DNA from: a virus
Lineage: Duplodnaviria; Caudoviricetes
Virus record (IMG/VR): IMGVR_UViG_2894097338_000001
Location: 32,001 to 96,000 of that record
Length of the DNA stretch: 64,000 bases
Reading direction: 5' to 3' (one strand)
The position numbers and the translations under genes were made by a program. The notes beneath the pieces are model-generated. The model was not told the DNA's origin, did no database searches, and saw only the letters and a program-made list of their open reading frames with translations. Shown here one piece after another: positions 1-64,000 of this stretch (positions are counted from its first letter, which is position 1; each line of letters starts with the position of its first letter).

Positions 1-3
1 TAA

Positions 4-1320
4 ATGGTTAACATTAAAAATGCAGCATACGACGTTACTGGAAAAGTTGAACAAGAAGACGTCAGATATCATTTCCAAACAAACGCAGGTATGCTAACAG
101 TTCTCGATGAGAAGAATGAAATCGTCGGCAATCTATCAGACCTATTAATGAAGGGTATTCCATTAGATGGCGTAGATTATAAGACTTTAAAGCTAAAAGG
201 ATTGTATGGTATTACTAATATCAAAGGTATAGATCCTGGGTTGAAAATAGAGGTTAATAAAATGAGCCTTTTATCAGTCACTCCTTATGGAGAAATCAAC
301 AATCCAAAAATTGTGGTCTATAAATTAATCACATCTGATGGACGAGTTTTTGACAATGTAATGAATGACGGAAAAGAAGTCGGATGGACATCTGGCGGGA
401 AAGAGTTAGAAGCTACGTTGACAGAAATCAAAAATGTAACTGGTAGTATCGATGATTTAAAGACTACTAACAAAGATAGTTTAGCATCGGCAATAAATGA
501 AGTTCATGATGCCTCTAGGAAAAATAAAGAAGCTCTCAAAAAGCACGAAGAGGACTACGCGGAGTTTAAAAAGCACAATCATGATGATCATTACATAAAG
601 CGATCTGGTGGTAATATCAAAGGAACCATAAGTATTGATAATAACGTTGATGTAAATGCCAAAAATGCTAGAAATGAAGAGGTTCGAGTAGCACATGTTT
701 CAGCAACAGATCTTTTTAGTTTAGGTAATAAGAAGCTTGGACTTGATTTACTTGGTAATGGAGACTTTAAATACAATGGAAAAAAAGTTTGGACTGAGGT
801 CAATCATGGAAAAGATAGCGGTTTAGATGCCGATAAAATCGGTGGTGTAAGCTATAAAAAAATACCGATACTCGATAGTTCTAATACGTTTGAGGAAAAT
901 ATCACTATTAAGAAGTCTTTAATTGCCAAGGATTTTAAGCTTGGAGAAAAGGCTAATATCTCAGCAGATGACAATGGTCGAATCACAATTAAAACAGGCG
1001 GCCTTAATACTGTGGCGTTTGAAACAAATGGACAGATGACAGCAATGAATCATATTCTAATGAATGCCAAGAACAACGAAGTTGGCTTTAAGTTAGCATT
1101 AGATAATGACGAAGTTGGTAAAGGTATGGGATTCTATAGAAACGGTGGAAGTAGGTATCTTGGTGTTTACAATTGGAGTAAAGGTAAGCGACTTGCGTAT
1201 TTTAGCGACACCGATGAAAGACTCTATCTCGATCAATCTATTTCTATTCAAGGAAGAAAACTATATTTACAAAGTGGTCAGCCACCAGTCGGTAAGGCTG
1301 GAGATATCTGGATTAAGTAA
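4..1320 (+). CDS. Tail fiber / distal tail protein
   Basis: 438 aa. Carries fiber-like motifs (TTNKDSLASAINEV, HNHDDHY, DSGLDADK, C-terminal GDIWIK) and lies just upstream of the lysis genes. Confidence 0.7.
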   Translation: MVNIKNAAYDVTGKVEQEDVRYHFQTNAGMLTVLDEKNEIVGNLSDLLMKGIPLDGVDYKTLKLKGLYGITNIKGIDPGLKIEVNKMSLLSVTPYGEINNPKIVVYKLITSDGRVFDNVMNDGKEVGWTSGGKELEATLTEIKNVTGSIDDLKTTNKDSLASAINEVHDASRKNKEALKKHEEDYAEFKKHNHDDHYIKRSGGNIKGTISIDNNVDVNAKNARNEEVRVAHVSATDLFSLGNKKLGLDLLGNGDFKYNGKKVWTEVNHGKDSGLDADKIGGVSYKKIPILDSSNTFEENITIKKSLIAKDFKLGEKANISADDNGRITIKTGGLNTVAFETNGQMTAMNHILMNAKNNEVGFKLALDNDEVGKGMGFYRNGGSRYLGVYNWSKGKRLAYFSDTDERLYLDQSISIQGRKLYLQSGQPPVGKAGDIWIK

Positions 1321-1332
1321 GGAGGTTGACTA

Positions 1333-1995
1333 ATGGCAGGTATTTATAGAAGTGATGGTAAGAAATGGCATGAAACCACCGACGTTTTTAGAAGTGACGG
1401 TAAAAGGTGGATTAAAGCAGAAGTTATGAGAAGTAACGGAAAAGGTTTTAGTAAGATAAGCGAGCAAAGATACGTTAAAACATTTGAGTGTACCTGGAGT
1501 CAAAGTTATGGTGGCTCTGGAACACAGAAACCAAACTGGCTTGGTGGCAATACAATTTGTCACCAAGGTCGATATGGAGCTCCTTATACGGCGGAATATG
1601 ATTGGGGTATTCAAAAATCCATGATTGGATTTGATCATGCGGCAATCAGAAGAGAGTTAGCTGGTGCCAGGATAGAAAAAGTTGAAGTATATCTTAGAAA
1701 TGAACATTTCTGGTACTTTGCTGGAGGATATTCCGTACTTGGTTATCATAACTCGGCAAGTAGGCCTAATACGTTTCAGTATACAAAAAACCAAGTTAGA
1801 AAAGATTACTACAAAGGTCGTGGAGAAGCTAAATGGTTAGTAATGCCGAATGAGCTTGGCAATTTATTAAGAGACAACAAGGCGAAAGGGTTAATACTCT
1901 ATGCGCCAACAACTATTCTAGATTATTATGGGTACTTTTATGGTGCGGGCGGTGGATCTAGTCGTCCGAAAATAAGAATCACCTATGTAAAATAA
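1333..1995 (+). CDS. Minor tail / fiber-associated protein
   Basis: GGAGG RBS. Aromatic- and Gly-rich protein ending RPKIRITY, between the fiber and holin genes. Confidence 0.55.
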   Translation: MAGIYRSDGKKWHETTDVFRSDGKRWIKAEVMRSNGKGFSKISEQRYVKTFECTWSQSYGGSGTQKPNWLGGNTICHQGRYGAPYTAEYDWGIQKSMIGFDHAAIRRELAGARIEKVEVYLRNEHFWYFAGGYSVLGYHNSASRPNTFQYTKNQVRKDYYKGRGEAKWLVMPNELGNLLRDNKAKGLILYAPTTILDYYGYFYGAGGGSSRPKIRITYVK

Positions 1996-2010
1996 AAACA
2001 AAGGAGGAAT

Positions 2011-2370
2011 TTGAAAATGATTCAAATTCAAGAAGCAGTAGTAAATTTAGTAGTAGCAGGAGTTGTAGGTGTAATCACCTATGCAGCGCAACGTGTAGGA
2101 TCATATTTTAACGCTAAAGGAATTGACAAAAAACTTAATTCTAAGAGAGCGTCAATTGACATTGCAGTTAACGCGGTTGAGCAGATTGCTAAAAATGAAG
2201 GAATCGACAACAAGTTCGAAGAAGCTAAAGATCAAGCTATTGAGATTTTACGCGCCAATGGTCTTAAAATTTCAGAAGTAGAGCTTAACGCTATGATCGA
2301 GGACTCTGTTGCGGCAATGAAAAATGGATACGTAGCTGGTTTAAATAAAAACGAAATGGGGGTGGCATAA
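2011..2370 (+). CDS. Holin (LL-H-like)
   Basis: Single N-terminal hydrophobic segment, AVNAVEQ and IEDSVAAMK motifs, upstream of the endolysin. Confidence 0.8.
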   Translation: MKMIQIQEAVVNLVVAGVVGVITYAAQRVGSYFNAKGIDKKLNSKRASIDIAVNAVEQIAKNEGIDNKFEEAKDQAIEILRANGLKISEVELNAMIEDSVAAMKNGYVAGLNKNEMGVA

Positions 2371-2371
2371 T

Positions 2372-2590
2372 ATGTTTGAAATTAATGACATCGTAACACC
2401 TGTCGACTTACAAAAGGTTTTAGATGACAAGTATCTATCACCTCGTAGCAAAGCTATCATCGAAGAAAGCAGCAATAAGGCAGTCGTTAATCAAATTCAA
2501 GATGGTTTAATCTATGTTAGTTATTTCAATACGGCTGGGGACGATCGTATTACACAGGTTTACAAACCAGAAGAATTAAAATTAGTCTAA
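2372..2590 (+). CDS. Hypothetical protein in the lysis cassette
   Basis: 72-aa ORF closely packed after the holin. Confidence 0.6.
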   Translation: MFEINDIVTPVDLQKVLDDKYLSPRSKAIIEESSNKAVVNQIQDGLIYVSYFNTAGDDRITQVYKPEELKLV

Positions 2591-2649
2591 GGGTATAAGG
2601 TGAAATAGGGAACTTCTTTCAAATAAAAATTCGAAAGAGGTAATATTGA

Positions 2650-3780
2650 ATGGCAAATTGGAATGGAGTTCCTTACAAAGCACAACTAGTAGCATCAAGT
2701 AAATGGGGTACAAAATGTCCCTACGCATTAAACGCAAAGAAAATCACAATCCACAACACGGATAATAGCGCTACAGCTCAAAATGAAGCAGATTATCATA
2801 ACGGAAACTGGAATGAAACATCGTTTCATATCGCTGTAGATGACGTTCAAGCAGTGCAGGTTATTCCTTTTAATCGTAATGCTTGGGCTTCTGGTGATGG
2901 TGGTAATGGGTACGGTAATAGAAACACGATTCATATTGAAATCTGTAAAAACTATGACCGAAACCGTAATACAACTAACTTACTTGCTGGACAACAATCT
3001 CAGTATGTAAAAGCAGAAGCAAATGCAGTGAAAATTGCTGCAGCAATTATGGTTCAAGAAGGAATTGCAGCTCATCCAGATAACGTTAAGCGTCACTATG
3101 ACTGGAACGGTAAATGGTGTCCTTCTAAGATTCTTAATGAAGGAAGATGGAACACGGTACGTGCTTTAATCGTTGCAGAAACTCAAAGATTGAGCGGAAA
3201 ACCTGTTACACCAGCACCAAAACCAACTGCTCCTAAACCTGTAGCACCGTCTACTGGATTAAAACGTGGAACGATTGCTAAATGGGCTACTCATTATCAA
3301 ACTGGTCAAAAAATCAGCCCGTTTGTAATTGGAAAAGCTTACAATATTATTCAAACTAAAAATGTAAGTCAATCTAAAAGTAAGAAAGCTTACCTAATGG
3401 CAGGGATTATGAGTTGGGTATTAGAGCAGGATCTTGTTGAATCTGGCATTAACATTGCAGCCAAACCGTCAACTCCAGCACCAAAACCAGCTGTAACTGA
3501 TCGTTGGATTTCTAAAAAGGGGACAGCAGTAATTACAACTCCAGTTGGAATTAAATTACGAGGAACATCTTCTGGAGATCATGCAAATCCAATTAATCTT
3601 GGTCAACTAGCCCTACTTCCAAAAGGTAGTTCAGTTGTTTATGACAAGATTCTTGTTCAAAAAAATGGACATGTTTGGGTTAGACAACCAAGAAGTGGCG
3701 GATATGGATGGATGCCAGTATCTGATACTAAAAATGGTGTTGCAACTGGCGGTTACTGGGTGTCTGGTGTTTCAATCTAG
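2650..3780 (+). CDS. Endolysin: N-acetylmuramoyl-L-alanine amidase (Amidase_2, XlyA/CwlA-like) with two cell-wall-binding domains (C-terminal SH3-like)
   Basis: ITIHNT, SFHIAVDD, IHIEIC and RHYDWNGKWCP zinc-amidase motifs, with Pro-rich linkers PAPKP between domains. Confidence 0.92.
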   Translation: MANWNGVPYKAQLVASSKWGTKCPYALNAKKITIHNTDNSATAQNEADYHNGNWNETSFHIAVDDVQAVQVIPFNRNAWASGDGGNGYGNRNTIHIEICKNYDRNRNTTNLLAGQQSQYVKAEANAVKIAAAIMVQEGIAAHPDNVKRHYDWNGKWCPSKILNEGRWNTVRALIVAETQRLSGKPVTPAPKPTAPKPVAPSTGLKRGTIAKWATHYQTGQKISPFVIGKAYNIIQTKNVSQSKSKKAYLMAGIMSWVLEQDLVESGINIAAKPSTPAPKPAVTDRWISKKGTAVITTPVGIKLRGTSSGDHANPINLGQLALLPKGSSVVYDKILVQKNGHVWVRQPRSGGYGWMPVSDTKNGVATGGYWVSGVSI

Positions 3781-3800
3781 TTAAAAGCAAGTCTTCTATA

Positions 3801-3840
3801 AGGGGGGTGGGTACCAATTTACCTTGACTCCCTCCTTTTT
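3801..3840 (+). terminator. Probable intrinsic terminator after the endolysin
   Basis: Imperfect stem aggggggtgggta...taccttgactccctcc followed by a T run. Confidence 0.55.
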
Positions 3841-3896
3841 ATACCTTCTATATTTTTGAAACATAAGTATCTACATCATTTTTTATCTTTGTTCTC

Positions 3897-3925
3897 TTGA
3901 CAAAGGGAACGTTTGTTCGTAAAAT
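3897..3925 (+). promoter_or_regulatory. SigA promoter with a LexA (SOS/Cheo) box in the spacer
   Basis: TTGACA (3897) - 17 bp - TAAAAT (3920). The spacer contains GGAAC-GTTT-GTTCG (3906-3919), matching the Firmicutes GAAC-N4-GTTC box. Confidence 0.85.
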
Positions 3926-4002
3926 GAGAACATAGAAAATTTAATTTGCGGCTGGGATTGTCTGTTGAGTTTTCTGAATATCTTAAGGAACGAGGTTTTT
4001 TA

Positions 4003-4191
4003 ATGGAAAAATACTCTATTGATGCGAGCTTAGAATTTAAAATGATGAACTATATGGTTCACCAAATGACACATATAAACTTTGCTGCTATTATTCTAGT
4101 TGATCAGATAGCAAAAAGTGATGATTATGACGAGGACGTGATAAAAACTGCAAAGGATATAGTCAAAATGTCTGACCTGGCTTATATATAG
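4003..4191 (+). CDS. Small SOS-regulated hypothetical protein (62 aa)
   Basis: ATG at 4003 with a GAGG RBS, downstream of the LexA-box promoter. Confidence 0.6.
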   Translation: MEKYSIDASLEFKMMNYMVHQMTHINFAAIILVDQIAKSDDYDEDVIKTAKDIVKMSDLAYI

Positions 4192-4218
4192 TAATTATTT
4201 AAACGTGTTATGTAAACC
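4191..4218 (+). other. Second, degenerate dif-like site (intact XerD arm)
   Basis: TTATGTAAACC at 4208-4218 is identical to the right arm of the 4300 site. The left arm GTAATTATTTA is divergent. Confidence 0.5.
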
Positions 4219-4299
4219 AAGTATGATATCAAAATCTAAATATTGGGTTAAAATGCTTATTATATAGGTGTTTTACCCCTCTTTTATTTTTTTAAAACT

Positions 4300-4327
4300 A
4301 CTTCGTATAATATATCTTATGTAAACC
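4300..4327 (+). other. dif-like XerCD recombination site
   Basis: ACTTCGTATAA-TATATC-TTATGTAAACC, 24/28 identical to B. subtilis dif ACTTCCTAGAA-TATATA-TTATGTAAACT. Confidence 0.85.
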
Positions 4328-4618
4328 AACTAAATAAAAACCTAATATTTTAGAAAATATAGTGTTCAGAGAAGGTTTTTAACCGATTTAAAAAATTTAG
4401 ATGAGTAGTTAGTAGTTCTGTGTTAAAAAGAATCAGAATCCTCTTGTAGTAATTACTGGCGAAGTGTATCAAAGTCAGTCACCTAATTTTTTGTTTAAAT
4501 ATGGTCTATTGGTATTATAAAAAAGCTCTTAGAAAAATGAATTTCCAAGAGCATAGTATTATTAGTTTAGATATTACTTTAAATATAATTTATTTATATT
4601 TTGTATCAGGCCATCTTA

Positions 4619-5866
4619 TTAATTAAATAGATTTGTTATAGAGGAGACTGCTCTATAAGTTACTGGCTTTTCCCCTATCTGTTCAATGAGGCCTTTCTCT
4701 AAAAGAACTGCTTCTATTTTTCTCATCATATAAGGAGAGATATCTTCATCGACAGAATCAATAATATCTCTTCGTGATAATACTTCTCCAGGATAGTAAA
4801 GTAAATGGTCAAAATATTTTTGAAAGACTTCAAAGGCAAAAGGAACATCTAATAGTTCTTTTTGATAGTTAACTTTAGCTTGATAGCGTAACTGATTATT
4901 TTGTTTTAATTCAAAAACTATTTCTTTTTGAATATCTAAAAGTAATTCTAATAACGCTATAACAAAGAATGTTCCTTCACCAAAATTGTCTTCTTCAGAA
5001 ATGGTTAAAAAAGCTTTTTCGTATTTAGGACGATTTGTTTTAACTGCTCGAGACATAAGTAAACTAGAAACAATATCCAATTCTTTTGCTAAGTAATTAG
5101 ATAAGATAAAACGACCTACACGACCTACACGACCATTACCATCAAAGAATGGGTGAATGTATTCAAACATGTAATGAGAAATAATGATTTTTAGTATATT
5201 GGGAAATTCTTCATCCGGCATATTAATAAAATTAAGCATCGTTGCTAGTTGCTGTTCAATTTTGTCAGGATCTTCACCAAAATGCACTGCTCCACTTGTT
5301 CCACCAACTTGAACAGAATCAGTTCTAAAGAGTGAAAACTCATCTAATTGATTATCAGAATCAACTTCTGGAGATACTAAGTCATCGTAAATTAAACGAA
5401 TATCAGCTGGAGTTTGGATTAATTTACTCTCACCATTAGCAATTTCAGAATAAAGTTTACTAAGACCATAAAAACGATGACTTTCATCGTTTTTTTTGAT
5501 GGCTTGAATAGCTTCACCTAGTTCCTTACGAGTACTTTTAACACCTTCGTATTCGTTCGTTGATTGCATTTCTTCTATGAGTAAATAGTGTAAGTAATCA
5601 TCAATTTGCTTCTTAGAAAGATGTTCCAAGAGAACAGATAGCTTCGTTGATTCCTTATGACATTCGCTTACCAAGTATGTTAGCTTAGGTAGATTATTGA
5701 GGAAAAGATTGTATTCAGTCCCTTTAATCTTAAATCCAATTTTTTTGTTCATGGGGCTAATTATAAAATTAGTTTTCATTGATGAATAAGAGTTAAATCT
5801 TTTATGATATTCTTCTTTGACATCAATAGTTGTATATTTTGACTTGTAAATTTCATTATAAGACAT
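4619..5866 (-). CDS. Fic family protein with C-terminal winged-helix-like domain
   Basis: Fic motif HPFFDGNGRVGR, followed by an extra VGR. Confidence 0.9.
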   Translation of the reverse strand: MSYNEIYKSKYTTIDVKEEYHKRFNSYSSMKTNFIISPMNKKIGFKIKGTEYNLFLNNLPKLTYLVSECHKESTKLSVLLEHLSKKQIDDYLHYLLIEEMQSTNEYEGVKSTRKELGEAIQAIKKNDESHRFYGLSKLYSEIANGESKLIQTPADIRLIYDDLVSPEVDSDNQLDEFSLFRTDSVQVGGTSGAVHFGEDPDKIEQQLATMLNFINMPDEEFPNILKIIISHYMFEYIHPFFDGNGRVGRVGRFILSNYLAKELDIVSSLLMSRAVKTNRPKYEKAFLTISEEDNFGEGTFFVIALLELLLDIQKEIVFELKQNNQLRYQAKVNYQKELLDVPFAFEVFQKYFDHLLYYPGEVLSRRDIIDSVDEDISPYMMRKIEAVLLEKGLIEQIGEKPVTYRAVSSITNLFN

Positions 5867-5879
5867 AAAAGAACACCTC

Positions 5880-5929
5880 TATCGTTAAAAATGTAACTAT
5901 ATTTTAACGATATAATCTTGGTTTGTCAA
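5880..5929 (-). promoter_or_regulatory. Fic promoter with overlapping inverted repeat (putative operator)
   Basis: Minus strand TTGACA-17-TAAAAT (5929-5901). An 11-bp IR tatcgttaaaa/ttttaacgata spans 5880-5912. Confidence 0.7.
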
Positions 5930-5936
5930 TTTATAT

Positions 5937-5980
5937 AAAAAATCTCTGATTCATTTTTATAATGAACCAGAGATTTTTTA
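5937..5980. terminator. Terminator ending the WxL operon
   Basis: aaaaaatctctgattcatt...aatgaaccagagattttt hairpin flanked by A and T runs. Confidence 0.75.
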
Positions 5981-5988
5981 ATAGATTA

Positions 5989-7026
5989 TTAGATTTTTTT
6001 TCTTCTTTTCTTTTTCTTTATTTTTTGTTTTAGCTGTTTATTTTTCCAAATTAAATAAAAAACTAAACCAATAAAAGTAATCAGAACTAGTGACAGTATA
6101 ATTGTAGACCACGGTAAACTTTTTTCTTCTTTAGAAGCAACATTTGAATTATTTAATTTGTTTGCTTCTTCTTTTTCTACAGAAAATTGAAGAGTTTCAT
6201 CCCAAACATTATTACCGGACTTTACTTTAATTTGTGCGTTGTAGTCCCCTGCTAAAAATTTTTTATCATTTATTGGGATAACAAATGAAAATAAACTATT
6301 GGGAGCAATTTTTATAGAATTTTGCTCTCCTTTCATAAAGGTTTGTTCTTTATATTTAATATCATAAGTGAGTGTTACATCTTTTATATATGTGGCTGTA
6401 ACATTTTCCATATTGACTTCAATCGCATTACGTTCGTTATTATGAATAGCTTTAGCATCATTAAAAATAATATTTGGTGTAATCTCTTTTGTACTATTAC
6501 TCAGTAAAATAGCAATTTCCCTCGAGAGAATATTACGAATTGTATTTGTTGCCTCAGATTGAGGGATTTCTATTACGTATAAGGCGCCAGCTAAAGTACC
6601 AGAAAATTCATTTTTAGGCATTTTTACGGTTAAAGTTACTTCCTTTTTTTCGCTGGGGGCTAAATTTACCTCTTTATCACTAAGAGTGATTAATTCTTCA
6701 ATGTTGTAAGGAGCGGTTTTTGAATTATCCTTGTTAGCTCCAGAATACTCAACAACACCATTTTGATTAGTTATAGCTTTATTTATTGAAAGGTTTAATT
6801 TGATTTTTTCGTTAGAATTATTTTCTAAGATAACTGTTAAATGTTCTTCTTGCTCGGGTTTTAATAACAAATCAAAATATGATACATCTTTATTAATTTG
6901 ATATTCTGATGGAGCCTTCTTAATATCGAATTTGTTAAGAACATTATCTGCTAAAGCTATATTAATTGGAAGGATAAATAAGAGTAATAATAAACCTATC
7001 AATGGGTAACACTTTTTAATGTTCAT
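5989..7026 (-). CDS. WxL-interacting protein (DUF916/DUF3324, CscA-like)
   Basis: Signal peptide, SYFDL and AITNQNGVVEY motifs, IAPNS, C-terminal TM segment and basic tail. Confidence 0.9.
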   Translation of the reverse strand: MNIKKCYPLIGLLLLLFILPINIALADNVLNKFDIKKAPSEYQINKDVSYFDLLLKPEQEEHLTVILENNSNEKIKLNLSINKAITNQNGVVEYSGANKDNSKTAPYNIEELITLSDKEVNLAPSEKKEVTLTVKMPKNEFSGTLAGALYVIEIPQSEATNTIRNILSREIAILLSNSTKEITPNIIFNDAKAIHNNERNAIEVNMENVTATYIKDVTLTYDIKYKEQTFMKGEQNSIKIAPNSLFSFVIPINDKKFLAGDYNAQIKVKSGNNVWDETLQFSVEKEEANKLNNSNVASKEEKSLPWSTIILSLVLITFIGLVFYLIWKNKQLKQKIKKKKRRKKI

Positions 7027-7064
7027 AAGATTACACCAAATCCTTTTTATATTTTAATTGTTGA

Positions 7065-7796
7065 TTAAGGTGTTTCAGAAACAACCCAGTTAATATCGGC
7101 AGTATATAAAGCTGTTTCTTTTACAGTATTTGCAGGGATTTCCAACTCAAATTTATCTAGTTTGAGTTTGGTCATTCCTGCACCATTGCCAGCAGAAGCT
7201 GTTAAAAGACTTACTTCTTGGTTAGTTGGTGCAATATTTACAATAGAATTAGGAACACTAATACCTGTTGTAGAAATATTGTTCCATAAGTCACCAGTAG
7301 TAATAGATAATAATGTAGAACCTAAATTTTTTGTAGGAGTAGCAGCTATTGCAAATGGTTTCTCTTGTTTAACTTTAACTTCCCAGTTACCTTCTTCAGT
7401 ACGATTATCTTCAACAAGTAAAGCGCTCACTGTTTGACTAGCTGAATTGTAAGCAGCTGACAACTCATCAAAATCGGTTAATCCTGTCGTATCTACATTT
7501 TTAGCAATCCATTTTTCTTTAGCTGTCGTTTGATTGATATGATATCCGAAGTTTAAATTTTTAGGTAAACGACTGTTCATATTTCCACCAGGTTGTTCAA
7601 CTTCTGGTAGCCCAGTCTCAGGATCGATAGGTTTTGTAGGATCTGTTGGGTCGACAGGGTTAGGATCGATAGTTAAGGCCCCTGTTCCGTACTCAATCTT
7701 ACCTTCAGTATTTGCATTTTGAGCTGCCAATGTAGTAGAACTAAATAGGATACATCCACTTAATAATCCTGTTATTAATAAAATTCTTTTTTTCAT
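7065..7796 (-). CDS. Small WxL-domain surface protein (CscB-like)
   Basis: Signal peptide, LNFG, VEDNR...GNWEV and C-terminal YTADINWVVSETP. Confidence 0.9.
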   Translation of the reverse strand: MKKRILLITGLLSGCILFSSTTLAAQNANTEGKIEYGTGALTIDPNPVDPTDPTKPIDPETGLPEVEQPGGNMNSRLPKNLNFGYHINQTTAKEKWIAKNVDTTGLTDFDELSAAYNSASQTVSALLVEDNRTEEGNWEVKVKQEKPFAIAATPTKNLGSTLLSITTGDLWNNISTTGISVPNSIVNIAPTNQEVSLLTASAGNGAGMTKLKLDKFELEIPANTVKETALYTADINWVVSETP

Positions 7797-8101
7797 TTTA
7801 AATTCCTCCTTAATTGGTATATAGCATAAAAAAATAGTAAAAAGCCAATCAACGACATGCTATAATTAATAGTGTCATTTGTTTGAAGTAACCTTTGTTT
7901 GTTTTTATTTACATCAGAAGTAATTATTGTTTTTGGAAATGATGAGATAGTATCTTCTTTTTCCTCTACCGGTGGTACAAGTGGCTTGCTTTCTTCTGTA
8001 TTTCCCTCAAAAAATTGAATTTGCCCTTCAGTTGTAGTTGCTTCTAATTTTAGAGGGAATAAGAAGATTAATAAGATGATAAATAGATAATTTTTCTTCA
8101 T
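7793..8101 (-). CDS. Small sortase-anchored protein (CscD-like)
   Basis: Signal peptide, LPxTG-like LLQTN, TM segment and basic tail. Confidence 0.75.
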   Translation of the reverse strand: MKKNYLFIILLIFLFPLKLEATTTEGQIQFFEGNTEESKPLVPPVEEKEDTISSFPKTIITSDVNKNKQRLLQTNDTINYSMSLIGFLLFFYAIYQLRRNLK

Positions 8102-8112
8102 AAACTCCCCTC

Positions 8113-9537
8113 CTAAGGTCCATTAGATGCAGTCCAAATAAATTGTGCTTGATAGACACCTTCGTCTTTCTTTAGATTTTTAGGTATAAATAGTTTGAAT
8201 GTTTTAATATCAAATTGTAGAGAACCTCTTCTATCTAAAGTGTTTAACTCGAGTAGTACTTTTTCGTTTTGATCTGTAATTTCTAAGTAATCCGCAGTGT
8301 TTGTAAATGGGTAATTAATGTCTGTGTCTTCAAATCCTGTATATGTTAGCTCACCCCCATATAATTTTAAAATAGAATTTTGTAAAGCAGATTGTTGATT
8401 TTTCCAATTAGATGTTTGTTTTACTTTGATTTGCCAGTTCTTTTCCCCAGACGTCGTATCTGTTAATGAAATTTTTCCTGTTGTAGGGGCGTCTTCTTGT
8501 TCACCTGTACTAGTTGCTATCCATTCCTCGTTATTGAGTGTTTGAATAGTATGTTTTCCAAAATTTAAATTAGTAGGTAAGGCCATGTCAGAATAACTTT
8601 CTTGTTTAAGTGCTTTTAAATATATTGAGCTAAGACTGTTTGAATCTTTAAAAACATCCAATTCAATGACTTCAGTTTGTACAATATGCATATGGAAGTC
8701 TTTTTTTGATATACCGTTAATATCTCCATAAATATCATGTTGAGGTTTATTTATGGTTGTTGGGAATACAACTTCTGTATTACTTAAAATAGAAGCATTA
8801 GCTAGGCTATCTAGCAATTCCGCAGATGGATTAGCAAGTGCATTTGATAAGTTATTTATTGCTGTTGTAAGGGGGCCAATTAACGCTCCTATTAAAATAT
8901 TTCCAGATAGTCCTTTTAAAATGTTTTGTAGCTCAACTACAACACCTTGTAAATTATGAATAATGGCTGATACAAGTCCTGTTTCATAGTCAATTAATAA
9001 ATATGAACCATGATTTAAAATATCAGCTGTATATGAAAGTCTGCCTAAATTAAACAGCCTATCAAGTAAAGCGGAAATTTGTTTAGAGATTGGAAGAACC
9101 AACCCTAAGATTCCTAGGATATCTTTTAATAATTTTGAAATAGTCCCCAATAAACCACCAATTACAGGTGCTTTTTCACTTAATAGGACATCGACTTCAA
9201 TTTTTGCTTGTCCATTAGGAGAAACTTCTCCTATTAATTCTTCGGGAATAACTAAAATCACTTGCTTTTGTCCGTTTAGTATATTTACATCAGTAAGTGC
9301 TTGGCCAGTGACCTTAAAATCAACATTTTTTTTATTTGAAATTGGATCAAAAATGAGTGGTGCTTGGTAAGTAGAATTTGAATTATTTGTACTAACCTGA
9401 TTAGTAAATAGTTCAATACCGATTAAAGACGTTTGCGCATAAGAAATACTTGACAGTAAAAAAATATTTGAAATTAGCAATAACAAGAATACAACAACAA
9501 TTTTTTTCTTTTTTTCATCTGATAAAAGTGTTATCAC
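8113..9537 (-). CDS. Large WxL-domain surface protein (CscC-like, putative adhesin domain)
   Basis: Signal peptide, amphipathic helical middle region, LNFG, NWQIKV and C-terminal YQAQFIWTASNGP. Confidence 0.85.
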   Translation of the reverse strand: MITLLSDEKKKKIVVVFLLLLISNIFLLSSISYAQTSLIGIELFTNQVSTNNSNSTYQAPLIFDPISNKKNVDFKVTGQALTDVNILNGQKQVILVIPEELIGEVSPNGQAKIEVDVLLSEKAPVIGGLLGTISKLLKDILGILGLVLPISKQISALLDRLFNLGRLSYTADILNHGSYLLIDYETGLVSAIIHNLQGVVVELQNILKGLSGNILIGALIGPLTTAINNLSNALANPSAELLDSLANASILSNTEVVFPTTINKPQHDIYGDINGISKKDFHMHIVQTEVIELDVFKDSNSLSSIYLKALKQESYSDMALPTNLNFGKHTIQTLNNEEWIATSTGEQEDAPTTGKISLTDTTSGEKNWQIKVKQTSNWKNQQSALQNSILKLYGGELTYTGFEDTDINYPFTNTADYLEITDQNEKVLLELNTLDRRGSLQFDIKTFKLFIPKNLKKDEGVYQAQFIWTASNGP

Positions 9538-9578
9538 AAAGTTCTCACCTCCTTTTGAATAAACTGTATTTTAAGGAT

Positions 9579-9607
9579 AGAATAACATCATATATCGAAT
9601 AAATCAA
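9579..9607 (-). promoter_or_regulatory. Promoter of the WxL operon
   Basis: TTGATT-17-TATTCT with extended TG, upstream of a GGAGGTG RBS. Confidence 0.55.
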
Positions 9608-9924
9608 CACAATAATAAAATAAGTGGATAAAGTATAGTTGTGATAGAGCTTGAACCAGACTTCCTTATAGAGGTTACACGATTGAATGTGTTTTGCATC
9701 AGAAAGCCTCCCCTCTAAATATAGGCGGTTATGAATGAGCATATCTATATTAAATACCTCCGTTAGTTATATTATATCATAATATTAAGTAATAAAAAGA
9801 TAAGGCATCGTGTATAAGACCTTATCTAAAATATTAAATATTAATCAGCTTACTTATTATTAGAGCTATGAATAATATACCCTGTATAACAAAGAATGCC
9901 TTTAGGAGCGATTTATAATCTAGA

Positions 9925-10623
9925 TTAATCATTATATTTCTGTAGCTCTGCAACGAAAGCCTCCTCAGACTTTCCTCCATAATCTAATCCAAGTTCGTCA
10001 ACAACATAGCTGCTATAGAAGTTATCTTTATTTAATTTAGTCCAGGACGCTCTATTTCTATCTAAATCCTTCTGATTAAGTCTAGCCATGTGGTAGAAGT
10101 TGTCTCCTCCAGCGTATAGCTGCATATAATCTCTTTTCCCTCCAGTTGTAAGTTTAGCAAATCCCTGCTCTTTGGAAACAGAAACTCTATCTTTAACTAG
10201 ATCTCCATATTTAATAACGTGCAGAGAAGGCTCTAGTTCATCAGATCCTACAATCGTAAACTCTGCGTGGAATCCAGATCCGTCTAGAGAATCTGCTATA
10301 GTTGACTCTCCGTCTGGTTTAAATTCAATCCTTCTAGATTTAATAATTATATCATCTTCCAGTATAGAAGATATGTGGTAGATCTTTACCTCATCATCGC
10401 TTTTGCTAGCACCAATCCAGTACCCAGCCATATTATCTATGTCAATTTTTTCTGCATTGGCCTTCTCCTGGTTAATCTTATTCATTGTCTCTGTATACTT
10501 ACCATCAATGCTCTTTCTGGCTGCTTCGACCTTGTTGATTTTAATAGCAGAGAAGGCCACTACAGCTATTAATGACAAACTTAATACTATTAATGCAATG
10601 TCTTTAATTTTAATGTTTTTCAT
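9925..10623 (-). CDS. Membrane-anchored/secreted hypothetical protein (moron-like)
   Basis: ATG at 10623 with RBS, N-terminal TM segment and short coiled coil, own promoter. Confidence 0.7.
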   Translation of the reverse strand: MKNIKIKDIALIVLSLSLIAVVAFSAIKINKVEAARKSIDGKYTETMNKINQEKANAEKIDIDNMAGYWIGASKSDDEVKIYHISSILEDDIIIKSRRIEFKPDGESTIADSLDGSGFHAEFTIVGSDELEPSLHVIKYGDLVKDRVSVSKEQGFAKLTTGGKRDYMQLYAGGDNFYHMARLNQKDLDRNRASWTKLNKDNFYSSYVVDELGLDYGGKSEEAFVAELQKYND

Positions 10624-10657
10624 ACCATCCCTCTTTCCTGTTATATATCTTAATTCA

Positions 10658-10687
10658 ATTATATTAAAAACCATAAGTATTGTCAAC
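10658..10687 (-). promoter_or_regulatory. Perfect SigA promoter overlapped by an inverted copy of the 19-bp repeated element
   Basis: Minus strand TTGACA-17-TATAAT. Plus strand AACCATAAGTATTGTCAAC at 10669-10687. Confidence 0.85.
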
Positions 10688-10710
10688 AAACCTATATACT
10701 TTTAGGTAAA

Positions 10711-10735
10711 ATAAAAACTCCCTATAAAGGGAGTT
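10711..10735 (-). terminator. Terminator of the replication/metabolism operon
   Basis: aactccct-ataa-agggagtt hairpin, U-rich tail on the minus strand. Confidence 0.75.
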
Positions 10736-10740
10736 AATAA

Positions 10741-10989
10741 TTAAAAGCTAGCAGCTATTTTTCTAAGCTTATCTGGGCTAAAACCTTGGAATGCCTCAAA
10801 GCCAGGTGCATCAATTACAGGAACTCCTTTGAACCCCATAACCTCTTTAACCATTCTCAAAGCTTTCTCATCTTGATCAACGTAGATAAAATCAATTTTA
10901 TCCATGTCGAAATTCATTCCCTTTAAAACCATGATAGACATTTTGCATTGACGGCAGTTGTCTTTTGTGTAAAATTTAATCTTTTCCAA
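10741..10989 (-). CDS. nrdH: Glutaredoxin-like protein NrdH
   Basis: CRQC active site, GVPVI and FQGFSPDKL. Confidence 0.85.
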   Translation of the reverse strand: MEKIKFYTKDNCRQCKMSIMVLKGMNFDMDKIDFIYVDQDEKALRMVKEVMGFKGVPVIDAPGFEAFQGFSPDKLRKIAASF

Positions 10990-11022
10990 TTAATAAAAAC
11001 CTCTTTTCATTATTTTATTGTT

Positions 11023-11982
11023 TTAAAATCCTAGTGGCCATTGTTGACCTTTTCCGCCTGCAGCTCTTGCGTGTCCTCCACCATTAAAGTTTTGAGCAAT
11101 TACGCTACAGTCAACATCTTCTTTAACACTTCTAAATGATAGCTTTACACCATTTCTAATTACGGCAAAGTCAATCAGCTCTCCAGTTGATGGATGTGTT
11201 AAATATAAACACATATGATTTCCTAGTTCACTGTGATATTGCTCTCCGTCAACAATTGCGAAGTGCATAGGTTTTCCTACAGTGAACATCGTATCAAAAT
11301 GAGCAATTTTCATTTTACTGTCGATGTATCGATCTTTTTTCTCCTGGTCGAGAACGAGTAAAAGCTTCTCAGATTCAGTAAAATTAAGATCCATATTGTT
11401 TGATAGGCGTTCAATGAATCTATCACGGCCAATCATCCAGAATAAATCATTCCATTGACCTGCGTGACCTTTAAACATATCATGTTCATTGTTTCGCCAA
11501 TCCCAAGTATCATATGATCTTACCATTTCTGATAGCATGAAGACTGAATAGTCTAACAGTCCTGCTTTAGAGAAATCCTTATAAACAAGTGATGTGCCAG
11601 ACATCTTTGAACCCTCATACTCCACCTTAATAATAAATCGAGGATCAACGTCAGTTAAAAACTCTGCAGTTTTATGGTGATCGTAACATTTAAAGTCAAT
11701 GTTATAAGCGTCTACCATTTTTACGATTTTTAAAGCAAGAGATCTGCTAGTTGGAGCAAGATCCATGATGTACATTCCATAAAATTCATGGTTTTCTGTA
11801 AGACTATCTAGAAATTCATAAATTTTGTCATCAATATTTCCATATTTACCAGTGTCGCAATACTCAATCTCATAATCGAACTCTCGACAATGCTTCTCAT
11901 TCATTAATCGTTTAAACACTTCTGGAGAAGCAACCCCATCTAAATCGACGTGCGTGAAAATCTTAATTTTATTTTTGTCCAT
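11023..11982 (-). CDS. DHH family phosphoesterase (NrnB-like oligoribonuclease)
   Basis: THVDLDG, YDHH and GGGHARAAG motifs. Confidence 0.88.
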   Translation of the reverse strand: MDKNKIKIFTHVDLDGVASPEVFKRLMNEKHCREFDYEIEYCDTGKYGNIDDKIYEFLDSLTENHEFYGMYIMDLAPTSRSLALKIVKMVDAYNIDFKCYDHHKTAEFLTDVDPRFIIKVEYEGSKMSGTSLVYKDFSKAGLLDYSVFMLSEMVRSYDTWDWRNNEHDMFKGHAGQWNDLFWMIGRDRFIERLSNNMDLNFTESEKLLLVLDQEKKDRYIDSKMKIAHFDTMFTVGKPMHFAIVDGEQYHSELGNHMCLYLTHPSTGELIDFAVIRNGVKLSFRSVKEDVDCSVIAQNFNGGGHARAAGGKGQQWPLGF

Positions 11983-12004
11983 TTTTTACCATCCCTTTAA
12001 ATTA

Positions 12005-12651
12005 TTATAAATTTCCAATTTCTTTTAATTTATCTTTGATTTGATTCATTACGTCTTCTGCAGCTTTAGGATCTTCTACAAAATCAAATTTATCTCCATC
12101 GATTTGAATCTTAGGACATACGTCAAAATCCTCAAACCATTTCTCATAACGATGATTTAATTCTTTGTAATAGTCGTATAATGAAGGATCATTTTGATTT
12201 GCTCAAAGTCGCGGCCACGTTTTTCAATTCGTTTTAACATTGTGTCAAACGATACTTTGATATGCACCAGCAAGTCTGGTTTTTTCTTGTATTTAAGGCC
12301 GTCAATTTCTTCAAGCATATTTGCCAAAAGATCATCATAAACCTTAACTTCGATATCATTAGCTCGTCCGAGATCGGCATTTAGATGAAATAGAAGACTG
12401 TCCTCGTAAATTGATCTATCTAATACATTGTTGTCGTGTGCCAAAGCTGTTTTAATGCTATCAAACCTCTTGTTTAAGAAGTAAATTTGTAATAGAAAAG
12501 CATATTTTTGTGGATCATCATAGAATAAAGGTAGTACCTCATTATCATCTACGCTTTCATAAAACACCTTTGTACCTAACTCCTCCGACATAATTCCTGC
12601 TAATGTACTCTTTCCAGCACCTATGCTACCCGCTAATACTAACACTGACAT
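12005..12651 (-). pseudogene. Deoxynucleoside kinase, frameshifted near 12195 (pseudogene or sequencing error)
   Basis: GSIGAGKST and DRSIYED motifs. The expected C-terminus (NDPSLYDYYKELNHRYEKWF...GNL*) continues in another frame to a stop at 12005. Confidence 0.85.
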
Positions 12652-12692
12652 TCCATCCTCTCATTTCTCCATTTTTCTATAGTTGTAAATAC

Positions 12693-13025
12693 TTATGGTC
12701 TGTTTTTGTTTGGTTCCACCTGTAAGACAAGATCAATATAGTTTTTAATCTTGCGATAGTCACTTGTTGGATCAACTTCATCTTCAAATGTAAAATCTAA
12801 ACCAGTTTCTCCGCTTCTGATTGAATAATTTGATGTGTTAAACTCTTTTTCGGCAAAGATTGAAAAATGCTCGATTCCTTGATTATCTCCTGGTGCGACG
12901 TAAACCGCTCCGTTATCTGATACAAAAGCAACCATAGGAATTTCTTTCTGTTTTTTAACTTCACCTGGACACTTGTCTTTAAACCAATCCCATGACAGGA
13001 TTCCATAAACTTTTGTTGTCTTCAT
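12693..13025 (-). CDS. Hypothetical protein
   Basis: Likely start MKTTKVY. Its stop codon lies inside a 19-bp repeat copy. Confidence 0.6.
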   Translation of the reverse strand: MKTTKVYGILSWDWFKDKCPGEVKKQKEIPMVAFVSDNGAVYVAPGDNQGIEHFSIFAEKEFNTSNYSIRSGETGLDFTFEDEVDPTSDYRKIKNYIDLVLQVEPNKNRP

Positions 13026-13029
13026 ACTT

Positions 13030-13617
13030 TTACTTACCCTTCTTTTTAGTGTATTTTTCACACGTTTTGCTTCCAATGTTAAAGTCGATATTAGCCCTTC
13101 CATCTGTCGCATCCTTTAACACCTTGCATTTCCCTTCTCTAAAGAACCTGCAGGATGAACAATTTGAATTAATAAACTCTTCTCGTTGTTTTTTACTGTC
13201 GAAGAGGCCAACGTATTGAACCCTTCTCAAGACAAAATCGAACCCTGGATTGTCTTTATCGATCCATGCTCGATGTGTCCTTGCGTGAATATTAGAGTCG
13301 TCTTCGTATAAGTATCCGCTGAGAGCGTCCATTAATACTTTGTAATAGTTATTCGTATCTTCTCCAGCGCGCTCCAGTCTAAACCTAAGCTCTAAATACC
13401 AGTGTTGAGTCTTATCAGAAGTTAGATTAATATCCCACCCTTGAGATTTTATCTCCTTCTTAAGCTTATTGCGAAGATACTTTTTAAAGTCTTTAGACTC
13501 TTGTGACTCATACTGTTTAGGATAGCTATGACCACCTTTGGTTTCAACCTTATACTTGAGATAGTTGTTTATTGAAATAGGAAGAGCATCAAGCGACATC
13601 TTAAATTTCTCAGTCAA
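13030..13617 (-). CDS. RusA-like Holliday junction resolvase with C-terminal Cys motif
   Basis: PISINNY and DTNNYYKVLMDAL...EDDSNI motifs. Confidence 0.75.
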   Translation of the reverse strand: MTEKFKMSLDALPISINNYLKYKVETKGGHSYPKQYESQESKDFKKYLRNKLKKEIKSQGWDINLTSDKTQHWYLELRFRLERAGEDTNNYYKVLMDALSGYLYEDDSNIHARTHRAWIDKDNPGFDFVLRRVQYVGLFDSKKQREEFINSNCSSCRFFREGKCKVLKDATDGRANIDFNIGSKTCEKYTKKKGK

Positions 13618-13636
13618 TTAATAGTTCCTCTACATA

Positions 13637-14167
13637 CTAAAAGCATACTTTTAAATATTCCGCTCTTTCCATTCTTGTTAAGTCTTTAAAAAATGCAAAT
13701 GCCTTATCCTTATCGTCAATTTTAATAGAGCTGAAAAGGTCATCGCCATTTGCTTTTCTTCTAACCACGTACGTATCATCTTCTTGAAGTAATTCGATGA
13801 TCAGACCATCTTTAAATCCGATTGCAACCTTGTCTAATACAGTCTCTTTATTTTTATCAAACTCTTTGTTAAAAGATGATATAATCTGAGCGAATAGCAT
13901 CATCGTTTTAGGATTGCTGTCAAATTCAATATCGTTACCGTTAACATCCCTAAAACATAATGGTGGTAGATCTAATAAAATCTGATCTCTATTTAATTTT
14001 CTATCTCTAACTCTTTTTAGGTCTTCTACATTAGCTGAGTATAGAGTTGTTCTCATACATTTTTGAACGTCGTATCTTATATAATCACCATCAACAACTT
14101 TTCCAGTTTGATCTACGATTAAAAAATCTAACTTAACTCCATAGATTGGTTCTAAGATTTTCTCCAT
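13637..14167 (-). CDS. Hypothetical protein
   Basis: ORF with an AGGAG RBS before MEKILEP. Confidence 0.6.
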   Translation of the reverse strand: MEKILEPIYGVKLDFLIVDQTGKVVDGDYIRYDVQKCMRTTLYSANVEDLKRVRDRKLNRDQILLDLPPLCFRDVNGNDIEFDSNPKTMMLFAQIISSFNKEFDKNKETVLDKVAIGFKDGLIIELLQEDDTYVVRRKANGDDLFSSIKIDDKDKAFAFFKDLTRMERAEYLKVCF

Positions 14168-14181
14168 TATATTTCTCCTTT

Positions 14182-14349
14182 TTATAAGCAAAGATCATCT
14201 TTGATTTTTTTATCCATTTCTCTCAAGTCTGAAATTAACGACTTGTAAAGCATTTTAGCAGAATCTTCGTCCATAAAATCAACTGACTCCAGTGGATGCT
14301 CCATTAATAAATCTTTCATTTCTTCGTTTACTCTTTCTAATTCTCTCAT
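14182..14349 (-). CDS. Small hypothetical protein (55 aa, not in the ORF track)
   Basis: MRELERVNEEMKDLLMEH...DDLCL with an AAGGAG RBS. Confidence 0.55.
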   Translation of the reverse strand: MRELERVNEEMKDLLMEHPLESVDFMDEDSAKMLYKSLISDLREMDKKIKDDLCL

Positions 14350-14579
14350 CTTTTTCTCTCCTTTTATATTTATAAAATCTCCGTTTTATCATCCTACTTA
14401 TAAGGAAGTGCTAGCAATTTTGATCGGCTACCAACTTCCTCAACAGCAGAATTAAAATGTTTCAAATTGATATTATTTTTAACTCGAATACATCCGTTGA
14501 TGTACTCTAAAATTTTGAATGTTGCCATATTTTTAAAATCCATTCGTGCGTCCTTTCTTTATATCCTCTGTTCATTAAT

Positions 14580-14619
14580 AGAATACCATCCGCCTTATTA
14601 GTTGTCAATACTTATGGTT
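14580..14619 (-). promoter_or_regulatory. SigA promoter whose -35 is part of the 19-bp repeated element
   Basis: AACCATAAGTA-TTGACA-17-TATTCT with extended TG. Confidence 0.75.
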
Positions 14620-14623
14620 AATA

Positions 14624-17600
14624 TTAATCAGATAGTTTTTTAAACTTTGAATTACTTGAGTTGCTTAGATCGAAGTCCTTAAGTCTCGTGAACAAGTCAC
14701 TAAAATTAGTTCTCTTCTCTTTGACAAAAGTCTGTTTGACAGCTTTCTTGAAACTTCTTGGTGAAGTTATTAGAATCAGATACTCACTAGCCCGCGTCAT
14801 TCCAGTATATAGTAATTCTCTTGTATTTAATAGATAATGAAATGGCAGCGCGAATATAACGTATTTGATTGTAGAACCTTGAGATTTATGAACTGTAATA
14901 GCATAGCCAAGCTCAATATGTTCAAAGTGCGACTCCAGGACGTTAACAATTCCAATACCTTCAAAATCAATGACTAAGATGTCTTGTTTATCTGTATGAA
15001 TAATTTGCTTAACGGTACCAGTATTTCCATTAAATATTGGACATGGGTTTCCATGAACATCATACATCTTCTTATTGTTTCTCATGTTGATTACTTTCTC
15101 TCCAACATGAACAAAATAGCAACTATCCTCGTCTGCTCCGTCTCTATTTAATTTAATATCTGAGTCAGATTTAGGTTTCTTGTAACCTTTCCTCTTGATG
15201 GTGATATACTCTCCATCCAGGACACCTTTGTTAATCAAAACTCTTTGAGCGAACTTATTGAGATCCCACGTAGATGTTTTACCAGTTGCTTTTGTAGAAC
15301 ACAGGATTTGAACATCGTTAATGTCGTGCTCTTCAATTAGCTTTCTAAAATTAAGCATCACATGTCTAGAAATTTGATCTTCGTCTTTAGGATCAACAAA
15401 AATATACTCTAGATCCTGGTTTTCTCCATAGACTTTAGAACCAATATCAAACTTTAACTCCGTAGGTTTAACTCCATTACGGATTGCAATAGAATGAGTA
15501 ATAATTGCAGACTTCTGAGCCTGTCTATGAATCTGAGTTAATAATTGACTAGGCATTTTACCAGTCTTAATTAATCCAGCCATAATCCCAACTCCAATAC
15601 TTTCAAGCTGCCCCATATCTCCTAACATAATAAGTTTTGCCCCATCTGGTGTAGCTTTTAATACGTCTAAAAACATGAAGATATCAACCATCGACATTTC
15701 ATCAATTACTACAACATCTACAAGCATTTTGTTGTCTTTGTTGTATACGAACCCGCCAGTAATTGGATCTACTACCAGCATAGAATGCAGTGTTGTAGCT
15801 TCTTTTCCAGTAATTAAAAACATATTGTTTGCAGCCTTACCAGATAATGCCCCTTGCTTATACGTCATTCCAGCCTCATTTACTATAGATATGAAGCCAT
15901 TTAGTGTGGATGTGTTATGTGTAACTATATAGTCATTTGTTAGATATAGATGCTCATCATTGTCTACCATGATACACATCATTTCAACCTCTTCTTCCAT
16001 TTCCTCTATATCAACAATGCTTACGCGATCATATCTTTTTCGCTTGACAAAATTTAATGCCTCGATCGCCGTTCTTTTTTTATGCGTATTTCTAAAAAGA
16101 AGCTCCTTCTTATCGTTACTTGTTAGTATATTCAGATTATATTCTATATTCTTCTTATTAGCGCGGTTGGTTTCAGAAACGTTGGACTGTATTCCGAGAG
16201 ACAGCAATACCTCTTGAACATCATATGCAAGCTGCCTGCTATTAGTCGAATACCTTACATTATATCTACCCTCTGCCTTCGAGATACTCCCGTCTGTATC
16301 AAACAAACCTTGTATCAAGGCATATCTTTGATCAATACTACCCATTTTATACTCGATGGGTATTGATTTGTGAATTGAAGTTCTTAATATTTCTGGATAT
16401 TTGGAAAACAACTCTTCTGTCTGGTATCTGTATATCGTATTAATCTGCATATGCCCAAATGAATCCTCTCTTAGTACGGATTTGGGCTTATCAAAATAGA
16501 AATGCCAATTATAATTTTTTGTACTATTTCTTCTATAGTCATTACATCCTATGAGTTTTGAAACCTCTGCCACTACGTCTTCGTCATTACTAGACAGAGT
16601 TAATGCTTTACTTGTACAACTACCGTCACCCAAAAATGCTCCAAGGACATATGGATCAACGCTAAGGTCGCGCTCCCTAAATTCTACAGCTTTATTAGTA
16701 GGAATTTTAAATTTACAATTTCGTTCGCCATTTGAGTAGTTATACAGTCCAGAATCAATGATTTCTCTAAGTGTTCTAGTCTTAAGATTTCCTTTGGATG
16801 TATATGTACTCCATAAATGCTCATCATTAGAAGTTGTCGTTCTTCCGTCTGATAGAGTAATTTTATAATTCTTCTTAAGACCTTGAGGGAATATCTGAGT
16901 TACCATTGTTGGCCTTCCATGTCTATCAAAAATATAGTCGCCAGGCTTCAAGTCTCCAAACCTCCTCATACCTCCAGGAGTCGGAATGATAATGTCCACA
17001 TCCTGCGCCTTCCCTGTCCCGCCATACCCTTGAAGCAAGAATACGTTTTTAGCTATCATCATCTTAATTGATTTTTGCTGCTCTTCACTAAATTTCCAAC
17101 CTTGAGCCTTTTGTACATGTTTAATGACCTTTGCACTGTCTATCAGCCTTTTCAGATTCTTGTTTTCTGAATTTAATAATCTGTTTATTTCATCACACAC
17201 AGCTAATTCAGTTGCCAAAGCCTTAGATGATGTAATTCTAAGCTCTTTGTCCAGTCTATAAACAACATAATTAACGTTTGTTTTTACATGTTCAACAGCC
17301 CACTTAACATCTGCATTGAAAATATTCTCCTTCACCTTGCCAACAAAGTCTTTTGCCGTGATCCACGTATGACCTTCACTATGAAGCTCTTCAAATAGAT
17401 ATTTTATATAAGCCTTGATACGTCTTTTGTCGTTAGGCTTGTTTTCTGGATTATTCAAGAATACAGCGTCAGCTCTCTTAAATCCGTATCCTGGGATTTG
17501 TGTTAATACAAAAGGATCGGCCTCTACCATCATGATAGCTTGCTCGATTCCTCCAAGAGACTTACAAATCTTTTTAACTTGATCCATGCTCAGCTTATAT

Positions 17601-18088
17601 TTTGCAAAAGAAATATATGCTGATGAAAAGTCTTTTTGATTCTCGTAGGATTCAATAAGCTTTTCTGCCGTAGCTAGTCCGATACCCTCAGCCTCCATTA
17701 ACTTCTCAATATCAGCCTCTTCCAACATCTTTATAGGATTGTCGGATACTTCATACAATGCTTTAATCTTAGCTTTCGATAAGATCATGCCAAGAAACTC
17801 TTCTTGTTCTTTTGAACTAGCCGTCATCAAGTCCTTAAATTGACTAAAGGCAATAGGATTAAATGAATCTGGATAGTTTTTATCTCCAGCATTTATCCCC
17901 TTGATATTAAACTCTTTGCCGAGTTCTACTAGGTAGTTACCTTTAACAGAAAATGTTCTAGGTGCCTCGCCTTTTACTCGTTCAAATTTGGCAATCACAA
18001 AGCTTTCCTTACTATAGAGGATCGCTACACATTTTGCAGTGCAGTCGATCTCCTCATATGTTTTGTTTCTATCTACTAATTCATTCAA
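14624..18088 (-). CDS. RecD2-like SF1 helicase containing an intein
   Basis: HhH motifs (GIGLATA, GYGFKRAD), Walker A GYGGTGK/TS split by the intein, IDEMSMVD, GDMGQL, YAITVHKSQGS and LYTGMTRA. Confidence 0.92.
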   Translation of the reverse strand: MNELVDRNKTYEEIDCTAKCVAILYSKESFVIAKFERVKGEAPRTFSVKGNYLVELGKEFNIKGINAGDKNYPDSFNPIAFSQFKDLMTASSKEQEEFLGMILSKAKIKALYEVSDNPIKMLEEADIEKLMEAEGIGLATAEKLIESYENQKDFSSAYISFAKYKLSMDQVKKICKSLGGIEQAIMMVEADPFVLTQIPGYGFKRADAVFLNNPENKPNDKRRIKAYIKYLFEELHSEGHTWITAKDFVGKVKENIFNADVKWAVEHVKTNVNYVVYRLDKELRITSSKALATELAVCDEINRLLNSENKNLKRLIDSAKVIKHVQKAQGWKFSEEQQKSIKMMIAKNVFLLQGYGGTGKAQDVDIIIPTPGGMRRFGDLKPGDYIFDRHGRPTMVTQIFPQGLKKNYKITLSDGRTTTSNDEHLWSTYTSKGNLKTRTLREIIDSGLYNYSNGERNCKFKIPTNKAVEFRERDLSVDPYVLGAFLGDGSCTSKALTLSSNDEDVVAEVSKLIGCNDYRRNSTKNYNWHFYFDKPKSVLREDSFGHMQINTIYRYQTEELFSKYPEILRTSIHKSIPIEYKMGSIDQRYALIQGLFDTDGSISKAEGRYNVRYSTNSRQLAYDVQEVLLSLGIQSNVSETNRANKKNIEYNLNILTSNDKKELLFRNTHKKRTAIEALNFVKRKRYDRVSIVDIEEMEEEVEMMCIMVDNDEHLYLTNDYIVTHNTSTLNGFISIVNEAGMTYKQGALSGKAANNMFLITGKEATTLHSMLVVDPITGGFVYNKDNKMLVDVVVIDEMSMVDIFMFLDVLKATPDGAKLIMLGDMGQLESIGVGIMAGLIKTGKMPSQLLTQIHRQAQKSAIITHSIAIRNGVKPTELKFDIGSKVYGENQDLEYIFVDPKDEDQISRHVMLNFRKLIEEHDINDVQILCSTKATGKTSTWDLNKFAQRVLINKGVLDGEYITIKRKGYKKPKSDSDIKLNRDGADEDSCYFVHVGEKVINMRNNKKMYDVHGNPCPIFNGNTGTVKQIIHTDKQDILVIDFEGIGIVNVLESHFEHIELGYAITVHKSQGSTIKYVIFALPFHYLLNTRELLYTGMTRASEYLILITSPRSFKKAVKQTFVKEKRTNFSDLFTRLKDFDLSNSSNSKFKKLSD
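15914..17008 (-). mobile_element. Class 3 intein (365 aa) with LAGLIDADG endonuclease, in the RecD2 P-loop
   Basis: Starts at Ala (GK|AQDVD) and ends YIVTHN|T. WCT signature present: HLW, MMCIMV, THN. Endonuclease motifs LGAFLGDGS and IQGLFDTDGS. Confidence 0.9.
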
Positions 18089-18109
18089 TCGTTCATACCT
18101 CCCCAGGTG

Positions 18110-18644
18110 CTACATATTAATCATTGCATTTTTTAAAGTTGACTCAGACATGTTATATACTTCCATGTCAAGTCCGCTAATAATAGCAACACTATCTTCG
18201 CCTTCTACAAGGCCGCAAATGATACTTTCTGGAGTAACCCCCAATGTGTCTAAGTTTAAAAGCGTAAATTCTCCATTGTTTTTTGCATAGACAAAATCTA
18301 CACCAGACTTAACAATGAAATCAGATACGTCAAAACCATTATTTAACTTTACTTTTGCTGCTTCTTTTTCTGTCTTCGCTAATAAGTTTTCTTTGTTCAC
18401 GTAGTTTCTCTTCCCTCTGTAAATATGGCTTAACAGTGTGCGCTGAATCTCTAACTTTTCTTGCCTCGTCAATAGAAAGATCATGCTCCATAGTTATATG
18501 GGCAATGGTTAAAACATTCCCAGTGTGTTCACATAACGGGCATTTAACCTTAATCTCATTGATATTGAAGTTTTTGATTGACACATCTAATTCACCATTT
18601 ATGTCATAATTTGATATATTGCTTGTTATAGCTGATTCGATCAT
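18110..18644 (-). CDS. Two overlapping hypothetical ORFs (18339-18644 with a CxxC...HxxxxH zinc-finger-like motif; 18110-18484)
   Basis: ORF track; CPLC...HITMEH. The true start of the downstream gene is uncertain. Confidence 0.45.
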
Positions 18645-18684
18645 TATTGTATATCCTCCAGATACCTCCTCTTGTTGTAAAAAC

Positions 18685-19119
18685 TTATGGCGTAATTGAT
18701 TTAATAAAAATGGCCACGAACATCATTTTGGTAATGCTAACCATCACGGCTGGCAACGAATACTCTGATTCAATTAATTTCAGAGATAGTTTAAGCGGAC
18801 TTTTCTCTTTAGAAGATTGCATTGCTCTTCTATATTGAACAAATGATGCAATCACTGTAAATACAACAAATGCGACCACTGGCATTGTAAAACCAACTGT
18901 AGCTGATAAAAGCAATAGGTAAGCCAAGTCAAATACTAGCGAGATAGCAACTGCCGCCATCATAAGATTGCTGTGGTTTTTATACCCACTTTTTGAAACG
19001 CTTTTCGTTAAATCTTCTACCAGTTCAAGCTTTTTCTTATCTCCAAGAATAAACCTTGCTACTTTTCTAATTCCAAAATAATAAACCGCCATACTTGCGA
19101 TTAAAAATAATACTTTCAT
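18685..19119 (-). CDS. Multi-pass membrane hypothetical protein
   Basis: Several hydrophobic segments and an RBS. Confidence 0.6.
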   Translation of the reverse strand: MKVLFLIASMAVYYFGIRKVARFILGDKKKLELVEDLTKSVSKSGYKNHSNLMMAAVAISLVFDLAYLLLLSATVGFTMPVVAFVVFTVIASFVQYRRAMQSSKEKSPLKLSLKLIESEYSLPAVMVSITKMMFVAIFIKSITP

Positions 19120-19140
19120 TTCAAATCTCCATTTCTATTT

Positions 19141-19863
19141 TTAGTTTCTTTTGTGTAGATAGTTTTCGAATGCATGTTCTAAGAAGCATGAATCTTCACA
19201 GAACTTTTCATTGTCATCTGATTCTAGGTATTCATAACTCTCATAAATACTTTGACCACAATGTTCGCAAACACCTACTCGATTTTCTCTAATCTCTACA
19301 GGCTCGATGTTCCATAGAGCGTTTTTAAGAGCTTGTTCGTTATCGAATGGCATAGTTATCCTCCAGTTAAGTTTAAAAGCTCCCTGGTGAGTGCTGCTCT
19401 TTCTTCGTCTGAGTTGCACTCTTTTATTTCCTTCTTAACCCTTGCTACCTCTTTATTAAATGAATCAACCAACTTGCCAATGAAGTTGGATAGATTTCTA
19501 TTAGCCTCCATACAGGTCACTGACCTTTTTCTTAGGCCTTTTAGCTTTCTGGCTGCTAGTCAATTTGCTGCATTCACCATATTTTTCAGATAAAACCCAG
19601 TATTTTGAGTCCAGGTTAGCATATTGACTAACAACTGTTTTATCTTTGATAGGCGCTGTAGTTTCTTTGATTGTCCCGTCAATAGAAACTGAAATATAAT
19701 CCGTTGCCTTATAAGTTGTCTTGTCTACAACTCTTATTACAGCGAGGTCGTTTTTGTCTGGAAAGAATCCAACAACTTGCGCCCCTTTATTCTCCTCTAG
19801 TAACTTAGCTCTGAGATTTTTGATAATTGTCTTTTGATCAATTAACTCCCAATTCTCTGCCAA
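19141..19863 (-). CDS. Small hypothetical ORFs (19501-19863; 19141-19353 Cys-rich)
   Basis: ORF track, RBSs and CxxC motifs. Confidence 0.5.
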
Positions 19864-19880
19864 AATATCACTCCTTGCTT

Positions 19881-21221
19881 TTAGCTTTCGTAAGAAACGT
19901 CATCGACTGTTTTATCCATTCGAATACGCTGAACTGTCGGGAATCGCAATCCTTTCCCACCATCATCATTAGTAGTTTCACCTTGATATTGAATCTCAAT
20001 GATTTTTCCAATGATTAACTCTGGCTGCGACCAGAAGTCAATTCGTTGTTTGTCAGTCCATCCACTGCCGATATCGACCGTGAAGTCTTTAAATCTACAA
20101 ACAACTCCTCCCATCAATCCCTCGTTCTTCTTACCTTTTTCACCTTCGTATACATCGATTACTTCGATATCTGCATACTTAAACTTTTTAACTTTAAGCA
20201 ATCCTGCAGATCTTTTGGTTACATATTTAGCACTCGCCATATTTACCATTAGACCTTCCCAGCCACCTGGAATAGCAATACTATTAAGTAATTCTTCTAC
20301 CTTCTCAACATCACCGCCCTCATATACTTTTTCAACCAGTTGAACTGATAGATCGTCTGGGTATGTAAGTTCTTCACACCAATGTCTACGATCTTCATAA
20401 ACATCTTCCGACTCGTCGTTTTTAAACTCGTCTGCAGGAATAATTTCGAATGCATGGAGGGATACCCCAGATTTTAAACCTTTCTTCTTAAGTTCTTTAC
20501 CAGTTGCCTGGAACCACTCAGTTTCGTCCATATCTTTACGATCAGTTAAAAGAGCCTCCCCATCAATCACAATTCCATTTTTAAATCGCTCCATAGTATC
20601 AAGCTTGTTTACATTAACGAAGTTTAAGATGTTAGTCTCTAACTCATCAAAACCTTCAAGCTTCTTGCCTTTTCTTGTATAAAAAGAGACTTTGAACTTA
20701 TTCATGTTTACAATTGCAACCATGCGATGACCATCAAGTTTTCTTGTTAAAAAGAACTTCTTACCTTTTAATTTTGCTGCATGTTTTTCATATGGATGAG
20801 CTAACATTACACCAAAGACTGGAATGAATTTTTTATCAAAAGCCTTGTTGATCGTGCTAGATGTAACACCGCATTTGTATGTTTTTGTAAAGAACGCTTT
20901 TAGGAACGTTTGAGTTTCTTCTCCGAAGCTGCTAATAAAGTGTTTTAAATTAACAACCACCTGCTCTCTACCAGTATTGTTATCCATTACATATTTCATT
21001 GCTTCACGAATGTTTGCTAAGTCGATATTAGGTTTAAGATCTGATTCCTTGTCGAACTTCTTAATTGCAATACCAGTTGTAATCATATCGTTGTATAAAA
21101 AGTACAACATTTGACCAAATAGTTTATTGTCTTTGTTCTCGCGAATTAAATTCTCTTTTTCGATCTTTCCTTTTGCTGCTTCCACCTGTTTGAATGTTTC
21201 GATAGCTTCTTTAAATTGCAT
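19881..21221 (-). CDS. ATP-dependent DNA ligase
   Basis: RKLDGHR adenylation motif, IDGE, EGLMV, LLKVKKF and LRFP. Probable start is MQFKEA. Confidence 0.93.
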   Translation of the reverse strand: MQFKEAIETFKQVEAAKGKIEKENLIRENKDNKLFGQMLYFLYNDMITTGIAIKKFDKESDLKPNIDLANIREAMKYVMDNNTGREQVVVNLKHFISSFGEETQTFLKAFFTKTYKCGVTSSTINKAFDKKFIPVFGVMLAHPYEKHAAKLKGKKFFLTRKLDGHRMVAIVNMNKFKVSFYTRKGKKLEGFDELETNILNFVNVNKLDTMERFKNGIVIDGEALLTDRKDMDETEWFQATGKELKKKGLKSGVSLHAFEIIPADEFKNDESEDVYEDRRHWCEELTYPDDLSVQLVEKVYEGGDVEKVEELLNSIAIPGGWEGLMVNMASAKYVTKRSAGLLKVKKFKYADIEVIDVYEGEKGKKNEGLMGGVVCRFKDFTVDIGSGWTDKQRIDFWSQPELIIGKIIEIQYQGETTNDDGGKGLRFPTVQRIRMDKTVDDVSYES

Positions 21222-22188
21222 GTTTGTTTTCCTCCAATGCTTGATATAATTCTTCTGCCTGTTCAATTTCACAACCAAGTTTTACTTTAATAGTGTAAGG
21301 ACTGAATAGAACTCCAACGTTAATATATTCGCTTCGCACGTCTGTCATTGCCTTGTATTGTTCCTCTGTATACCATGTATCTCTGAATCTAATGTCTAAA
21401 TCTACCATTTCTTTCTCCCATTCTTATTAAACAAACCTCCAAAAGACGTCTGTCTGTTAACTTTTACTACTTCCTCATCGGCGTCATCTACTCTGATTTC
21501 ACCCATCATTTTTTCAATATCTTCGTCCGACATACCTCCACTAACAATGCCTACGTCTGATACTGGTACTAATACAATCTCCTTCTTACGTTCGTGTAGA
21601 CCATTCATGCATACTGTTACCCTGGAGAATGACTCTGCTGCTTCTTTTGCAGAAACTCCAGCTCCAGCTGCCCAGGTAAAATCCTTAGACGATCTATCCT
21701 CTGATTTCTCTCTCATATAAGTCCTCCTGTTGTATAAACTTATGGTTCATAGTTAAAAACTCTCTCGATGACACCTAATAATACGTCCAGGTCATCTGTT
21801 TGTAGATATCTGATATCATACTCAACCTCTCCGTTAACGTGAGTGAATGTAAGTATAGAGTATTGATATTCTGAATTGGGTGTCTCTACAGCATTAACAC
21901 CCCATCCGTTCTTAAATTCAATGTGGCATATGTCTTTATTGCCTTTCACTTTAGATCACCACCGCTAGTTATTTCACCATCTACGGCCTGTATTGTAAGT
22001 CTTAGTGGTGATTCTGAATAAAATCCTTCGCTTATCTCTCTGCGAACAATCTTGATCCAAACACCTTCGTCCACTTTAGATGGAACAGCTCCAATTTTTG
22101 ATAGGTAACTTTCAGCATCTTTGACATCCTCTGCTGTATAAATCTCCTTTATGATATGCTTTGACTTAGCTATAACTGCGCATTTCAT
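21211..22188 (-). CDS. Four small hypothetical ORFs (21211-21408, 21402-21716, 21740-21949, 21946-22188)
   Basis: Closely packed ORFs with overlapping stops and starts. Confidence 0.55.
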
Positions 22189-22194
22189 GTTAAA

Positions 22195-22653
22195 TCACAA
22201 GCTAAAAATGTGGATGGTCAGATTAGCTTTTAAAGCTTCTACTTCAATTATACGTTTAACGATCTTCCAATCTCCGCCAGCAAGGCCACAACCAATTAAG
22301 TGAGGCATTCCAATCTTCTTATTGTTGAGACCAGATTTATTAATGTCTCTAAAAATCTTCTTTAAACTATTCATAAACGCTGAGTAATCTGTTTGCTTTC
22401 CTCTTCCATAGTTATATTGTCCATATAAATTATAAATGACCTGGCTGCTTCTTGTTTCGCACTTGCTAAACTCACCCAGTCTTTTAGGTGATCCGATTGG
22501 AATATGAAACTTCCTATCTGCCACAAGTACCTCTGGGTATCTAGCTTTAAGTTGTGCAGCAATTCCAGCTCCCATCTTAGCGAAACAGTTGGCCTGGTGA
22601 ATCATAATGTCGCAATCTTGATATAGCAAGTTGCCTTGTTTTTCAATAATCAT
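22195..22653 (-). CDS. Macrodomain protein (ADP-ribose binding/hydrolase, Poa1p/DarG-like)
   Basis: HQANCFAKMGAGIA and IGCGLAGGDW motifs. Start MIIIEKQG with an AAGGAG RBS. Confidence 0.88.
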   Translation of the reverse strand: MIIEKQGNLLYQDCDIMIHQANCFAKMGAGIAAQLKARYPEVLVADRKFHIPIGSPKRLGEFSKCETRSSQVIYNLYGQYNYGRGKQTDYSAFMNSLKKIFRDINKSGLNNKKIGMPHLIGCGLAGGDWKIVKRIIEVEALKANLTIHIFSL

Positions 22654-22690
22654 TATTTGATCTCCTTTATTTGTTTTTCTTGATATATCT

Positions 22691-22730
22691 AATATACTAC
22701 TTAACAATTTAGTTGTCAATACTTATGGTA
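22691..22730 (-). promoter_or_regulatory. SigA promoter with the 19-bp element at -35
   Basis: TACCATAAGTA-TTGACA-17-TATATT. Confidence 0.75.
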
Positions 22731-22776
22731 AATAAAATGTGTGTTTTATCCATTAAAATAAAAAGAAGATCTAGCA

Positions 22777-23241
22777 CTATGCCAGGTCTTCTTCTGATTG
22801 CTCTACTATTTGTTGTAATCGATCTTGAATTATTGCCTCTATAGCATCCTCTAATTGTAATACTTCAATTAAAGACAGTTCTAATTCAGCAATATATTCT
22901 GGAGAAAGTTTACCTTTCTTTTCTCCAAGCGCGCTTCTGTTTACACAATTTAGTTGCTCCATTTTTAATATCGATTCTTTGTCCAAGTATGACTCCGTGT
23001 CTGGAAGAATAACATCTGTGCTAATTGTGTTCTTTCTTACATTACTGCCATTGTACAAAGATGTAATTGGCGCAGCTATTACTGTTTTTCTTGGAAATGT
23101 ACAGTCATAAAGGACGACTCCCCTATGAACACCCTGCATTACAAAGCCGCCTTTTCCTTGAGGAAAATCGATCATAAAAACGTCGCCTTTCTTAAAGTTG
23201 CGCATGTCATTATTTTCTTCTTCTGTATATCTATTGGCCAA
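22777..23241 (-). CDS. PemK/MazF family toxin (copy 1)
   Basis: KKGDVFMIDF, HRGVV, IAAPITS and ESILKMEQL. Confidence 0.85.
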   Translation of the reverse strand: MANRYTEEENNDMRNFKKGDVFMIDFPQGKGGFVMQGVHRGVVLYDCTFPRKTVIAAPITSLYNGSNVRKNTISTDVILPDTESYLDKESILKMEQLNCVNRSALGEKKGKLSPEYIAELELSLIEVLQLEDAIEAIIQDRLQQIVEQSEEDLA

Positions 23242-23244
23242 GTA

Positions 23245-23448
23245 TTAACCCTCCACACTCCAAGATTCTAAAGATTGCTTTCTATGAAGTCTAGCCAATG
23301 ATTCCTTGGCAGCTTCCTTGTCGGTTGGATTTCCAGAGTATAAAGCGCTGTAATTTACACCGTTTCTATCACTTCTGCTCTTCAAGGCTTTAGCGTAAAC
23401 ATCCGCTTTTCTATTAACTGATGGTTTTAGTTGAATTACTTTACCCAT
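23245..23448 (-). CDS. Small basic protein, candidate antitoxin
   Basis: 67 aa directly upstream of mazF, under a TTGATT-17-TATAAT promoter (23510-23482). Confidence 0.5.
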   Translation of the reverse strand: MGKVIQLKPSVNRKADVYAKALKSRSDRNGVNYSALYSGNPTDKEAAKESLARLHRKQSLESWSVEG

Positions 23449-23521
23449 ATTAACCCCTCCTTCGTCCTATCTTATAGTGTAATTATAAACCTTTTTACGT
23501 GTTTAATCAAGAAGACGAGTT

Positions 23522-25021
23522 TTACATTGAGTTATAATTATCAAAGACTCGACCGATTGAGTATATTGCAAGTATTGAGAAGATAGCAGCGATTATTATT
23601 CTTCCAATCTCAAATGAGATAATAAAACTAAAACCGATAGATCCAACTGCTACACCTACCACAAACGCAGAGAACATGAAAATAGATGCAATCATAAGTA
23701 GTATCCCATTAAATACAAAACGCGTTGCCATTTTTAACTTTTTCAAATTGTGATCCAACCGCCGTTCCTCATGAATAGTTTTCTAAAATACTGTTTTACT
23801 TTTTCCATCGGTATCCCTCCATTTCATTTATTCTCACTGACAGATCGGTGCCTAAGTATGATTTAACTGCTTCAATCATCTTGATGTAGCTACCTCCATT
23901 GAACTTACCTCTAAAGCAATCAACGTTAAGAATATTCATATTAACTACAGGTGAGTTCTGCAGGTATTTGAATATAATAATCGGATTGGCTGCATTGTGA
24001 ACCTGGATAACAACACGTTCGCCCTCTAGTCGGCAATCAAAACCATTAAAGGTTTGATTCCTTTTGCCTTCTTTATTTTCAAACTCACATGCCGTAATGT
24101 TTTCAATCTCACTCTTTAGAATCTTGTAAGGATACTGAGATCGCTCCTCGAAGTGATACTTAGCAGCTATCTTATTCTCTAGTTTTTGGTAAGCTTTAAC
24201 AACACTGTCTCCAGATGCCTCATACAGCAAGTTACGATTAATATTTAAAAACTTGACAGTAAACTTTTCGTTAATTACAGCACAGCCTCGCTTTGTTTGA
24301 ATGTGTTCTTCTTCAATAGTTCCATCGTGCTTCTCAAGAACCTTTTTGGTCATAGAGCCGATACGCTCAGATAACACAATACTCATTTATATCATTCTCC
24401 TTTGATGTCAATACTTATGGTTTAACGTGCGCTTACTATCTTCAACCAGTCGAACTACTCTATTCTTCCACTCTTCCAGATCTCCAACTAACTCACTATA
24501 GACCAGGTTGAAGTTATCCATGTCCTGGTTTGAAGAAATAGGATTTTGTAAAAGATTACCGATTCCATTGAATCTTCTGGCTAATAAATCCTTTTGATCA
24601 AATAACGCAGCTCTTCTCGCAGCAATTTCGATATCTTCTTGATCTAAAAGTTTTTGAAATGCCAAACTACTAAAGTATCCAGAATCCTCAACTTTTTCTA
24701 CGCTACCAACATTATACTCCTTCATCAGTTGATTGAAATCCACCATTTCCATACCTCTTTCCTAATCTAATCCTTGTCTTATCCTGCTTAACACCCATGA
24801 TAACAGCCTGCATACCCATTAGGTATCTTCCGCCAGTGTAAAATCTCTTGTAATATGGCTCCCAAAACTCTTTTTCAATCTGATTTCTAAGTCCTGGACA
24901 GTCACAGTGATACTTTGTACTGGTAAAAGTTGTATCTAACATAAGAACTTCTTGCCTAAAATCATTTGCTGGTAGCTTTTCATTAATGAGAATCTTAACT
25001 AGAAATCTAGTTCTTTTCATA
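23522..25021 (-). CDS. Hypothetical ORFs (23522-23758 membrane; 23796-24386; 24408-24752; 24712-25020)
   Basis: ORF track and RBSs. Confidence 0.55.
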
Positions 25022-25672
25022 TTGTTTAACCTCTTTAGTAAATCTATATGCGATTTCACTATAGTCGGACTCAGACAATCTTGGATCTGCAGGAGTATCA
25101 AACCATTCACTTAAAGCTTTCAATCCAGCTCTTCCACATTTAAGGTGATTTGATCGAATCGATTTTAGCTTTTCAACTTCCTTGCAGATTAACTCCTCTT
25201 TTAACTCATCAATAGAGACTTCTTCAATTAAATCATTAATTTGTTCTTTTTCAGTTTTGTCTACGACACTCAATTCTAGGGTGCGATCATCCTCTTGTAA
25301 GTCTTCCTCTTTAACAAATACGCCATTAACCACTTTGCCTTTACGTTTTGCAATGACATTGTATGCAGCATTTAAGCAATCTAATGCATCCATTCCACTT
25401 TGTTGAGCAAGGATGATCAATGTAACGATTGAGTCACCAATCCCATCCATCAACTCTTCTTGGTCTCCTCGCGCTAATGCTGCGGCAACCTCACCAACTT
25501 CTTCAACAACTTTTAACATTTGCTTTGATGGATCATTCCTGTCGATGCCGCGGACTTTAGCCCATTCTTCAACCCTACCAAACAAGTCATTTTCTCGTGT
25601 ATTAATTTCTGTCCCATTCATTAATAAGCCTTCGTTACTTGTTTTTACATACCCTGTTGTAATTTCGATCAT
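25007..25672 (-). CDS. MazG-like NTP pyrophosphohydrolase with C-terminal extension
   Basis: KVVEEVGEVA, DGIGD and RKGKVVNGVFVKEED. Confidence 0.85.
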   Translation of the reverse strand: MIEITTGYVKTSNEGLLMNGTEINTRENDLFGRVEEWAKVRGIDRNDPSKQMLKVVEEVGEVAAALARGDQEELMDGIGDSIVTLIILAQQSGMDALDCLNAAYNVIAKRKGKVVNGVFVKEEDLQEDDRTLELSVVDKTEKEQINDLIEEVSIDELKEELICKEVEKLKSIRSNHLKCGRAGLKALSEWFDTPADPRLSESDYSEIAYRFTKEVKQYEKN

Positions 25673-28600
25673 TTAATTATCTCTCCCTCTCCAAATTGTT
25701 TTACATAATTTTTAAACTCTTTTTTGTATTGATTAATTTGATCTGTTGTAGCTGGAATATAGTTTAGAATGCTATATTCTTCACTTATGAAACTTACACG
25801 AATAAGGCTCGATCTTCTCATAAATCTAACTTTTCTATGGTTGCTTTCAACAATTTTACCGTCTAAAACTTTAGTCTTTTGATTGACTCCGACCACTTTT
25901 CCAATGCCCAATCCAGATACATAAATATAATCATTGATTTCCAGACTCTCTTGAGTCCACGTTACCGTTGTTACTGACTTCATTGTTTACTCTCCTCCAT
26001 TTCTACCTTTTCAAACTTGTCAAAATCATCTTTTAAAATGTCGCGTGCTTGTTTTTCAGTCTTTTTTAGAGAGCCGTTTTTAGAACCTAGCACGTAACAA
26101 TAATTTTCATTGTCGGAGAATTTAAAACTTGTTAGATATCTTTCTTCTTCGAACCAAGCTGAATGTTCATTCTTCTTACGCCAGTAGTATTTCTTATTGT
26201 TCTCTGACTCAAACTTATATCCATTAAAAACCGCAAATGTAATATCGCTCCAATCGCGATCATTTTGAGCTATTGGCATACCAAACTTACCGCTTATTTT
26301 TGACAGTTCGGCTAGTTTAGAGATATAGTTGTACTTTTTTAACTTAAGCATTAATTCATCTGGAATAGATTCATTCATCCATATTGTTTTATTCTTATCA
26401 TCAATTCTCATCTTAGCTCCTCCAATACTGTAACCGTTGCAGAGTATTGGATTGCTCCATCATACTCGTTGATATGTCTCTCAAATGTTATATGCCCCTT
26501 ATCCAGCATTTGCTGTGATAAGTCGATTGCCATTTGAGTTTTAATTGCATTAATGTGTGTTTCGGTTAATGGATGTCTACCTACCTTATATAACCCTCTT
26601 AGTTCGAAAATATTCTTCATTGTCGGATATTTAATTGGCTCAGAAATCGGTTTTAAGGGCTCTTCTACATGGGGGGTATACCCCGTTTTCTCATTTATAT
26701 ATTTTGCAAACTTATGTCTTAATTTCATTATTTAGTCTCCTCCTAATATCGCGGCCTAATACTGTCGCATACTGACTGAATATACTCTCTATCCTCAGAA
26801 AACAATTCTACAATTTCATCGCTCCACTTAGAAACATCAGATCCATACTCTTCCTTAAACACTGCTATGTTTTGGAAAGTAGAATACTCTTCAAATGTAT
26901 TTTCACATATTGGACACAGTATACTGTCTTCTTTTGAAAATGAGCTGCACCTTCTAGCACACAACCTTTGTTTTTCAATATCATCTAGCATCTTTAAACT
27001 GTCTTCGCAGAATGATCTGAACTCCTCTATGTCCATTCCAATTCCTCTAGATATTCTACCCTGTTTAATTGATACAACAATGCTGTTATGCAGAGAAGAT
27101 CCAGCTACGATACGACCGCCATCACTTCTCTCTATTAAAACTTCATGTTTAACATGACCATTTTTTAACACCTTTTTCATAAAAATAATCCTCCATTCGA
27201 TAAAGTGGACTAAATCCACTATTCTACTTCGTTAGCCTCCAGTTTTCTAAACATATGAAAGTCTTCAACTAAGATGTTTAATGCCTCAGACTCTGTTATG
27301 TATGCAGCATCCTTCATGTCTTCTACCGTATCCGCAAAGTAGTTTTTCTCTGATGTTTGTGGATCATCTAAAAGAAAAACTGGTTGAATACAATTCTCTA
27401 ATGATAAAGCCCAGTAATACTTATCTTCTTCTATCTCATATCCGTTTACCCAGGCGCTGACTGCAATAAGGAATCTCCGATCATCTTCTTCTTGGCTGTC
27501 ATTGCTAAACAACCATCTTTGAACTGCTTTTGGCATAGGCTCATTGTCATTCCATGCAAATACTAGATTAAGATCGCATCCAGCTTCTTTTGTCTCTTTG
27601 ATATAATCTGCCATAAACCTTGGTATTAAAACTTTATTTCTTTCCATATTTATCACTCAACCTCTTCTAAACCTGTTTAGTTTTTAATTTATCGCCACAC
27701 ATTGGACAATACTTAATTGTTCCGCTGCAGCTAAATGAGCTATCTACTGAGTATGCATCGTAGCTAATCTTTAGTCTGTTCATACGAACGAATACTTTAA
27801 GTCTTGACGAAAAATATTCTCCGTCTTCAAACTCAACCACTTCAATCGCCTCTTCATTTTCACAGAATCCACACATAGACTTGCCCTCCTTCTGTCATTG
27901 ATGCCTCTTTATAAAAGACGCATTTTATTAACCGATTATTTAAACTTTTTGTAACTTCGTTTTAAATCTTTTTTACGCACAATCTGCTCTATACCATCGG
28001 AATTACGAAATACCCTACCTCCAGTTTTTTGATAAATCTCACCAGTCCACATTACTACATCCCCAGTTTCAAATAAGTGAAAGCAAAATGGCTCTCCTTC
28101 TACAATCTCATATCTTCTATCCATATATTTCTTCTTTTGACGTTTATTCATTTTTTTCACCATCATCTTTCTCTGGCACATTGTATCTTTTCGCCTCACC
28201 AGTGTGCAGGTCTATATACCCAATTTCTAGATAGGTAGAATCATTGCCTCTCAAACAATAGCGTGCAGTTTTTTCTAAGATGCCACTTTCTGATGGCGAT
28301 GTTTCTATAATAGACTCAATCCCACTGACGCATTCAGTGTCAAATAAGAGCCATAATTTAAGATGTGTATCTTCTACTGGAGCTGTTATGCAAGTGATAT
28401 CAGATATTTTAATATTTCTTGTTTTGTCTGCACTGCTAAGCATTTCATACCTCTTTCTACTGCTTCTTATAAGCAGCCTTTAATTTACTTCCTCTTGTAA
28501 ACATAATTTGTGTATACATGACAACCATTGGTTTCTTGTATTTCATTCTTATAGCCATGCCAACTGAAATCCAGTCACTTCCTGTATATTTCATTAACTT

Positions 28601-29322
28601 CCTCTTGGCAGCCAATCTGATGTAGTAATAATATATCTGTAGTGGGATTGCTATAATCCATAAGATAGACCAGACTAAAGTGTCGATTACAAGTCCCTGC
28701 TCGTAGATCGCATAGCCACAAATTCCAACGAATATTGTAATAGCAATGAATACATATAAAGCTGCGTATGTTAACATGATTCCTCCAGTGAAGCCTCTAA
28801 TTCTAGAAGCTCTTCTTCTTTTTTATTTTTATATTTGTTTTTGGTTCGTTTATGGAAATAGGCTTCCTGTTCCTCAGTAGCAACTTTGAATGCTCCTTGA
28901 CCAGTGGTTAGAGACATATCATCTAATCTAAATGAGTAAGTTCTTCCATTGCCTTTTCTCTTCCAGTTTACATATTCAAGAGTTATGCCAAATTGTCCTA
29001 CATCTATAACCATTGCTAGCCATGATTCATCCCTTCCAAAGAAGTCGTTCTTCATAAACCAGATTGACCCAACTTCAATGTGCTCTCCCCATTTGTTCAT
29101 TCCATATGGTAAAACCTTCCAGCTATCGTTAAATTCTTCGTATGTTATATCAGATGTTTTAACTCTAGTTCCATCTTTACACCTAAGATTGACTCTGACC
29201 TCCTTGTGAGATCCGTTATCTCCTTTTGATGAAGTAACCATCGTTCCAGTTTCGCCTGTCTTCACATTTAAGGCTTCTCTACTTCTATACATTGATACAT
29301 ATTTTACAGCCATTAATTTCAC
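25669..29322 (-). CDS. Array of small hypothetical genes, including DUF1642-like 27219-27656 and 25980-26411
   Basis: Densely packed ORFs. IPRFMADYI...AWVNGYEIEE is typical of DUF1642-like phage proteins. Confidence 0.55.
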
Positions 29323-29345
29323 TTCCTTTAAATCGATTCTAAGAT

Positions 29346-30008
29346 CTATTTGTGAATGATTACCCCTTTAGGTTTTGAACTTGCACCAGAATCTCCCTCT
29401 GACGACTTGCTATTTTTTACGAATTTACTTCTCAGCCATTTCCAAAAAGTATCGGTTTCTTTTAAGCGATTGTTTTCTTTTTCTAACTTTTCTAACTTAC
29501 TTTTTAATTCTGCAATATCCTTGTTCTTATATCGAACACTTGTGTCAAGACTTTTGTTCTCTCTAATAAACGATTGTCGTTGAAGTTTAAGGTGAGTAAC
29601 TGTATTTTTAAGTTCACCATTTTTAACAACCAGTAAACTATTAGCTTTATGAGCATTTAATAAGCTGGACTGAGTTACACCCAGGAACTCGATTGATCCA
29701 AGCTCGCTATTCACTGTAAAACCAGCAACTGGAACATCTAATACCTGTGCTAACAGTAATTCAATATTATCTACATAAACTTCTGTTTCTAATCTTGATT
29801 TAGAACTGCCTTTTAATGATCCCTTTTTAACATCGTTATATGTAACGACTTCAATATTTAACCCCATCATTTCAGCCTGTTCATAGATAAACTTTTGCTG
29901 TTGATGATCTGATACTAATATTGGCACGCCTCTTAAGGCTGCCTCTTTAATTACTCTTGTTGTCTTTCCTTCTGCTCTGCCACTTGTAAAAATTTTTAAC
30001 ATTCCCAT
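29346..30008 (-). CDS. P-loop-like domain fused to a coiled coil
   Basis: SGRAEGKTT and VYVDN motifs, heptad-rich C-terminus. Confidence 0.55.
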   Translation of the reverse strand: MGMLKIFTSGRAEGKTTRVIKEAALRGVPILVSDHQQQKFIYEQAEMMGLNIEVVTYNDVKKGSLKGSSKSRLETEVYVDNIELLLAQVLDVPVAGFTVNSELGSIEFLGVTQSSLLNAHKANSLLVVKNGELKNTVTHLKLQRQSFIRENKSLDTSVRYKNKDIAELKSKLEKLEKENNRLKETDTFWKWLRSKFVKNSKSSEGDSGASSKPKGVIIHK

Positions 30009-30028
30009 TCCTCCTAAGTTGTAAAAAA

Positions 30029-30355
30029 TTATGCTACATTAGAAAATGCTGTCATGCCATCGTCCGTTAATACGTACCACGCTACTTTTCTTCCAGTCGA
30101 ATTGTCTTTAACTTTGCCGCTAACTGCCACAAGTCCCGCTTTAACCAATTCATTCAAACGTGGATGAACTTGATTTCTCTCTGGTGTAGCGACCTTTCCT
30201 TCAAAATGTAGGTGAGCTGCTAATTGTTTAGCAGTTACACCATTTTGAAATTCGGTTTGCATTGTTTGAATAACTAACTTTTGACGTGTTTGAATCGCTC
30301 CAGTTTTCTCCATTAAAAACGAATTATTTCTAGTTGCAATCGTTGTTGAACTCAT
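30029..30355 (-). CDS. Winged-helix DNA-binding protein
   Basis: GVTAKQLA...PRLNELVKAGLV...TGRKVAWY. Confidence 0.7.
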   Translation of the reverse strand: MSSTTIATRNNSFLMEKTGAIQTRQKLVIQTMQTEFQNGVTAKQLAAHLHFEGKVATPERNQVHPRLNELVKAGLVAVSGKVKDNSTGRKVAWYVLTDDGMTAFSNVA

Positions 30356-30368
30356 TTCTCTTTTCCTC

Positions 30369-30713
30369 CTATTTAACCTGTTCCAAGTGAATTGATTCTA
30401 ATGCACCAGTCTCATCATTAACCTCAAAGCTTGTCGCACCATAAATCTCATCGTTATAGTCCATATCAAGTTCGATTAATAAGACTGTAGGATTCTCCTT
30501 GTCTAATGCAGCTGCTACAATTCTGTTATCCGTCTCAAGTAATTGTCTACCAACCTTTTGAACCTCGTGATAGTATTTTAGAACCTTTTCTGGAATTTCC
30601 TCTCCAACCTCTTTGTAGCTGGTGAACTTTTCGTCCAGTAAGGCGACTGTTTCATGTAAAACCTCGTCGTTTAAAATTTTTGATTGTAAAACCTTTTTGA
30701 TCTCTGTATTCAT
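30369..30713 (-). CDS. Hypothetical protein
   Basis: AAGGAG RBS, preceded by a 19-bp repeat copy. Confidence 0.6.
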   Translation of the reverse strand: MNTEIKKVLQSKILNDEVLHETVALLDEKFTSYKEVGEEIPEKVLKYYHEVQKVGRQLLETDNRIVAAALDKENPTVLLIELDMDYNDEIYGATSFEVNDETGALESIHLEQVK

Positions 30714-30757
30714 AATATACTCTCCTTTATATAAGTTGTCAATACTTATGGTTAATT

Positions 30758-33700
30758 TTATTTATCTTTCTTTTTTGCATCGAATAATTTGTTCTTACGA
30801 ATAGATTTAAGTCGTTTAACCCAGTATTCCTTTTTGGTTTCTGATTTAACCCATTTAGATCCAACTAGCTCATTCTTAGGCTTGTTTTCTCCTTCTACAA
30901 TTTCAATTAAATCTCCTGGTTCAAAAGGAACATTATTGTAAAGCTTCGATCCGACCTTGATTTCAACCATTTTGCCATGTTTGATATTAAATACTCTGGC
31001 GGTTGTTCTCGTTTTTCTGACAATTATATCAGTAACAAAAGCATATTTTCCAGGAATGTGTTCGAATGATGTTGTAACTCGACCAGTGTAGAATAGTTCG
31101 TTCTCAAGTGTTTCTACGGCCTTATAGTCATCAATCTTTTTACTATTGAAAGCATCTAATATCATATTAAAGTTCTTGAATTTACCTGCATACGTTTTGT
31201 TTTTTGGTTTATATTTATTATTAAATAATTCATATGCAGTCATTAATTGTTTAGGATTTCCAAATTCTGAAAAGTAGTTTAATTTAATTAATGGCTCCAT
31301 ATTTCTCTTATCTAAAGATGGAAGTGGAGTACCAATGACTTCATACTTATCTGGATTGGCTTTAATATCCTTGTCTAGTGCCTTAACTTCCTCTTCTGTA
31401 TACGTTGTGTAAATTTCGTACAAACCTTTAACTTTACCATCAATTACTAAGCTTGTACCATCTTTGATACGAAGCATGAACTCAATCCAGTTTTTAAATT
31501 CTTCATCTTTTAATGAATATAAATCGTCTCCAGATCTCATATTACAGTTCTTAATAGGTGAGGTTCCTTGATAGATTGTTTTTGTTTCAGTATCCATGAA
31601 GTATTCACCTTTTGAATATCTGAATTTTGGTTTTTCTAGTTTAATATTTTTAGATTCAGCATATTCTAAAAGTTTAACCGTTTTCTCCTGATCTCCGCCC
31701 CATACAATTAAACCTGCAGTACAAAATTCAACTGGATAGTAGTATCGTAACCATGTACAGATATATCCAATATAGCTATATGCGGAGGCGTGATTAATGG
31801 AGAAGCCATAGTTTACTGAGTCTAGGAATACTTGTACAAAGCTGTCTGCAACTTCTGTAGCATGTTCTTCCGTATCTCCGTATTTTTCTACCATCGTTCT
31901 AATGAATGACGGTTTGATTTTAGGAACTTCTTCATCCATTATTTTATGATCCTTTTTCGATTGTTGTTAACCTGTAGCTTTTTATCTACAGCTCTGGAGG
32001 TTTCCCTCATTTCCATCTGACGGTCATTTCCGCCCCAGTCTAGCATACATTTCCACCCTCGTTTAACGTTAGGCTCTTTTGAGGTATCTTTTATAAAGAT
32101 ACGTGAGGAACACTCGTGGTGGCATTATATTCTCTTGCGAGGTTCAGCCACTATGCGTTACGGTATCAAACGGCTTTATCCCTTTTGATTACCTCGGTAT
32201 TAACATATTGATTATATACTTTCGTAAATTTTTGAAATTTTCTATCTAGCCAAAATATATCCTTTGAGTAATATAAATACTCATATAAAGCCAACACGTC
32301 TCTTATTCTACTAATCCTTAGACTAAGTATGTTCGAACCATACTTACTCATATCAACTAAGTTGTTGGCACTCTTGGTTAAAACATATTCGTTTTTGAGA
32401 ATTTTATCTAATGTCACTCCGAACTTCTCATCCACGCAAAATGCTGCATAACCTTGACAATTATCAACGCTCTTTACTTTTCCTGTTATAGTACCGTCTC
32501 CATCAAAATAACCTCTAATAAAGTCTGGATAGAACCTTTTAGGAATTTCTGGAAACTCCAGGTTGGCACATTGTTTACCCTTTACAACGTTATATTGTTT
32601 AAGATCATTGACAATATCAATGGATCCCAGATAGCAAACCGTATACAAGTGGCCTCGTCTTTCATAATCTTTCTTAACAGCAGTTGGACAAATTTCTGAG
32701 ATAATAAAATCAATTATCTCCTCATCCTTTTTTGCACATTCAAGACGTAACAACTTTCCAGTAACTCTTCCATCTGCTGTTAGGTATCCTAATACGTAGG
32801 CCTTATTTGAGTTGTCGATTTCTTTAAAGTAGTCGTGAACGGTATTTCTATTATAATTCCCCCTTCCCTGTCCTCTGGAGTATCCACCGTTCTTTACTGT
32901 CAACTCAATTGTTTTTTGGTTACACCTTTCCTTGAAATGTCTCTCCCAAATTTCAACAGAGTTTAGATATTCCTCGCAGTACAGGGTCTTAACCAGGTCT
33001 TTCTCTTTGGCTGTCAGAGAAAAAGCGCTTGTTCTTCCACATTTTTTAAGAAATCGTCCAATCGTCGTATCACTTCTATTTAAGATATTGGCTATATCTA
33101 CATTTGTATATTTTTCATCATTTAATTTAAGTATAGTTTCTTTCTCACCATCTGTGAGTAATGTTCTTTTCGTCATTTATACGCTCCTTAAGAGTATATA
33201 ACCAACTTAGTCTCCACCGATTTTGCTCCTTTACGACTAGATGTTTCCATTCTAGCTAGGCAAAAATTTACCGATTCCTCGTCTTATTAAGTCAGCCTGT
33301 GCTGTACTCCAGCCACAAAACTCTTCTAAGAACGCGGTCTGTTGTTCTTGATATACTAAGTATCCAAGTGTATCTTTAAAGAAATCATTAAGTGCCTCAT
33401 GACCATTGTCGTGAAACTCACCCATTAATATTGAGTCAATCGTTGATGCTCCCGACGGCCTTTGCGCAGCGTTCAATAGGCTTAACAGGTCTATCATTTT
33501 TAAATCTGGATTCTGTTTTCTAATCTTAGAAATAACCTGCGGCTGAAATAGATCTTTTACCAGTTTTCCAGCTCTAACACCTTCAAATTGAAAAATTCCA
33601 ATATTTGACTCCCTCATTGAATCCCATACTTTTTCATCCTCAAAGTCTATTATATCCGTTGAGTCTGGAGTTAATCTAGGTAGCCCAACTAAATCTGCAG

Positions 33701-35357
33701 TGATGTTGATTAATCCCATGTTATCCAGTCCAAGAACGTCAAGTTTAACGAAGTTTAAAAAGTCTACTTCTTTCATTGTTAACTCCGTCACTGGATAGTC
33801 CCATTTTGAAATTGTCATTGTCCCCATTTCAGAATCGAGATCTCTAGTTGTTACAACAACTCCAGCCGCATGTCGGCCTATTGACGTCATAACACCAACT
33901 ACTTTGAACGCTGTATCGAACAATTCTTTATGCGCTTCGTATAGATCGAAAGGATAATCGCCGTCATCATCTATTTTCTTGGTTATTTCGTTTGTTACAT
34001 CGGCGTTATAGCCCATTGATCTACCGATATCCTTGATTGCGCCTTTCAGTCCAACTGTATTCTTAGTTACAATACTTGCGCATGTTAGGTCTGGATGCTC
34101 TAATAAGAACTTCTGAACCCTATCTCGGTCTGGCTTATAGTAGTCAGAGTCTATGTCTGCTAGAGAGATACGCTCTGGATTCATGAACCTCTCAAAGTTT
34201 AGTCCGTGTTCTATAGAGTCCATTTCTGTTAATCCTATCAGATATGCTATCAAGCTACCAGATACAGATCCACGTCCATATCCAGAGTAGATCTTCTCTG
34301 GCTCCGTAAAGTCTTTCACTGTTCTCTCTAGCAGCATATAGTTAACAGAGCCTGTCTTTTTATATGTTGCATATTCGTGTTTAATTCTTTTAGCATATTG
34401 CTTCTGAGTCTCTTTTGGAAGTCTCGCAATATTTCTTGTTTTTAATCCTTTTTTGATTCTTTTTTGAAACTCTTCTTCTGGGTTATCGTAAAGCTGAGGA
34501 TACTTAATCGATCTCTCAAACTCAAATTCCTCTATAGAGTCAACTATAACCATCGTGTTATCTAAGGCTGTCTCAACTTGCTCTCTTGTTAATACGCCTT
34601 GAGTTTCGAATGATTCGATCATTGCGTCTCTTGACTTAGCTGTTAAGTCTAATTCATCCTCTCCAGCAAATTCAATTTTTTTGGCCTTTTTCATAATCTG
34701 TCTTAAATTGTCGTGCTCTTCATTAAGTGCATGAACATCATTAGTTGCTACCAGATTCATTCCATGTTTTTCGGCCATTCTCAATAGGATTTTATTATAT
34801 TGAACCTGTTCTGGATCTGTATGAGGTTGAACCTCTAAATAAACTCTATGTTTATTCTCTGCGAAAAAGTTCATCCATCTACTAAATGCTTCTTTGTTTT
34901 TGTTTTTTGCGTGCTGCCATAATGGATTCCCCAAACATGCGGTAAGGATAATAATGTTATCACTTGTGTTTTTAATCTCTTCAAAAGAGTTACGAGGATT
35001 GAAATAATAGTGTCCGTCTTCTCTATTATGTGCGATAGATGAAAGTCTATTAATCTCTTTAACCCCTTCTTCATTTTTTGCAATCATCGTTAAATGATAA
35101 TTATCCCTAACCTTTTCGTCCAATGACTCTGTTACATATGCCTCTATTGCGTGAATGTATTTAAGTCCAGCTTTTTCAACCATTTGCTTCTTCTGAACCC
35201 AGTTTAATATCGTACCGTGTTCAGTGAAAGCTACGGCTGGTGCTCCCTGCTCTTGCGCCAATTTAATATAATCCTCTGGTTTACTCACACACTCGAACAT
35301 ATTACTATTGCTGCGATCAGAATGCATATGTAAATGTACAAATTGTTTGTTACACAT
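30758..35357 (-). CDS. dnaE: DNA polymerase III alpha (DnaE, YorL-like); exon 1 35357-33270, exon 2 31957-30758
   Basis: PHP domain HLHMHS, GRGSVSGS, DIDSD and KLDVLGL. The spliced junction gives LIRRGIG|KKDHK. Exon 2 contains YGFSINHASAY. Confidence 0.92.
31958..33269 (-). ncRNA. Group I intron in dnaE
   Basis: 5' exon ends in U with a P1 stem GGUAA/UUGCC carrying the U-G pair; intron ends in G. P3 (AGGAGCA/UGUUCCU), P4 (UCGGU/ACCGA) and P7 (GCAUA/UAUGC) pairings are visible, and splicing restores the frame. Confidence 0.9.
32166..33176 (-). CDS. Intron-encoded LAGLIDADG homing endonuclease with N-terminal HTH
   Basis: AYVLGYLTADG and FIRGYFDGDG motifs. Confidence 0.9.
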   Translation of the reverse strand: MTKRTLLTDGEKETILKLNDEKYTNVDIANILNRSDTTIGRFLKKCGRTSAFSLTAKEKDLVKTLYCEEYLNSVEIWERHFKERCNQKTIELTVKNGGYSRGQGRGNYNRNTVHDYFKEIDNSNKAYVLGYLTADGRVTGKLLRLECAKKDEEIIDFIISEICPTAVKKDYERRGHLYTVCYLGSIDIVNDLKQYNVVKGKQCANLEFPEIPKRFYPDFIRGYFDGDGTITGKVKSVDNCQGYAAFCVDEKFGVTLDKILKNEYVLTKSANNLVDMSKYGSNILSLRISRIRDVLALYEYLYYSKDIFWLDRKFQKFTKVYNQYVNTEVIKRDKAV

Positions 35358-35421
35358 CTATTTACTTCCTCCCTATTCCGATAATCTCCAGTTGCCTGGA
35401 GTTGTAAAAAACTTATGCTAT

Positions 35422-36576
35422 TTAAGCAAATAACTCATCAATATCATCTTCCGTCATATCAACTGAGCTATTGTGTAACCTTTGTTGCTCCTGGTACCCT
35501 TTATGAAGATGAAGTAATCCAGAAAGTTGTTCATAGTAAAATTTGTTACTAAAATCAATCACAGGCTCTGGAAATGCTGCCTCTAAATCGTCTGACGCTT
35601 CTAGTTCCAGGCACTCTTGACATTTTTCAGATAGCAATTTGTCCAAAGCATCAGCATCTTCTTGAGTGACTGGTACATCAATATAACAATTCTCTACTCT
35701 GAAACGATCTTTAACCGATTGAGGTAAGCAATCCAGAGATTCCTCTTCTACTGCTTGATCAACCAGGTCATCAATCTCTACTAAATCAAGGTCTGGACAA
35801 GTCCATTGAATTGCCTTTCTGATATTATTAGCAGACTTAGAAACCCATTCCGTTCTTAGTTTTCTAGAAGGTTTAAATTTACCTTCTTCTTTGATCTCAC
35901 CTTTTGAGTTCGTTTTATCTTTCATCTTGAAGTAGACATTAACATATTTCATCATATCAAAACGAAGATTCATTTCCTCAAACGGAATATTAAATCTCTG
36001 ACTAACTGCCATAGAATACAACAGTAACTGTCTTGATTTTTCCTTTAATGATTTTCCAGTAAATCCAGTATCTGTCGATGACTTATAATCTACAAGGTGA
36101 GTGATACCTTTATCATCTTTATAGATTGAATCGACATACCCAACAAATACAAGCGGCTCGCCAGTCTTAGCAAGTTTTGTTTTATAAATTACTGGAAGCT
36201 CATTACGAATTTTAAAGTTTGGAATTTCAGTATTCTGGAAGTAGTGCTCTAAAGATGAGATATATGTTGCCTCAGCCTTTTGGCTTGTAAACTTCATGCC
36301 TCTGTCATTTAATCTCCACTCTTCAACCTTATCATTAAATACGTCGATCATTTTTTCGTACGGATAATCCCCGTCGATATGATCCTGGATGGTATCATGT
36401 CCGATGGTTCCAAATAATGTATAGATATTCCCGTCGTTGTAATTTCCCTCTAGGTACTTCATTCTATACTCCCAGGCGTGATCGACGTAGCACGAGAAGC
36501 GTGACCAACTCCATATTCTATCTACTCCATACTTCTCTTTAAGTGCATTTGTTTGTTCTCTTGTTAATCTAGCCAT
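35422..36576 (-). CDS. PD-(D/E)XK exonuclease (RecB/Cas4-like)
   Basis: WSWSR, FGTIGHD, GYVD...LVDYKS and QLLLY. Confidence 0.8.
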   Translation of the reverse strand: MARLTREQTNALKEKYGVDRIWSWSRFSCYVDHAWEYRMKYLEGNYNDGNIYTLFGTIGHDTIQDHIDGDYPYEKMIDVFNDKVEEWRLNDRGMKFTSQKAEATYISSLEHYFQNTEIPNFKIRNELPVIYKTKLAKTGEPLVFVGYVDSIYKDDKGITHLVDYKSSTDTGFTGKSLKEKSRQLLLYSMAVSQRFNIPFEEMNLRFDMMKYVNVYFKMKDKTNSKGEIKEEGKFKPSRKLRTEWVSKSANNIRKAIQWTCPDLDLVEIDDLVDQAVEEESLDCLPQSVKDRFRVENCYIDVPVTQEDADALDKLLSEKCQECLELEASDDLEAAFPEPVIDFSNKFYYEQLSGLLHLHKGYQEQQRLHNSSVDMTEDDIDELFA

Positions 36577-36604
36577 TCACTATCTCTCTCCTTTATTTAA
36601 TACT

Positions 36605-36662
36605 AAAAGGGATGTACGGCAGCGAAAGTCTAATTCAACTACCACCATCATACATCCCTTTT
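36605..36662 (-). terminator. Long hairpin (terminator or attenuator) within the replication operon
   Basis: aaaagggatgta...tacatccctttt inverted repeat just downstream of the 19-bp element at 36668. Confidence 0.55.
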
Positions 36663-36685
36663 ATATAGTTGTCAATACTTATGGT

Positions 36686-37207
36686 TTATTTTAAATTTAA
36701 TAATTTACTATAAACCTCACCGACAAGCTCTGGAATACCTTTGTTATTATTGATTACAATATCTGCTCTTACATCATCCACAGATAATTCAGTTTCATGA
36801 TCGAAAGCTTTTAGGTCAAACTTTTCGACCGCTTCGATTCTTCTAATTCTAGTTTCTGCATCAGCTACAACTTTTACGATTGTATAGCCAGCTTCTCTAA
36901 GCGCTAACTCTTCATTTCTCTGACGAACGTCGCTTATTACGATTAACGATGGATTGTGAGACTCAATTCTCTTAAGCATCTTTTTAATCCATACATGAGA
37001 ATCAATTTCTCTCATATCCTGGCCAATCTTTTGGTATAACGCTCTCTTTGAAAGGCCATGCTCGCCATCTGAAAATAATAGCTCTACAGTATCACCAATT
37101 CCAGCACCTAGCTTATATTCAGAATATCCGTAATCTGATAAAATCTCTGCTACAGTGTCTTTTCCACTTCTCATTTTTCCAACAAGTGCAATTTTCTTAA
37201 TACTCAT
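36686..37207 (-). CDS. dNMP kinase
   Basis: GKMRSGKDT, ISDVRQRNE and HETE. Confidence 0.8.
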   Translation of the reverse strand: MSIKKIALVGKMRSGKDTVAEILSDYGYSEYKLGAGIGDTVELLFSDGEHGLSKRALYQKIGQDMREIDSHVWIKKMLKRIESHNPSLIVISDVRQRNEELALREAGYTIVKVVADAETRIRRIEAVEKFDLKAFDHETELSVDDVRADIVINNNKGIPELVGEVYSKLLNLK

Positions 37208-37216
37208 TTTTCTCTC

Positions 37217-38293
37217 CTAACTAACCTTTACTCTCCATTTCAAGAGGTAGTTCCATCTTTTAACTCCTCTGTCTATTGGCGAATCTTTATCTTCTAATAT
37301 TTTAAATTTATCATAGATATAACTTGTTCTTCTAAACCCAGATACCTTTTTGCAAACTGATTCCAAATACTCCTTGCCATCGATTTTCTCGTCTCCAACC
37401 ATGATATCCTTGTCAAATGCGAAAACTATCTCTGTATCTGATGGTGTATTTTGTATAATAAATCTAAGCTGAGACTCGGAAAGTTCGTCATGTCCACCAG
37501 TCGCAACAGAAAAGCCTTTTCCTTTTTCTATAGTAAACTGCTTAAGAACTGACTTCTCACTCTCGAATATAATCAGCATTTTGCTATCAATTACATTTTT
37601 ATAAGCCTTATCAAAGCCATATAGATTACCAGTCTTCTTATATCCTTTAATATAGTTCCAATACTTTGGAACATCAAACTCTCTAGCAAGCTCTGAACTC
37701 ATAGTTGTTCTACCTTTGATTCCAACAACTTTATCGTGCTCCAGCCAGTCATAGTGAGGGAATATAATCCTGCTCTTAACTGGATCAAACATGATATCAA
37801 ACTGCTTTAAAACAGATGGCGATATCGCCTCTTCAAGCATCGATACATGATTTCTTTTTATAAATCTGTTGAGTACATCTTTGTCATGCTTCTCGTTTTC
37901 TGTATCAGCTCTTCTTTTTTCGCGAGCTTTTAGATTCCTAATATCAGCTAGAATGTCCACCTTTTGAACCTGCTTTTTGTAACTATTACTTAGATTAAAA
38001 AGCCTGTGTATCTCGCCCATAATCTCACCAAAGCCAGAATCGTTGTATTCTTGAATTAGCCCCAGTATATCTCCGTGATAGTTAACCATACTGTCATAGC
38101 TTGAAGCAAAAAGATCATCCTCGTCTAGCCTAATTGATATAGCTGTACTATTAGTTCCAGTCGGTGAAGCACATCTGATTTCTTCTCCAGCTCTCCAGAA
38201 ATCGTGAAATTCAAAATGTTCCAATACCTTAATGATTCTATCTTCGTCCTCTTTAAGATATTGCTTAAGCTCTTTTGATTTCATTCTGCTCAC
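37217..38293 (-). CDS. DNA primase (SPbeta YorJ-like)
   Basis: RIIFP, GIKGR, LYG and the TOPRIM-like IIFESEKSV...FAFDKD. Confidence 0.8.
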   Translation of the reverse strand: MSRMKSKELKQYLKEDEDRIIKVLEHFEFHDFWRAGEEIRCASPTGTNSTAISIRLDEDDLFASSYDSMVNYHGDILGLIQEYNDSGFGEIMGEIHRLFNLSNSYKKQVQKVDILADIRNLKAREKRRADTENEKHDKDVLNRFIKRNHVSMLEEAISPSVLKQFDIMFDPVKSRIIFPHYDWLEHDKVVGIKGRTTMSSELAREFDVPKYWNYIKGYKKTGNLYGFDKAYKNVIDSKMLIIFESEKSVLKQFTIEKGKGFSVATGGHDELSESQLRFIIQNTPSDTEIVFAFDKDIMVGDEKIDGKEYLESVCKKVSGFRRTSYIYDKFKILEDKDSPIDRGVKRWNYLLKWRVKVS

Positions 38294-38298
38294 CCTCT

Positions 38299-39735
38299 CT
38301 AATAATCTTGAGCTACTTTAGTAAATCCAATATCTTTCATTGTGTTGCGACCTTTATCTACTTTAAAGACGAGCTGATTTTCAGTTGATCCACGTCTATT
38401 CTTATCGATGAATGCAATCATGTACTCTGCCTCTTTTTTCAGTAATGGCTTAGCCTCTCTATCTCGCTTCTTCTTGATTAGAAGGCCATCATTTCCTTTT
38501 TCGCTCTCTAAAACATTTCTAATTAATATAAGAGTTGAAACAACATCCGCTACGTTTTTACTCATACCAAGTGATGTTTGATCCAAGAACCTTGTTCGCT
38601 GAGTCTTTGTTAACTGATAAGTAACCCAAACATGACAATTATGAGCTGATGGTTTAACGACGTTGTATAGTTTAACCATATTTTGCTGTAATTGAAGCCA
38701 TGAATTATCTCCTAATGATGATCCAAGATCATTATCTAATTTCAAAGTATCAATGATGAAGTATCTTACATTTTCTTGAATAATATATCTTCTCATTAAT
38801 CTAATCGATTTATCCATGCTAAATGTATTGAAGTTAACGAATTGAATTAATCCATCTTCTAGTTTTTCTTCCATCCACTCTACGGCCGCATCTAACGACT
38901 TGTGCTCGTCAGCTGAGAAATCTCCTTGATGAAATCTGGATTTTATAAAGTCGCCTTCTTGGATATTGTTGATGTGCCACGTTAACATATCTTGCTGCCA
39001 TTTACCCAGGTCTTCCTCATTACACATGACAAGTAGTTTTTCTTCATTCTCAATCATCGCAGTTAATGCTTGGTTGAGCGAAAAATTCGTCTTGCCAGAT
39101 CCGCTTGCTCCAGCTACCATTGTAATATTACCTAAAGCCATTCCATTGACTGTGGCGTTTAGCATTCTAGAATATACAGGTAGTCCGCGAGTTAAACCTT
39201 CGTCAGCCTTCTTAATCATTCCTCTGATATCATGCTTGAAATCTAATACTTTCTCTTCCGTTGTTCCCTCTGCGAAGATTTTTCCAATCTTATCTTCTAC
39301 AGTTGCAGCAAGCTCTTCATAAGATAATTTGTTATATGCAGCCCATTCACTTTGAATGTCATAGCCGTACATATTCAACTTGCGTAAAGCTTCGTATCTC
39401 ATTACCTCTTTATAGTAGACATCAATATTGTTTGCTTCTATTAAATTCATGCTTTCTGCGATTGTTGACCATCCACCAGCTCGCTCAAATAGTTTTTGCA
39501 GCTTATCACTTTGCTGTCCCATATACACTTCCACATTCACTGAGTCGATCACTTGATAGTTCTTCTTCTCAATCATTTGTTCCAGGATCATATAATATAA
39601 TCTTGTATTCCCATCTGTAATGAATGATTTATCTAATTTATATTCAAGAAATAAATTAACGTCGCTATACAAGCTAAAAACATATTGTGTATCGGCAACT
39701 TTTTTATGGTGTAATAACTCCTCAGTAAAACTCAT
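38299..39735 (-). CDS. Replicative DnaB-like helicase (YorI-like)
   Basis: GASGSGKT, FIIDTLK, YQL and DKNRRG. Confidence 0.88.
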   Translation of the reverse strand: MSFTEELLHHKKVADTQYVFSLYSDVNLFLEYKLDKSFITDGNTRLYYMILEQMIEKKNYQVIDSVNVEVYMGQQSDKLQKLFERAGGWSTIAESMNLIEANNIDVYYKEVMRYEALRKLNMYGYDIQSEWAAYNKLSYEELAATVEDKIGKIFAEGTTEEKVLDFKHDIRGMIKKADEGLTRGLPVYSRMLNATVNGMALGNITMVAGASGSGKTNFSLNQALTAMIENEEKLLVMCNEEDLGKWQQDMLTWHINNIQEGDFIKSRFHQGDFSADEHKSLDAAVEWMEEKLEDGLIQFVNFNTFSMDKSIRLMRRYIIQENVRYFIIDTLKLDNDLGSSLGDNSWLQLQQNMVKLYNVVKPSAHNCHVWVTYQLTKTQRTRFLDQTSLGMSKNVADVVSTLILIRNVLESEKGNDGLLIKKKRDREAKPLLKKEAEYMIAFIDKNRRGSTENQLVFKVDKGRNTMKDIGFTKVAQDY

Positions 39736-39747
39736 CTATAAATCCCC

Positions 39748-40847
39748 TTATACCTTATTTTCTCCCTCTAATGCTGATCTTGTGACTAGTGAATATAACA
39801 ATTCAACACTGTCAAATTCATTGCTTTCAGATACTTCTAACATTACTGACGCAAACTTTAAATATGTCTCATCAGTTATCTTCCATCTTTTCACTTCATC
39901 TACGATTCTCATTGTTTCAGATAAAGTTATTTGCAAAACGTCACTCCACGAAAATCTATAGTCAACAGCGTTAAATAGCTTTGCATACATTTCATCAATT
40001 GATTTTTTATCAAAGTCCACAACACTGCATCGAATAGTGTGATCGTTCTTTCTTAAAAATGCCTGGATAGTCTTTTGTAAATTCATTTTAAATCCTCCTA
40101 GTTAAACATGCTTTCTAGCTCATCAATCTCTTGTTTCTCTCTCTCAAGATCCTCGTCTATCTTACTCTTAACAACTTTTACGCGACCTTTGTCTACCTTG
40201 TTTTTAAATGGTTTATATTCAACTTCCATAATTTCATCTGGAATAGATTCTAATTTCTTCTCTGTTTCCTTTTTCTTCTCAACTCGCTCTGCTATAAAGT
40301 TGATGTTATTGGCAATGATAGTCATAACGTAATTGACTTGATGATCTCCATTTTTCCACTCGCTATTCTTTCCTAAAGCCTGTCTAATACTTGGAGTACA
40401 GTACAGTATCGTAAGTCTAATTTCTTCATACGTGTATCCGCGTTTGATATTTTTAACATTCTCCCCTTTAGGATAATACTTACCAATTCTCAAACCTCTC
40501 AGCCTTAATACAGCATGTTTGCTTAAAGGCCTACCCTCTTTGATTCCCATAACTGTTCTAAACGCTGCATAACACTTACCCCATTCGGAGTTCTCTGCCA
40601 GAGTTTCCTCTTCATATTCAATCGTATCCATGTACTTTGTAGCACATCCGATGTGAACATTTCTTGCGACGTCGATAACCTCACCAGTTCCCTTATTTAA
40701 GGGGACTTGAACTGATGCCAAGTCTCTTTTTAACGTGATATCTTTGCCGCAAAAATAGCAGAGGACTGCCGTTTCTGATTCAACAATTGCGCCTTTCATC
40801 TTATTCTTAGGCTGTTTCTTCTTCTTGGTTTTTTTCTCCTCTGCCAT
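39748..40847 (-). CDS. Two hypothetical replication-region genes (39748-40086; 40098-40847 with CxxC/HxxC, possible helicase loader/initiator)
   Basis: Position upstream of the helicase; CYFC...HIGC. Confidence 0.5.
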
Positions 40848-40859
40848 CTAATTAGCTCC

Positions 40860-42092
40860 TTATAATTTAATTTTTCTAATCTCGAAATCTTCTTCGTCAA
40901 CAAGAATTACACCTTGAGATCTAGAAGAAGACGTATTAATCGTTTTTAAACTGTACTCATCGCTACCTTTAATTGATCCAAACGTTGTAACGAACTTATT
41001 CAATCCAACTTCCTTCATAGTAAAATGGTGGATGTGGCCTGCTGCTAATACATCAAAGTCGATTCCGTAAAGCATAGATTGCTCAGCCAGAACGCTTTGT
41101 TTTTTGATCGGTGTTAAATCTCCGTGAACGAATAAGAAGTTTCGACCATAGCTACTTCCTACATAGTGATATGGTTCAGTTGCCTCAAATTTAATCTTCG
41201 TATCGGAATACTTAACAAATGTCTCAATGATTCTATTGATAACATTTACTGCCCCATCTGAATAAATGGTGTCATTCTTAGAACTCATGCGATCATGGTT
41301 TCCATTAAATCCTGTATATGTTACTTTTACGTACTGTGATAACTTTTGTAAAAATGCAATTATTAACTCTGCTGCATCAGCTATTTGTTCTGATAATGTC
41401 TTATCGACAGAATAGCCTTGTCCATGACGCATATATGCTGATTCGATAGCGTCACCCATATTTACAACGTGAATCTCTTCTACATTTTCTTTTGTGGCAA
41501 CATCGATCAATTCATCTGCATACTTCATTAATAACTCTTCGGCAATGTCGATATTGTAAGTAAAACCTTCCACATCAACAATTGCTCCATAATGGAAATC
41601 CGAAAGACCAGCATACATTTTTCTAACTTTTAAACGTCTGTCAACAACTGGCGTAAATCTAACACTAGCAAAGTCTTTTTCGCTTAGAGCACTCTCAAGA
41701 GATTCTATCAAAACAATCTCCTTGCTTAACTCTCTTTTAAGTCTGCTAAGTCTTAGGAACTCTTGCCTAGCATCAAGCTTGTTGTGTTGAATCATTCCAA
41801 TTTCATTCTTAATTGACTCAAGTTTTCCTTCTGCAACCATGTCTGCATATTTTTCTACTTGTGGCAGCACACCGCGAGCTTTTCGCTCTGCTTTAATCAT
41901 TTGACGATAAGCCTCGCTATTTTCGGAATCATCAAAACCTTCCTCGATCATCATTCTTCTGTGTGCAGCCCATGATACACGACGACTTGGACTCGCCTTT
42001 TGCAACTCTTCTACAAGCTCCAACGACGCATCCAAGTGCGATTCGCTTACCTTTATTTTTTCTCCACTTTTATTGGTGTAGCTTCTTCCCAA
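40860..42092 (-). CDS. Calcineurin-like metallophosphoesterase
   Basis: SDFHYG, MGD, GNHDR, VHGD and GHIHH. Confidence 0.85.
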   Translation of the reverse strand: MGRSYTNKSGEKIKVSESHLDASLELVEELQKASPSRRVSWAAHRRMMIEEGFDDSENSEAYRQMIKAERKARGVLPQVEKYADMVAEGKLESIKNEIGMIQHNKLDARQEFLRLSRLKRELSKEIVLIESLESALSEKDFASVRFTPVVDRRLKVRKMYAGLSDFHYGAIVDVEGFTYNIDIAEELLMKYADELIDVATKENVEEIHVVNMGDAIESAYMRHGQGYSVDKTLSEQIADAAELIIAFLQKLSQYVKVTYTGFNGNHDRMSSKNDTIYSDGAVNVINRIIETFVKYSDTKIKFEATEPYHYVGSSYGRNFLFVHGDLTPIKKQSVLAEQSMLYGIDFDVLAAGHIHHFTMKEVGLNKFVTTFGSIKGSDEYSLKTINTSSSRSQGVILVDEEDFEIRKIKL

Positions 42093-42150
42093 TTAATATC
42101 AGCTCCTACTATCAATATTTTTGAGAAGAATCCCTATTTACTATTTCTCC

Positions 42151-43131
42151 CTACCTAAACTCTTTTACTAATGCTAGTACCTTCTCTTCTTGTGAGGCAG
42201 TCATTTTACTCAAGCTCTTAACTCCCAGGTCTTCTTTAATTGTTTTAAGAAGTCGAGCGCGATCCTCGTCTCTGCCTTCACTTTTTAGAAATACTGACAA
42301 TTCAGCAACCTTCGTTTTTGCATCTTTTTCTTCTTCTGCAGCTTCTTCTCTGTATGCCTCCTGTGATCTTTCTGATCCTTTGGCAAACGATGTCCCCAAG
42401 GTCTCTTTACCCTTCATTTTCTTCGTACGCTTGTCCCACATGCTAAATTTAGGGTTCTCGATCACGTCGCCAGCTTTGTACACTTTTGTACGGTCTTTGC
42501 CAACTTTTGCAAAGTATTTAGTGTCTTCGCCTTCTCCTTCTTTGAAAAGAGTTAATACGATATCGTAATCATATTCGGCTTCTTTTTTCATATTTGGTTT
42601 CGTTCCAATTACTTCATAAGTTCCAGCCTTTTTATCGAATTTCTTAATATCATTCTCTTGTGCAATTGAAATAATGTTAATACCAGCTCCAGATGCGTCA
42701 ATTTTAAAGTTTTGTAATCGCTCTGCAATTTGACCAATTTTTCCATATGAGCGAATGCTTAAGTTACTATCCAGCGGATCTCCGCCTTTTTTAACAGCTT
42801 TTCGCTCTTCCACCGTCATAATGGCTTGGTTGATATCGCCATAGAATTTCGATTCTGAGTCAATGATAATTGATTCGATACCATATTCCTCTTGGTTTTC
42901 CATAATGTCGTCGATGGCCTCTTCTAGCTCGTTGTATGACTGAGTATTAGCGACAAGCATAATGTTTTTTCCTTCTGGCTCATCTTCATATAGAGCAATT
43001 CCAGCCTCACTATCAAGCACGGCAGACTTTGGTGCAGTAAGTCCAAAAATGGACTTACCAACACCAGTTTTACCAATTACTAAAATTTTCAATCCTATAC
43101 GTTTACTTCCTGGTTTTCTAAATAATGTCAA
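42151..43131 (-). CDS. AAA ATPase / Sak4-like annealing protein (YorG-like)
   Basis: GKTGVGKS, IIIDS and YDYDIV...KDRT. Confidence 0.75.
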   Translation of the reverse strand: MTLFRKPGSKRIGLKILVIGKTGVGKSIFGLTAPKSAVLDSEAGIALYEDEPEGKNIMLVANTQSYNELEEAIDDIMENQEEYGIESIIIDSESKFYGDINQAIMTVEERKAVKKGGDPLDSNLSIRSYGKIGQIAERLQNFKIDASGAGINIISIAQENDIKKFDKKAGTYEVIGTKPNMKKEAEYDYDIVLTLFKEGEGEDTKYFAKVGKDRTKVYKAGDVIENPKFSMWDKRTKKMKGKETLGTSFAKGSERSQEAYREEAAEEEKDAKTKVAELSVFLKSEGRDEDRARLLKTIKEDLGVKSLSKMTASQEEKVLALVKEFR

Positions 43132-43176
43132 TGTTATACTCTCCTTTTAATTTGTATTCAATTCTTATGGTTCTTT

Positions 43177-44451
43177 TTAAGAAAAAATATCCTCATCGTC
43201 GAATAAGTCGTCTAGACCGTCTCCGTCGTCATCGTCTTCTGTTTTCTCTTCTTTCTTACTAGAAGATTTCTCTTCTTTTTTATCAGAGTTGTCAAAGTCT
43301 TCGTCGTCTAAGTCGATTTCGCCTTCGTCATCTAACTCCTCCTCAAGATCTGGTCTAATTAATGCAGCTGGCGCATATTTTTCATCATCAATTGCCAATA
43401 CTTTACCTTTTTCTCCGTCAGATTTTTTAAATCCTGGTTTAACAAAGATAACTTCACTTACTTTGTCGCCTCGAATAGTAACGTCCTGCATTACTTCTTC
43501 TTCTGTCATGATTCCACAATCGATCAATTCTTGCATTTCTGGTGTAATTTCAACCTCTCCAGATGATTCTTCATATCCTTCATTAAGCTTCATAACAAGT
43601 GAAATTTCGCGAACAGTGTCCTTTTTAACAAAGAATAACTTTTTATACAAAGCCATTAACTTAGGAAGTTTTTCTTCGCTAATTTTCTCTGGTAGCTGAA
43701 CTTTAAATCGTCGTGGGAAAGCCCATGTCTCTTTAACTTCTACATATTCCCCATTAATGTTTACGGTACTAACATACTCTGGAACAAAGGCATTAACCAT
43801 TACGCTTCCGTTCTTTTCTAACTCTTTAGCCCAGCCTTTTTCTAATGAGTAGTCATTTAAAAGATAAGTTTGTCGCAATGTAGCTTCATGTGGTCGAGCT
43901 GGAATATCTACGCCGTTTCTCTTGCGCGGCTCGTTTAAGTAGATTGAGCGAATTTTGTAATTTGTATACTGTTTTTCTTCCCATTCAGAATACTCAACAT
44001 CTGCTTGAACAATGATTTCCATTCCATTTTCAAGGTTTTCTTTAAGATATTCTTCAAGATCAATTTCACTTAAGAACTCTTTTTTGATAACTTTTCCGTT
44101 TTCGTCTTTTTCAATTGCTGCTGTTAATTTACGGTTTTGAGATACTGTTTCAATGATTTCCTCATTAAAACGATCTTCCCAGTCAATCTGCATTGGTTTA
44201 AAGTCAGTGTCTAATAAATAAAGAATGGGTCTGTCAGTTTTGTATCCACCATCAATTTGTACATAGTTAATGTTTCCTTCGCCACTAGCTACGCCAAATG
44301 AACTTCTTACATGTTTCCATGTCTTTCCTTCTTTTTGCTGCGCACCAGGGAATGTGTCTTTTCCTACGATGGCTTTACCAACTAGTCGTACAGAAGCGAT
44401 TCCTCCCTTTAATTCATTCAATAATTCTTTCTTTGCTGTTTTTCGTGCCAT
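43177..44451 (-). CDS. Putative ssDNA-binding protein (YorF-like)
   Basis: Very acidic C-terminus ending DDEDIFS, adjacent to the AAA ATPase gene. Confidence 0.65.
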   Translation of the reverse strand: MARKTAKKELLNELKGGIASVRLVGKAIVGKDTFPGAQQKEGKTWKHVRSSFGVASGEGNINYVQIDGGYKTDRPILYLLDTDFKPMQIDWEDRFNEEIIETVSQNRKLTAAIEKDENGKVIKKEFLSEIDLEEYLKENLENGMEIIVQADVEYSEWEEKQYTNYKIRSIYLNEPRKRNGVDIPARPHEATLRQTYLLNDYSLEKGWAKELEKNGSVMVNAFVPEYVSTVNINGEYVEVKETWAFPRRFKVQLPEKISEEKLPKLMALYKKLFFVKKDTVREISLVMKLNEGYEESSGEVEITPEMQELIDCGIMTEEEVMQDVTIRGDKVSEVIFVKPGFKKSDGEKGKVLAIDDEKYAPAALIRPDLEEELDDEGEIDLDDEDFDNSDKKEEKSSSKKEEKTEDDDDGDGLDDLFDDEDIFS

Positions 44452-45075
44452 TTACATTTCTCCCTCTCTATTTGTCTCTGTGTATTTTAAAATTCCAACT
44501 TCTTTTTTCCCAAGTAAATCATAGCCAATGGTGCATAGATTTTCATCCAGAGAATCGTCGCGTTTAATACATCTGTCTTCAATTTCAATTCCTACAATTT
44601 TTCTTAAAGCAAAACCAATCTCTTCGCCAGTTGCTAATTCACTATTAAACAAGATTGTCTCGATCAAACCTGCCTCACTCACTATCTGAAAGGCCTTAGA
44701 GCAAACTTCTACGATGAATGGTTTTTCAAGAACGTCATCATCTAAGATGGCCTCAGTTTCTTCATTCGCAAAGTCATCTTGACTTTCGTCTATTAAAACG
44801 GCTTCTAAATCGTCCTCTCTCAACTCTTCTGATAGATCCTCGGAATTATCGTCTAAGGTATTTTTAAATATCTCGTATTGCATAATCTCAACATCTTCTC
44901 TTGACGCTAGCCCTCTTCCAACAATTAATGTGACAAAATCCCCAAATCTATCGGCAATTTCGTCATCTGTTAGATTCTTGCCTCCAAGGATTATTTCAGC
45001 ACCTGCCCTGTTTTTATCAGACATTAAGTCTTCTAAATCAATGGCTAAATCCATTCTTAAAACATATTTCCCCAT
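44452..45075 (-). CDS. Acidic hypothetical protein
   Basis: GGAGG RBS; D/E-rich. Confidence 0.6.
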   Translation of the reverse strand: MGKYVLRMDLAIDLEDLMSDKNRAGAEIILGGKNLTDDEIADRFGDFVTLIVGRGLASREDVEIMQYEIFKNTLDDNSEDLSEELREDDLEAVLIDESQDDFANEETEAILDDDVLEKPFIVEVCSKAFQIVSEAGLIETILFNSELATGEEIGFALRKIVGIEIEDRCIKRDDSLDENLCTIGYDLLGKKEVGILKYTETNREGEM

Positions 45076-45097
45076 ATTAAAACCTCCTACATAATTA

Positions 45098-45769
45098 TTA
45101 AGATAAAATCCTTACATTTACTGGTCTGCTTCCAAATTGAATAGCTTCTTCATAAGACATGTTAAGGTCAATTCGATTACCTACGATGTCTCCACCAGTA
45201 TCGGCTGCCACGGCAATTCCGTAACCCTCAATCTCCAACATTGTTCCTAATGGGATGAAATTTGGATCTACTGCCACAACTCGATCACCAGTGCTATTGA
45301 TAACTACTCCAGATGCCGTAACTCCACCAAGGCTTACTCCGTCATACGCTGTTGCTGACATTACATGAGTTACTTCTCCAGATCGTGCAAACTGCTTTTC
45401 TGGTTCTTGTTGTAAAATATTATGGCTCTCTTCGTGATTTTGAACAGGCTGCTCTTCTACCTGTTCGGCTTGAGTATCAACTTCTACATTTTCTACAACT
45501 TCTTTTTCAACAGACTCGTCAGCTTTCTTAGCATCTTTTTTTGCTTTTTCAAGTTCCTTTTGAGCTGCCTCAACTTCTTTAACCAAAGCTGTTTTCTCTT
45601 TTACTTCTTTGTTCAACTTTAATTCAAGCTGTTCATAATCCGCCTTTGCAGTATCTAATTTTGTTTGATTAGTAACTGATCCACTTAATCTTCCAGCAAG
45701 AATTGCTAATAACAATAGCGTAACTCCTCCGAATAATTTTGTTCTCTTCATTAATTTTTTGTTAGTCAT
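45098..45769 (-). CDS. Secreted coiled-coil + 3D-domain protein (lytic transglycosylase-like)
   Basis: Signal/TM segment, SATAY, VAVDPNFIPLGT and AADTGGDIVGNRIDL. Confidence 0.88.
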   Translation of the reverse strand: MTNKKLMKRTKLFGGVTLLLLAILAGRLSGSVTNQTKLDTAKADYEQLELKLNKEVKEKTALVKEVEAAQKELEKAKKDAKKADESVEKEVVENVEVDTQAEQVEEQPVQNHEESHNILQQEPEKQFARSGEVTHVMSATAYDGVSLGGVTASGVVINSTGDRVVAVDPNFIPLGTMLEIEGYGIAVAADTGGDIVGNRIDLNMSYEEAIQFGSRPVNVRILS

Positions 45770-45841
45770 AATTGACTCCTCTCTCTTGTTTTTATTTGCC
45801 CTGTCTAGGGACAACAGTACACGCTCTCTTCTACTTTTATA

Positions 45842-45881
45842 ATACTACCATCGGTTTTATTGGTTGTCAATACTTATGCTA
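45842..45881 (-). promoter_or_regulatory. Promoter of the replication operon, with the 19-bp element at -35
   Basis: TAGCATAAGTA-TTGACA-17-TAGTAT with extended TG. Confidence 0.7.
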
Positions 45882-46608
45882 ATGTTTTTCAACATAATAT
45901 CTACATCAATTTCTGCCTCCCTTAAAAGTTCATTAATTAATATGCGAAAATGATTTTTGTACTCTTCGTTTAAACCACTAGAATGAAGATCTCTATACAA
46001 TGTTGTATAAGCTCTTGTTATCTCCATGTGAAGATCGCTATCGTATGATAGGTTGGCCGATAAAACAAGCCGTGATATGCCATCTTCTAACTCCCTAACC
46101 CTTCTATCAAACTCGTTATACTCTTCAATATTAGTCATTGTATTTAATTCGCCTCCATTTCTATTGATAAGATTAATAATACAATATTGCCAATAATTAG
46201 AGGATCTTTTATCTGCTCTCTAATAATATCAAAAGCCTTATCCACGCCAAATACTCTCTTCGCGTTATACATACTTATGCTTAAGTCTTTAAAAATAAGC
46301 GCACTAATATTACAATACATAATATCCTGCATTTTCTTTCTAGCTGATTCAGATATTTCCTCCTGGATCTCTTCTACGACTGATCTAAGCTTATCCTCGT
46401 CGAGATATTCAGTTAAGGCAATCTCTTTTACTTTTGACTCTATTTCTCCTATTGGGGTATCAGCATCTATAACCGACTTAAACCTTGAATACTCCTTCTT
46501 TACCAACTCTTCTAGTCTATGATTTCCAAGAATTTCAATACTTTTATGATTCATTTTTTTAAACCTAACCTTTCCCTTTTCAGTTATATGGCTACAGTGA
46601 TTATTCAC
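45857..46608 (-). CDS. Two hypothetical genes (45857-46138; 46144-46608) ending the recombinase operon
   Basis: Closely packed after the MrpR-like gene. Confidence 0.55.
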
Positions 46609-47866
46609 CTGTAGCCGCCTTGTATTCTTTTCCTAAACGATTAACTAATTGTCTATTAGATGGTAATTTTTTTTCTTCAATATAGTCCCCAGTCTTATTC
46701 CATTCTCCAAACTTCATAAGAGTTTTTCTAATAGCGTCATACCTATCCATCCCACTCGCTATATATTTTTTAATACTATTAATTTTTCCACTTTTAGCTA
46801 CTAATGATATTGTCAAATCTTTTTCATATCCAAGAGATTCTGCAAGAGATCTAATGTTTAGCATTCTGTCATATGCACCTCGGTATGTAATAGCTCGTTC
46901 ATCCTCTTTTGAGTCGCTGTTGTAAGCAATTTTAACGTCTATAGGCTTTAATACATATGGACTTTCTAGGTATGGTACTATTGAGATTGTCCCATTAAAC
47001 GGCTTGTACGCTTTTGTTTGAGAGGCAGCTAATAAAATTAATTTTCTAGTATCGCTATCAATAGCAATCTCTCTATCAACACCATCTTCATGGTCTCTGA
47101 TAACAATTCTATCTTTTTTTATATCACTAATCTTTAATCTGCGCAATTCGTCATCTTTTGGAGCCTCAGCTAATTTTACACCTTCGAAAATTAAAATAGG
47201 TATAATTGCATTTTGAGGAGTTGGAGACTGTTTAAATAAAGATAATAAATCCTCTCTTGTTACCAATGTATTTTCGTTTTCATCATGTCTACCACCTAAA
47301 ATATCGGCAAACTTGTTCTTTTTAAGATAAGCATTCCAGCTAGTATCTTCGTCATTTCGAACAATAATTCCTTTCCAAAATTTTTCATATTTTGAAAAAA
47401 GATTTAGTCTAAGCTTCATTTTATAATACATTTGGTCTACAAAAAGTGAAACGATTGTCTCCTCAATTTCTTCTTTTGTAAATAAAATAATACCTTTTTT
47501 AAATTCTTTTTCAATAGCCTCAACTTCTTTAAAAATGGCAACAGCTCTTTTAATAGCACTGTCTAACTCCCACTCTTTGCTCAATTCAAATAGGAATAAT
47601 TTTTTTAGCATATCGCTATATCCAAAAACCAAGTCCATTTTATTACCTTCTGAATCTTCTATTTCACCCACAAGGCAGTCATCACATCCGCGAGTGTAAA
47701 GTGTACCAACGATTTCCTTTAATTTACCAATCGAAACGATGTCAACTAAGTTTTCTCCATTAACTGCTTTTTCGTACACCTTCTTAGATAATTTTGTTTT
47801 TAAAAAATCTGCAAAATCACTTTTCCCAGCGATCGCACCGTCTTTCACTTTTATCTCGATAATCAT
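46601..47866 (-). CDS. Catalytically dead tyrosine-recombinase-fold protein, MrpR/YopR-like repressor candidate
   Basis: ILIFEGV...DELRRLKISDI, REIAID, ESPYVLK and SLVAKSGKI resemble an integrase fold that lacks the catalytic R and HxxR. It is co-transcribed with an integrase-like gene, as in SPbeta. Confidence 0.7.
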   Translation of the reverse strand: MIIEIKVKDGAIAGKSDFADFLKTKLSKKVYEKAVNGENLVDIVSIGKLKEIVGTLYTRGCDDCLVGEIEDSEGNKMDLVFGYSDMLKKLFLFELSKEWELDSAIKRAVAIFKEVEAIEKEFKKGIILFTKEEIEETIVSLFVDQMYYKMKLRLNLFSKYEKFWKGIIVRNDEDTSWNAYLKKNKFADILGGRHDENENTLVTREDLLSLFKQSPTPQNAIIPILIFEGVKLAEAPKDDELRRLKISDIKKDRIVIRDHEDGVDREIAIDSDTRKLILLAASQTKAYKPFNGTISIVPYLESPYVLKPIDVKIAYNSDSKEDERAITYRGAYDRMLNIRSLAESLGYEKDLTISLVAKSGKINSIKKYIASGMDRYDAIRKTLMKFGEWNKTGDYIEEKKLPSNRQLVNRLGKEYKAATGE

Positions 47867-47891
47867 TATTCCATACCTCCTGTTTTTTAAT

Positions 47892-48254
47892 CTATCTGTA
47901 ACCCTTAAAATTGTCGTGTTTTATTATATATTCTAAACATTGATTTAGTGTAAAAAATACATCCTGCTTATGATAGCCGCCTCTCAGCTTCTCATTGTTG
48001 TCATGATTGGAAAAGTTAGAGTGCTTAAGTGTGACAACCTTGTTATCATGTTCTATATACCAGTAACCAAATGAAGTTTTTATAACTATGCATTGAGATC
48101 CATCTTTAATTGAGAAGTCCTTGATATTGTTTCTATCAAGAACCTCCTTGACATACTTTTCACTCCAGTTACTTATTCCATGAGAGTTCTTTCTTATGTG
48201 AACCTCTCTCTTCTTTATGCGTTCTTTTCTAATCTGACTATTGGTTTTTCTCAT
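47892..48254 (-). CDS. Basic hypothetical protein
   Basis: ATGA overlap with the recombinase gene. Confidence 0.6.
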   Translation of the reverse strand: MRKTNSQIRKERIKKREVHIRKNSHGISNWSEKYVKEVLDRNNIKDFSIKDGSQCIVIKTSFGYWYIEHDNKVVTLKHSNFSNHDNNEKLRGGYHKQDVFFTLNQCLEYIIKHDNFKGYR

Positions 48255-49339
48255 TGTTCTACGATTAACCCTTCCGCGTAGTGTCTATTCTCTGCTTCTC
48301 TAGCTATAGCCATCGCCATAGCGTCATCACCTTTTATGATAGATATAAGCTGTTCTTTTGAAAGATCTTCCAGCTTATCCTTATCTACATCCAATGAAAG
48401 AACATATCCACCTTGCTTTGTTCTATCGTCTCCAAGTCTAATATATTTAAGTGTTGTCTTTGGATCTTCATGATCTAGGAACTCCATTGTTCTAACTAAA
48501 TCTTGTGTTCTGTTGTAATATTCTGTACCAGCACCAACTTTGATCGAGTGAGGAACGTATTCTTTTCCAACAAGTTCTCCATATTCGCTAGTCAATCTTG
48601 AAAACATTTGACTACTTATATCTTTAAATACTGGCTCGGTTCTATCTCCGTGGTAAAACTCTTTGTAGATTCTGTCATATAATGAAGATGGTATAGCTTT
48701 CTTGTTAACCTTATTACCTTTATCAAGAATATATGCATTCCATCCAAAATTATGATAAGAATCTCCTTCCCATACAATGTCTGCCCATCTTACTTTTTTA
48801 AACACCGCTGTTAATCGCGACGCTGTCTTAAACATAAACTCGGCTGCTAGAGCATACTTATTACCAAGATCTGCATTTCTGCCTGTAAAACGTTCTTCTT
48901 TAAGCCATTCAATAAATTCATAAAACTCACTAGCTCCAAGCTTAGCTCTGGATACTGTATCATCTGAAATGTTTCTTGTCTCTAAGCATGAGATCTTTAT
49001 ATAAGACAAGTCTATTAACTGACTAAAATCTTTAAATCTCTCCATGTGCGTTACGAATGATCTAATAACACGAATGTAGTATTTAATTGTACTGTTTTGT
49101 AACCCTTGTCTTTGTAGCGGTTCGATAAAATTGTTTCTTACATCAGATGGCTTTAAATTCATCCAATGTGCTTCGTTCATTTCTGGTAGTGCACTGATCT
49201 TGAATGTCATTTTTGCGAATGTATCAAGTGATTTAAAGTAACTAACTTTTGAATTGTCGCTTTCCATTCTATTCAACCAGTCTGTAACTACGGCGTTTAA
49301 TTCCATCTTTGTTTCTTCCATTGTTTTGACACGTCCCAT
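48251..49339 (-). CDS. Tyrosine recombinase (YopP-like)
   Basis: SAM-like N-terminus. Catalytic positions TASR, DKGNK, PHSIK (K in place of R), LDHED and TLKY. Confidence 0.85.
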   Translation of the reverse strand: MGRVKTMEETKMELNAVVTDWLNRMESDNSKVSYFKSLDTFAKMTFKISALPEMNEAHWMNLKPSDVRNNFIEPLQRQGLQNSTIKYYIRVIRSFVTHMERFKDFSQLIDLSYIKISCLETRNISDDTVSRAKLGASEFYEFIEWLKEERFTGRNADLGNKYALAAEFMFKTASRLTAVFKKVRWADIVWEGDSYHNFGWNAYILDKGNKVNKKAIPSSLYDRIYKEFYHGDRTEPVFKDISSQMFSRLTSEYGELVGKEYVPHSIKVGAGTEYYNRTQDLVRTMEFLDHEDPKTTLKYIRLGDDRTKQGGYVLSLDVDKDKLEDLSKEQLISIIKGDDAMAMAIAREAENRHYAEGLIVEQ

Positions 49340-49379
49340 CTTATAGTTATTATCCGTTACTTCCTTACTGATTGACTTA

Positions 49380-49408
49380 AGTATACATTCATTTCACCTT
49401 GTTGTCAA
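49380..49408 (-). promoter_or_regulatory. SigA promoter of the recombinase/repressor operon
   Basis: TTGACA-17-TATACT. It lacks the CCATAAGTA half of the 19-bp element. Confidence 0.75.
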
Positions 49409-49604
49409 CACGCTCGCCACACTTTTTTAAATAAATATGCCCCTCCTCAAACAAACGTCTTTAAATCAACGTTGTCATAAGTAATATGCGCCCAAAAATA
49501 ATACAACACTTATTACTTACCCCTCCTTTAGGTGATTATTTAATATTTATATTCACCCCTTTTAGCATATTAAATTGATATATAAAATGACTGTTTTATA
49601 AATT

Positions 49605-50138
49605 CTATTGTGCTCTTTCAATTTCCACAATTCTTTCGATTTCCTTAATCGTCGTCTGCATGTCTCCAAAGCTATTTGCTACAACATAATCATAATCTAC
49701 CATTGTTCTTAGATCATAATCATAGTTTAACATTCTGCCATCAATATTGTCTTCCTTCCTGTTTTTCAGCATTTTTACAATATCGTCCTTCTTCGTATGG
49801 ATAAAAATTCCAACAACTCTGCTGCCATAACATTTTTTAAAATCAATATATCCTTGATGAGTTAATATTACATATGCGCATCCATTCGACGTTTTCAGAG
49901 AAACTTCATCAACTTCTGTCCCATAGTAATTATTGTACTTTGTGTCATACTCTACAAAATCTCTAGATAGAAATTCGTCCTTATCTAAAAAATAGTAGTC
50001 AATTCCGTCAACCTCTCCATCCCTCTTATCTCTTGTGGTACTCGTTACTATTCTATCTCCAATATTATTAACCATACTAAGCACTGACGTCTTTCCACTT
50101 CCGCTAGATCCAGATATAACAAAAATTGAATCTTTCAT
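49605..50138 (-). CDS. gmk: Guanylate kinase
   Basis: GSSGSGKT, TTRDKRDGEVDGIDYYF and NYYGT. Confidence 0.88.
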   Translation of the reverse strand: MKDSIFVISGSSGSGKTSVLSMVNNIGDRIVTSTTRDKRDGEVDGIDYYFLDKDEFLSRDFVEYDTKYNNYYGTEVDEVSLKTSNGCAYVILTHQGYIDFKKCYGSRVVGIFIHTKKDDIVKMLKNRKEDNIDGRMLNYDYDLRTMVDYDYVVANSFGDMQTTIKEIERIVEIERAQ

Positions 50139-50353
50139 AAATCTATTTACACCTCCATTAATAACAAGTTAACTATCGATTTAATAAGCTTGTCTCTTAC
50201 TATAATTAATTCATTAAATTAATCATTATCTTCTCATTTTTCTATACTCTTTATTGTGTCCAATAAAATAATGGACGCAAATTTTATATTCTCAATTATG
50301 CTAAATAGAAAATTAGTGATAAACATTCATTAATGTTATATAAACTTATGGTT

Positions 50354-50755
50354 CTAATAAGGAAGACCTAATGTATACATCAGCCCCCGAACCATAGCTC
50401 CTTGCTTAGTTTTTTCTAGAGTTCCAATTCTGTGATGAAAGTTATCTTTATCTACTGATTGAATGTTACCTGCATGAATTACTGACTTAGAGTGAAGTCC
50501 ATTCTCTTTACTTACATCTACCACCACATCATTTCTATACTGCTTCTTTAGGTGTTTGTGTTTAATAGAGGTAACTGGTGCTACCAATACTTGACTCGCT
50601 TTGATATTCTCGTGATCAGAAGATAGTACAACACCTGGTCTGACACCACCTTTTACATGATTTCTGTACTCGCCAAAATCAATTAGATAAATATCTCCCT
50701 GCTTAATTTTTAAATATGTTGCTTTTTCTTTGCTGTTACTTTTAGACTTTTTCAT
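50354..50755 (-). CDS. PemK/MazF family toxin (copy 2)
   Basis: QGDIYLIDF, GGVRPGVVLS, LVAPVTS and NGLHSKS. Confidence 0.85.
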   Translation of the reverse strand: MKKSKSNSKEKATYLKIKQGDIYLIDFGEYRNHVKGGVRPGVVLSSDHENIKASQVLVAPVTSIKHKHLKKQYRNDVVVDVSKENGLHSKSVIHAGNIQSVDKDNFHHRIGTLEKTKQGAMVRGLMYTLGLPY

Positions 50756-50759
50756 TAAA

Positions 50760-51371
50760 TTATCCCATTTCCTTTTTATATTTTTTAGTATATACTTCTG
50801 TTATATTTTTCCATCCGCCAAAGTTCGCATTAATGTACGATAGAGACGGAGTTTTTTCTTTGCTTCTGCGAGCATTGTAATCAACGCTATTAATTATGTT
50901 ATTTGATTCGATGTAGCTCAATAAAAAATCTAACTGCTCCTCTTTGGATAGATCCTTAAACTCTGATGAAACATATCTATCCCTTCTCGCTGTAGACGCC
51001 TGCTTATTTATAGAATTTCCTTCGTCAACAATATTCAACACTCTATACCATCCATCTACGGTCAGTCCAGTTCTTATAACCTTGTTTTTAAAATACTCAA
51101 ACTTTTGATCCTGCGTCATTTGAGAGAATCCATCTTCTATATACTCTAAATCCTTCTGTAGAGCCATTCCATCATACTTTAACCCTATTAATTGCATCAC
51201 CTGCGACCAAGTTAAATCTGTTCTAGATAAAACGGTAGATGAAGCTGGTGATGCATCTTTATCCCTTAAGTTATTATAGTCAGTTTTCGAAGGACTTTCG
51301 TTGAGATTAAGCCTATATATCTCGTCTCTTAAGGATTTTAGCATTCTGTAATTATCTTCTAGTATATTCAT
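50760..51371 (-). CDS. Protein with two helical repeats (YN...P...W), upstream of mazF-2
   Basis: DYNNLRDKDASPASSTVLSRTDLTW and DYNARRSKEKTPSLSYINANFGGW. Confidence 0.55.
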   Translation of the reverse strand: MNILEDNYRMLKSLRDEIYRLNLNESPSKTDYNNLRDKDASPASSTVLSRTDLTWSQVMQLIGLKYDGMALQKDLEYIEDGFSQMTQDQKFEYFKNKVIRTGLTVDGWYRVLNIVDEGNSINKQASTARRDRYVSSEFKDLSKEEQLDFLLSYIESNNIINSVDYNARRSKEKTPSLSYINANFGGWKNITEVYTKKYKKEMG

Positions 51372-51545
51372 GTAGTATATCTCCCTTATCAAATTTCAAT
51401 GTAATTCATCGTTTGTATATTGACATGCAAACGATGTATATTATCAAAAAAATATTCTATTTTACCTGGTGTAATACAATTATACATATGTAATCATTAT
51501 TACACCAGAGTCTAATAGGGGGGGGTACCCCATTTTTGAAAATAT

Positions 51546-52346
51546 CTAGATTTGATTTTTAGATTGGATCTTCCACGAATCGATAGCCTTTGAGACTCTT
51601 TGAAATTTCCCTTTTGCCGAATCTAATAGAGCGCTCTTTTCCTTAAGAGTTCCGTCTAATTCCCAGTCTTCGTAAACATGTCCGCCAAATCTTAAATACT
51701 CTCCAAGTACAGACCATTCATCTGCAGTAATGTCATTCTTCATACTAATTCACCCGATCCTTTTCCTTTTCAACTGGAATCCATTCTGGCCAAGAATCAG
51801 ATATTACCGTAAACTCTGCGCCCTCACAAACCCAATGGTTCCAATTGCCATGCTTGTCTACGCATAATACTGAGTGCTGTTTTAATTTTGTATAAAACAA
51901 TCTCTCTCCTAGACCAGCATCCTCTTCTGGTTTCGTAAAGTCTTCTACGTCAAAGACCTTCCACCATTCATTATTAACAAATATAAATTTCTTATTCTTC
52001 ATTTCCATATCTCCACTTCTTATTGCTAAATACATAATATCATCGTTTTGATAAGTTGTAAATACTTATGGCTCAATTATTAAAAAATAAATACAAAACG
52101 TTGATACTATCTACTTTTCCACTTTCTATTGGTTCTTTTTACAAACTCTTCCCTTGTTCCTATTTCAGTAAATTCACTTTCAAAAACATAAAATTGCTTT
52201 CCATTTCCTTCTGGAGTAAATAGGTATTTAGGTGGGAATGTAGGATATATAATATCCTTAACAATAGTGCCTACAACATTAGTACCGACGATTCTAACTT
52301 TAGTTCTGTAGCCAACTGAATCCTGTGTTAAAACTAACTTTCTCAT
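51546..52346 (-). CDS. Three small hypothetical genes
   Basis: ORF track and RBSs. Confidence 0.5.
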
Positions 52347-52431
52347 ATAAACCTCCTTCTCATTTAATACAAAAATATAAAAATTGTTATGTTATAATGA
52401 ACACAAATAACTAATTGGAGTTGAATAATCA

Positions 52432-53370
52432 ATGTATAAATATAAAAATACCTTTATAGACCGCTTGGTTGTGATTATTTTGTTTGTAATGCTTTTATTA
52501 TTTCTGTTAGGGTACAATCTTTATCAAGCTAAAAAGAATGATACTTCAACCATTCAAGCTCCTAACAGTGTCGTTCAAGTCGTAGATGTCAACGATGAAA
52601 TTTCACATTCATTTTCATTTCAAAGTGATGTCGATGAACTTTTTTTGATGGAAGTTACCGAGACCTCTCTAGTTCCAATTGCTGATATTAAAAAAAACGG
52701 TTCAGAATCGACGATCATTGACTTTAAGTTTTCTAAAGCAAGTCCAGATAAGCGTGGAAACTTAATTGTAAAATCAAAATTAGACGATGACAAGATTTTA
52801 GGTAAAAATATCTATGTTTCTCAAGAAGAATTTAAAGATAAAGACAAGTATGTTGTAGAATCTCTTGAGAATGGCTTGGAGAAATATGTAGACACAACTC
52901 CAATTTCGATTTCTGGAGGTTTGATCGATAGAAAATATAATAGCTTAAAGCTTGTTAATTCGTCAGTAGAATATCAAAGAAACTATCTTTCGTTATTGAG
53001 AAAAGAAGAGAAAAATAAATCAGAGAAGAACGCTGCCGAAAAATTAGAGCGAGAAAAGAAAGATGAAATCTCAGCTCGTGAAGACAATAAAGATTTAACC
53101 ATAAACGAAACCTACAACGACGAAAACTTGAAAAAATTTACCATTGAAAACATAACAGAAGGTCAGACTATTGAAATAAGTGGAGAATCCGACGGAGTTG
53201 TTACTGCATATCTTAAAACAATCTATGACGAACAAATATCCAGCGATATTAGTTCTGGCGGTCAATTTTCTTTCTACTTCAACCCGTCTGTTCCAAAAGG
53301 AGGTAGCGGTAGTTTCCATGTTGAATTGAAAAATGTAGAACCTATCAGTTGGCATATCAAAGTATATTAA
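52432..53370 (+). CDS. Reverse-oriented membrane-anchored protein (moron)
   Basis: N-terminal TM segment, extended -10 TGTTATAAT at about 52390, terminator gagagtgc-ttat-gcgctctc at 53379-53398. Confidence 0.75.
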   Translation: MYKYKNTFIDRLVVIILFVMLLLFLLGYNLYQAKKNDTSTIQAPNSVVQVVDVNDEISHSFSFQSDVDELFLMEVTETSLVPIADIKKNGSESTIIDFKFSKASPDKRGNLIVKSKLDDDKILGKNIYVSQEEFKDKDKYVVESLENGLEKYVDTTPISISGGLIDRKYNSLKLVNSSVEYQRNYLSLLRKEEKNKSEKNAAEKLEREKKDEISAREDNKDLTINETYNDENLKKFTIENITEGQTIEISGESDGVVTAYLKTIYDEQISSDISSGGQFSFYFNPSVPKGGSGSFHVELKNVEPISWHIKVY

Positions 53371-53428
53371 ACTTTCGAGAGAGTGCTTATGCGCTCTCTT
53401 TCTCTTTATAAAACCATTCTTTTACCAG

Positions 53429-54465
53429 CTATTTAAAATTCAAATCAAAATCTGGACTGTATTCCCATCTTTTAAGTTTAAAATAGATAACTTCGTCATG
53501 AACTTCTTCTTGAATTTTACTGTCACATACGTCTGTTACTACATACAATTTATTGTTTAATTTACATACGCTATCAACATTAACGTCGGAAGAAAAACTA
53601 CCGAGCTCTCCAATAAAGTTATTGTTTCTGTCATATACTTTCCAAACATATCCTTCGTAAGATCCAGTACCATGATACGATTGTCTGACAACTAAAGTCT
53701 CGTTCATCATTTCACCTCCTAATATTCCCTTTGTTTATGAATCTTTCTTGATACAGCTCCGATTTCTTTGTGCATATCAAAATCTCTTTGAAATTCTTCG
53801 ATTCCACGTTCGTCATGTTCATACTTTTTGGCATGTTTGAAATTTGTAAACAACATCCCTCCAGACCAAGACATCCCACGACCTGCATATATCGAATCAC
53901 GCCCACCTAAATATCCAAAATTTGTATCAATTACTGACACCCAAACTTTTTCAAATCTTGACATCTGTGATCTAAGCTCTGGAATAAAATTGTCTACATC
54001 TAAGAAAATCTCGACAGGTCTACTCCACAACCTACCACTCTCGTCCTTATATAGAACCAATTCTTCTTCTGTTTCTGTGTGAGTAGAAGCTCCTACAACT
54101 TCGTAAATACCACCCTTGTAGTGCTTGTAAAAATCATTTGCGACTCTTTGTATTGGAGTGTTACTCTCTCCTACTTTCCCTCCATTTAATTTAAGAAAAT
54201 CTCTAGATTCTTCGCTGCTTAAAACTATCGGCTCTCCAATTCTTGCCATCAATCTTCCTCCTATAAATAATCTCTTTTCGCAAGATGAACATTTCGCCCA
54301 TTTATGCTCTTTATGTATCAACACTTCGTACATTCCACCGTTATCAGTCTCTTCTCCATCGTATCTCAAATGAAACTGACTTCTACCACTTACGGTAGAT
54401 GTTGTGTAGCAGGTGTCGTGTCCGCAGTGAGGACATTCGTTTATATCTCCGTGCATATTAATCAA
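53429..54465 (-). CDS. Hypothetical genes; 53719-54465 is a Zn-ribbon + DUF1653-like fusion
   Basis: CPHC and CSSC motifs; YKHYKGGIYEV...HTETEEELVLY...LWSRP. Confidence 0.6.
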
Positions 54466-54537
54466 TCCTTTTATTTAGTTTTATTTCTCCAAATTTGTGA
54501 TATGATAAAATCATAAATTATATTTGGAGGATTTTTT

Positions 54538-55152
54538 ATGTTTGAATTTACGCAGTTGTTATTGTTAATTTTGAGTTTGTTTTTCTTCTACATGTCTGTT
54601 GAAGGATTCGATTTTCAATCCGCTCCTTTTTTTATAGGAGTAGCCATCTTTGTCTTTTTCATCTACAGATTTGTTAAAAATTCGAAGATTCAAAAGGAAA
54701 CAAAAATATTGAGAAATCAATTGGTGGCAAAAATAAATCCTAATGATAAATTCATTTTAAATGTAGGTTCTGAAACGCCAATCATTGCAATTAATGCCGA
54801 TGAAAAAGTAGTTACTTTACTAAACGAAAATAACGAAGTTAAATCTTTTAAATTTGAAGAAGTTAACAAGTATGAAATCACAGTAGATGATTCTAGTATC
54901 GTTCAAAAAGATTTGGCTGGTGCATTATTTACACCAGCGGCTTCAAACGTTAGAACTTTTTCTGTCAAAAGATTGCATAGTGCAAAAGTTACCATTTATC
55001 TCAACAATTTCGACCATCCTTTCGAAAGTTGTATCATATGGGGCGGAGCTAAAGTAAAAGAAGGAAGTAGTATATACAAAGAGATAGATAATGAGATTAA
55101 AAAAACAACTGCATATTTTGACATCATTGGTTCAGTTGTCAATAACAGTTAA
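54538..55152 (+). CDS. Reverse-oriented two-TM membrane protein (moron)
   Basis: Two TM segments, TGATATGAT -10 at about 54498, terminator aaaacatact-tgaa-agtatgtttt at 55151-55178. Confidence 0.75.
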   Translation: MFEFTQLLLLILSLFFFYMSVEGFDFQSAPFFIGVAIFVFFIYRFVKNSKIQKETKILRNQLVAKINPNDKFILNVGSETPIIAINADEKVVTLLNENNEVKSFKFEEVNKYEITVDDSSIVQKDLAGALFTPAASNVRTFSVKRLHSAKVTIYLNNFDHPFESCIIWGGAKVKEGSSIYKEIDNEIKKTTAYFDIIGSVVNNS

Positions 55153-55213
55153 AACATACTTGAAAGTATGTTTTTTTTGATAAAATCATTGTTTTATCAA
55201 CAACGATAAATTT

Positions 55214-58200
55214 CTATTTAATTCGCCCTTTTATAATTATCCATGACAATACTGCAAAAGGTGTTATTTCGCTTATAGCTCCCAAAACTCTTAAAATGGT
55301 TGTAAGTATATAGCTTGGAATGTAGGAAGCTGAAAATAACACCAGTCCAGCTATTACATATATCAAAATCGGTATTATGTTATTTTTTAATAAACTCATT
55401 TTTCATTCTCCTTTATATATCCATCATTCCAAAAGGCGTAACAGCTATACCTTTCATTTCCATTCTCTTCTTGCAATCGTCTATATTATCGAAAGCGTAA
55501 CTAGCTCCCCAATATGGAGCATATCGACCATCTTTCATGTAAATGGCTTCTCCTTTGTATTCTTCCACAAAGCGCTTTTCTTTGATGGACTTACAGGCTT
55601 CATGGAAGCAATCTGAACAATACGCACCAGTAGATGAAAAGTCCAAATCTCTTACTATCCTAGCTTCTCTAATAACAAATGAGTGCATATTAAATGGTTT
55701 GGAGCAATTGTTACAACTTAGCTTGTGCCTAACCTTTTTCTTCTCCATATCTTTTCCTACTTTCTAAAATGATTATTTTAATAACATTCTCTGCATAACA
55801 CTTAATACCCAGCTATAATTTTTCATTCTAACTAAGTCATTAGATAGATCTTCTAAGCTAAATTCTTCAGAACATGAAGAGACGCTCCTTACTGTACGCT
55901 TACTTATAGACCACGTTGTTTCCAGTAAACCTGCATGAATAGTAATATTCATACTGTGATCCTGGACTTTGACATATATAAGATCTCCCTTATTCTTCAT
56001 AACCTCTTCTACGATAACATCTTTAATATCTTCGAATGTTGTCATTAATATCAACCCTCTCTCTATTTATGCTTGATATACTCCCTCAATCTTCCATAAT
56101 TACCTTTTTACTATCTTTATACTTTTTACTATTCATCTTATCTACCACCCATTACTTCCATGGAACATTTCATCGTCTGGAATTGGTTCCACATAATACT
56201 CTCCGTCACCCTCATTAACTTCTTCAATAACTTCAACTGGTTTAAGTTTAAAAATCCTCCATTTACCATCAAGCTTATCTCTAAACTCATTAGCTGCTTT
56301 TTCAGATGTGTGAATATGATTTTCCAATCTAATTTTCCGTTTCCGCAATCTCTTGCAAGTATATGAAAGTCTGGTTTAATTGCCATTCTTAAAACGCTCC
56401 TTCCACTTATGGTTGTATTCTAGGTGCCACCATCGACTGTCGTCTATCCAGTGAGCTTCATCAATTTTATTTTTAAGAAACAAGTTTTTTATTTTGATCC
56501 AAAACATTCTTGATGAGTAGTCGCTGCTTTTTCTGTATAATTCTTGTATTTCTTCTTTAGTCATTTCCATAGCCTACCATTTCCATATCCCTTTTTGCTT
56601 CTTCATCCAGTCTTCTACTTCATTAATGCTCTCCAGGAAATCTATAGATAAAACAAAGTTAATATCGCTAAGGACACTTTCGGTATACTTAGATTCTAAT
56701 GTGCCATCGGACAGATTTAGTACCGTAACTTTATCGTCATCATCTTCGCAATCAGTTATCATATACATACCAGATACATCTACAACGACATTTCCTGGCT
56801 TTAGAACAGATATATATTCCTTTCTCATTTTGACGACTCCTCTACTATTTCCAAAATATCGTCGATGATACCATTGATCAAGCCTTCATGTGGCCAATCA
56901 ATTTCTTTAATTTTATTGTCTCTGTACTCATTAATTTTTTTAGAAATATCATCCATTTTAATTCCTCCTAGTCATTTTCTTTGTTTTGAAAATACTTGTC
57001 ATAAGTTTCTTTCGTGGCATTAATTTTATTTAAGTCAATATCGTCATGCCACTCAAACTCATTTGACTCGTCCTCTCCGACGATTAAATCAGCTCTCCCC
57101 ATATAGCCTCTTTCAAAAAGGTGAGATAACTCACCTTTGAAAGCTTCTTTGTTTTCAATTTGATCATTCGCATCAACATAATAAACGGTTGCTTTGTATA
57201 CTTTAGCCATTGTACATTCCTGCAATTCCACTGATTAGTTCGACTCTATAAGTAGTATCTCTTAGGCTGTTGTAGTATTCGTCAGATTTCTTTTCCATTC
57301 TAAGGAATGATGCAGCTTGTTCATCATCATCTTTTACAAGTGTAATAAAGATATGTCTCCATCCATCCTCATCAATATTTTTTGGGTTGCTAATTTTAGA
57401 TAATAAATCCTCTGTATATTTAATATCTCGATCCATTTCATCCATAGCTGCTTCATAAGTCTTCATCTTATCTTGAGGAACTTTATCAATGTTTTCTCTA
57501 GATTCTTTCAATGATAACCTAGTGTTGTCCGCATCCTCTTTTAGTGATTTAGAAATGATTTCAATATCTGATTCTGTAATACTTAATACATTTTTTGATC
57601 TAGACATCCAGGTTACCTCTCCGTTTTTATTCTCATAAATAAGGCTGCTTGGAATTTTACTTTCTTGCGCCTCAATTCTTTCTGCTTCGATTTTTAATGT
57701 ATATAAAATAGCTCTTTGAACGATTTTAATTGATTTCATCCAGTCATCACCAGTAAAGATAACTGTTAGGTCACGTCCGTTATAGTTAATTTTTGACTCT
57801 ACATCTGGCTTATCAATAGTTTTTAAATATTGAATCGTATCGAACCATCCTTGTGCCGTAGATTGAATGGCTCCAACAAATTTATAATCCTTTTCTCCAG
57901 GCTTAACCTGCTCTCCTACAGTATAATTTCCTCCCAGACTAAATACACAAAGAGTCAAATCTTTTCTACCCTCTACTAAAATGTCTCCTTGTCCGAATAC
58001 TACTTTCATTTCCTCTGCGTTAATCATATAAGTTTCCCCTTTTATTTTTATAGTAAAAATTCTTTTTTATTCTGCCCTTTAAATTCTTTTTTCCATGTCA
58101 TAAATAAACGATGAAAAAGTTCTTTTATTGAACTTAATCAACCTTGTAAGATTATCCTTATTAGGTGGCTGAGCATATGCGCCTTCAATAACTATGCCAC

Positions 58201-58537
58201 GTTCTTTAATTCTTAAGTAACCATTGTTGTCAAAGTCACGATCGTAATAATCATCATAATCTGCCTTTATAGAATCGGCTTCAATTGGTTTAAAGTCTGT
58301 CCAGCACTCGTCAGATATCTCTTTTAATGAATCTAGTAATTTCTTAAATTGATCTGACGTAAATTCATAATCATTTTTAAGACCTTTGCCATCAATGTAA
58401 ATGCCGCCACGAGGATGCTCTTTTAAGTCGCTGTCTTCGTATCGCTTCATAAAGAATACTGCTGATTTCCTATATTGAACTATTAAATCTACTCCATTTG
58501 TATCAGTAAAGATAATTTCTTTTAAACTCTTACTCAT
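55214..58537 (-). CDS. Array of small early hypothetical genes
   Basis: Densely packed ORFs with RBSs (e.g. 55413-55748, 57203-58027, 58079-58537). Confidence 0.55.
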
Positions 58538-58765
58538 AATTTCCTCCGTTGATGTACTTTTTAAATAGAATCTATAATAATAGTTCTACATTCGCCTTTG
58601 CTTTCTTTTACGGCCTCTTCCAGATCCTTGAATACATTATCACTGTTCTCGTTAGTAAGTAGTGATTTGTTAGTCTGATATAATCCACACGTATCAATTA
58701 CTATATCTGTAGGAAATACTACACCTTTCATAAATGACTTCCTCCTTATAAAATGTTCATTTTAT

Positions 58766-59209
58766 TTACATAACTTTTATTTCAGAAATAACATTCTTAT
58801 TAGATAACTCTACAACACCGTTAATGATTAATTTTGATATTAAACAGTTATTGAAAGGAACCGTCGTATCTTCGTCTATCTCCAATCTATAACTTACAGA
58901 TTCAATATCATATACAACCTTAGCGATATATTTTGATCCATTTGTGTATGTAATAAGTACATTGTCTCCAGAATAAATTTTTTCTCCTTCAACATCCGTC
59001 TTCCCTATAAACTGGCCGATAGTATCTCCATCGACTATTGCATGTCCATCGTAATCCGTTAAATCTAAATACCAATTTCCTTCTCTTCCAGTTTCCTTCT
59101 TGTAGTCATCTGAAAACTCTACGAATGACAATCCAGTTCCAAATACCCACTGACCTTTTAAGTCTCCGCTTGACACCATTCCTTTAAAGCTTGGTTCGAT
59201 AAATTTCAT
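58766..59209 (-). CDS. YopX family protein
   Basis: WVFG and TIGQFIGKTDVEGEKIYSGD. Confidence 0.8.
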   Translation of the reverse strand: MKFIEPSFKGMVSSGDLKGQWVFGTGLSFVEFSDDYKKETGREGNWYLDLTDYDGHAIVDGDTIGQFIGKTDVEGEKIYSGDNVLITYTNGSKYIAKVVYDIESVSYRLEIDEDTTVPFNNCLISKLIINGVVELSNKNVISEIKVM

Positions 59210-59542
59210 TTTTATAACTCCTTAATAAATTTTTCTGTTTCTAATACTCCAGTCAACTCCAGTAACCCCATAGCAAATGTAATGACTTGATCTTTTGTCA
59301 TCTGATCATTTACTCCATGATTAATAAGGATAAACTCTAGATCATCTGCCTCGTAATCGCTTGGTTTGTAATGACGCATTTCAGCTGTAATATAATTTCT
59401 TTTGTTTGTAGCCCCAGATCTTAATATCGCAACTCGATTATCTTCATGTTTTGGCATTCTTTCTACCTCCAATTTGCTCGTTTGTATAAGTTGATATCTA
59501 GAGAATCAATCTCGAGGAAAAATTCTCTAGATTCGGGACAAT

Positions 59543-60262
59543 TTATTTTTTCACTTCAAATTTTGGACTCTTAACTCTTGCTGTCTTCTCAACGATTCTA
59601 AAACCTTTGTCGTATTTTCCAAGACCAAAGCTATAGTAGAAGTTTGTGCTAAAGTAGTCGATCATACCGTCGCTATCGTCGTATCTATAAGACATAAGCT
59701 GCTCGAAAACATCATTTAATACTTCATATCCAAAATCATTTAAGATAGGCATTTCCTCTCTATCTCGCATTCTATGAATATCAATGTTAATTCCACCTGC
59801 TTTAAAATCTTCTCCTTCTTCGTGATCGTAAAAGTCTACGTAGCAGTTATCTTTAATCTTGTCGCGCTCTAGAATTTCATAAGGGGCCTCCATTGCTGCC
59901 ACGCTGATAGAAGATCCTCCACTATAGAATTGACATGTGATACTGAATTTCCAAGTCGGATAAACTTCTTTTACATATTTTCTTAAGTTTGCTGCAATTT
60001 CTTTTGTTCCAAGATTAGAATTATACTGGCTACCAGCCCATCCATATTGAGTGTAAAATTCAGATCTTGTGCTGCTAGCTGTTTCTGTTGTTTTGACTTT
60101 ACTCTTCGTTTTCCAAATCGGGAATAGCATATCGTATTCATTGTTAATTTCTTTAATTACTGAATCGTCTCCGCCAGTAATGTCTGGATGATGCTTTTTC
60201 GATAATTCTCTAAATTGTTTCTTTAAATCATCAAATGATTTAACTCTCTTAAAATGTGCCAT
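59543..60262 (-). CDS. J-domain (HPD) protein fused to an LPD29-like domain
   Basis: LKKQFRELSKKHHPDITGG; KEIAANLR...FS and YRYDDSDGMIDYFSTNFY. Confidence 0.75.
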   Translation of the reverse strand: MAHFKRVKSFDDLKKQFRELSKKHHPDITGGDDSVIKEINNEYDMLFPIWKTKSKVKTTETASSTRSEFYTQYGWAGSQYNSNLGTKEIAANLRKYVKEVYPTWKFSITCQFYSGGSSISVAAMEAPYEILERDKIKDNCYVDFYDHEEGEDFKAGGINIDIHRMRDREEMPILNDFGYEVLNDVFEQLMSYRYDDSDGMIDYFSTNFYYSFGLGKYDKGFRIVEKTARVKSPKFEVKK

Positions 60263-60280
60263 GTTAATCTCTCCTTTTTA

Positions 60281-60364
60281 ATTGTAAATACTTATGGTTC
60301 TTTGAAACTTTTGCTGATGAATGAATCATAACACTATATACTTTTGTTGTCAATGCTTATGGTT
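60281..60364 (-). promoter_or_regulatory. Promoter with two 19-bp elements (one at -35, one in the leader)
   Basis: TTGACA-17-TATGAT (60353-60325). Copies at 60346-60364 and 60281-60299. Confidence 0.75.
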
Positions 60365-60374
60365 AATATTTTTT

Positions 60375-63300
60375 TTACATACCAAAAGATTCTTCTGCAG
60401 CTTCAATCATTTCTGATTCGTCATTCTCTCTTACCTCTTTGATATACTTGTCAAACATAGATAAAAACTCTTCAAGCTTATATAATTCTTTTACTGCAGC
60501 TGTTCTCTCATTGTGACAAGTATCAATTTCTTCTATCTTATAAGCATGTTTTATTTGACGACCCATTATTTCAACCGTAACTTTTCTATCTTCGATTATC
60601 TTCAAAATGTCTTCTCTACTCATATTTATTTTCCCTCCTGGATAATTTCTTTATTTTCTTGACTATTTCCATCTACGATAATTTTTTCTTTTCGTCCAAG
60701 CTTGTACATTACACTCAATCCCATGTCGTTACCTTCGTACACTGATCTGTAATGGTCGGCTAACATATCCGCCGTCATTATATCCCAACACATAGCAAGC
60801 TCTATTCCTTTGTGATTCTCTATATTATTATCCACCAACATGAATTTATGTTTTCTTCTCATGATTAACTCCCTCTTTTCTTAATTTGTAATTTAGTTTT
60901 TAGCTTAAATGACTCGTAACTCTTCTGTCTAATTCTATCAGCAAAATCTCCTATGTGACTTGTAAGTGGTATCCAATTTCCCTCCTTAGTTAATCCATAC
61001 ATTGTAACATTTCCCTGCTGTAGTCTAAATTCCTCTCTCTTAACCCCTGCGAACTCGCATAACTCTTCTACCAGTCTTTTCTTTTCTTTATTCATTACTG
61101 ACTGTGTAGTGAACTCAATTGACTCAAATTCAAACATTTTCTATTCCTCCTTTATTTTTCATCCATAATTTCTTCAATTTCTGAAATCTCACCATCGCTA
61201 TATCCTAGCTCGTTTAAATATTTTTTATCCTCTACACTAAGCTCTTCGCAACTTCCCAAGAATGAAAAACACTCATTAGTGATTGTTTCTGTTGTACTAT
61301 TTTTGTCTACATCAAACCTCTTAAACCATGCTCTTAAACTCATATTAACCTCTCCTTATTAAAAGTTTTTCTCCATAAGACACTCATAATATGAATGCCT
61401 TAGCAAAAATTCTTTTTATTCCTGTCATCTTTTATACTTTGAAGCAAAGATGACTTGCCCCATAAATTCGATATATTCTTCTCTCTTAAAGCCATCTATT
61501 TTAACTTCTACCTCGTGAGTTGAATCAAGTTGTTCCCTATCATATAAGTTATTCTGTTGATAATTACCTATTAAATACTCTGTATTATCTCTTTTGATTC
61601 TCTTTTCTGGTTTAAAATAATTTTTCTCTGTTTCTGAATGATAAACTAAATATGGTTTTTCTTTAAAAATCTTCATGATATATTCCTACTTTCTAAAATA
61701 ATTGTTTTATCTACATTTCTATTCCACATCTTTTCTAAAATTAACTATCATGTATTCAATCCATTGCTCTGGTGTGCTTCCGTATGTATATCCGTTGTAA
61801 CTACACTGTTTCCACATATTAATACTTATATTTTGACTTATTTCATTTTCTGTACAATTGTGTTCTTCCAACTTTTTATTTAGAATTTCCATATATTCAT
61901 CTTCGGATACTTCGACTTTATAAGAGTCTCTTCCTGTTTCGTACTTTGACTTGATGACCTCTATTCTCATTTCAATTCCTCCAATAAATTCTTTTTATTT
62001 GTGTAATTTTTTATCTAGTTAAAATTCTATATTTGTACATATCTCAAAAGCTTCATGATTAGTAAATTTATCCATTGCCCACTTTTGAAAAGAATAGATA
62101 GCTTCACTTTTTGTAATTAAACCTCTATCAAGTAAAGATTTTTCTTTATTGTATCTTTCATTAACCTCGCTATTCTCTGCTAAATCTAACAAGTGTGTAA
62201 AGTTATATTTTTCCATTTCAATTCCACCTTTATTTTATTTTTCTTGATAAAAGAAATATTCTATCAATCGTGTTCGCTTTGTTCTGCGATTATTTCCGCC
62301 TTTAATTTTTATTTTTTTATTAGTCTTCTTTTGAATTTTCAAAATCTTCGATTCGTTTCATTGCGATGTTTACTCCCACCAGTAACGCATTATCATTCTT
62401 GATTTGATCGACAGTCATTCCAAGTGCTTCAATAGCAGGATCAGCGTCATAAGTATATCCATATTCATGGTTGTTTAGCTCGTACTCAAACATATCTGCG
62501 ATATATCCTGTTCCGTCTTTATCTTCTGCGATATTTCTTTTTTCTTCTGCCCTTATCTCTTCAAACATTTTTTCATAAGCTTCTGCGTCAGTTTTTCTAA
62601 TGATTCCTCCACCTGCAATTGATAACACTTTGTCTTTGTCGTCTTTTGTAAGGCCTAAATCATTCATTGCTTCCTCGAATTGTTTTTCATCAAAGAAGAA
62701 TCTCATAGGAAATTCGTTTACTCGTTTTTGATGTCTGCTTTTCATTTCTGCGTATTTGTTAGTCATTTTATTTTCCACCTTTATTTTTTAGTTTTTGTAT
62801 TCTTTATATCTAAGTTCATATCCAATATTTTCCGATGTTTCTATGTACCACTGTTCGTGGTCTCGATAATTTTCTTTTGTTTCTGACTGACTAGCTAGGT
62901 TTTTCATAAAATTGTCGGCCGCTTCAAAGTCTTTATAATTTGTCGATGTTTGGCCGCTCATTGTTGATTTTATTATTACGGCATTTTCTAATTTCATGAT
63001 GTCTCCTTTCGATTTTTATTAACCTTGCTTATCACTGCGTTTCGCATTTAATAAAATTTCTTTTTATTTCTGACAATAATTATTGCTGACCGACAATTAC
63101 TTGTGGACGATTATTTAATTGGTATAACATTACTACTTGATTAATATAAGACTTCTTCTTATCTAATTTATTAGCTACCTCTAATTGAGTTAGTCCATAA
63201 GATAATAGATGTCTAATGTCATTCGCTAGGTTTGACGTTTTGTTCTTTCCGTTTTCACTCATTCTTGTTGCTAAGGCCAAGTAAGCTGATAGATTATTGT

Positions 63301-63888
63301 TTTCGCCTTTTACATAAGATACTTCTGTAATAATTCCATTCTGCTCTAATCTCGCGATTGTCTTAAGTCCTCCAACAAATTTTCTGTTCTCATAAGTCAC
63401 GTTGCCACCATTTAATTTTGTAATATCAAACCCTAAATTTTTCATTTTTCTTCCTCCTAAAATTTCTTTTTAATGCTGCCCTACATATTTGTGTATTTAA
63501 CGTTTTCTCTAGCTCTCATAGTTAGATAAAATTCAATTTCATCATCGTTGTAGCGTCCATCATAAATATCTGATAAGCCTATATTTGCTTTTCCTTTAAC
63601 CTCTTCTGCAATTTCTTTCATTCTTTCCTGTGTCATCTTTATTTCCTCCTAGATTAATTTCTCTAATGATTTTTCTAATACTAAAGCTTCTACGTCGTCA
63701 TATGTGTAGTCAGTTAGGAAAAATTCTAAATCTTGCTGACCATCTGTCACACCGTCTAGCCACTTCTCAACAAACTCTCTTTCAAACGCGACTACCTTCT
63801 CGACACCTTTTTCTTCATAGTATAAAATTACTGGGTTTATAATCATCTTGTTTCCTCCTAAAATTTTTTTAATTGCTCCATAGAACAC
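60375..63888 (-). CDS. Array of small early hypothetical genes; 63080-63445 has a C-terminal HTH
   Basis: ORF track; GLTQLEVANKLDKKKSYINQV. Confidence 0.55.
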
Positions 63889-64000
63889 TTAATTAATAAG
63901 TGCTCTAGCAACGATTAAAGATGTAAATACTTATGGTTTAATGTGTTGTTACTGATATTCCATGTAAGTCACTTGTAACGAACAGCGTATCGCAACCATA

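Follow-up and report, generated by a model that had tools for sequence, protein, structure and literature searches.

A 19-bp asymmetric box dispersed over an SPbeta-like phage-plasmid is the probable operator and stoperator-like site of a candidate integrase-fold repressor

The closest described relative of the element analyzed here is SPBRE, a dispersed element of the Bacillus subtilis prophage SPbeta that is bound by the repressor MrpR (the same protein as YopR and SroF), according to the ChAP-seq peaks and EMSA in the accessible part of PMC10516654. The original prediction for this DNA had described the MrpR (YopR)–SPBRE pair correctly. In phage phi3T, SroF is described as a monomer that occupies a 26-bp asymmetric box at many genome sites, and the box of SroF-type repressors is reported to be specific to each phage; the phi3T antirepressor Sar is a LexA-controlled alpha/beta dimer (accessible portion of bioRxiv 10.1101/2025.11.27.690993). 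A further system is gp71 of the cluster A mycobacteriophage L5, a monomeric repressor with many asymmetric operator/stoperator sites, for whose stoperators an orientation-dependent elongation block was found experimentally (PMC9283540, in the text available). No report of an elongation block by MrpR-type repressors was found in the literature examined.

The window, a 64-kb stretch of DNA, is part of contig C54, a circular 122-kb SPbeta-like phage-plasmid from a host of the Lactobacillales. Both the host and the circular plasmid-like replicon, which carries ParA-like and replication-initiator-like genes, distinguish this element from SPbeta. The 19-bp pattern AACCATAAGTATTKACAAC matches the window 19 times with up to 3 mismatches, compared with an expectation of 0.06 (mean over 100 shuffles of the window; maximum in any shuffle, 1). 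The repeat is confined to this replicon. When its frequency was compared between the replicon and the rest of the genome, as the original prediction had suggested, 30 copies with up to 3 mismatches were counted in the 122 kb of C54 and 2 in the remaining 54 contigs (2.76 Mb). A 17-base core with up to 2 mismatches matches the genome carrying C54 30 times and each of 35 other genomes of the same family 0–5 times, near the backward-read control. The edges of the box are sharp at 19 bp, beyond which no conservation is seen, and its 5' flank is weakly A/T-rich. Its 3' half is TTGACA or TTTACA, and its upstream half is not A-tract-like. The box is unrelated in sequence to both SPBRE and Phi3TRE, and its 19 conserved bp with a weak A/T-rich flank differ from the 26-bp A-tract-rich box of phi3T.

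All 19 coordinates proposed originally are real: 17 fall among the matches with up to 3 mismatches, the copy at 30018 has 4 mismatches, and that at 35401 carries a 1-nt insertion, because of which gapless scans miss it. Copies at 624 (2 mismatches), 46264 (3) and 45409 (4) had been overlooked. The boxes of the window are as follows, where promoter class denotes a box that supplies a -35 hexamer and RBS-adjacent denotes a box shortly ahead of a Shine-Dalgarno sequence.

624..642, plus strand: box, 2 mismatches; within ORF 4-1320; function doubtful
3859..3877, plus strand: degenerate box, 3 mismatches; followed after 20 nt by a promoter that holds a LexA-like box
10669..10687, plus strand: inverted box, 1 mismatch; over the -35 and spacer of the minus-strand promoter 10686-10658
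12682..12700, minus strand: RBS-adjacent box, 1 mismatch; end of ORF 12693-13112 inside
14601..14619, minus strand: promoter-class box, 0 mismatches; TTGACA-17-TATTCT with upstream TG
18674..18692, minus strand: RBS-adjacent box, 3 mismatches; stop codon of ORF 18685-19119 inside
21729..21747, minus strand: RBS-adjacent box, 2 mismatches; start codon 12 nt on; end of ORF 21740-21949 inside
22712..22730, minus strand: promoter-class box, 1 mismatch; TTGACA-17-TATATT
24404..24422, minus strand: RBS-adjacent box, 1 mismatch; overlaps the 3' end of ORF 24408-24752
30018..30036, minus strand: RBS-adjacent box, 4 mismatches; upstream stop codon inside
30735..30753, minus strand: box, 0 mismatches; start codon 21 nt on; class ambiguous, since a -10-like TATATT touches the ATG
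35401..35420, minus strand: box with 1-nt insertion; junction of exonuclease and DNA polymerase genes
36668..36686, minus strand: promoter-class box, 0 mismatches; TTGACA-17-TATGAT; exonuclease gene 91 nt on
43154..43172, minus strand: RBS-adjacent box, 3 mismatches; ahead of a Sak4-like gene; the related plasmid p35B2_c1 has its box at the same junction
45409: box, 4 mismatches
45863..45881, minus strand: promoter-class box, 2 mismatches; TTGACA-17-TAGTAT with TG; ahead of a peptidase gene
46264..46282, minus strand: degenerate box, 3 mismatches; within a 154-aa ORF; function doubtful
50335..50353, minus strand: box, 3 mismatches; immediately after a MazF-like gene; no -10 found
52055..52073, minus strand: promoter-class box, 1 mismatch; TTTACA-17-TATTAT with TG; heads the gene run to the repressor operon
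60281..60299, minus strand: RBS-adjacent box, 1 mismatch; start codon 18 nt on
60346..60364, minus strand: promoter-class box, 1 mismatch; TTGACA-17-TATGAT with TG
63920..63938, minus strand: box, 1 mismatch; intergenic; no -10 found

The described placement at gene junctions, co-oriented with transcription, holds over the whole replicon: 25 of the 30 copies on C54 are mostly intergenic, while non-coding DNA makes up 14.3% of the contig, and 27 of 30 point in the same direction as the nearest ORF (11 of 11 in SPbeta). The division into two classes is likewise borne out. A -10-like hexamer lies 16–18 bp after the TTKACA of the box in 11 of 22 copies (up to 2 mismatches; background 10.4%), and about half of the copies provide a sigma-A-type promoter with its -35. 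The promoter-class boxes are located upstream of the transcription start of their own promoter and are thus absent from that transcript, with their specific half at about -37 to -48. Nine copies lie inside operons, 1–12 nt ahead of a Shine-Dalgarno sequence and 12–30 nt from the start codon, a distance too short to accommodate a -10 together with a start of transcription and a leader. These RBS-adjacent boxes are transcribed within operon mRNAs, always in the sense orientation. By ORF call, three boxes (18674, 30018 and, outside the window, C54 99516) contain the stop codon of the gene before them, and the ORF list shows ORFs 12693-13112 and 21740-21949 terminating within boxes 12682 and 21729; together, the two sources confirm the four stop-in-box cases noticed originally (12693, 18685, 21740 and 30029). 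The minus-strand promoter beneath the inverted copy at 10669 reads TTGACA-17-TATAAT, a 12/12 consensus, and follows a terminator at 10735-10716. A second inverted copy on C54 is immediately upstream of, and adjacent to, the -35 in a divergent promoter.

This arrangement resembles SPBRE in that both systems have non-palindromic boxes scattered over a large (>120 kb) SPbeta-like genome, at promoters and directly before ribosome binding sites; yopM, yopV and yonX are examples of the second kind in SPbeta. The two differ in that SPBRE is situated between the -35 and -10 hexamers, whereas the C54 box contains the -35 and extends upstream from it, and in that C54 holds about 30 copies and SPbeta 11. 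In the accessible text on L5 gp71, the sites also occur in promoters and in short intergenic gaps within operons, and their direction correlates with that of transcription, but they are 13 bp long.

The region of the candidate repressor comprises the following features.

46601..47866, minus strand: gene of a 421-aa integrase-fold protein, candidate master repressor, MrpR/YopR/SroF homologue
48251..49339, minus strand: YopP (SroD)-like integrase-fold gene, 362 aa, two genes upstream of the repressor gene
49380..49408, minus strand: box-free promoter-like site TTGACA-17-TATACT, ahead of the YopP-like and repressor genes

The AlphaFold2 model of the 421-aa protein has a pLDDT of 81. A Foldseek search with this model returned the SroF–DNA complex (9rd5, E 2.4e-11) and MrpR (8a0a, 4.2e-11) first, the next fold being XerA (1e-5). 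In VIA-align comparisons of model residues 81-421, five SroF/MrpR/YopR entries gave Z scores of 18.2–18.9 and XerA 13.3, the best structural match being phi3T SroF (9rd5 and 9rgl; Z 18.9). Unlike YopR, the protein has an additional N-terminal domain, made up of residues 1-80. The protein matches phrog_5830 with an E-value of 5e-17, and YopR matches the same family at 4e-117; hhalign aligned the two proteins over 240 columns (probability 77%, E 2e-5). BLASTP detected no identity to YopR at its level, and all Pfam MrpR models scored under their cut-offs, MrpR_N_CB reaching 19.3 bits against 27. The predicted fold and the profile matches place the 421-aa protein in the MrpR/YopR/SroF family, and it is the sole such protein found in this genome. 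C54 shares with SPbeta the repressor fold and PHROG family, as well as a YopP homologue upstream of the repressor. The product of 48251-49339 is 25% identical to SPbeta YopP over 284 aa (BLASTP, E 1e-16), while its Phage_integrase Pfam matches are sub-threshold, and a 120-aa ORF (47892-48254) separates its gene from the repressor gene. By comparison, the gp71 described in the accessible text has an HTH and a stoperator domain instead of an integrase fold.

The syntenic Vagococcus plasmid p35B2_c1 encodes a repressor 31% identical to the 421-aa protein and has a different box. No copy of the C54 box with up to 3 mismatches was found in it; instead, it holds 27 copies of AAACAATAAAGTTGACAAC (reversed control, 0), all of which run with the annotated genes and show the same division into two classes. 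At 10 of 20 testable C54 boxes, the orthologous junction carries a p35B2_c1 box. Since p35B2_c1 has diverged throughout, with a median identity of 46.7% over 53 ORFs, the change of box is not attributable to the repressor alone. A repressor and box specific to each element, a monomeric clamp, a long asymmetric box and many sites are the traits of phi3T SroF to which this system is compared.

The upstream half of the box differs between the two plasmids, while TTGACAAC, in the 3' half, is also present in the p35B2_c1 box and at the promoter that precedes the repressor operon, which has no box. That site (49380..49408) has TTGACAAC without the CCATAAGTA half, and p35B2_c1 shows the same layout. 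Part of the 19-bp motif may therefore be just a promoter -35, in which case about 11 specific bases remain. Among the intergenic promoter-like sites of the replicon, 9 of the top 12 have the box; this enrichment is in part circular, as the -35 is supplied by the box. Of the other three, one precedes the repressor operon, one a Fic gene and one a small ORF that has a LexA-like box, and the weaker promoter-like sites ahead of the replication and partition genes also lack the 19-bp box.

Our preferred explanation, to which we assign a probability of roughly 0.7, is that the 19-bp word represents phage-specific operator and "stoperator" boxes for the product of 46601-47866, acting as an integrase-fold master repressor. 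The box as the site of this protein is supported, being consistent with every test run, and we infer that the protein binds it and represses; the box most likely corresponds to SPBRE of SPbeta and to Phi3TRE of phi3T. Each asymmetric box would be clamped by a single repressor monomer. Binding would stop initiation at about half of the boxes, those whose own TTGACA would double as a host sigma-A -35. The two inverted copies would be placed one over the -35 and spacer of another promoter and the other against a -35. At the remaining boxes, in short pre-RBS gaps of operons, the bound protein would most likely halt read-through in the manner of a stoperator; such a polar roadblock to elongation is proposed by analogy with L5 gp71, for which the accessible text gives experimental evidence. 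The plasmid-state genes, namely the repressor operon, replication and partition, would be served by the box-free promoter-like sites.

It is unlikely, in our estimate, that the boxes are bound by another factor, either the YopP-like 362-aa protein or a 255-aa protein with a weak HTH, or that they serve as activator sites near -40 of early or middle promoters. Two integrase-fold genes do lie close together on one strand, and the 255-aa ORF, which has a sub-threshold HTH_Crp_2 match, adjoins boxes C54 111611 and 111880 in a divergent control region. In SPbeta, however, the repeat is bound by the YopR homologue (accessible part of PMC10516654), and no homologue of the 255-aa ORF was detected in p35B2_c1 despite the same box architecture there. 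Apart from this sub-threshold Crp-type HTH, no other sequence-specific regulator was found among 118 ORFs compared with PHROGs and 73 with Pfam. The specific half at about -37 to -48 is a class II activator position, but the promoter-class boxes have consensus TTGACA, good -10s and TG extensions, so that an activator should not be required, and the pre-RBS boxes and the inverted copy in a promoter spacer would be left unexplained. We consider it very improbable that the word is an extended promoter module, a -35 with an upstream element, that host RNA polymerase would recognize without a dedicated trans-acting factor. The TTGACA/TTTACA half, the spaced -10s and the sharing of TTGACAAC would agree with such a module; the nine copies with no room for a -10, the upstream half, which is neither A-tract-like nor alike between related elements of related hosts, the near absence of the whole word from the host and the copy inverted within another promoter argue against it.

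The promoter-only and RNA-element alternatives raised in the original prediction fit the box anatomy poorly. An element acting in RNA as a pre-RBS leader for translation, processing or antitermination would account for the sense-oriented copies just ahead of Shine-Dalgarno sequences in operon mRNAs, but hardly for those upstream of their own transcription start or inverted in a promoter spacer. None of the 6 RBS-adjacent copies that were folded did better than shuffled sequence (z -0.17 to 1.86), conservation ends at 19 bases, and no Rfam match reached the gathering score; we give this reading little credence. A polar signal toward dif or the terminus, whether KOPS-like, as also raised originally, or for packaging or segregation, finds no support, since the copies are 19-mers located between genes, and we see next to no chance of it. 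Box direction does reverse at two points of the circle, near C54 43–44 kb and 112–113 kb, and the sign of the GC skew flips along with gene orientation. The copies are, however, not scattered through coding DNA but tied to promoters and ribosome binding sites, their direction is inseparable from gene direction, and SPBRE, a proven repressor site according to the accessible part of PMC10516654, has the same anatomy.

At the level of sequence comparison, C54 shows no visible conservation of the remaining SPbeta switch: tblastn found no homologues of YopM, YopN, YopO, YopQ, YopR, AimR or YonO on the replicon, and, in a difference from SPbeta, no arbitrium genes were found. No homologue of phi3T Sar was recognized; whereas Sar is an alpha/beta dimer in the preprint text available, the 62-aa ORF with a LexA-like box on C54 is predicted to form a helical hairpin.

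The AACCATAAGTATTKACAAC pattern, which describes the 19-bp directional box, has 19 matches in the window at ≤3 mismatches, while shuffled sequences gave a mean of 0.06 and a maximum of 1. On C54, the contig of an SPbeta-like phage-plasmid whose bases 32001–96000 form the window, 30 copies are present at ≤3 mismatches, compared with 2 in the remaining 2.76 Mb of the genome. Among the 19 coordinates listed in the original prediction, 17 are recovered at ≤3 mismatches, the copy at 30018 carries four mismatches, and the copy at 35401 is real with one inserted base, spanning 35401–35420. Copies at 624, 46264, and 45409 were absent from that list. Elsewhere in the same family (35 genomes), a 17-base core yields 0–5 scattered matches per genome at ≤2 mismatches, near the level of a backward-read control, as against 30 in this genome. 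An exact scan with this core matched 97 stretches in genome_contigs, 80 of them listed, and 25 in viral_contigs, and among the matches listed no other carrier of an array was found. These matches are singletons in unrelated organisms, except for three in one Pedobacter chromosome among the genome matches listed. These three lie within 18 kb at 1296–1314 kb of Pedobacter sp. NZ_CP157485.1 (L041, L050, and L086), and probably represent a local repeat in a member of the Bacteroidota that is unrelated to the phage-plasmid system. Half-site words of the form CATAAGTA occur 28 times on C54, of which 5 fall outside boxes, approximately the host background rate.

C54 is 122,341 bp long, with a G+C content of 35% as compared with about 38% in the large contigs. 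Since an identical 127-bp stretch is located at both ends, the replicon corresponds to a circle of 122,214 bp. Its gene content, assessed by a PHROG scan of 118 ORFs, shows what is predicted to be a large tailed phage with plasmid functions. The structural and lysis genes encode a portal protein, a 2732-aa tape measure protein, tail proteins, a holin, and an endolysin; those for replication and recombination encode a split PolIII-alpha-type polymerase, helicases, and a Sak4-like protein; and plasmid-type functions are represented by a ParA-like protein and a replication-initiator-like protein. Only the terminase and the polymerase were found on C54 by tblastn with 16 SPbeta proteins. The polymerase region (30758–35357, minus strand) is divided into a 701-aa and a 393-aa ORF, with a 336-aa endonuclease gene (32166–33176) interrupting it. 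A 1154-aa RecD2-like helicase (14624–18088, minus strand) contains a LAGLIDADG-type insert, which is likely an intein. A cargo block at 4619–10623 (minus strand) comprises a Fic-domain gene, genes for WxL and WxL-interacting surface proteins, and a putative adhesin. The Fic gene is preceded by a promoter-like site of its own, which lacks a box, and the cargo genes upstream of the Fic gene lie behind a perfect consensus promoter that holds an inverted box.

Conservation of the box is sharply limited to 19 bp and is asymmetric, with only a weak A/T-rich flank on the 5′ side. The box comprises a 5′ half, CCATAAGTA, and a 3′ half, TTGACAAC. Of the 30 copies, 25 lie mostly in intergenic DNA, on a contig with a non-coding share of 14.3%, and 27 point in the same direction as the nearest ORF. 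Plus-strand copies extend from about 113 kb of C54 through the origin to 42.7 kb, and minus-strand copies occupy 44.7–111.9 kb. Two placements can be distinguished. In the promoter class, a −10-like hexamer is located 16–18 bp past TTKACA in 11 of 22 copies (≤2 mismatches), against a background rate of 10.4% (p = 3.7e-6), and several of these copies have a TG extension. In the RBS-adjacent class, nine copies end 1–12 nt ahead of the Shine-Dalgarno sequence and 12–30 nt ahead of the start codon; at these distances, they cannot drive the following gene as promoters. The stop codon of the upstream gene falls within the box at three copies by our own ORF call, and the ORF list adds two more; together these include all four cases originally described. 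A G at box position 14 is present in 7 of 9 promoter-class copies and 3 of 9 copies of the other class, a difference that is not significant (Fisher p = 0.15).

The inverted copies are also positioned at promoters. The copy at 10669 covers the −35 element and spacer of an opposite-strand TTGACA-17-TATAAT promoter matching the consensus at 12 of 12 positions, which comes after an intrinsic terminator. A second inverted copy, at C54 111880, abuts the −35 element of a divergent promoter. A box overlaps nine of the top 12 promoter-like sites on C54 that are intergenic and oriented with a gene, a count that is partly circular because the box itself provides the −35 element. The three box-free sites are located before the operon of the YopP-like protein and the candidate repressor, before the Fic gene, and before a small ORF that has a LexA-like box. 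Boxes are likewise missing from the weaker promoter-like sites that precede the replication and partition genes. By sequence, boxes overlap the predicted promoters of lytic genes.

The candidate box-binding protein is the 421-aa product of 46601–47866 (minus strand). Its structure, modeled from a 9-sequence alignment (pLDDT 81), retrieved the phi3T SroF–DNA complex, MrpR, and YopR as top Foldseek matches (E 2.4e-11 to 6.7e-10), followed by XerA (1e-5). In VIA-align, residues 81–421 of the model aligned with five SroF/MrpR/YopR entries over 278–305 residues with Z scores of 18.2–18.9, while XerA scored 13.3 and Cre about 11.5. The protein is therefore predicted to adopt a two-domain (CB and CAT) tyrosine-recombinase-like fold, nearest to MrpR/SroF. 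Its sole PHROG family is phrog_5830 (E 5e-17), which SPbeta YopR matches at 4e-117, and hhalign against YopR gave 77% probability (E 2e-5, 240 columns). The Pfam MrpR models are all sub-threshold, with MrpR_N_CB at 19.3 bits under a cut-off of 27, and PF00589 gave no match at E values up to 10. A precomputed MrpR_C_cat label is attached to 16 homologues from databases, including proteins from Vagococcus fluvialis and an Enterococcus faecalis plasmid; the closer ones, known as protein records, range from 93% to 51% identity and include repressors at 86%, 74%, and 53%. A sequence search of solved structures found no relative (best E 0.49).

This is the only MrpR-type protein found in the genome. 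A Pfam scan of 73 further ORFs detected no Xre/CI-type repressor or sigma factor, and one sub-threshold Crp-type HTH. The 362-aa gene two positions upstream encodes a homologue of YopP (SroD; E 1e-16), and two more small ORFs come after the repressor gene, where a 93-aa ORF two genes past it is a possible antirepressor candidate; homologues of YopM, YopN, YopO, and YopQ were not found on C54 by tblastn. Neither a tblastn search of the phage collection with the repressor nor a megablast search of the phage and plasmid collections with 12 kb of the window gave a match. Alignment searches for related loci found none among genome_contigs and viral_contigs, and only three contigs in metagenome_contigs, which at 2.7–4.6 kb are too short for a repeat search. 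Distant homologues (about 30–33% identity) occur in non-syntenic surroundings in two same-family genomes, G007 and G010, where no dispersed repeat was found. In G007, a CRISPR-like array with 31 repeats and a 66-bp period (G007:C15; L027:17-2000) lies about 7.5 kb from the distant homologue, which is about 30% identical.

Searching plasmids by tblastn identified three Vagococcus fluvialis plasmids of about 135 kb and four weaker Bacillus cereus matches. The whole sequence of one of the former, p35B2_c1 (NZ_CP081467.1), served as the comparator. It matches 66 of 157 C54 ORFs in synteny, with a median identity of 46.7% (53 ORFs with coverage >60%), and encodes a repressor homologue that is 31% identical (E 6e-49). 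The box of the window has no copy on p35B2_c1 at ≤3 mismatches. Instead, p35B2_c1 carries its own box, AAACAATAAAGTTGACAAC, in 27 copies, compared with 0 for the reversed control. All of these point in the direction of the annotated genes and adopt the same two placements as on C54. The 3′ half TTGACAAC is common to both boxes, whereas the 5′ half differs. For 10 of the 20 C54 boxes with a downstream orthologue within 1.5 kb, a box is present in the matching interval of p35B2_c1, where about 1 would be expected by chance as estimated from box density. The box has turned over in this relative, and its position has been kept. In both elements, the repressor operon contains no internal box, and the strong promoter-like site in front of it lacks the specific half. 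In this one comparison, the box proves specific to its phage and differs along with the repressor; the difference is not exclusively tied to the repressor, because the p35B2_c1 genome has diverged throughout.

In SPbeta, ChAP-seq of MrpR yielded ten peaks at genes known to carry SPBRE, the box of that phage; their 15-bp motif matched SPBRE, and EMSA and lacZ fusions confirmed binding and repression (PMC10516654). The MrpR protein is monomeric, with a recombinase fold from which most catalytic residues are missing (PMC10516654). SroF of phi3T clamps as a monomer onto a 26-bp asymmetric box, of which 24 bp are read; its sites are distributed genome-wide, and different SroFs recognize different motifs (bioRxiv 10.1101/2025.11.27.690993). 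In our scan of SPbeta, 11 SPBRE copies lie upstream of the ChAP-seq genes, all co-oriented with their gene and either embedded in a promoter or directly ahead of the ribosome-binding site, the same two placements as those of the C54 box. The C54 system differs from the Bacillus arbitrium phages in that no arbitrium module is visible, the repressor is longer, and the box sequence is new. A tblastn search with SPbeta AimR gave no match on C54, and neither TPR-type nor AimR-type families turned up in the Pfam and PHROG scans of its ORFs. The arbitrium system of phi3T works through host MazEF (PMC10769878). The phage-plasmid itself carries two MazF/PemK-like toxin genes (22777–23241 and 50354–50755, both minus strand), the second of them a short distance upstream of the repressor region.

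A functional analogy, and nothing closer, may be drawn with the cluster A mycobacteriophages, whose monomeric repressor binds asymmetric sites in promoters and short intergenic spaces, termed stoperators (PMC9283540). There, site orientation is tied to transcription, and reversing a site abolishes the elongation block (PMC9283540). The C54 sites are likewise asymmetric, located in promoters and short intergenic gaps, and oriented with transcription. In contrast to the HTH-plus-stoperator-domain repressor of cluster A, the candidate repressor of C54 is predicted to have an integrase fold.

From the published behavior of its family, the 421-aa protein would bind the box as a monomer and silence the box-bearing promoters in the plasmid state. 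By analogy only, the RBS-adjacent copies may halt read-through transcription. The −35-like TTKACAAC half in these copies might mean that the protein reads both halves, or that sigma contacts of RNA polymerase matter there. A more far-reaching and tentative reading, with a probability of roughly 0.3, is that MrpR/SroF-type repressors act both as promoter blockers and as orientation-dependent elongation roadblocks, having evolved this role independently of the mycobacteriophage HTH repressors, and that their box is modular. The conserved TTGACAAC half would then double as the sigma-A −35 element, and the variable 5′ half of about 11 bp would set immunity specificity and co-evolve with the repressor. 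If so, new immunity types would arise by a change of one half-site at about 30 positions at once.

Binding of the box by a different factor, or a role as an activator site, appears unlikely: the box promoters look strong unaided, and an activator leaves the RBS-adjacent and inverted copies unexplained. That the box is a promoter module and nothing more is very improbable, as nine copies have no room for a −10 element, the word is nearly absent from the host, and its 5′ half is altered in p35B2_c1. The original prediction also raised an RNA element and a KOPS-like polar signal as alternatives, and both fared poorly. The former is highly improbable, since the promoter-class and inverted copies do not fit it; moreover, structure is missing in 6 of 6 RBS-adjacent copies (z −0.17 to 1.86), and Rfam 15 gave 0 matches in the window at the gathering score. 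As for the latter, which would be a short skewed motif dispersed over the replichores, coding DNA included, and aimed at dif, the intergenic placement of 25 of 30 copies and the 19-bp length of the word reduce its probability to almost nil.

Relief of repression through an antirepressor is known in this family: Sar is a small LexA-controlled protein that frees the repressor (bioRxiv 10.1101/2025.11.27.690993). The best LexA-like box of the window, GGAACGTTTGTTCG (GAAC-N4-GTTC), lies at 3906–3919 in the spacer of a TTGACA-17-TAAAAT promoter belonging to the following feature.

3898–4191, plus strand: promoter with LexA-like box and a 62-aa ORF (ORF at 4003–4191)

The 62-aa ORF is kept at 84–90% identity in three relatives. 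One of these is on a 90,946-bp contig, and a 74%-identical repressor also comes from a 90,946-bp contig. The product, which has no Pfam or NCBIfam family, could act as an antirepressor under SOS control, although the helical hairpin predicted for it does not resemble the published Sar.

In PMC10516654 and bioRxiv 10.1101/2025.11.27.690993, the SPbeta-type switch is described only for Bacillus arbitrium phages. The words stoperator, orientation, and elongation are absent from both, as is Enterococcus from the latter, and Vagococcus does not appear among the matches listed for the phage-plasmid/SPbeta literature. The present case extends such a switch, as a candidate, to large phages of plasmid-like type from Vagococcus and Enterococcus relatives. 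C54 and p35B2_c1 form a natural pair in which the same gene junctions bear different boxes, which suits swaps of immunity specificity, and the strict box orientation together with the pre-RBS gaps makes elongation arrest by such repressors testable. For a 122-kb element with no other annotation, the box list further flags where promoters and operon boundaries are likely to lie.

Two regions of C54 outside the window contain further features. Within the tail-gene arm, a transposase gene (L012:13559-14767) lies on the opposite strand, adjoined by a true tyrosine integrase gene (C54 17205–18269) and by two box copies, at C54 15815 and C54 15908. At C54 111726–111791 (L014:15726-15791), two direct repeats of about 25 bp are spaced 41 bp apart, each holding a small inverted repeat of the CGTCG-TTTTT-CGACG type. 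They are located in the divergent control region that separates a helicase gene from an ORF of 255 aa, the one with the weak Crp-type HTH, and possibly form an origin or the target of a second regulator.

Follow-up and report, generated by a model that had tools for sequence, protein, structure and literature searches.

Conserved palindromes as putative individually addressed crossover joints in SPbeta-like phages and related plasmid-prophages

What is the role of the palindrome ATAAAA-N6-TTTTAT, which recurs along the window (the entire 64-kb stretch of viral DNA analysed here)? A sequence-only reading proposed that its copies could be tyrosine-recombinase crossover sites of an integron-like system. 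The motif occurs in 7 exact copies in the window, compared to a mean of 0.08 (largest count, 1) in 100 dinucleotide shuffles, in agreement with the earlier estimate of its rarity by chance, and 9 of the 11 exact copies in the 2.88-Mb genome are located on the 122-kb phage-plasmid contig C54. The hexamers are the core of a 24-bp palindrome, tTGATAAAAT-N4-ATTTTATCAa, with an invariant TAAAA in each inverted arm adjoining the 6-bp centre; the conserved arms span 9–10 bp in the family to which the window belongs, compared to 11 bp in SPbeta (11-6-11), so that the core-type recombinase geometry recognized in the initial reading, inverted arms around a 6-bp centre, stands. The length of the centre is strict: the exact counts on C54 for spacers of 3 to 9 are 0, 2, 1, 9, 0, 0 and 0, three permuted control palindromes yield 0–2 copies, and a weight matrix for the palindrome, built from seven related replicons, detects 125 sites with scores of at least 14 at the true spacer versus 5, 5, 0, 3 and 2 at shifted spacers. 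Among 5-mer palindromes, the motif ranks first in C54, SPbeta and the B. amyloliquefaciens plasmid. The 2.76 Mb of the host contain 4 weak matrix matches at the true spacer versus 7–19 at control spacers, and given the lack of excess, a host transcription-factor regulon was rejected. No description of the palindrome was found in the literature searched, a scope that lies outside the 1999 SPbeta genome paper and supplements, and the half-site string turned up there only in the form of Vibrio LuxR/OpaR boxes, which resemble it without being related.

The weight matrix supports twelve copies in the window:

257..274, no strand: palindrome with exact core, matrix score 24.0, inside ORF 4..1320 (plus strand)
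14372..14389, no strand: palindrome with exact core, matrix score 23.7, downstream of the RecD2-like helicase ORF 14624..18088
22732..22749, no strand: palindrome with exact core, matrix score 20.1, 27 nt past the stop of a PemK/MazF-like ORF
27911..27928, no strand: palindrome with exact core, matrix score 23.7, between ORFs 27936..28199 and 27667..27876
38929..38946, no strand: palindrome with one core mismatch, matrix score 22.2, inside the DnaB-like helicase ORF at relative position 0.56
49582..49599, no strand: palindrome with exact core, matrix score 22.3, 5 nt after a guanylate-kinase-like ORF
53408..53425, no strand: palindrome, matrix score 23.2, at a convergent junction
55180..55197, no strand: palindrome with exact core, matrix score 27.2, the best-scoring window copy, at a convergent junction
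55764..55781, no strand: palindrome with two core mismatches, matrix score 17.8, at the left border of the 3 kb that a relative replaces
58748..58765, no strand: palindrome with exact core, matrix score 21.1, adjoining the stop of ORF 58766..59209
61693..61710, no strand: palindrome, matrix score 20.7, with the right arm and a 10-nt flank in common with the 55764 copy
62247..62264, no strand: palindrome with one core mismatch, matrix score 18.9

The six perfect copies originally listed (14372, 22732, 27911, 49582, 55180 and 58748) are present as written, and a seventh, at 257, had been overlooked. Among the near-perfect copies, those at 53408, 55764, 61693 and 62247 are retained by the matrix (17.8–23.2), whereas the one at 58053 fails. 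The variants with 5-bp spacers at 23783, 63051 and 63457 are background by both the spacer counts and the matrix at shifted spacers; hence the mazF module, which was thought to be bracketed by the copies at 22732 and 23783, has a supported site only on the 22732 side. The 17-bp flank shared at 55754 and 61683 is real, and so is the adjacency of sites to the two reverse-oriented genes (53408 and 55180).

The motif is common to six Lactobacillales phage-plasmids, two or three Bacillus plasmids and phage SPbeta; of the 11 related replicons that were analysed completely, 9 show the fixed-spacer enrichment. The motif-bearing replicons contain 10–34 sites each, spread genome-wide, including 34 copies in SPbeta and 27 in the B. 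amyloliquefaciens plasmid; B. velezensis pBvelV314_2 has only about 6, near background. Megablast against phages detected no close phage relatives of the window, and the DnaE was found in none of the 35 genomes of the host's family. The 34 IMG/VR loci retrieved with ORF 59543..60262 are at most 45% identical, and the 20 of these records that were scanned contain 0–1 exact sites each. The window takes the system beyond the prophages of Bacillus, into the circular plasmid-prophages found in lactobacilli, in Vagococcus and in the host of the window.

Most copies stand just past a stop codon, 12–30 nt from the next start (22 nt for the 14372 site, which is upstream of that start). The initial claim that all copies lie at gene junctions does not hold, since 2 of the 12 sites in the window are deep within ORFs, as are 36 of the 125 sites over the seven replicons, and neither does the claim that the core replication block lacks them, given the site at 38929 inside the DnaB-like ORF. 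The in-ORF sites number 32 versus 4.46 ± 1.95 (maximum 10) in 100 synonymous-codon shuffles, and orthologous ORFs retain the site even though the encoded residues differ: the L. mali and V. fluvialis orthologues of ORF 4..1320 have it at the same relative position, 0.19–0.20, and the V. fluvialis DnaB-like orthologue at 0.57. The in-ORF copies (about 29%), on either strand, are maintained by selection at the DNA level, and the window adds to the evidence for such selection inside protein-coding genes. More generally, the sites are positionally conserved across genera, conserved core ORFs included.

These observations bear on the possibility that the palindromes act in RNA, with a hairpin between cistrons serving as a terminator, processing site or translational insulator. 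Such an element would fit the position of the copies between stop codon and Shine-Dalgarno sequence in co-directional arrays, and one SPbeta copy is annotated as a 'stem_loop' in the GenBank record. We nevertheless regard this explanation as very improbable: the stem is invariant A/T without compensatory changes, the sense-strand counts of G.U versus A.C outside the core are 12 versus 20 (pair 7/12) and 11 versus 11 (pair 1/18), no U-tract follows the stem, true GC-rich terminators stand beside two of the copies, and the selection on in-ORF copies extends to both strands. The half-sites behave independently, showing neither pairing covariation nor a bias of G.U over A.C. An intrinsic terminator was likewise discarded, none of the six terminator-like sites listed in the 46–64 kb region coinciding with a palindrome. 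The half-site TGaTAAAAT resembles an extended -10 element, yet the two halves are equal and there is no sense bias, so that the promoter reading was rejected; furthermore, the distance from palindrome to start codon is too short for a promoter role, and promoter-like hexamers are as numerous as in shuffles (87 versus 82.5) and bear no fixed relation to the palindromes. Cyclisation of headful-packaged permuted genomes was dismissed because it would need evenly spaced sites, and in 10 of 11 replicons the sites are spaced no more evenly than expected at random. The parS/ParB reading, under which sites usually cluster at the par operon, was also abandoned: ParA is encoded at 107694-108602 of C54, and the closest matrix-supported site, at 105368, is more than 2 kb away.

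The comparison of homology breakpoints in related genomes that was suggested for the crossover proposal came out in its favour, with breakpoints of gene gain, loss and replacement falling in the sites both among SPbeta relatives and among relatives of the window. The SPbeta map covers the 84–134 kb region against 5 relatives that are not mutually independent, with the ORFs for the junction tests called by a simple in-house script. In this region, 27 of the 110 breakpoint ends are within 12 bp of a site, where the sites with this 12-bp margin cover, by estimate, about 2.3% of the sequence. A breakpoint was detected in 14 of 18 site-bearing junctions versus 23 of 79 others (odds ratio 8.5, p 2.5e-4), and limiting the test to small flanking ORFs gave an odds ratio of 29 (p 3e-5). 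Of the 17 breakpoints within the site-bearing junctions, 13 fall in the 28-bp site, a stretch that accounts for 30% of the intervals concerned. Each outer arm goes with the flank on its side, the identity profile being 0.32/0.51/1/1/1/0.96/0.88 where the homology is to the right and the mirrored pattern where it is to the left; the switch in identity falls between outer arm and centre. The gene block replaced at SPbeta site 92753 lies to the left of it in two relatives and to the right in two others. Where SPbeta has a single site, phi3T contains a 1041-bp insert with a site at each edge. Exchange is not confined to the palindromes: of the 55 replacement events in SPbeta, 26 lack an edge at a site, and 23 of the 65 distinct breakpoints are inside ORFs. 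In phi3T–SPbeta hybrids, 15 of the 16 reported recombination sites are in homologous regions, and the one non-homologous phi3Ts–SPbeta junction is placed 'following yosA' (10.1101/2020.05.06.055103).

Comparable junctions are present in the window. The 53408 site is the end of a 324-bp island with 91% identity to the V. fluvialis plasmid, and a contig joint of a relative, at 53427, is near it; at the 55180 site, homology to contigs of three further runs begins or stops, the X2 and X3 pieces starting at 55181 and the X5 piece ending at 55186. Relative X3 replaces 55784-58742, its piece ending at 55784 and resuming at 58742, between the sites at 55764 and 58748, and its homology ends again at 61710, at the 61693 site. 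L. reuteri FN041 has a 1.28-kb insertion between a full site and a half-site. As support for breakpoint enrichment, the L. reuteri plasmid pair was set aside as ambiguous: breakpoints occur at 8 of 12 site junctions versus 42 of 129 others in one genome (p 0.026) and at 4 of 13 versus 38 of 133 in the other (p 1.0), a positive and a null result. The repeat marks places where related phages swapped genes and therefore is probably a built-in crossover point, even though the same breakpoint pattern could be produced by short-homology recombination in 16 identical bases.

The 6-bp centres provide further evidence. Among the boundary sites present in both SPbeta and a relative, 18 of 19 have identical centres. 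Centres are also common to different lineages, in 28 cases versus 10.2 expected, often with unrelated flanks, and identical centres are found in different gene contexts in four genera. Orthology does not account for this sharing, most cross-lineage pairs with the same centre not being located beside detectably homologous genes; among the exceptions, the 61693 site shares its centre with the V. fluvialis site at 62412, beside a homologous gene, and the centre of the 62247 site recurs at V. fluvialis 62155, where the left flank is homologous as well. Within a replicon, all centres of matrix-supported sites differ, but the depletion of repeats is not significant (0 versus 2.2 expected, P 0.11), and core-defined sites include 4 within-replicon repeats versus 3.05 expected, so that a unique address within the replicon was rejected as a significant property.

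Such behaviour of the centres is relevant to the explanation whereby the palindrome is the binding site of a dimeric protein, be it a global regulator, a nucleoid protein or a replication factor, and crossover by general or phage SSAP-type recombination is an occasional by-product of the recurrence of the same 16–28 bp at many junctions, a mechanism put forward for the PeSL cassettes of T4-type phages. The symmetric, independent half-sites, with conserved pentamer centres 11 bp apart, would suit a helix-turn-helix dimer, copies in conserved core ORFs are selected even where no exchange is seen, and about half of the SPbeta replacement events bypass the sites. Moreover, the phages encode AAA_24/Sak4-like and Mre11-like recombination proteins, and in the same phage group, MrpR/SroF, a protein of the recombinase fold, is reported to act on a repeated element purely as a DNA-binding repressor (PMC10516654, 10.1101/2025.11.27.690993). 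We consider a dimer site possible, if rather unlikely, because the retention of centres at boundaries and their recurrence across lineages would be unexpected for a spacer that the dimer does not read. Furthermore, the 11-bp arms are very short as substrates of homologous recombination, the copies follow stop codons without a fixed relation to promoter-like hexamers, and, apart from replication and packaging proteins, the only candidate regulator found to be shared by every motif-bearing replicon is a putative recombinase encoded in the window:

48251..49339, minus strand: YopP-like tyrosine recombinase of the Xer superfamily, candidate enzyme, assigned by an ortholog profile

The Pfam matches of this protein are below the cut-off, but a profile of 9 orthologues matches XerC-like, XerA, XerH and XerD structures with E values of 1.6e-13 to 1.8e-10 and SPbeta yopP with an E value of 1.1e-45; a published account assigns SPbeta YopP a XerC-superfamily domain (PMC8612738). 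The catalytic set is kept as R, K, H, R/K, H, Y, the second Arg being Lys in most orthologues, and family-wide conservation of the protein is only about 32%. Strong homologues (E <= 1e-45) are encoded in all ten motif-bearing replicons tested and in the weak-motif B. velezensis plasmid, whereas 3 clostridial plasmids without a supported motif and 14 IMG/VR contigs have generic matches (E >= 2.6e-13) or none. The identification of this ORF as a recombinase in the sequence-only reading is thus upheld, with the additions of YopP homology and co-occurrence with the motif. The 49582 site is 242 nt upstream of the gene, and both L. reuteri plasmids have a site 218–226 nt upstream of the orthologue. 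A second, YomM-like recombinase, whose gene belongs to the tail operon and lies outside the window, scores 57 bits against a Pfam Phage_integrase cut-off of 27.1 and, at 58%, is conserved more strongly than any other protein of the family. The query used did not detect it in the B. amyloliquefaciens plasmid despite the 27 sites there, and for this reason it was rejected as the universal binder; pBvelV314_2 encodes both recombinases despite its few sites. We infer from sequence comparison that a tyrosine recombinase binds and cuts the palindrome; as to which one, the YopP-like and YomM-like proteins appear to be equal candidates, each tied to the sites by co-occurrence.

The label 'integron-like' fares less well than the recombinase. 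A strict system of this type would excise single genes with their 3' palindromes as circles and insert them at other palindromes, and the position of the palindromes after stop codons, as in the case of attC sites, the phi3T insert with sites at both edges, the FN041 insertion between site and half-site and the recurrence of centres in different gene contexts all conform to this scheme. It is nonetheless quite improbable: the palindromes are perfect and of fixed size, many are positionally conserved, including those in core ORFs, no circles were seen among contigs (the only data of this kind), and the profile of the YopP-like orthologues is closer to the Xer structures (1.6e-13) than to IntI4 (3.6e-8). 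In addition, the different centres of all matrix-supported sites within a replicon would block canonical site-to-site exchange inside one genome.

Together, the inverted-arm architecture and the matching centres fit Xer-type strand exchange, and we consider it somewhat probable that the palindromes are individually addressed crossover joints of the SPbeta-like phages and their plasmid-prophage relatives. Under this scenario, each 6-bp centre would be the address of the respective copy, related genomes would recombine inside the sites, and the gene block to the left or to the right would be replaced while the site with its centre remains, with strand exchange possibly catalysed by a phage-encoded Xer-type tyrosine recombinase, YopP-like (48251-49339) or YomM-like. 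Tentatively, and with less than even confidence, we extend this interpretation to a genome-wide set of heterospecific sites, with the same arms but each with its own 6-bp address, at which a dedicated phage recombinase of the Xer type might exchange blocks between co-resident relatives at matching positions only. If so, this would be a natural recombinase-mediated cassette exchange that preserves gene order, and the physical form of the 'linker' sequences that Botstein's modular theory of phage evolution reportedly postulates; the copies in conserved ORFs would permit in-frame swaps of parts of core genes. If the sites are enzyme-driven crossover points with individual addresses, they would account for the free reshuffling of accessory genes, without loss of synteny, in the very large temperate phages and phage-plasmids of Bacilli, would assign a function to the orphan core recombinases YopP and YomM of SPbeta, and would supply engineering with orthogonal recombination sites of natural origin.

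Several known systems invite comparison. With integrons, the palindromes share the location of a recombination site directly behind a cassette ORF. The attC sites are long, vary in length and form imperfect palindromes that carry conserved R''/R' boxes; in contrast, the sites described here are fixed, perfect palindromes of 24–28 bp with an invariant TAAAA/TTTTA core, and the YopP-like recombinase is closer to Xer than to IntI. The PeSL cassettes of T4-type phages similarly involve a short repeat bordering small accessory genes, at which indels and replacements end, and are portrayed as composite promoter-terminator motifs that presumably recombine by homology (PMC2839356, PMC4122927). The palindromes differ in having no detected promoter or terminator character, a strict spacer and a separate centre for each copy; a regulatory cassette of this type was rejected given the symmetric -10 likeness of the half-sites and promoter-like counts as in shuffles. 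SPBRE, the MrpR/YopR/SroF operator, is another repeated element dispersed over the same phage genomes; it is reported at about 10 promoters, compared with 34 SPbeta palindromes, and its ligand is a protein of the tyrosine-recombinase fold encoded in the same operon as YopP (PMC10516654, 10.1101/2025.11.27.690993). The repeat upstream of aimR, yopM and yopV, whose promoters MrpR binds, reads AAAtACAAAaAATATGTATAta; it is asymmetric and 26 nt long, and none of the 34 SPbeta palindromes is positioned upstream of yopM or yopV; the MrpR operator was accordingly rejected as a different sequence, judged from the repeat of these promoter regions rather than the published logo. A YonO promoter was rejected as well, a single start site being reported for the late operon (PMC5467207).

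The pdif/dif modules of Acinetobacter plasmids are similar in that multiple Xer-type sites bound shuffled accessory modules; these are said to use the host XerC/XerD and to have two unlike arms (PMC6449649), whereas the palindromes have symmetric arms, the recombinase candidates are phage-encoded and the host chromosome is nearly devoid of the motif. Xer/dif, the single-recombinase Xer systems (XerA, XerH, XerS) and Cre/lox of P1 share with the palindromes the inverted arms and the 6-bp central region. These systems use a single resolution site, in contrast to the 10–34 palindromes per replicon, with different centres and some copies in ORFs, and the candidate enzyme, assigned by sequence, departs from the Xer pattern in the Lys that replaces the second catalytic Arg in most YopP-like orthologues. 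Its profile is nevertheless at its best on the XerC-like, XerA, XerH and XerD structures, and in the genome comparisons, as opposed to a reaction, boundary sites share the centre, as strand exchange requires.

The palindrome ATAAAA-N6-TTTTAT occurs in 7 exact copies in the window, compared with a mean of 0.08 and a maximum of 1 among 100 dinucleotide shuffles, and with one mismatch permitted, there are 14 matches against 2.3 ± 1.4 expected. All six perfect copies listed in an earlier sequence-only reading are present, and a seventh, at 257, was absent from that list. In C54, the 122,341-bp phage-plasmid contig whose bases 32001-96000 make up the window, the exact counts for spacers of 3 to 9 bp are 0, 2, 1, 9, 0, 0 and 0, versus 3, 6, 7, 2, 6, 4 and 7 in the other 2.76 Mb of the genome; that is, the enrichment is confined to the 6-bp spacer, and 9 of the 11 exact copies in the whole genome (2.88 Mb, about 38–39% G+C) sit on C54 (35% G+C), where three permuted control palindromes have 0–2 copies each.

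C54 encodes phage structural proteins, a DnaE-type replication module, ParA and two tyrosine-recombinase-like proteins. Its DnaE is 49–55% identical to those of a 126-kb Liquorilactobacillus mali contig and of 108–138-kb Lactobacillales plasmids from Limosilactobacillus reuteri (two), L. mucosae, Ligilactobacillus salivarius and Vagococcus fluvialis, and 43–49% identical to those of Bacillus plasmids and large Bacillus siphoviruses. The L. salivarius plasmid pMP1046B was reported to be circular and to be a candidate chromid; the repeat is unmentioned in the accessible part of its description (PMC4165912). The polymerase, a single ORF of about 1100 aa in the relatives, spans 30758-35357 (-) of the window as two ORFs, which may reflect an inserted element or a genuine split:

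33252..35357, minus strand, DnaE part 1, 701 aa, with PHP, NTPase and finger domains
32166..33176, ORF between the DnaE parts, 336 aa
30758..31939, minus strand, DnaE part 2, 393 aa, with a weak HHH_6 match

A RecD2-like helicase (14624-18088, minus strand) carries LAGLIDADG/Hom_end domains in mid-protein (residues about 576-669), which suggests an intein. Outside the window (C54 115373-117893), terminase-like genes also form a pair of ORFs (263 and 357 aa), the second of which weakly matches the Pfam terminase nuclease domain (Terminase_6C), and a conserved 84-aa ORF lies between them on the opposite strand.

The motif is present in all six Lactobacillales relatives; the exact N6 counts for C54 and these replicons are 9, 7, 9, 8, 6, 4 and 8 (51 in total), with 0–2 for every other spacer. 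A symmetric weight matrix derived from the sites of the seven replicons (consensus tTGATAAAAT-N4-ATTTTATCAa) yields 125 sites with scores of at least 14 at the true spacer, compared with 5, 5, 0, 3 and 2 at shifted spacers. Sixteen of these matrix-supported sites belong to C54, 12 of them inside the window:

257, 14372, 22732, 27911, 38929, 49582: matrix-supported sites (score at least 14)
53408, 55180, 55764, 58748, 61693, 62247: the remaining matrix-supported sites (score at least 14)

The near-perfect copy at 58053 and the three 5-bp-spacer variants proposed earlier fail the matrix, and the core replication block, which had been thought free of sites, contains the one at 38929.

Beyond the Lactobacillales, a 162-kb B. 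amyloliquefaciens plasmid has 27 exact copies, B. wiedmannii 5–7, and B. velezensis about 6, which is near background. Among the clostridial plasmids, there are 0 copies in C. tetani, 2 in C. difficile and 6 in C. perfringens, with centres that are mostly A-runs, and each of 20 unrelated IMG/VR phage contigs has 0–1 copies. Phage SPbeta contains 34 copies of TAAAA-N6-TTTTA (0–3 for other spacers) with 11-bp arms, TYTRRATAAAA; the GenBank record labels one of them a stem-loop. Among 5-mer palindromes, TAAAA-N6-TTTTA shows the strongest enrichment in C54, in SPbeta and in the B. amyloliquefaciens plasmid.

Using ORFs called by a simple script, we found 79 of the 125 sites between co-directional genes, 8 between convergent and 2 between divergent genes, and 36 deep in ORFs. 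Junction sites usually start at -4 to +13 nt relative to the upstream stop codon, which is often the TGA or TAA of TTGATAAAA in the palindrome itself, and end 12–80 nt ahead of the next start; the B. amyloliquefaciens plasmid follows this pattern, 26 of its 27 sites being intergenic. Along the replicons, sites are spaced no more regularly than expected by chance. The copies within ORFs occupy equal relative positions in orthologues from different genera, where the codons preserve the motif even if the amino acids have changed; orthologues lacking the site use other synonymous codons. Shuffling synonymous codons (602 ORFs, 100 rounds) gives 4.46 ± 1.95 sites (maximum 10) versus 32 observed, and 1.48 versus 24 at a score of at least 18; therefore, the palindrome is selected as nucleic acid, beyond an intergenic role.

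Apart from the invariant TAAAA/TTTTA core, each half varies independently of the other (pair 0/19 is most often G-A, 20, G-C, 18, or T-A, 15), and on the sense strand, there is no preference for G.U-type over A.C-type combinations (12 versus 20 at pair 7/12, 11 versus 11 at 1/18, and 5 versus 12 at 0/19). No T-run follows the stem, and genuine GC-rich terminators adjoin the copies at 53408 and 55180, so that an intrinsic terminator is ruled out. Given the independent halves and the lack of G.U bias and of a T-run, we read the palindrome as a DNA element recognised by a putative protein. In the host chromosome, the matrix has only 4 weak hits at the true spacer, compared with 16, 7, 19 and 8 at shifted control spacers, which makes a host regulon unlikely and implies that the element itself should encode the binder; the deficit itself may represent avoidance of the motif. 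A parS identity was also rejected. The operator of MrpR, the recombinase-fold repressor of SPbeta, is ruled out because SPBRE is a different, asymmetric repeat. Upstream of aimR in SPbeta (NC_001884), a palindrome (76171-76186) lies 11 bp from an SPBRE-like repeat (76197-76222); members of both families can thus stand side by side.

Breakpoints were mapped in the SPbeta group, where relatives are numerous at 92–99% identity. SPbeta 84-134 kb (22 sites) was aligned to 43–48-kb stretches of phi3T, SPR, BUCT082, Goe13 and BUCT083; these share ancestry, so events are not independent, and the junction tests use distinct breakpoints. Among 55 replacement or indel events, 27 of the 110 ends fall within 12 bp of an SPbeta site, the sites with this margin covering, by our own estimate, about 2.3% of the region; both edges coincide with a site (in either genome) in 5 events, a single edge does in 24, and neither does in 26. 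Breakpoints occur at 14 of 18 site-bearing junctions versus 23 of 79 others (odds ratio 8.5, p 2.5e-4), and the odds ratio is 29 (p 3e-5) where both flanking ORFs are shorter than 250 aa and 20 (p 1e-3) below 150 aa; 23 of the 65 distinct breakpoints lie inside ORFs. At site-bearing junctions, 13 of 17 breakpoints are within the 28-bp site, compared with its 30% share of the interval length (p 1e-4). Of the 19 distinct boundaries with a site in both genomes, 18 have identical 6-bp centres. Across flank, outer arm, TAAAA, centre, TTTTA, outer arm and flank, identity is 0.32, 0.51, 1, 1, 1, 0.96 and 0.88 with homology on the right (n=12), and 0.90, 0.90, 1, 0.88, 1, 0.48 and 0.30 with homology on the left (n=7); the switch from unlike to like sequence therefore sits between outer arm and centre. 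At SPbeta site 92753, the left side has changed in phi3T and Goe13 and the right side in SPR and BUCT083 around a constant centre.

No close relatives of C54 were found in the phage, plasmid or species-genome collections searched; parts of window 53-63 kb were found in four public DNA runs, and run contigs were aligned to 44001-64000, the best-supported rows among the matches listed being used. Among these matches, pieces from two runs (X2 and X3) begin at 55181 and one from a third (X5) stops at 55186, with 2–3 differences per 600–950 bp. One X3 contig in the listed matches covers 55181-55784, then 3.5 kb of different sequence, then 58742-60298, both edges of the replacement falling at sites 55764 and 58748; another stops at 61710, the end of site 61693; and an X5 joint (53427->54113) begins 2 nt past site 53408. 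The same matches include contig ends away from supported sites, at 52098/52424, 56230, 56560/56825, 57380-57975, 62314 and 63447. A 324-bp island shared with the V. fluvialis plasmid (91% identity) spans both arms of site 53408 and ends there, with the four central bases differing. The two L. reuteri plasmids are 84% identical across 77 kb, and an insertion of 1.28 kb between them lies between a full site and a half-site; the junction test gives a mixed picture in this pair, as breakpoints occur at 8 of 12 site-bearing junctions versus 42 of 129 others in one genome (p 0.026), and at 4 of 13 versus 38 of 133 in the other (p 1.0). Overall, we are confident, short of certainty, that the sites are preferred crossover joints.

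Outside the window, a 6.7-kb tail/host-recognition block (C54 6729-13453; V. fluvialis p12B2_c1 21609-28332) is 92% identical between two replicons whose remaining DNA cannot be aligned, which points to a recent cross-genus exchange; neither end of the block is near a site.

Matrix-supported sites include 0 duplicate centres within one replicon versus 2.2 expected (P 0.11), and looser core-defined sites include 4 versus 3.05, so that within-genome uniqueness is not significant. Between lineages, identical centres number 28 versus 10.2 expected, often amid unalignable flanks and non-homologous genes, and one centre recurs in L. reuteri, V. fluvialis, L. salivarius and L. mucosae. This fits sites that would outlive their flanks; the excess may also reflect a sequence preference for some centres.

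Several genes bear on the enzyme and on the accessory cargo:

48251-49339, YopP-like ORF
46601-47866, minus strand, 421-aa ORF, two genes downstream of the YopP-like gene
C54 17205-18269, outside the window, second recombinase, in the tail operon
4619-5866, minus strand, Fic/DOC-family protein
22777-23241, minus strand, PemK/MazF-like toxin

PemK-like and Doc-like genes are present in L. reuteri p53608_1 too. The YopP-like ORF, singled out in the sequence-only reading as the recombinase, has only sub-threshold Pfam integrase matches; a profile of 9 orthologues bears that assignment out, matching XerC-like, XerA, XerH and XerD structures (E 1.6e-13 to 1.8e-10) and SPbeta yopP (E 1.1e-45). The family keeps R, K, H, H and Y, the second R being K in most members. 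YopP is described, in the part of the source available, as a core gene of SPbeta-like phages with no assigned role and with a XerC-superfamily domain (PMC8612738). All motif-bearing replicons, the B. amyloliquefaciens plasmid among them, encode strong homologues, as does the B. velezensis plasmid with its weak motif; for the clostridial plasmids and 14 IMG/VR contigs, matches are only generic or absent. The tail-operon recombinase is the most conserved protein of the family (58% mean identity), and its gene terminates in a site in both L. reuteri plasmids. In SPbeta, it weakly matches 40334-40642 (E 9.8e-6), with site 39886 a few hundred bases away; in the B. amyloliquefaciens plasmid, it was not found by homology search. 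It is, at best, an even call that the joints are made by a phage tyrosine recombinase. The 421-aa ORF, in the position of yopQ/yopR in SPbeta, weakly matches the MrpR N-terminal core-binding domain (E 0.0018, below the cut-off) and may be the master repressor of this element, with its own operator family.

In the literature searched, which excluded the 1999 SPbeta genome paper and supplements, we found no description of the palindrome. The window contributes a branch of Lactobacillales plasmid-prophages whose arms have a consensus of their own, evidence from codon shuffling that sites inside ORFs are under selection, and the finding that the motif and the YopP-like protein co-occur. The integron-like system proposed in the sequence-only reading is unlikely; judging from the sequences, the palindromes work like candidate core-type tyrosine-recombinase sites with heterospecific centres. 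Among their closest described relatives in role, as far as the available parts of those descriptions go, are the pdif/dif modules of Acinetobacter plasmids and the PeSL cassettes of T4-type phages.
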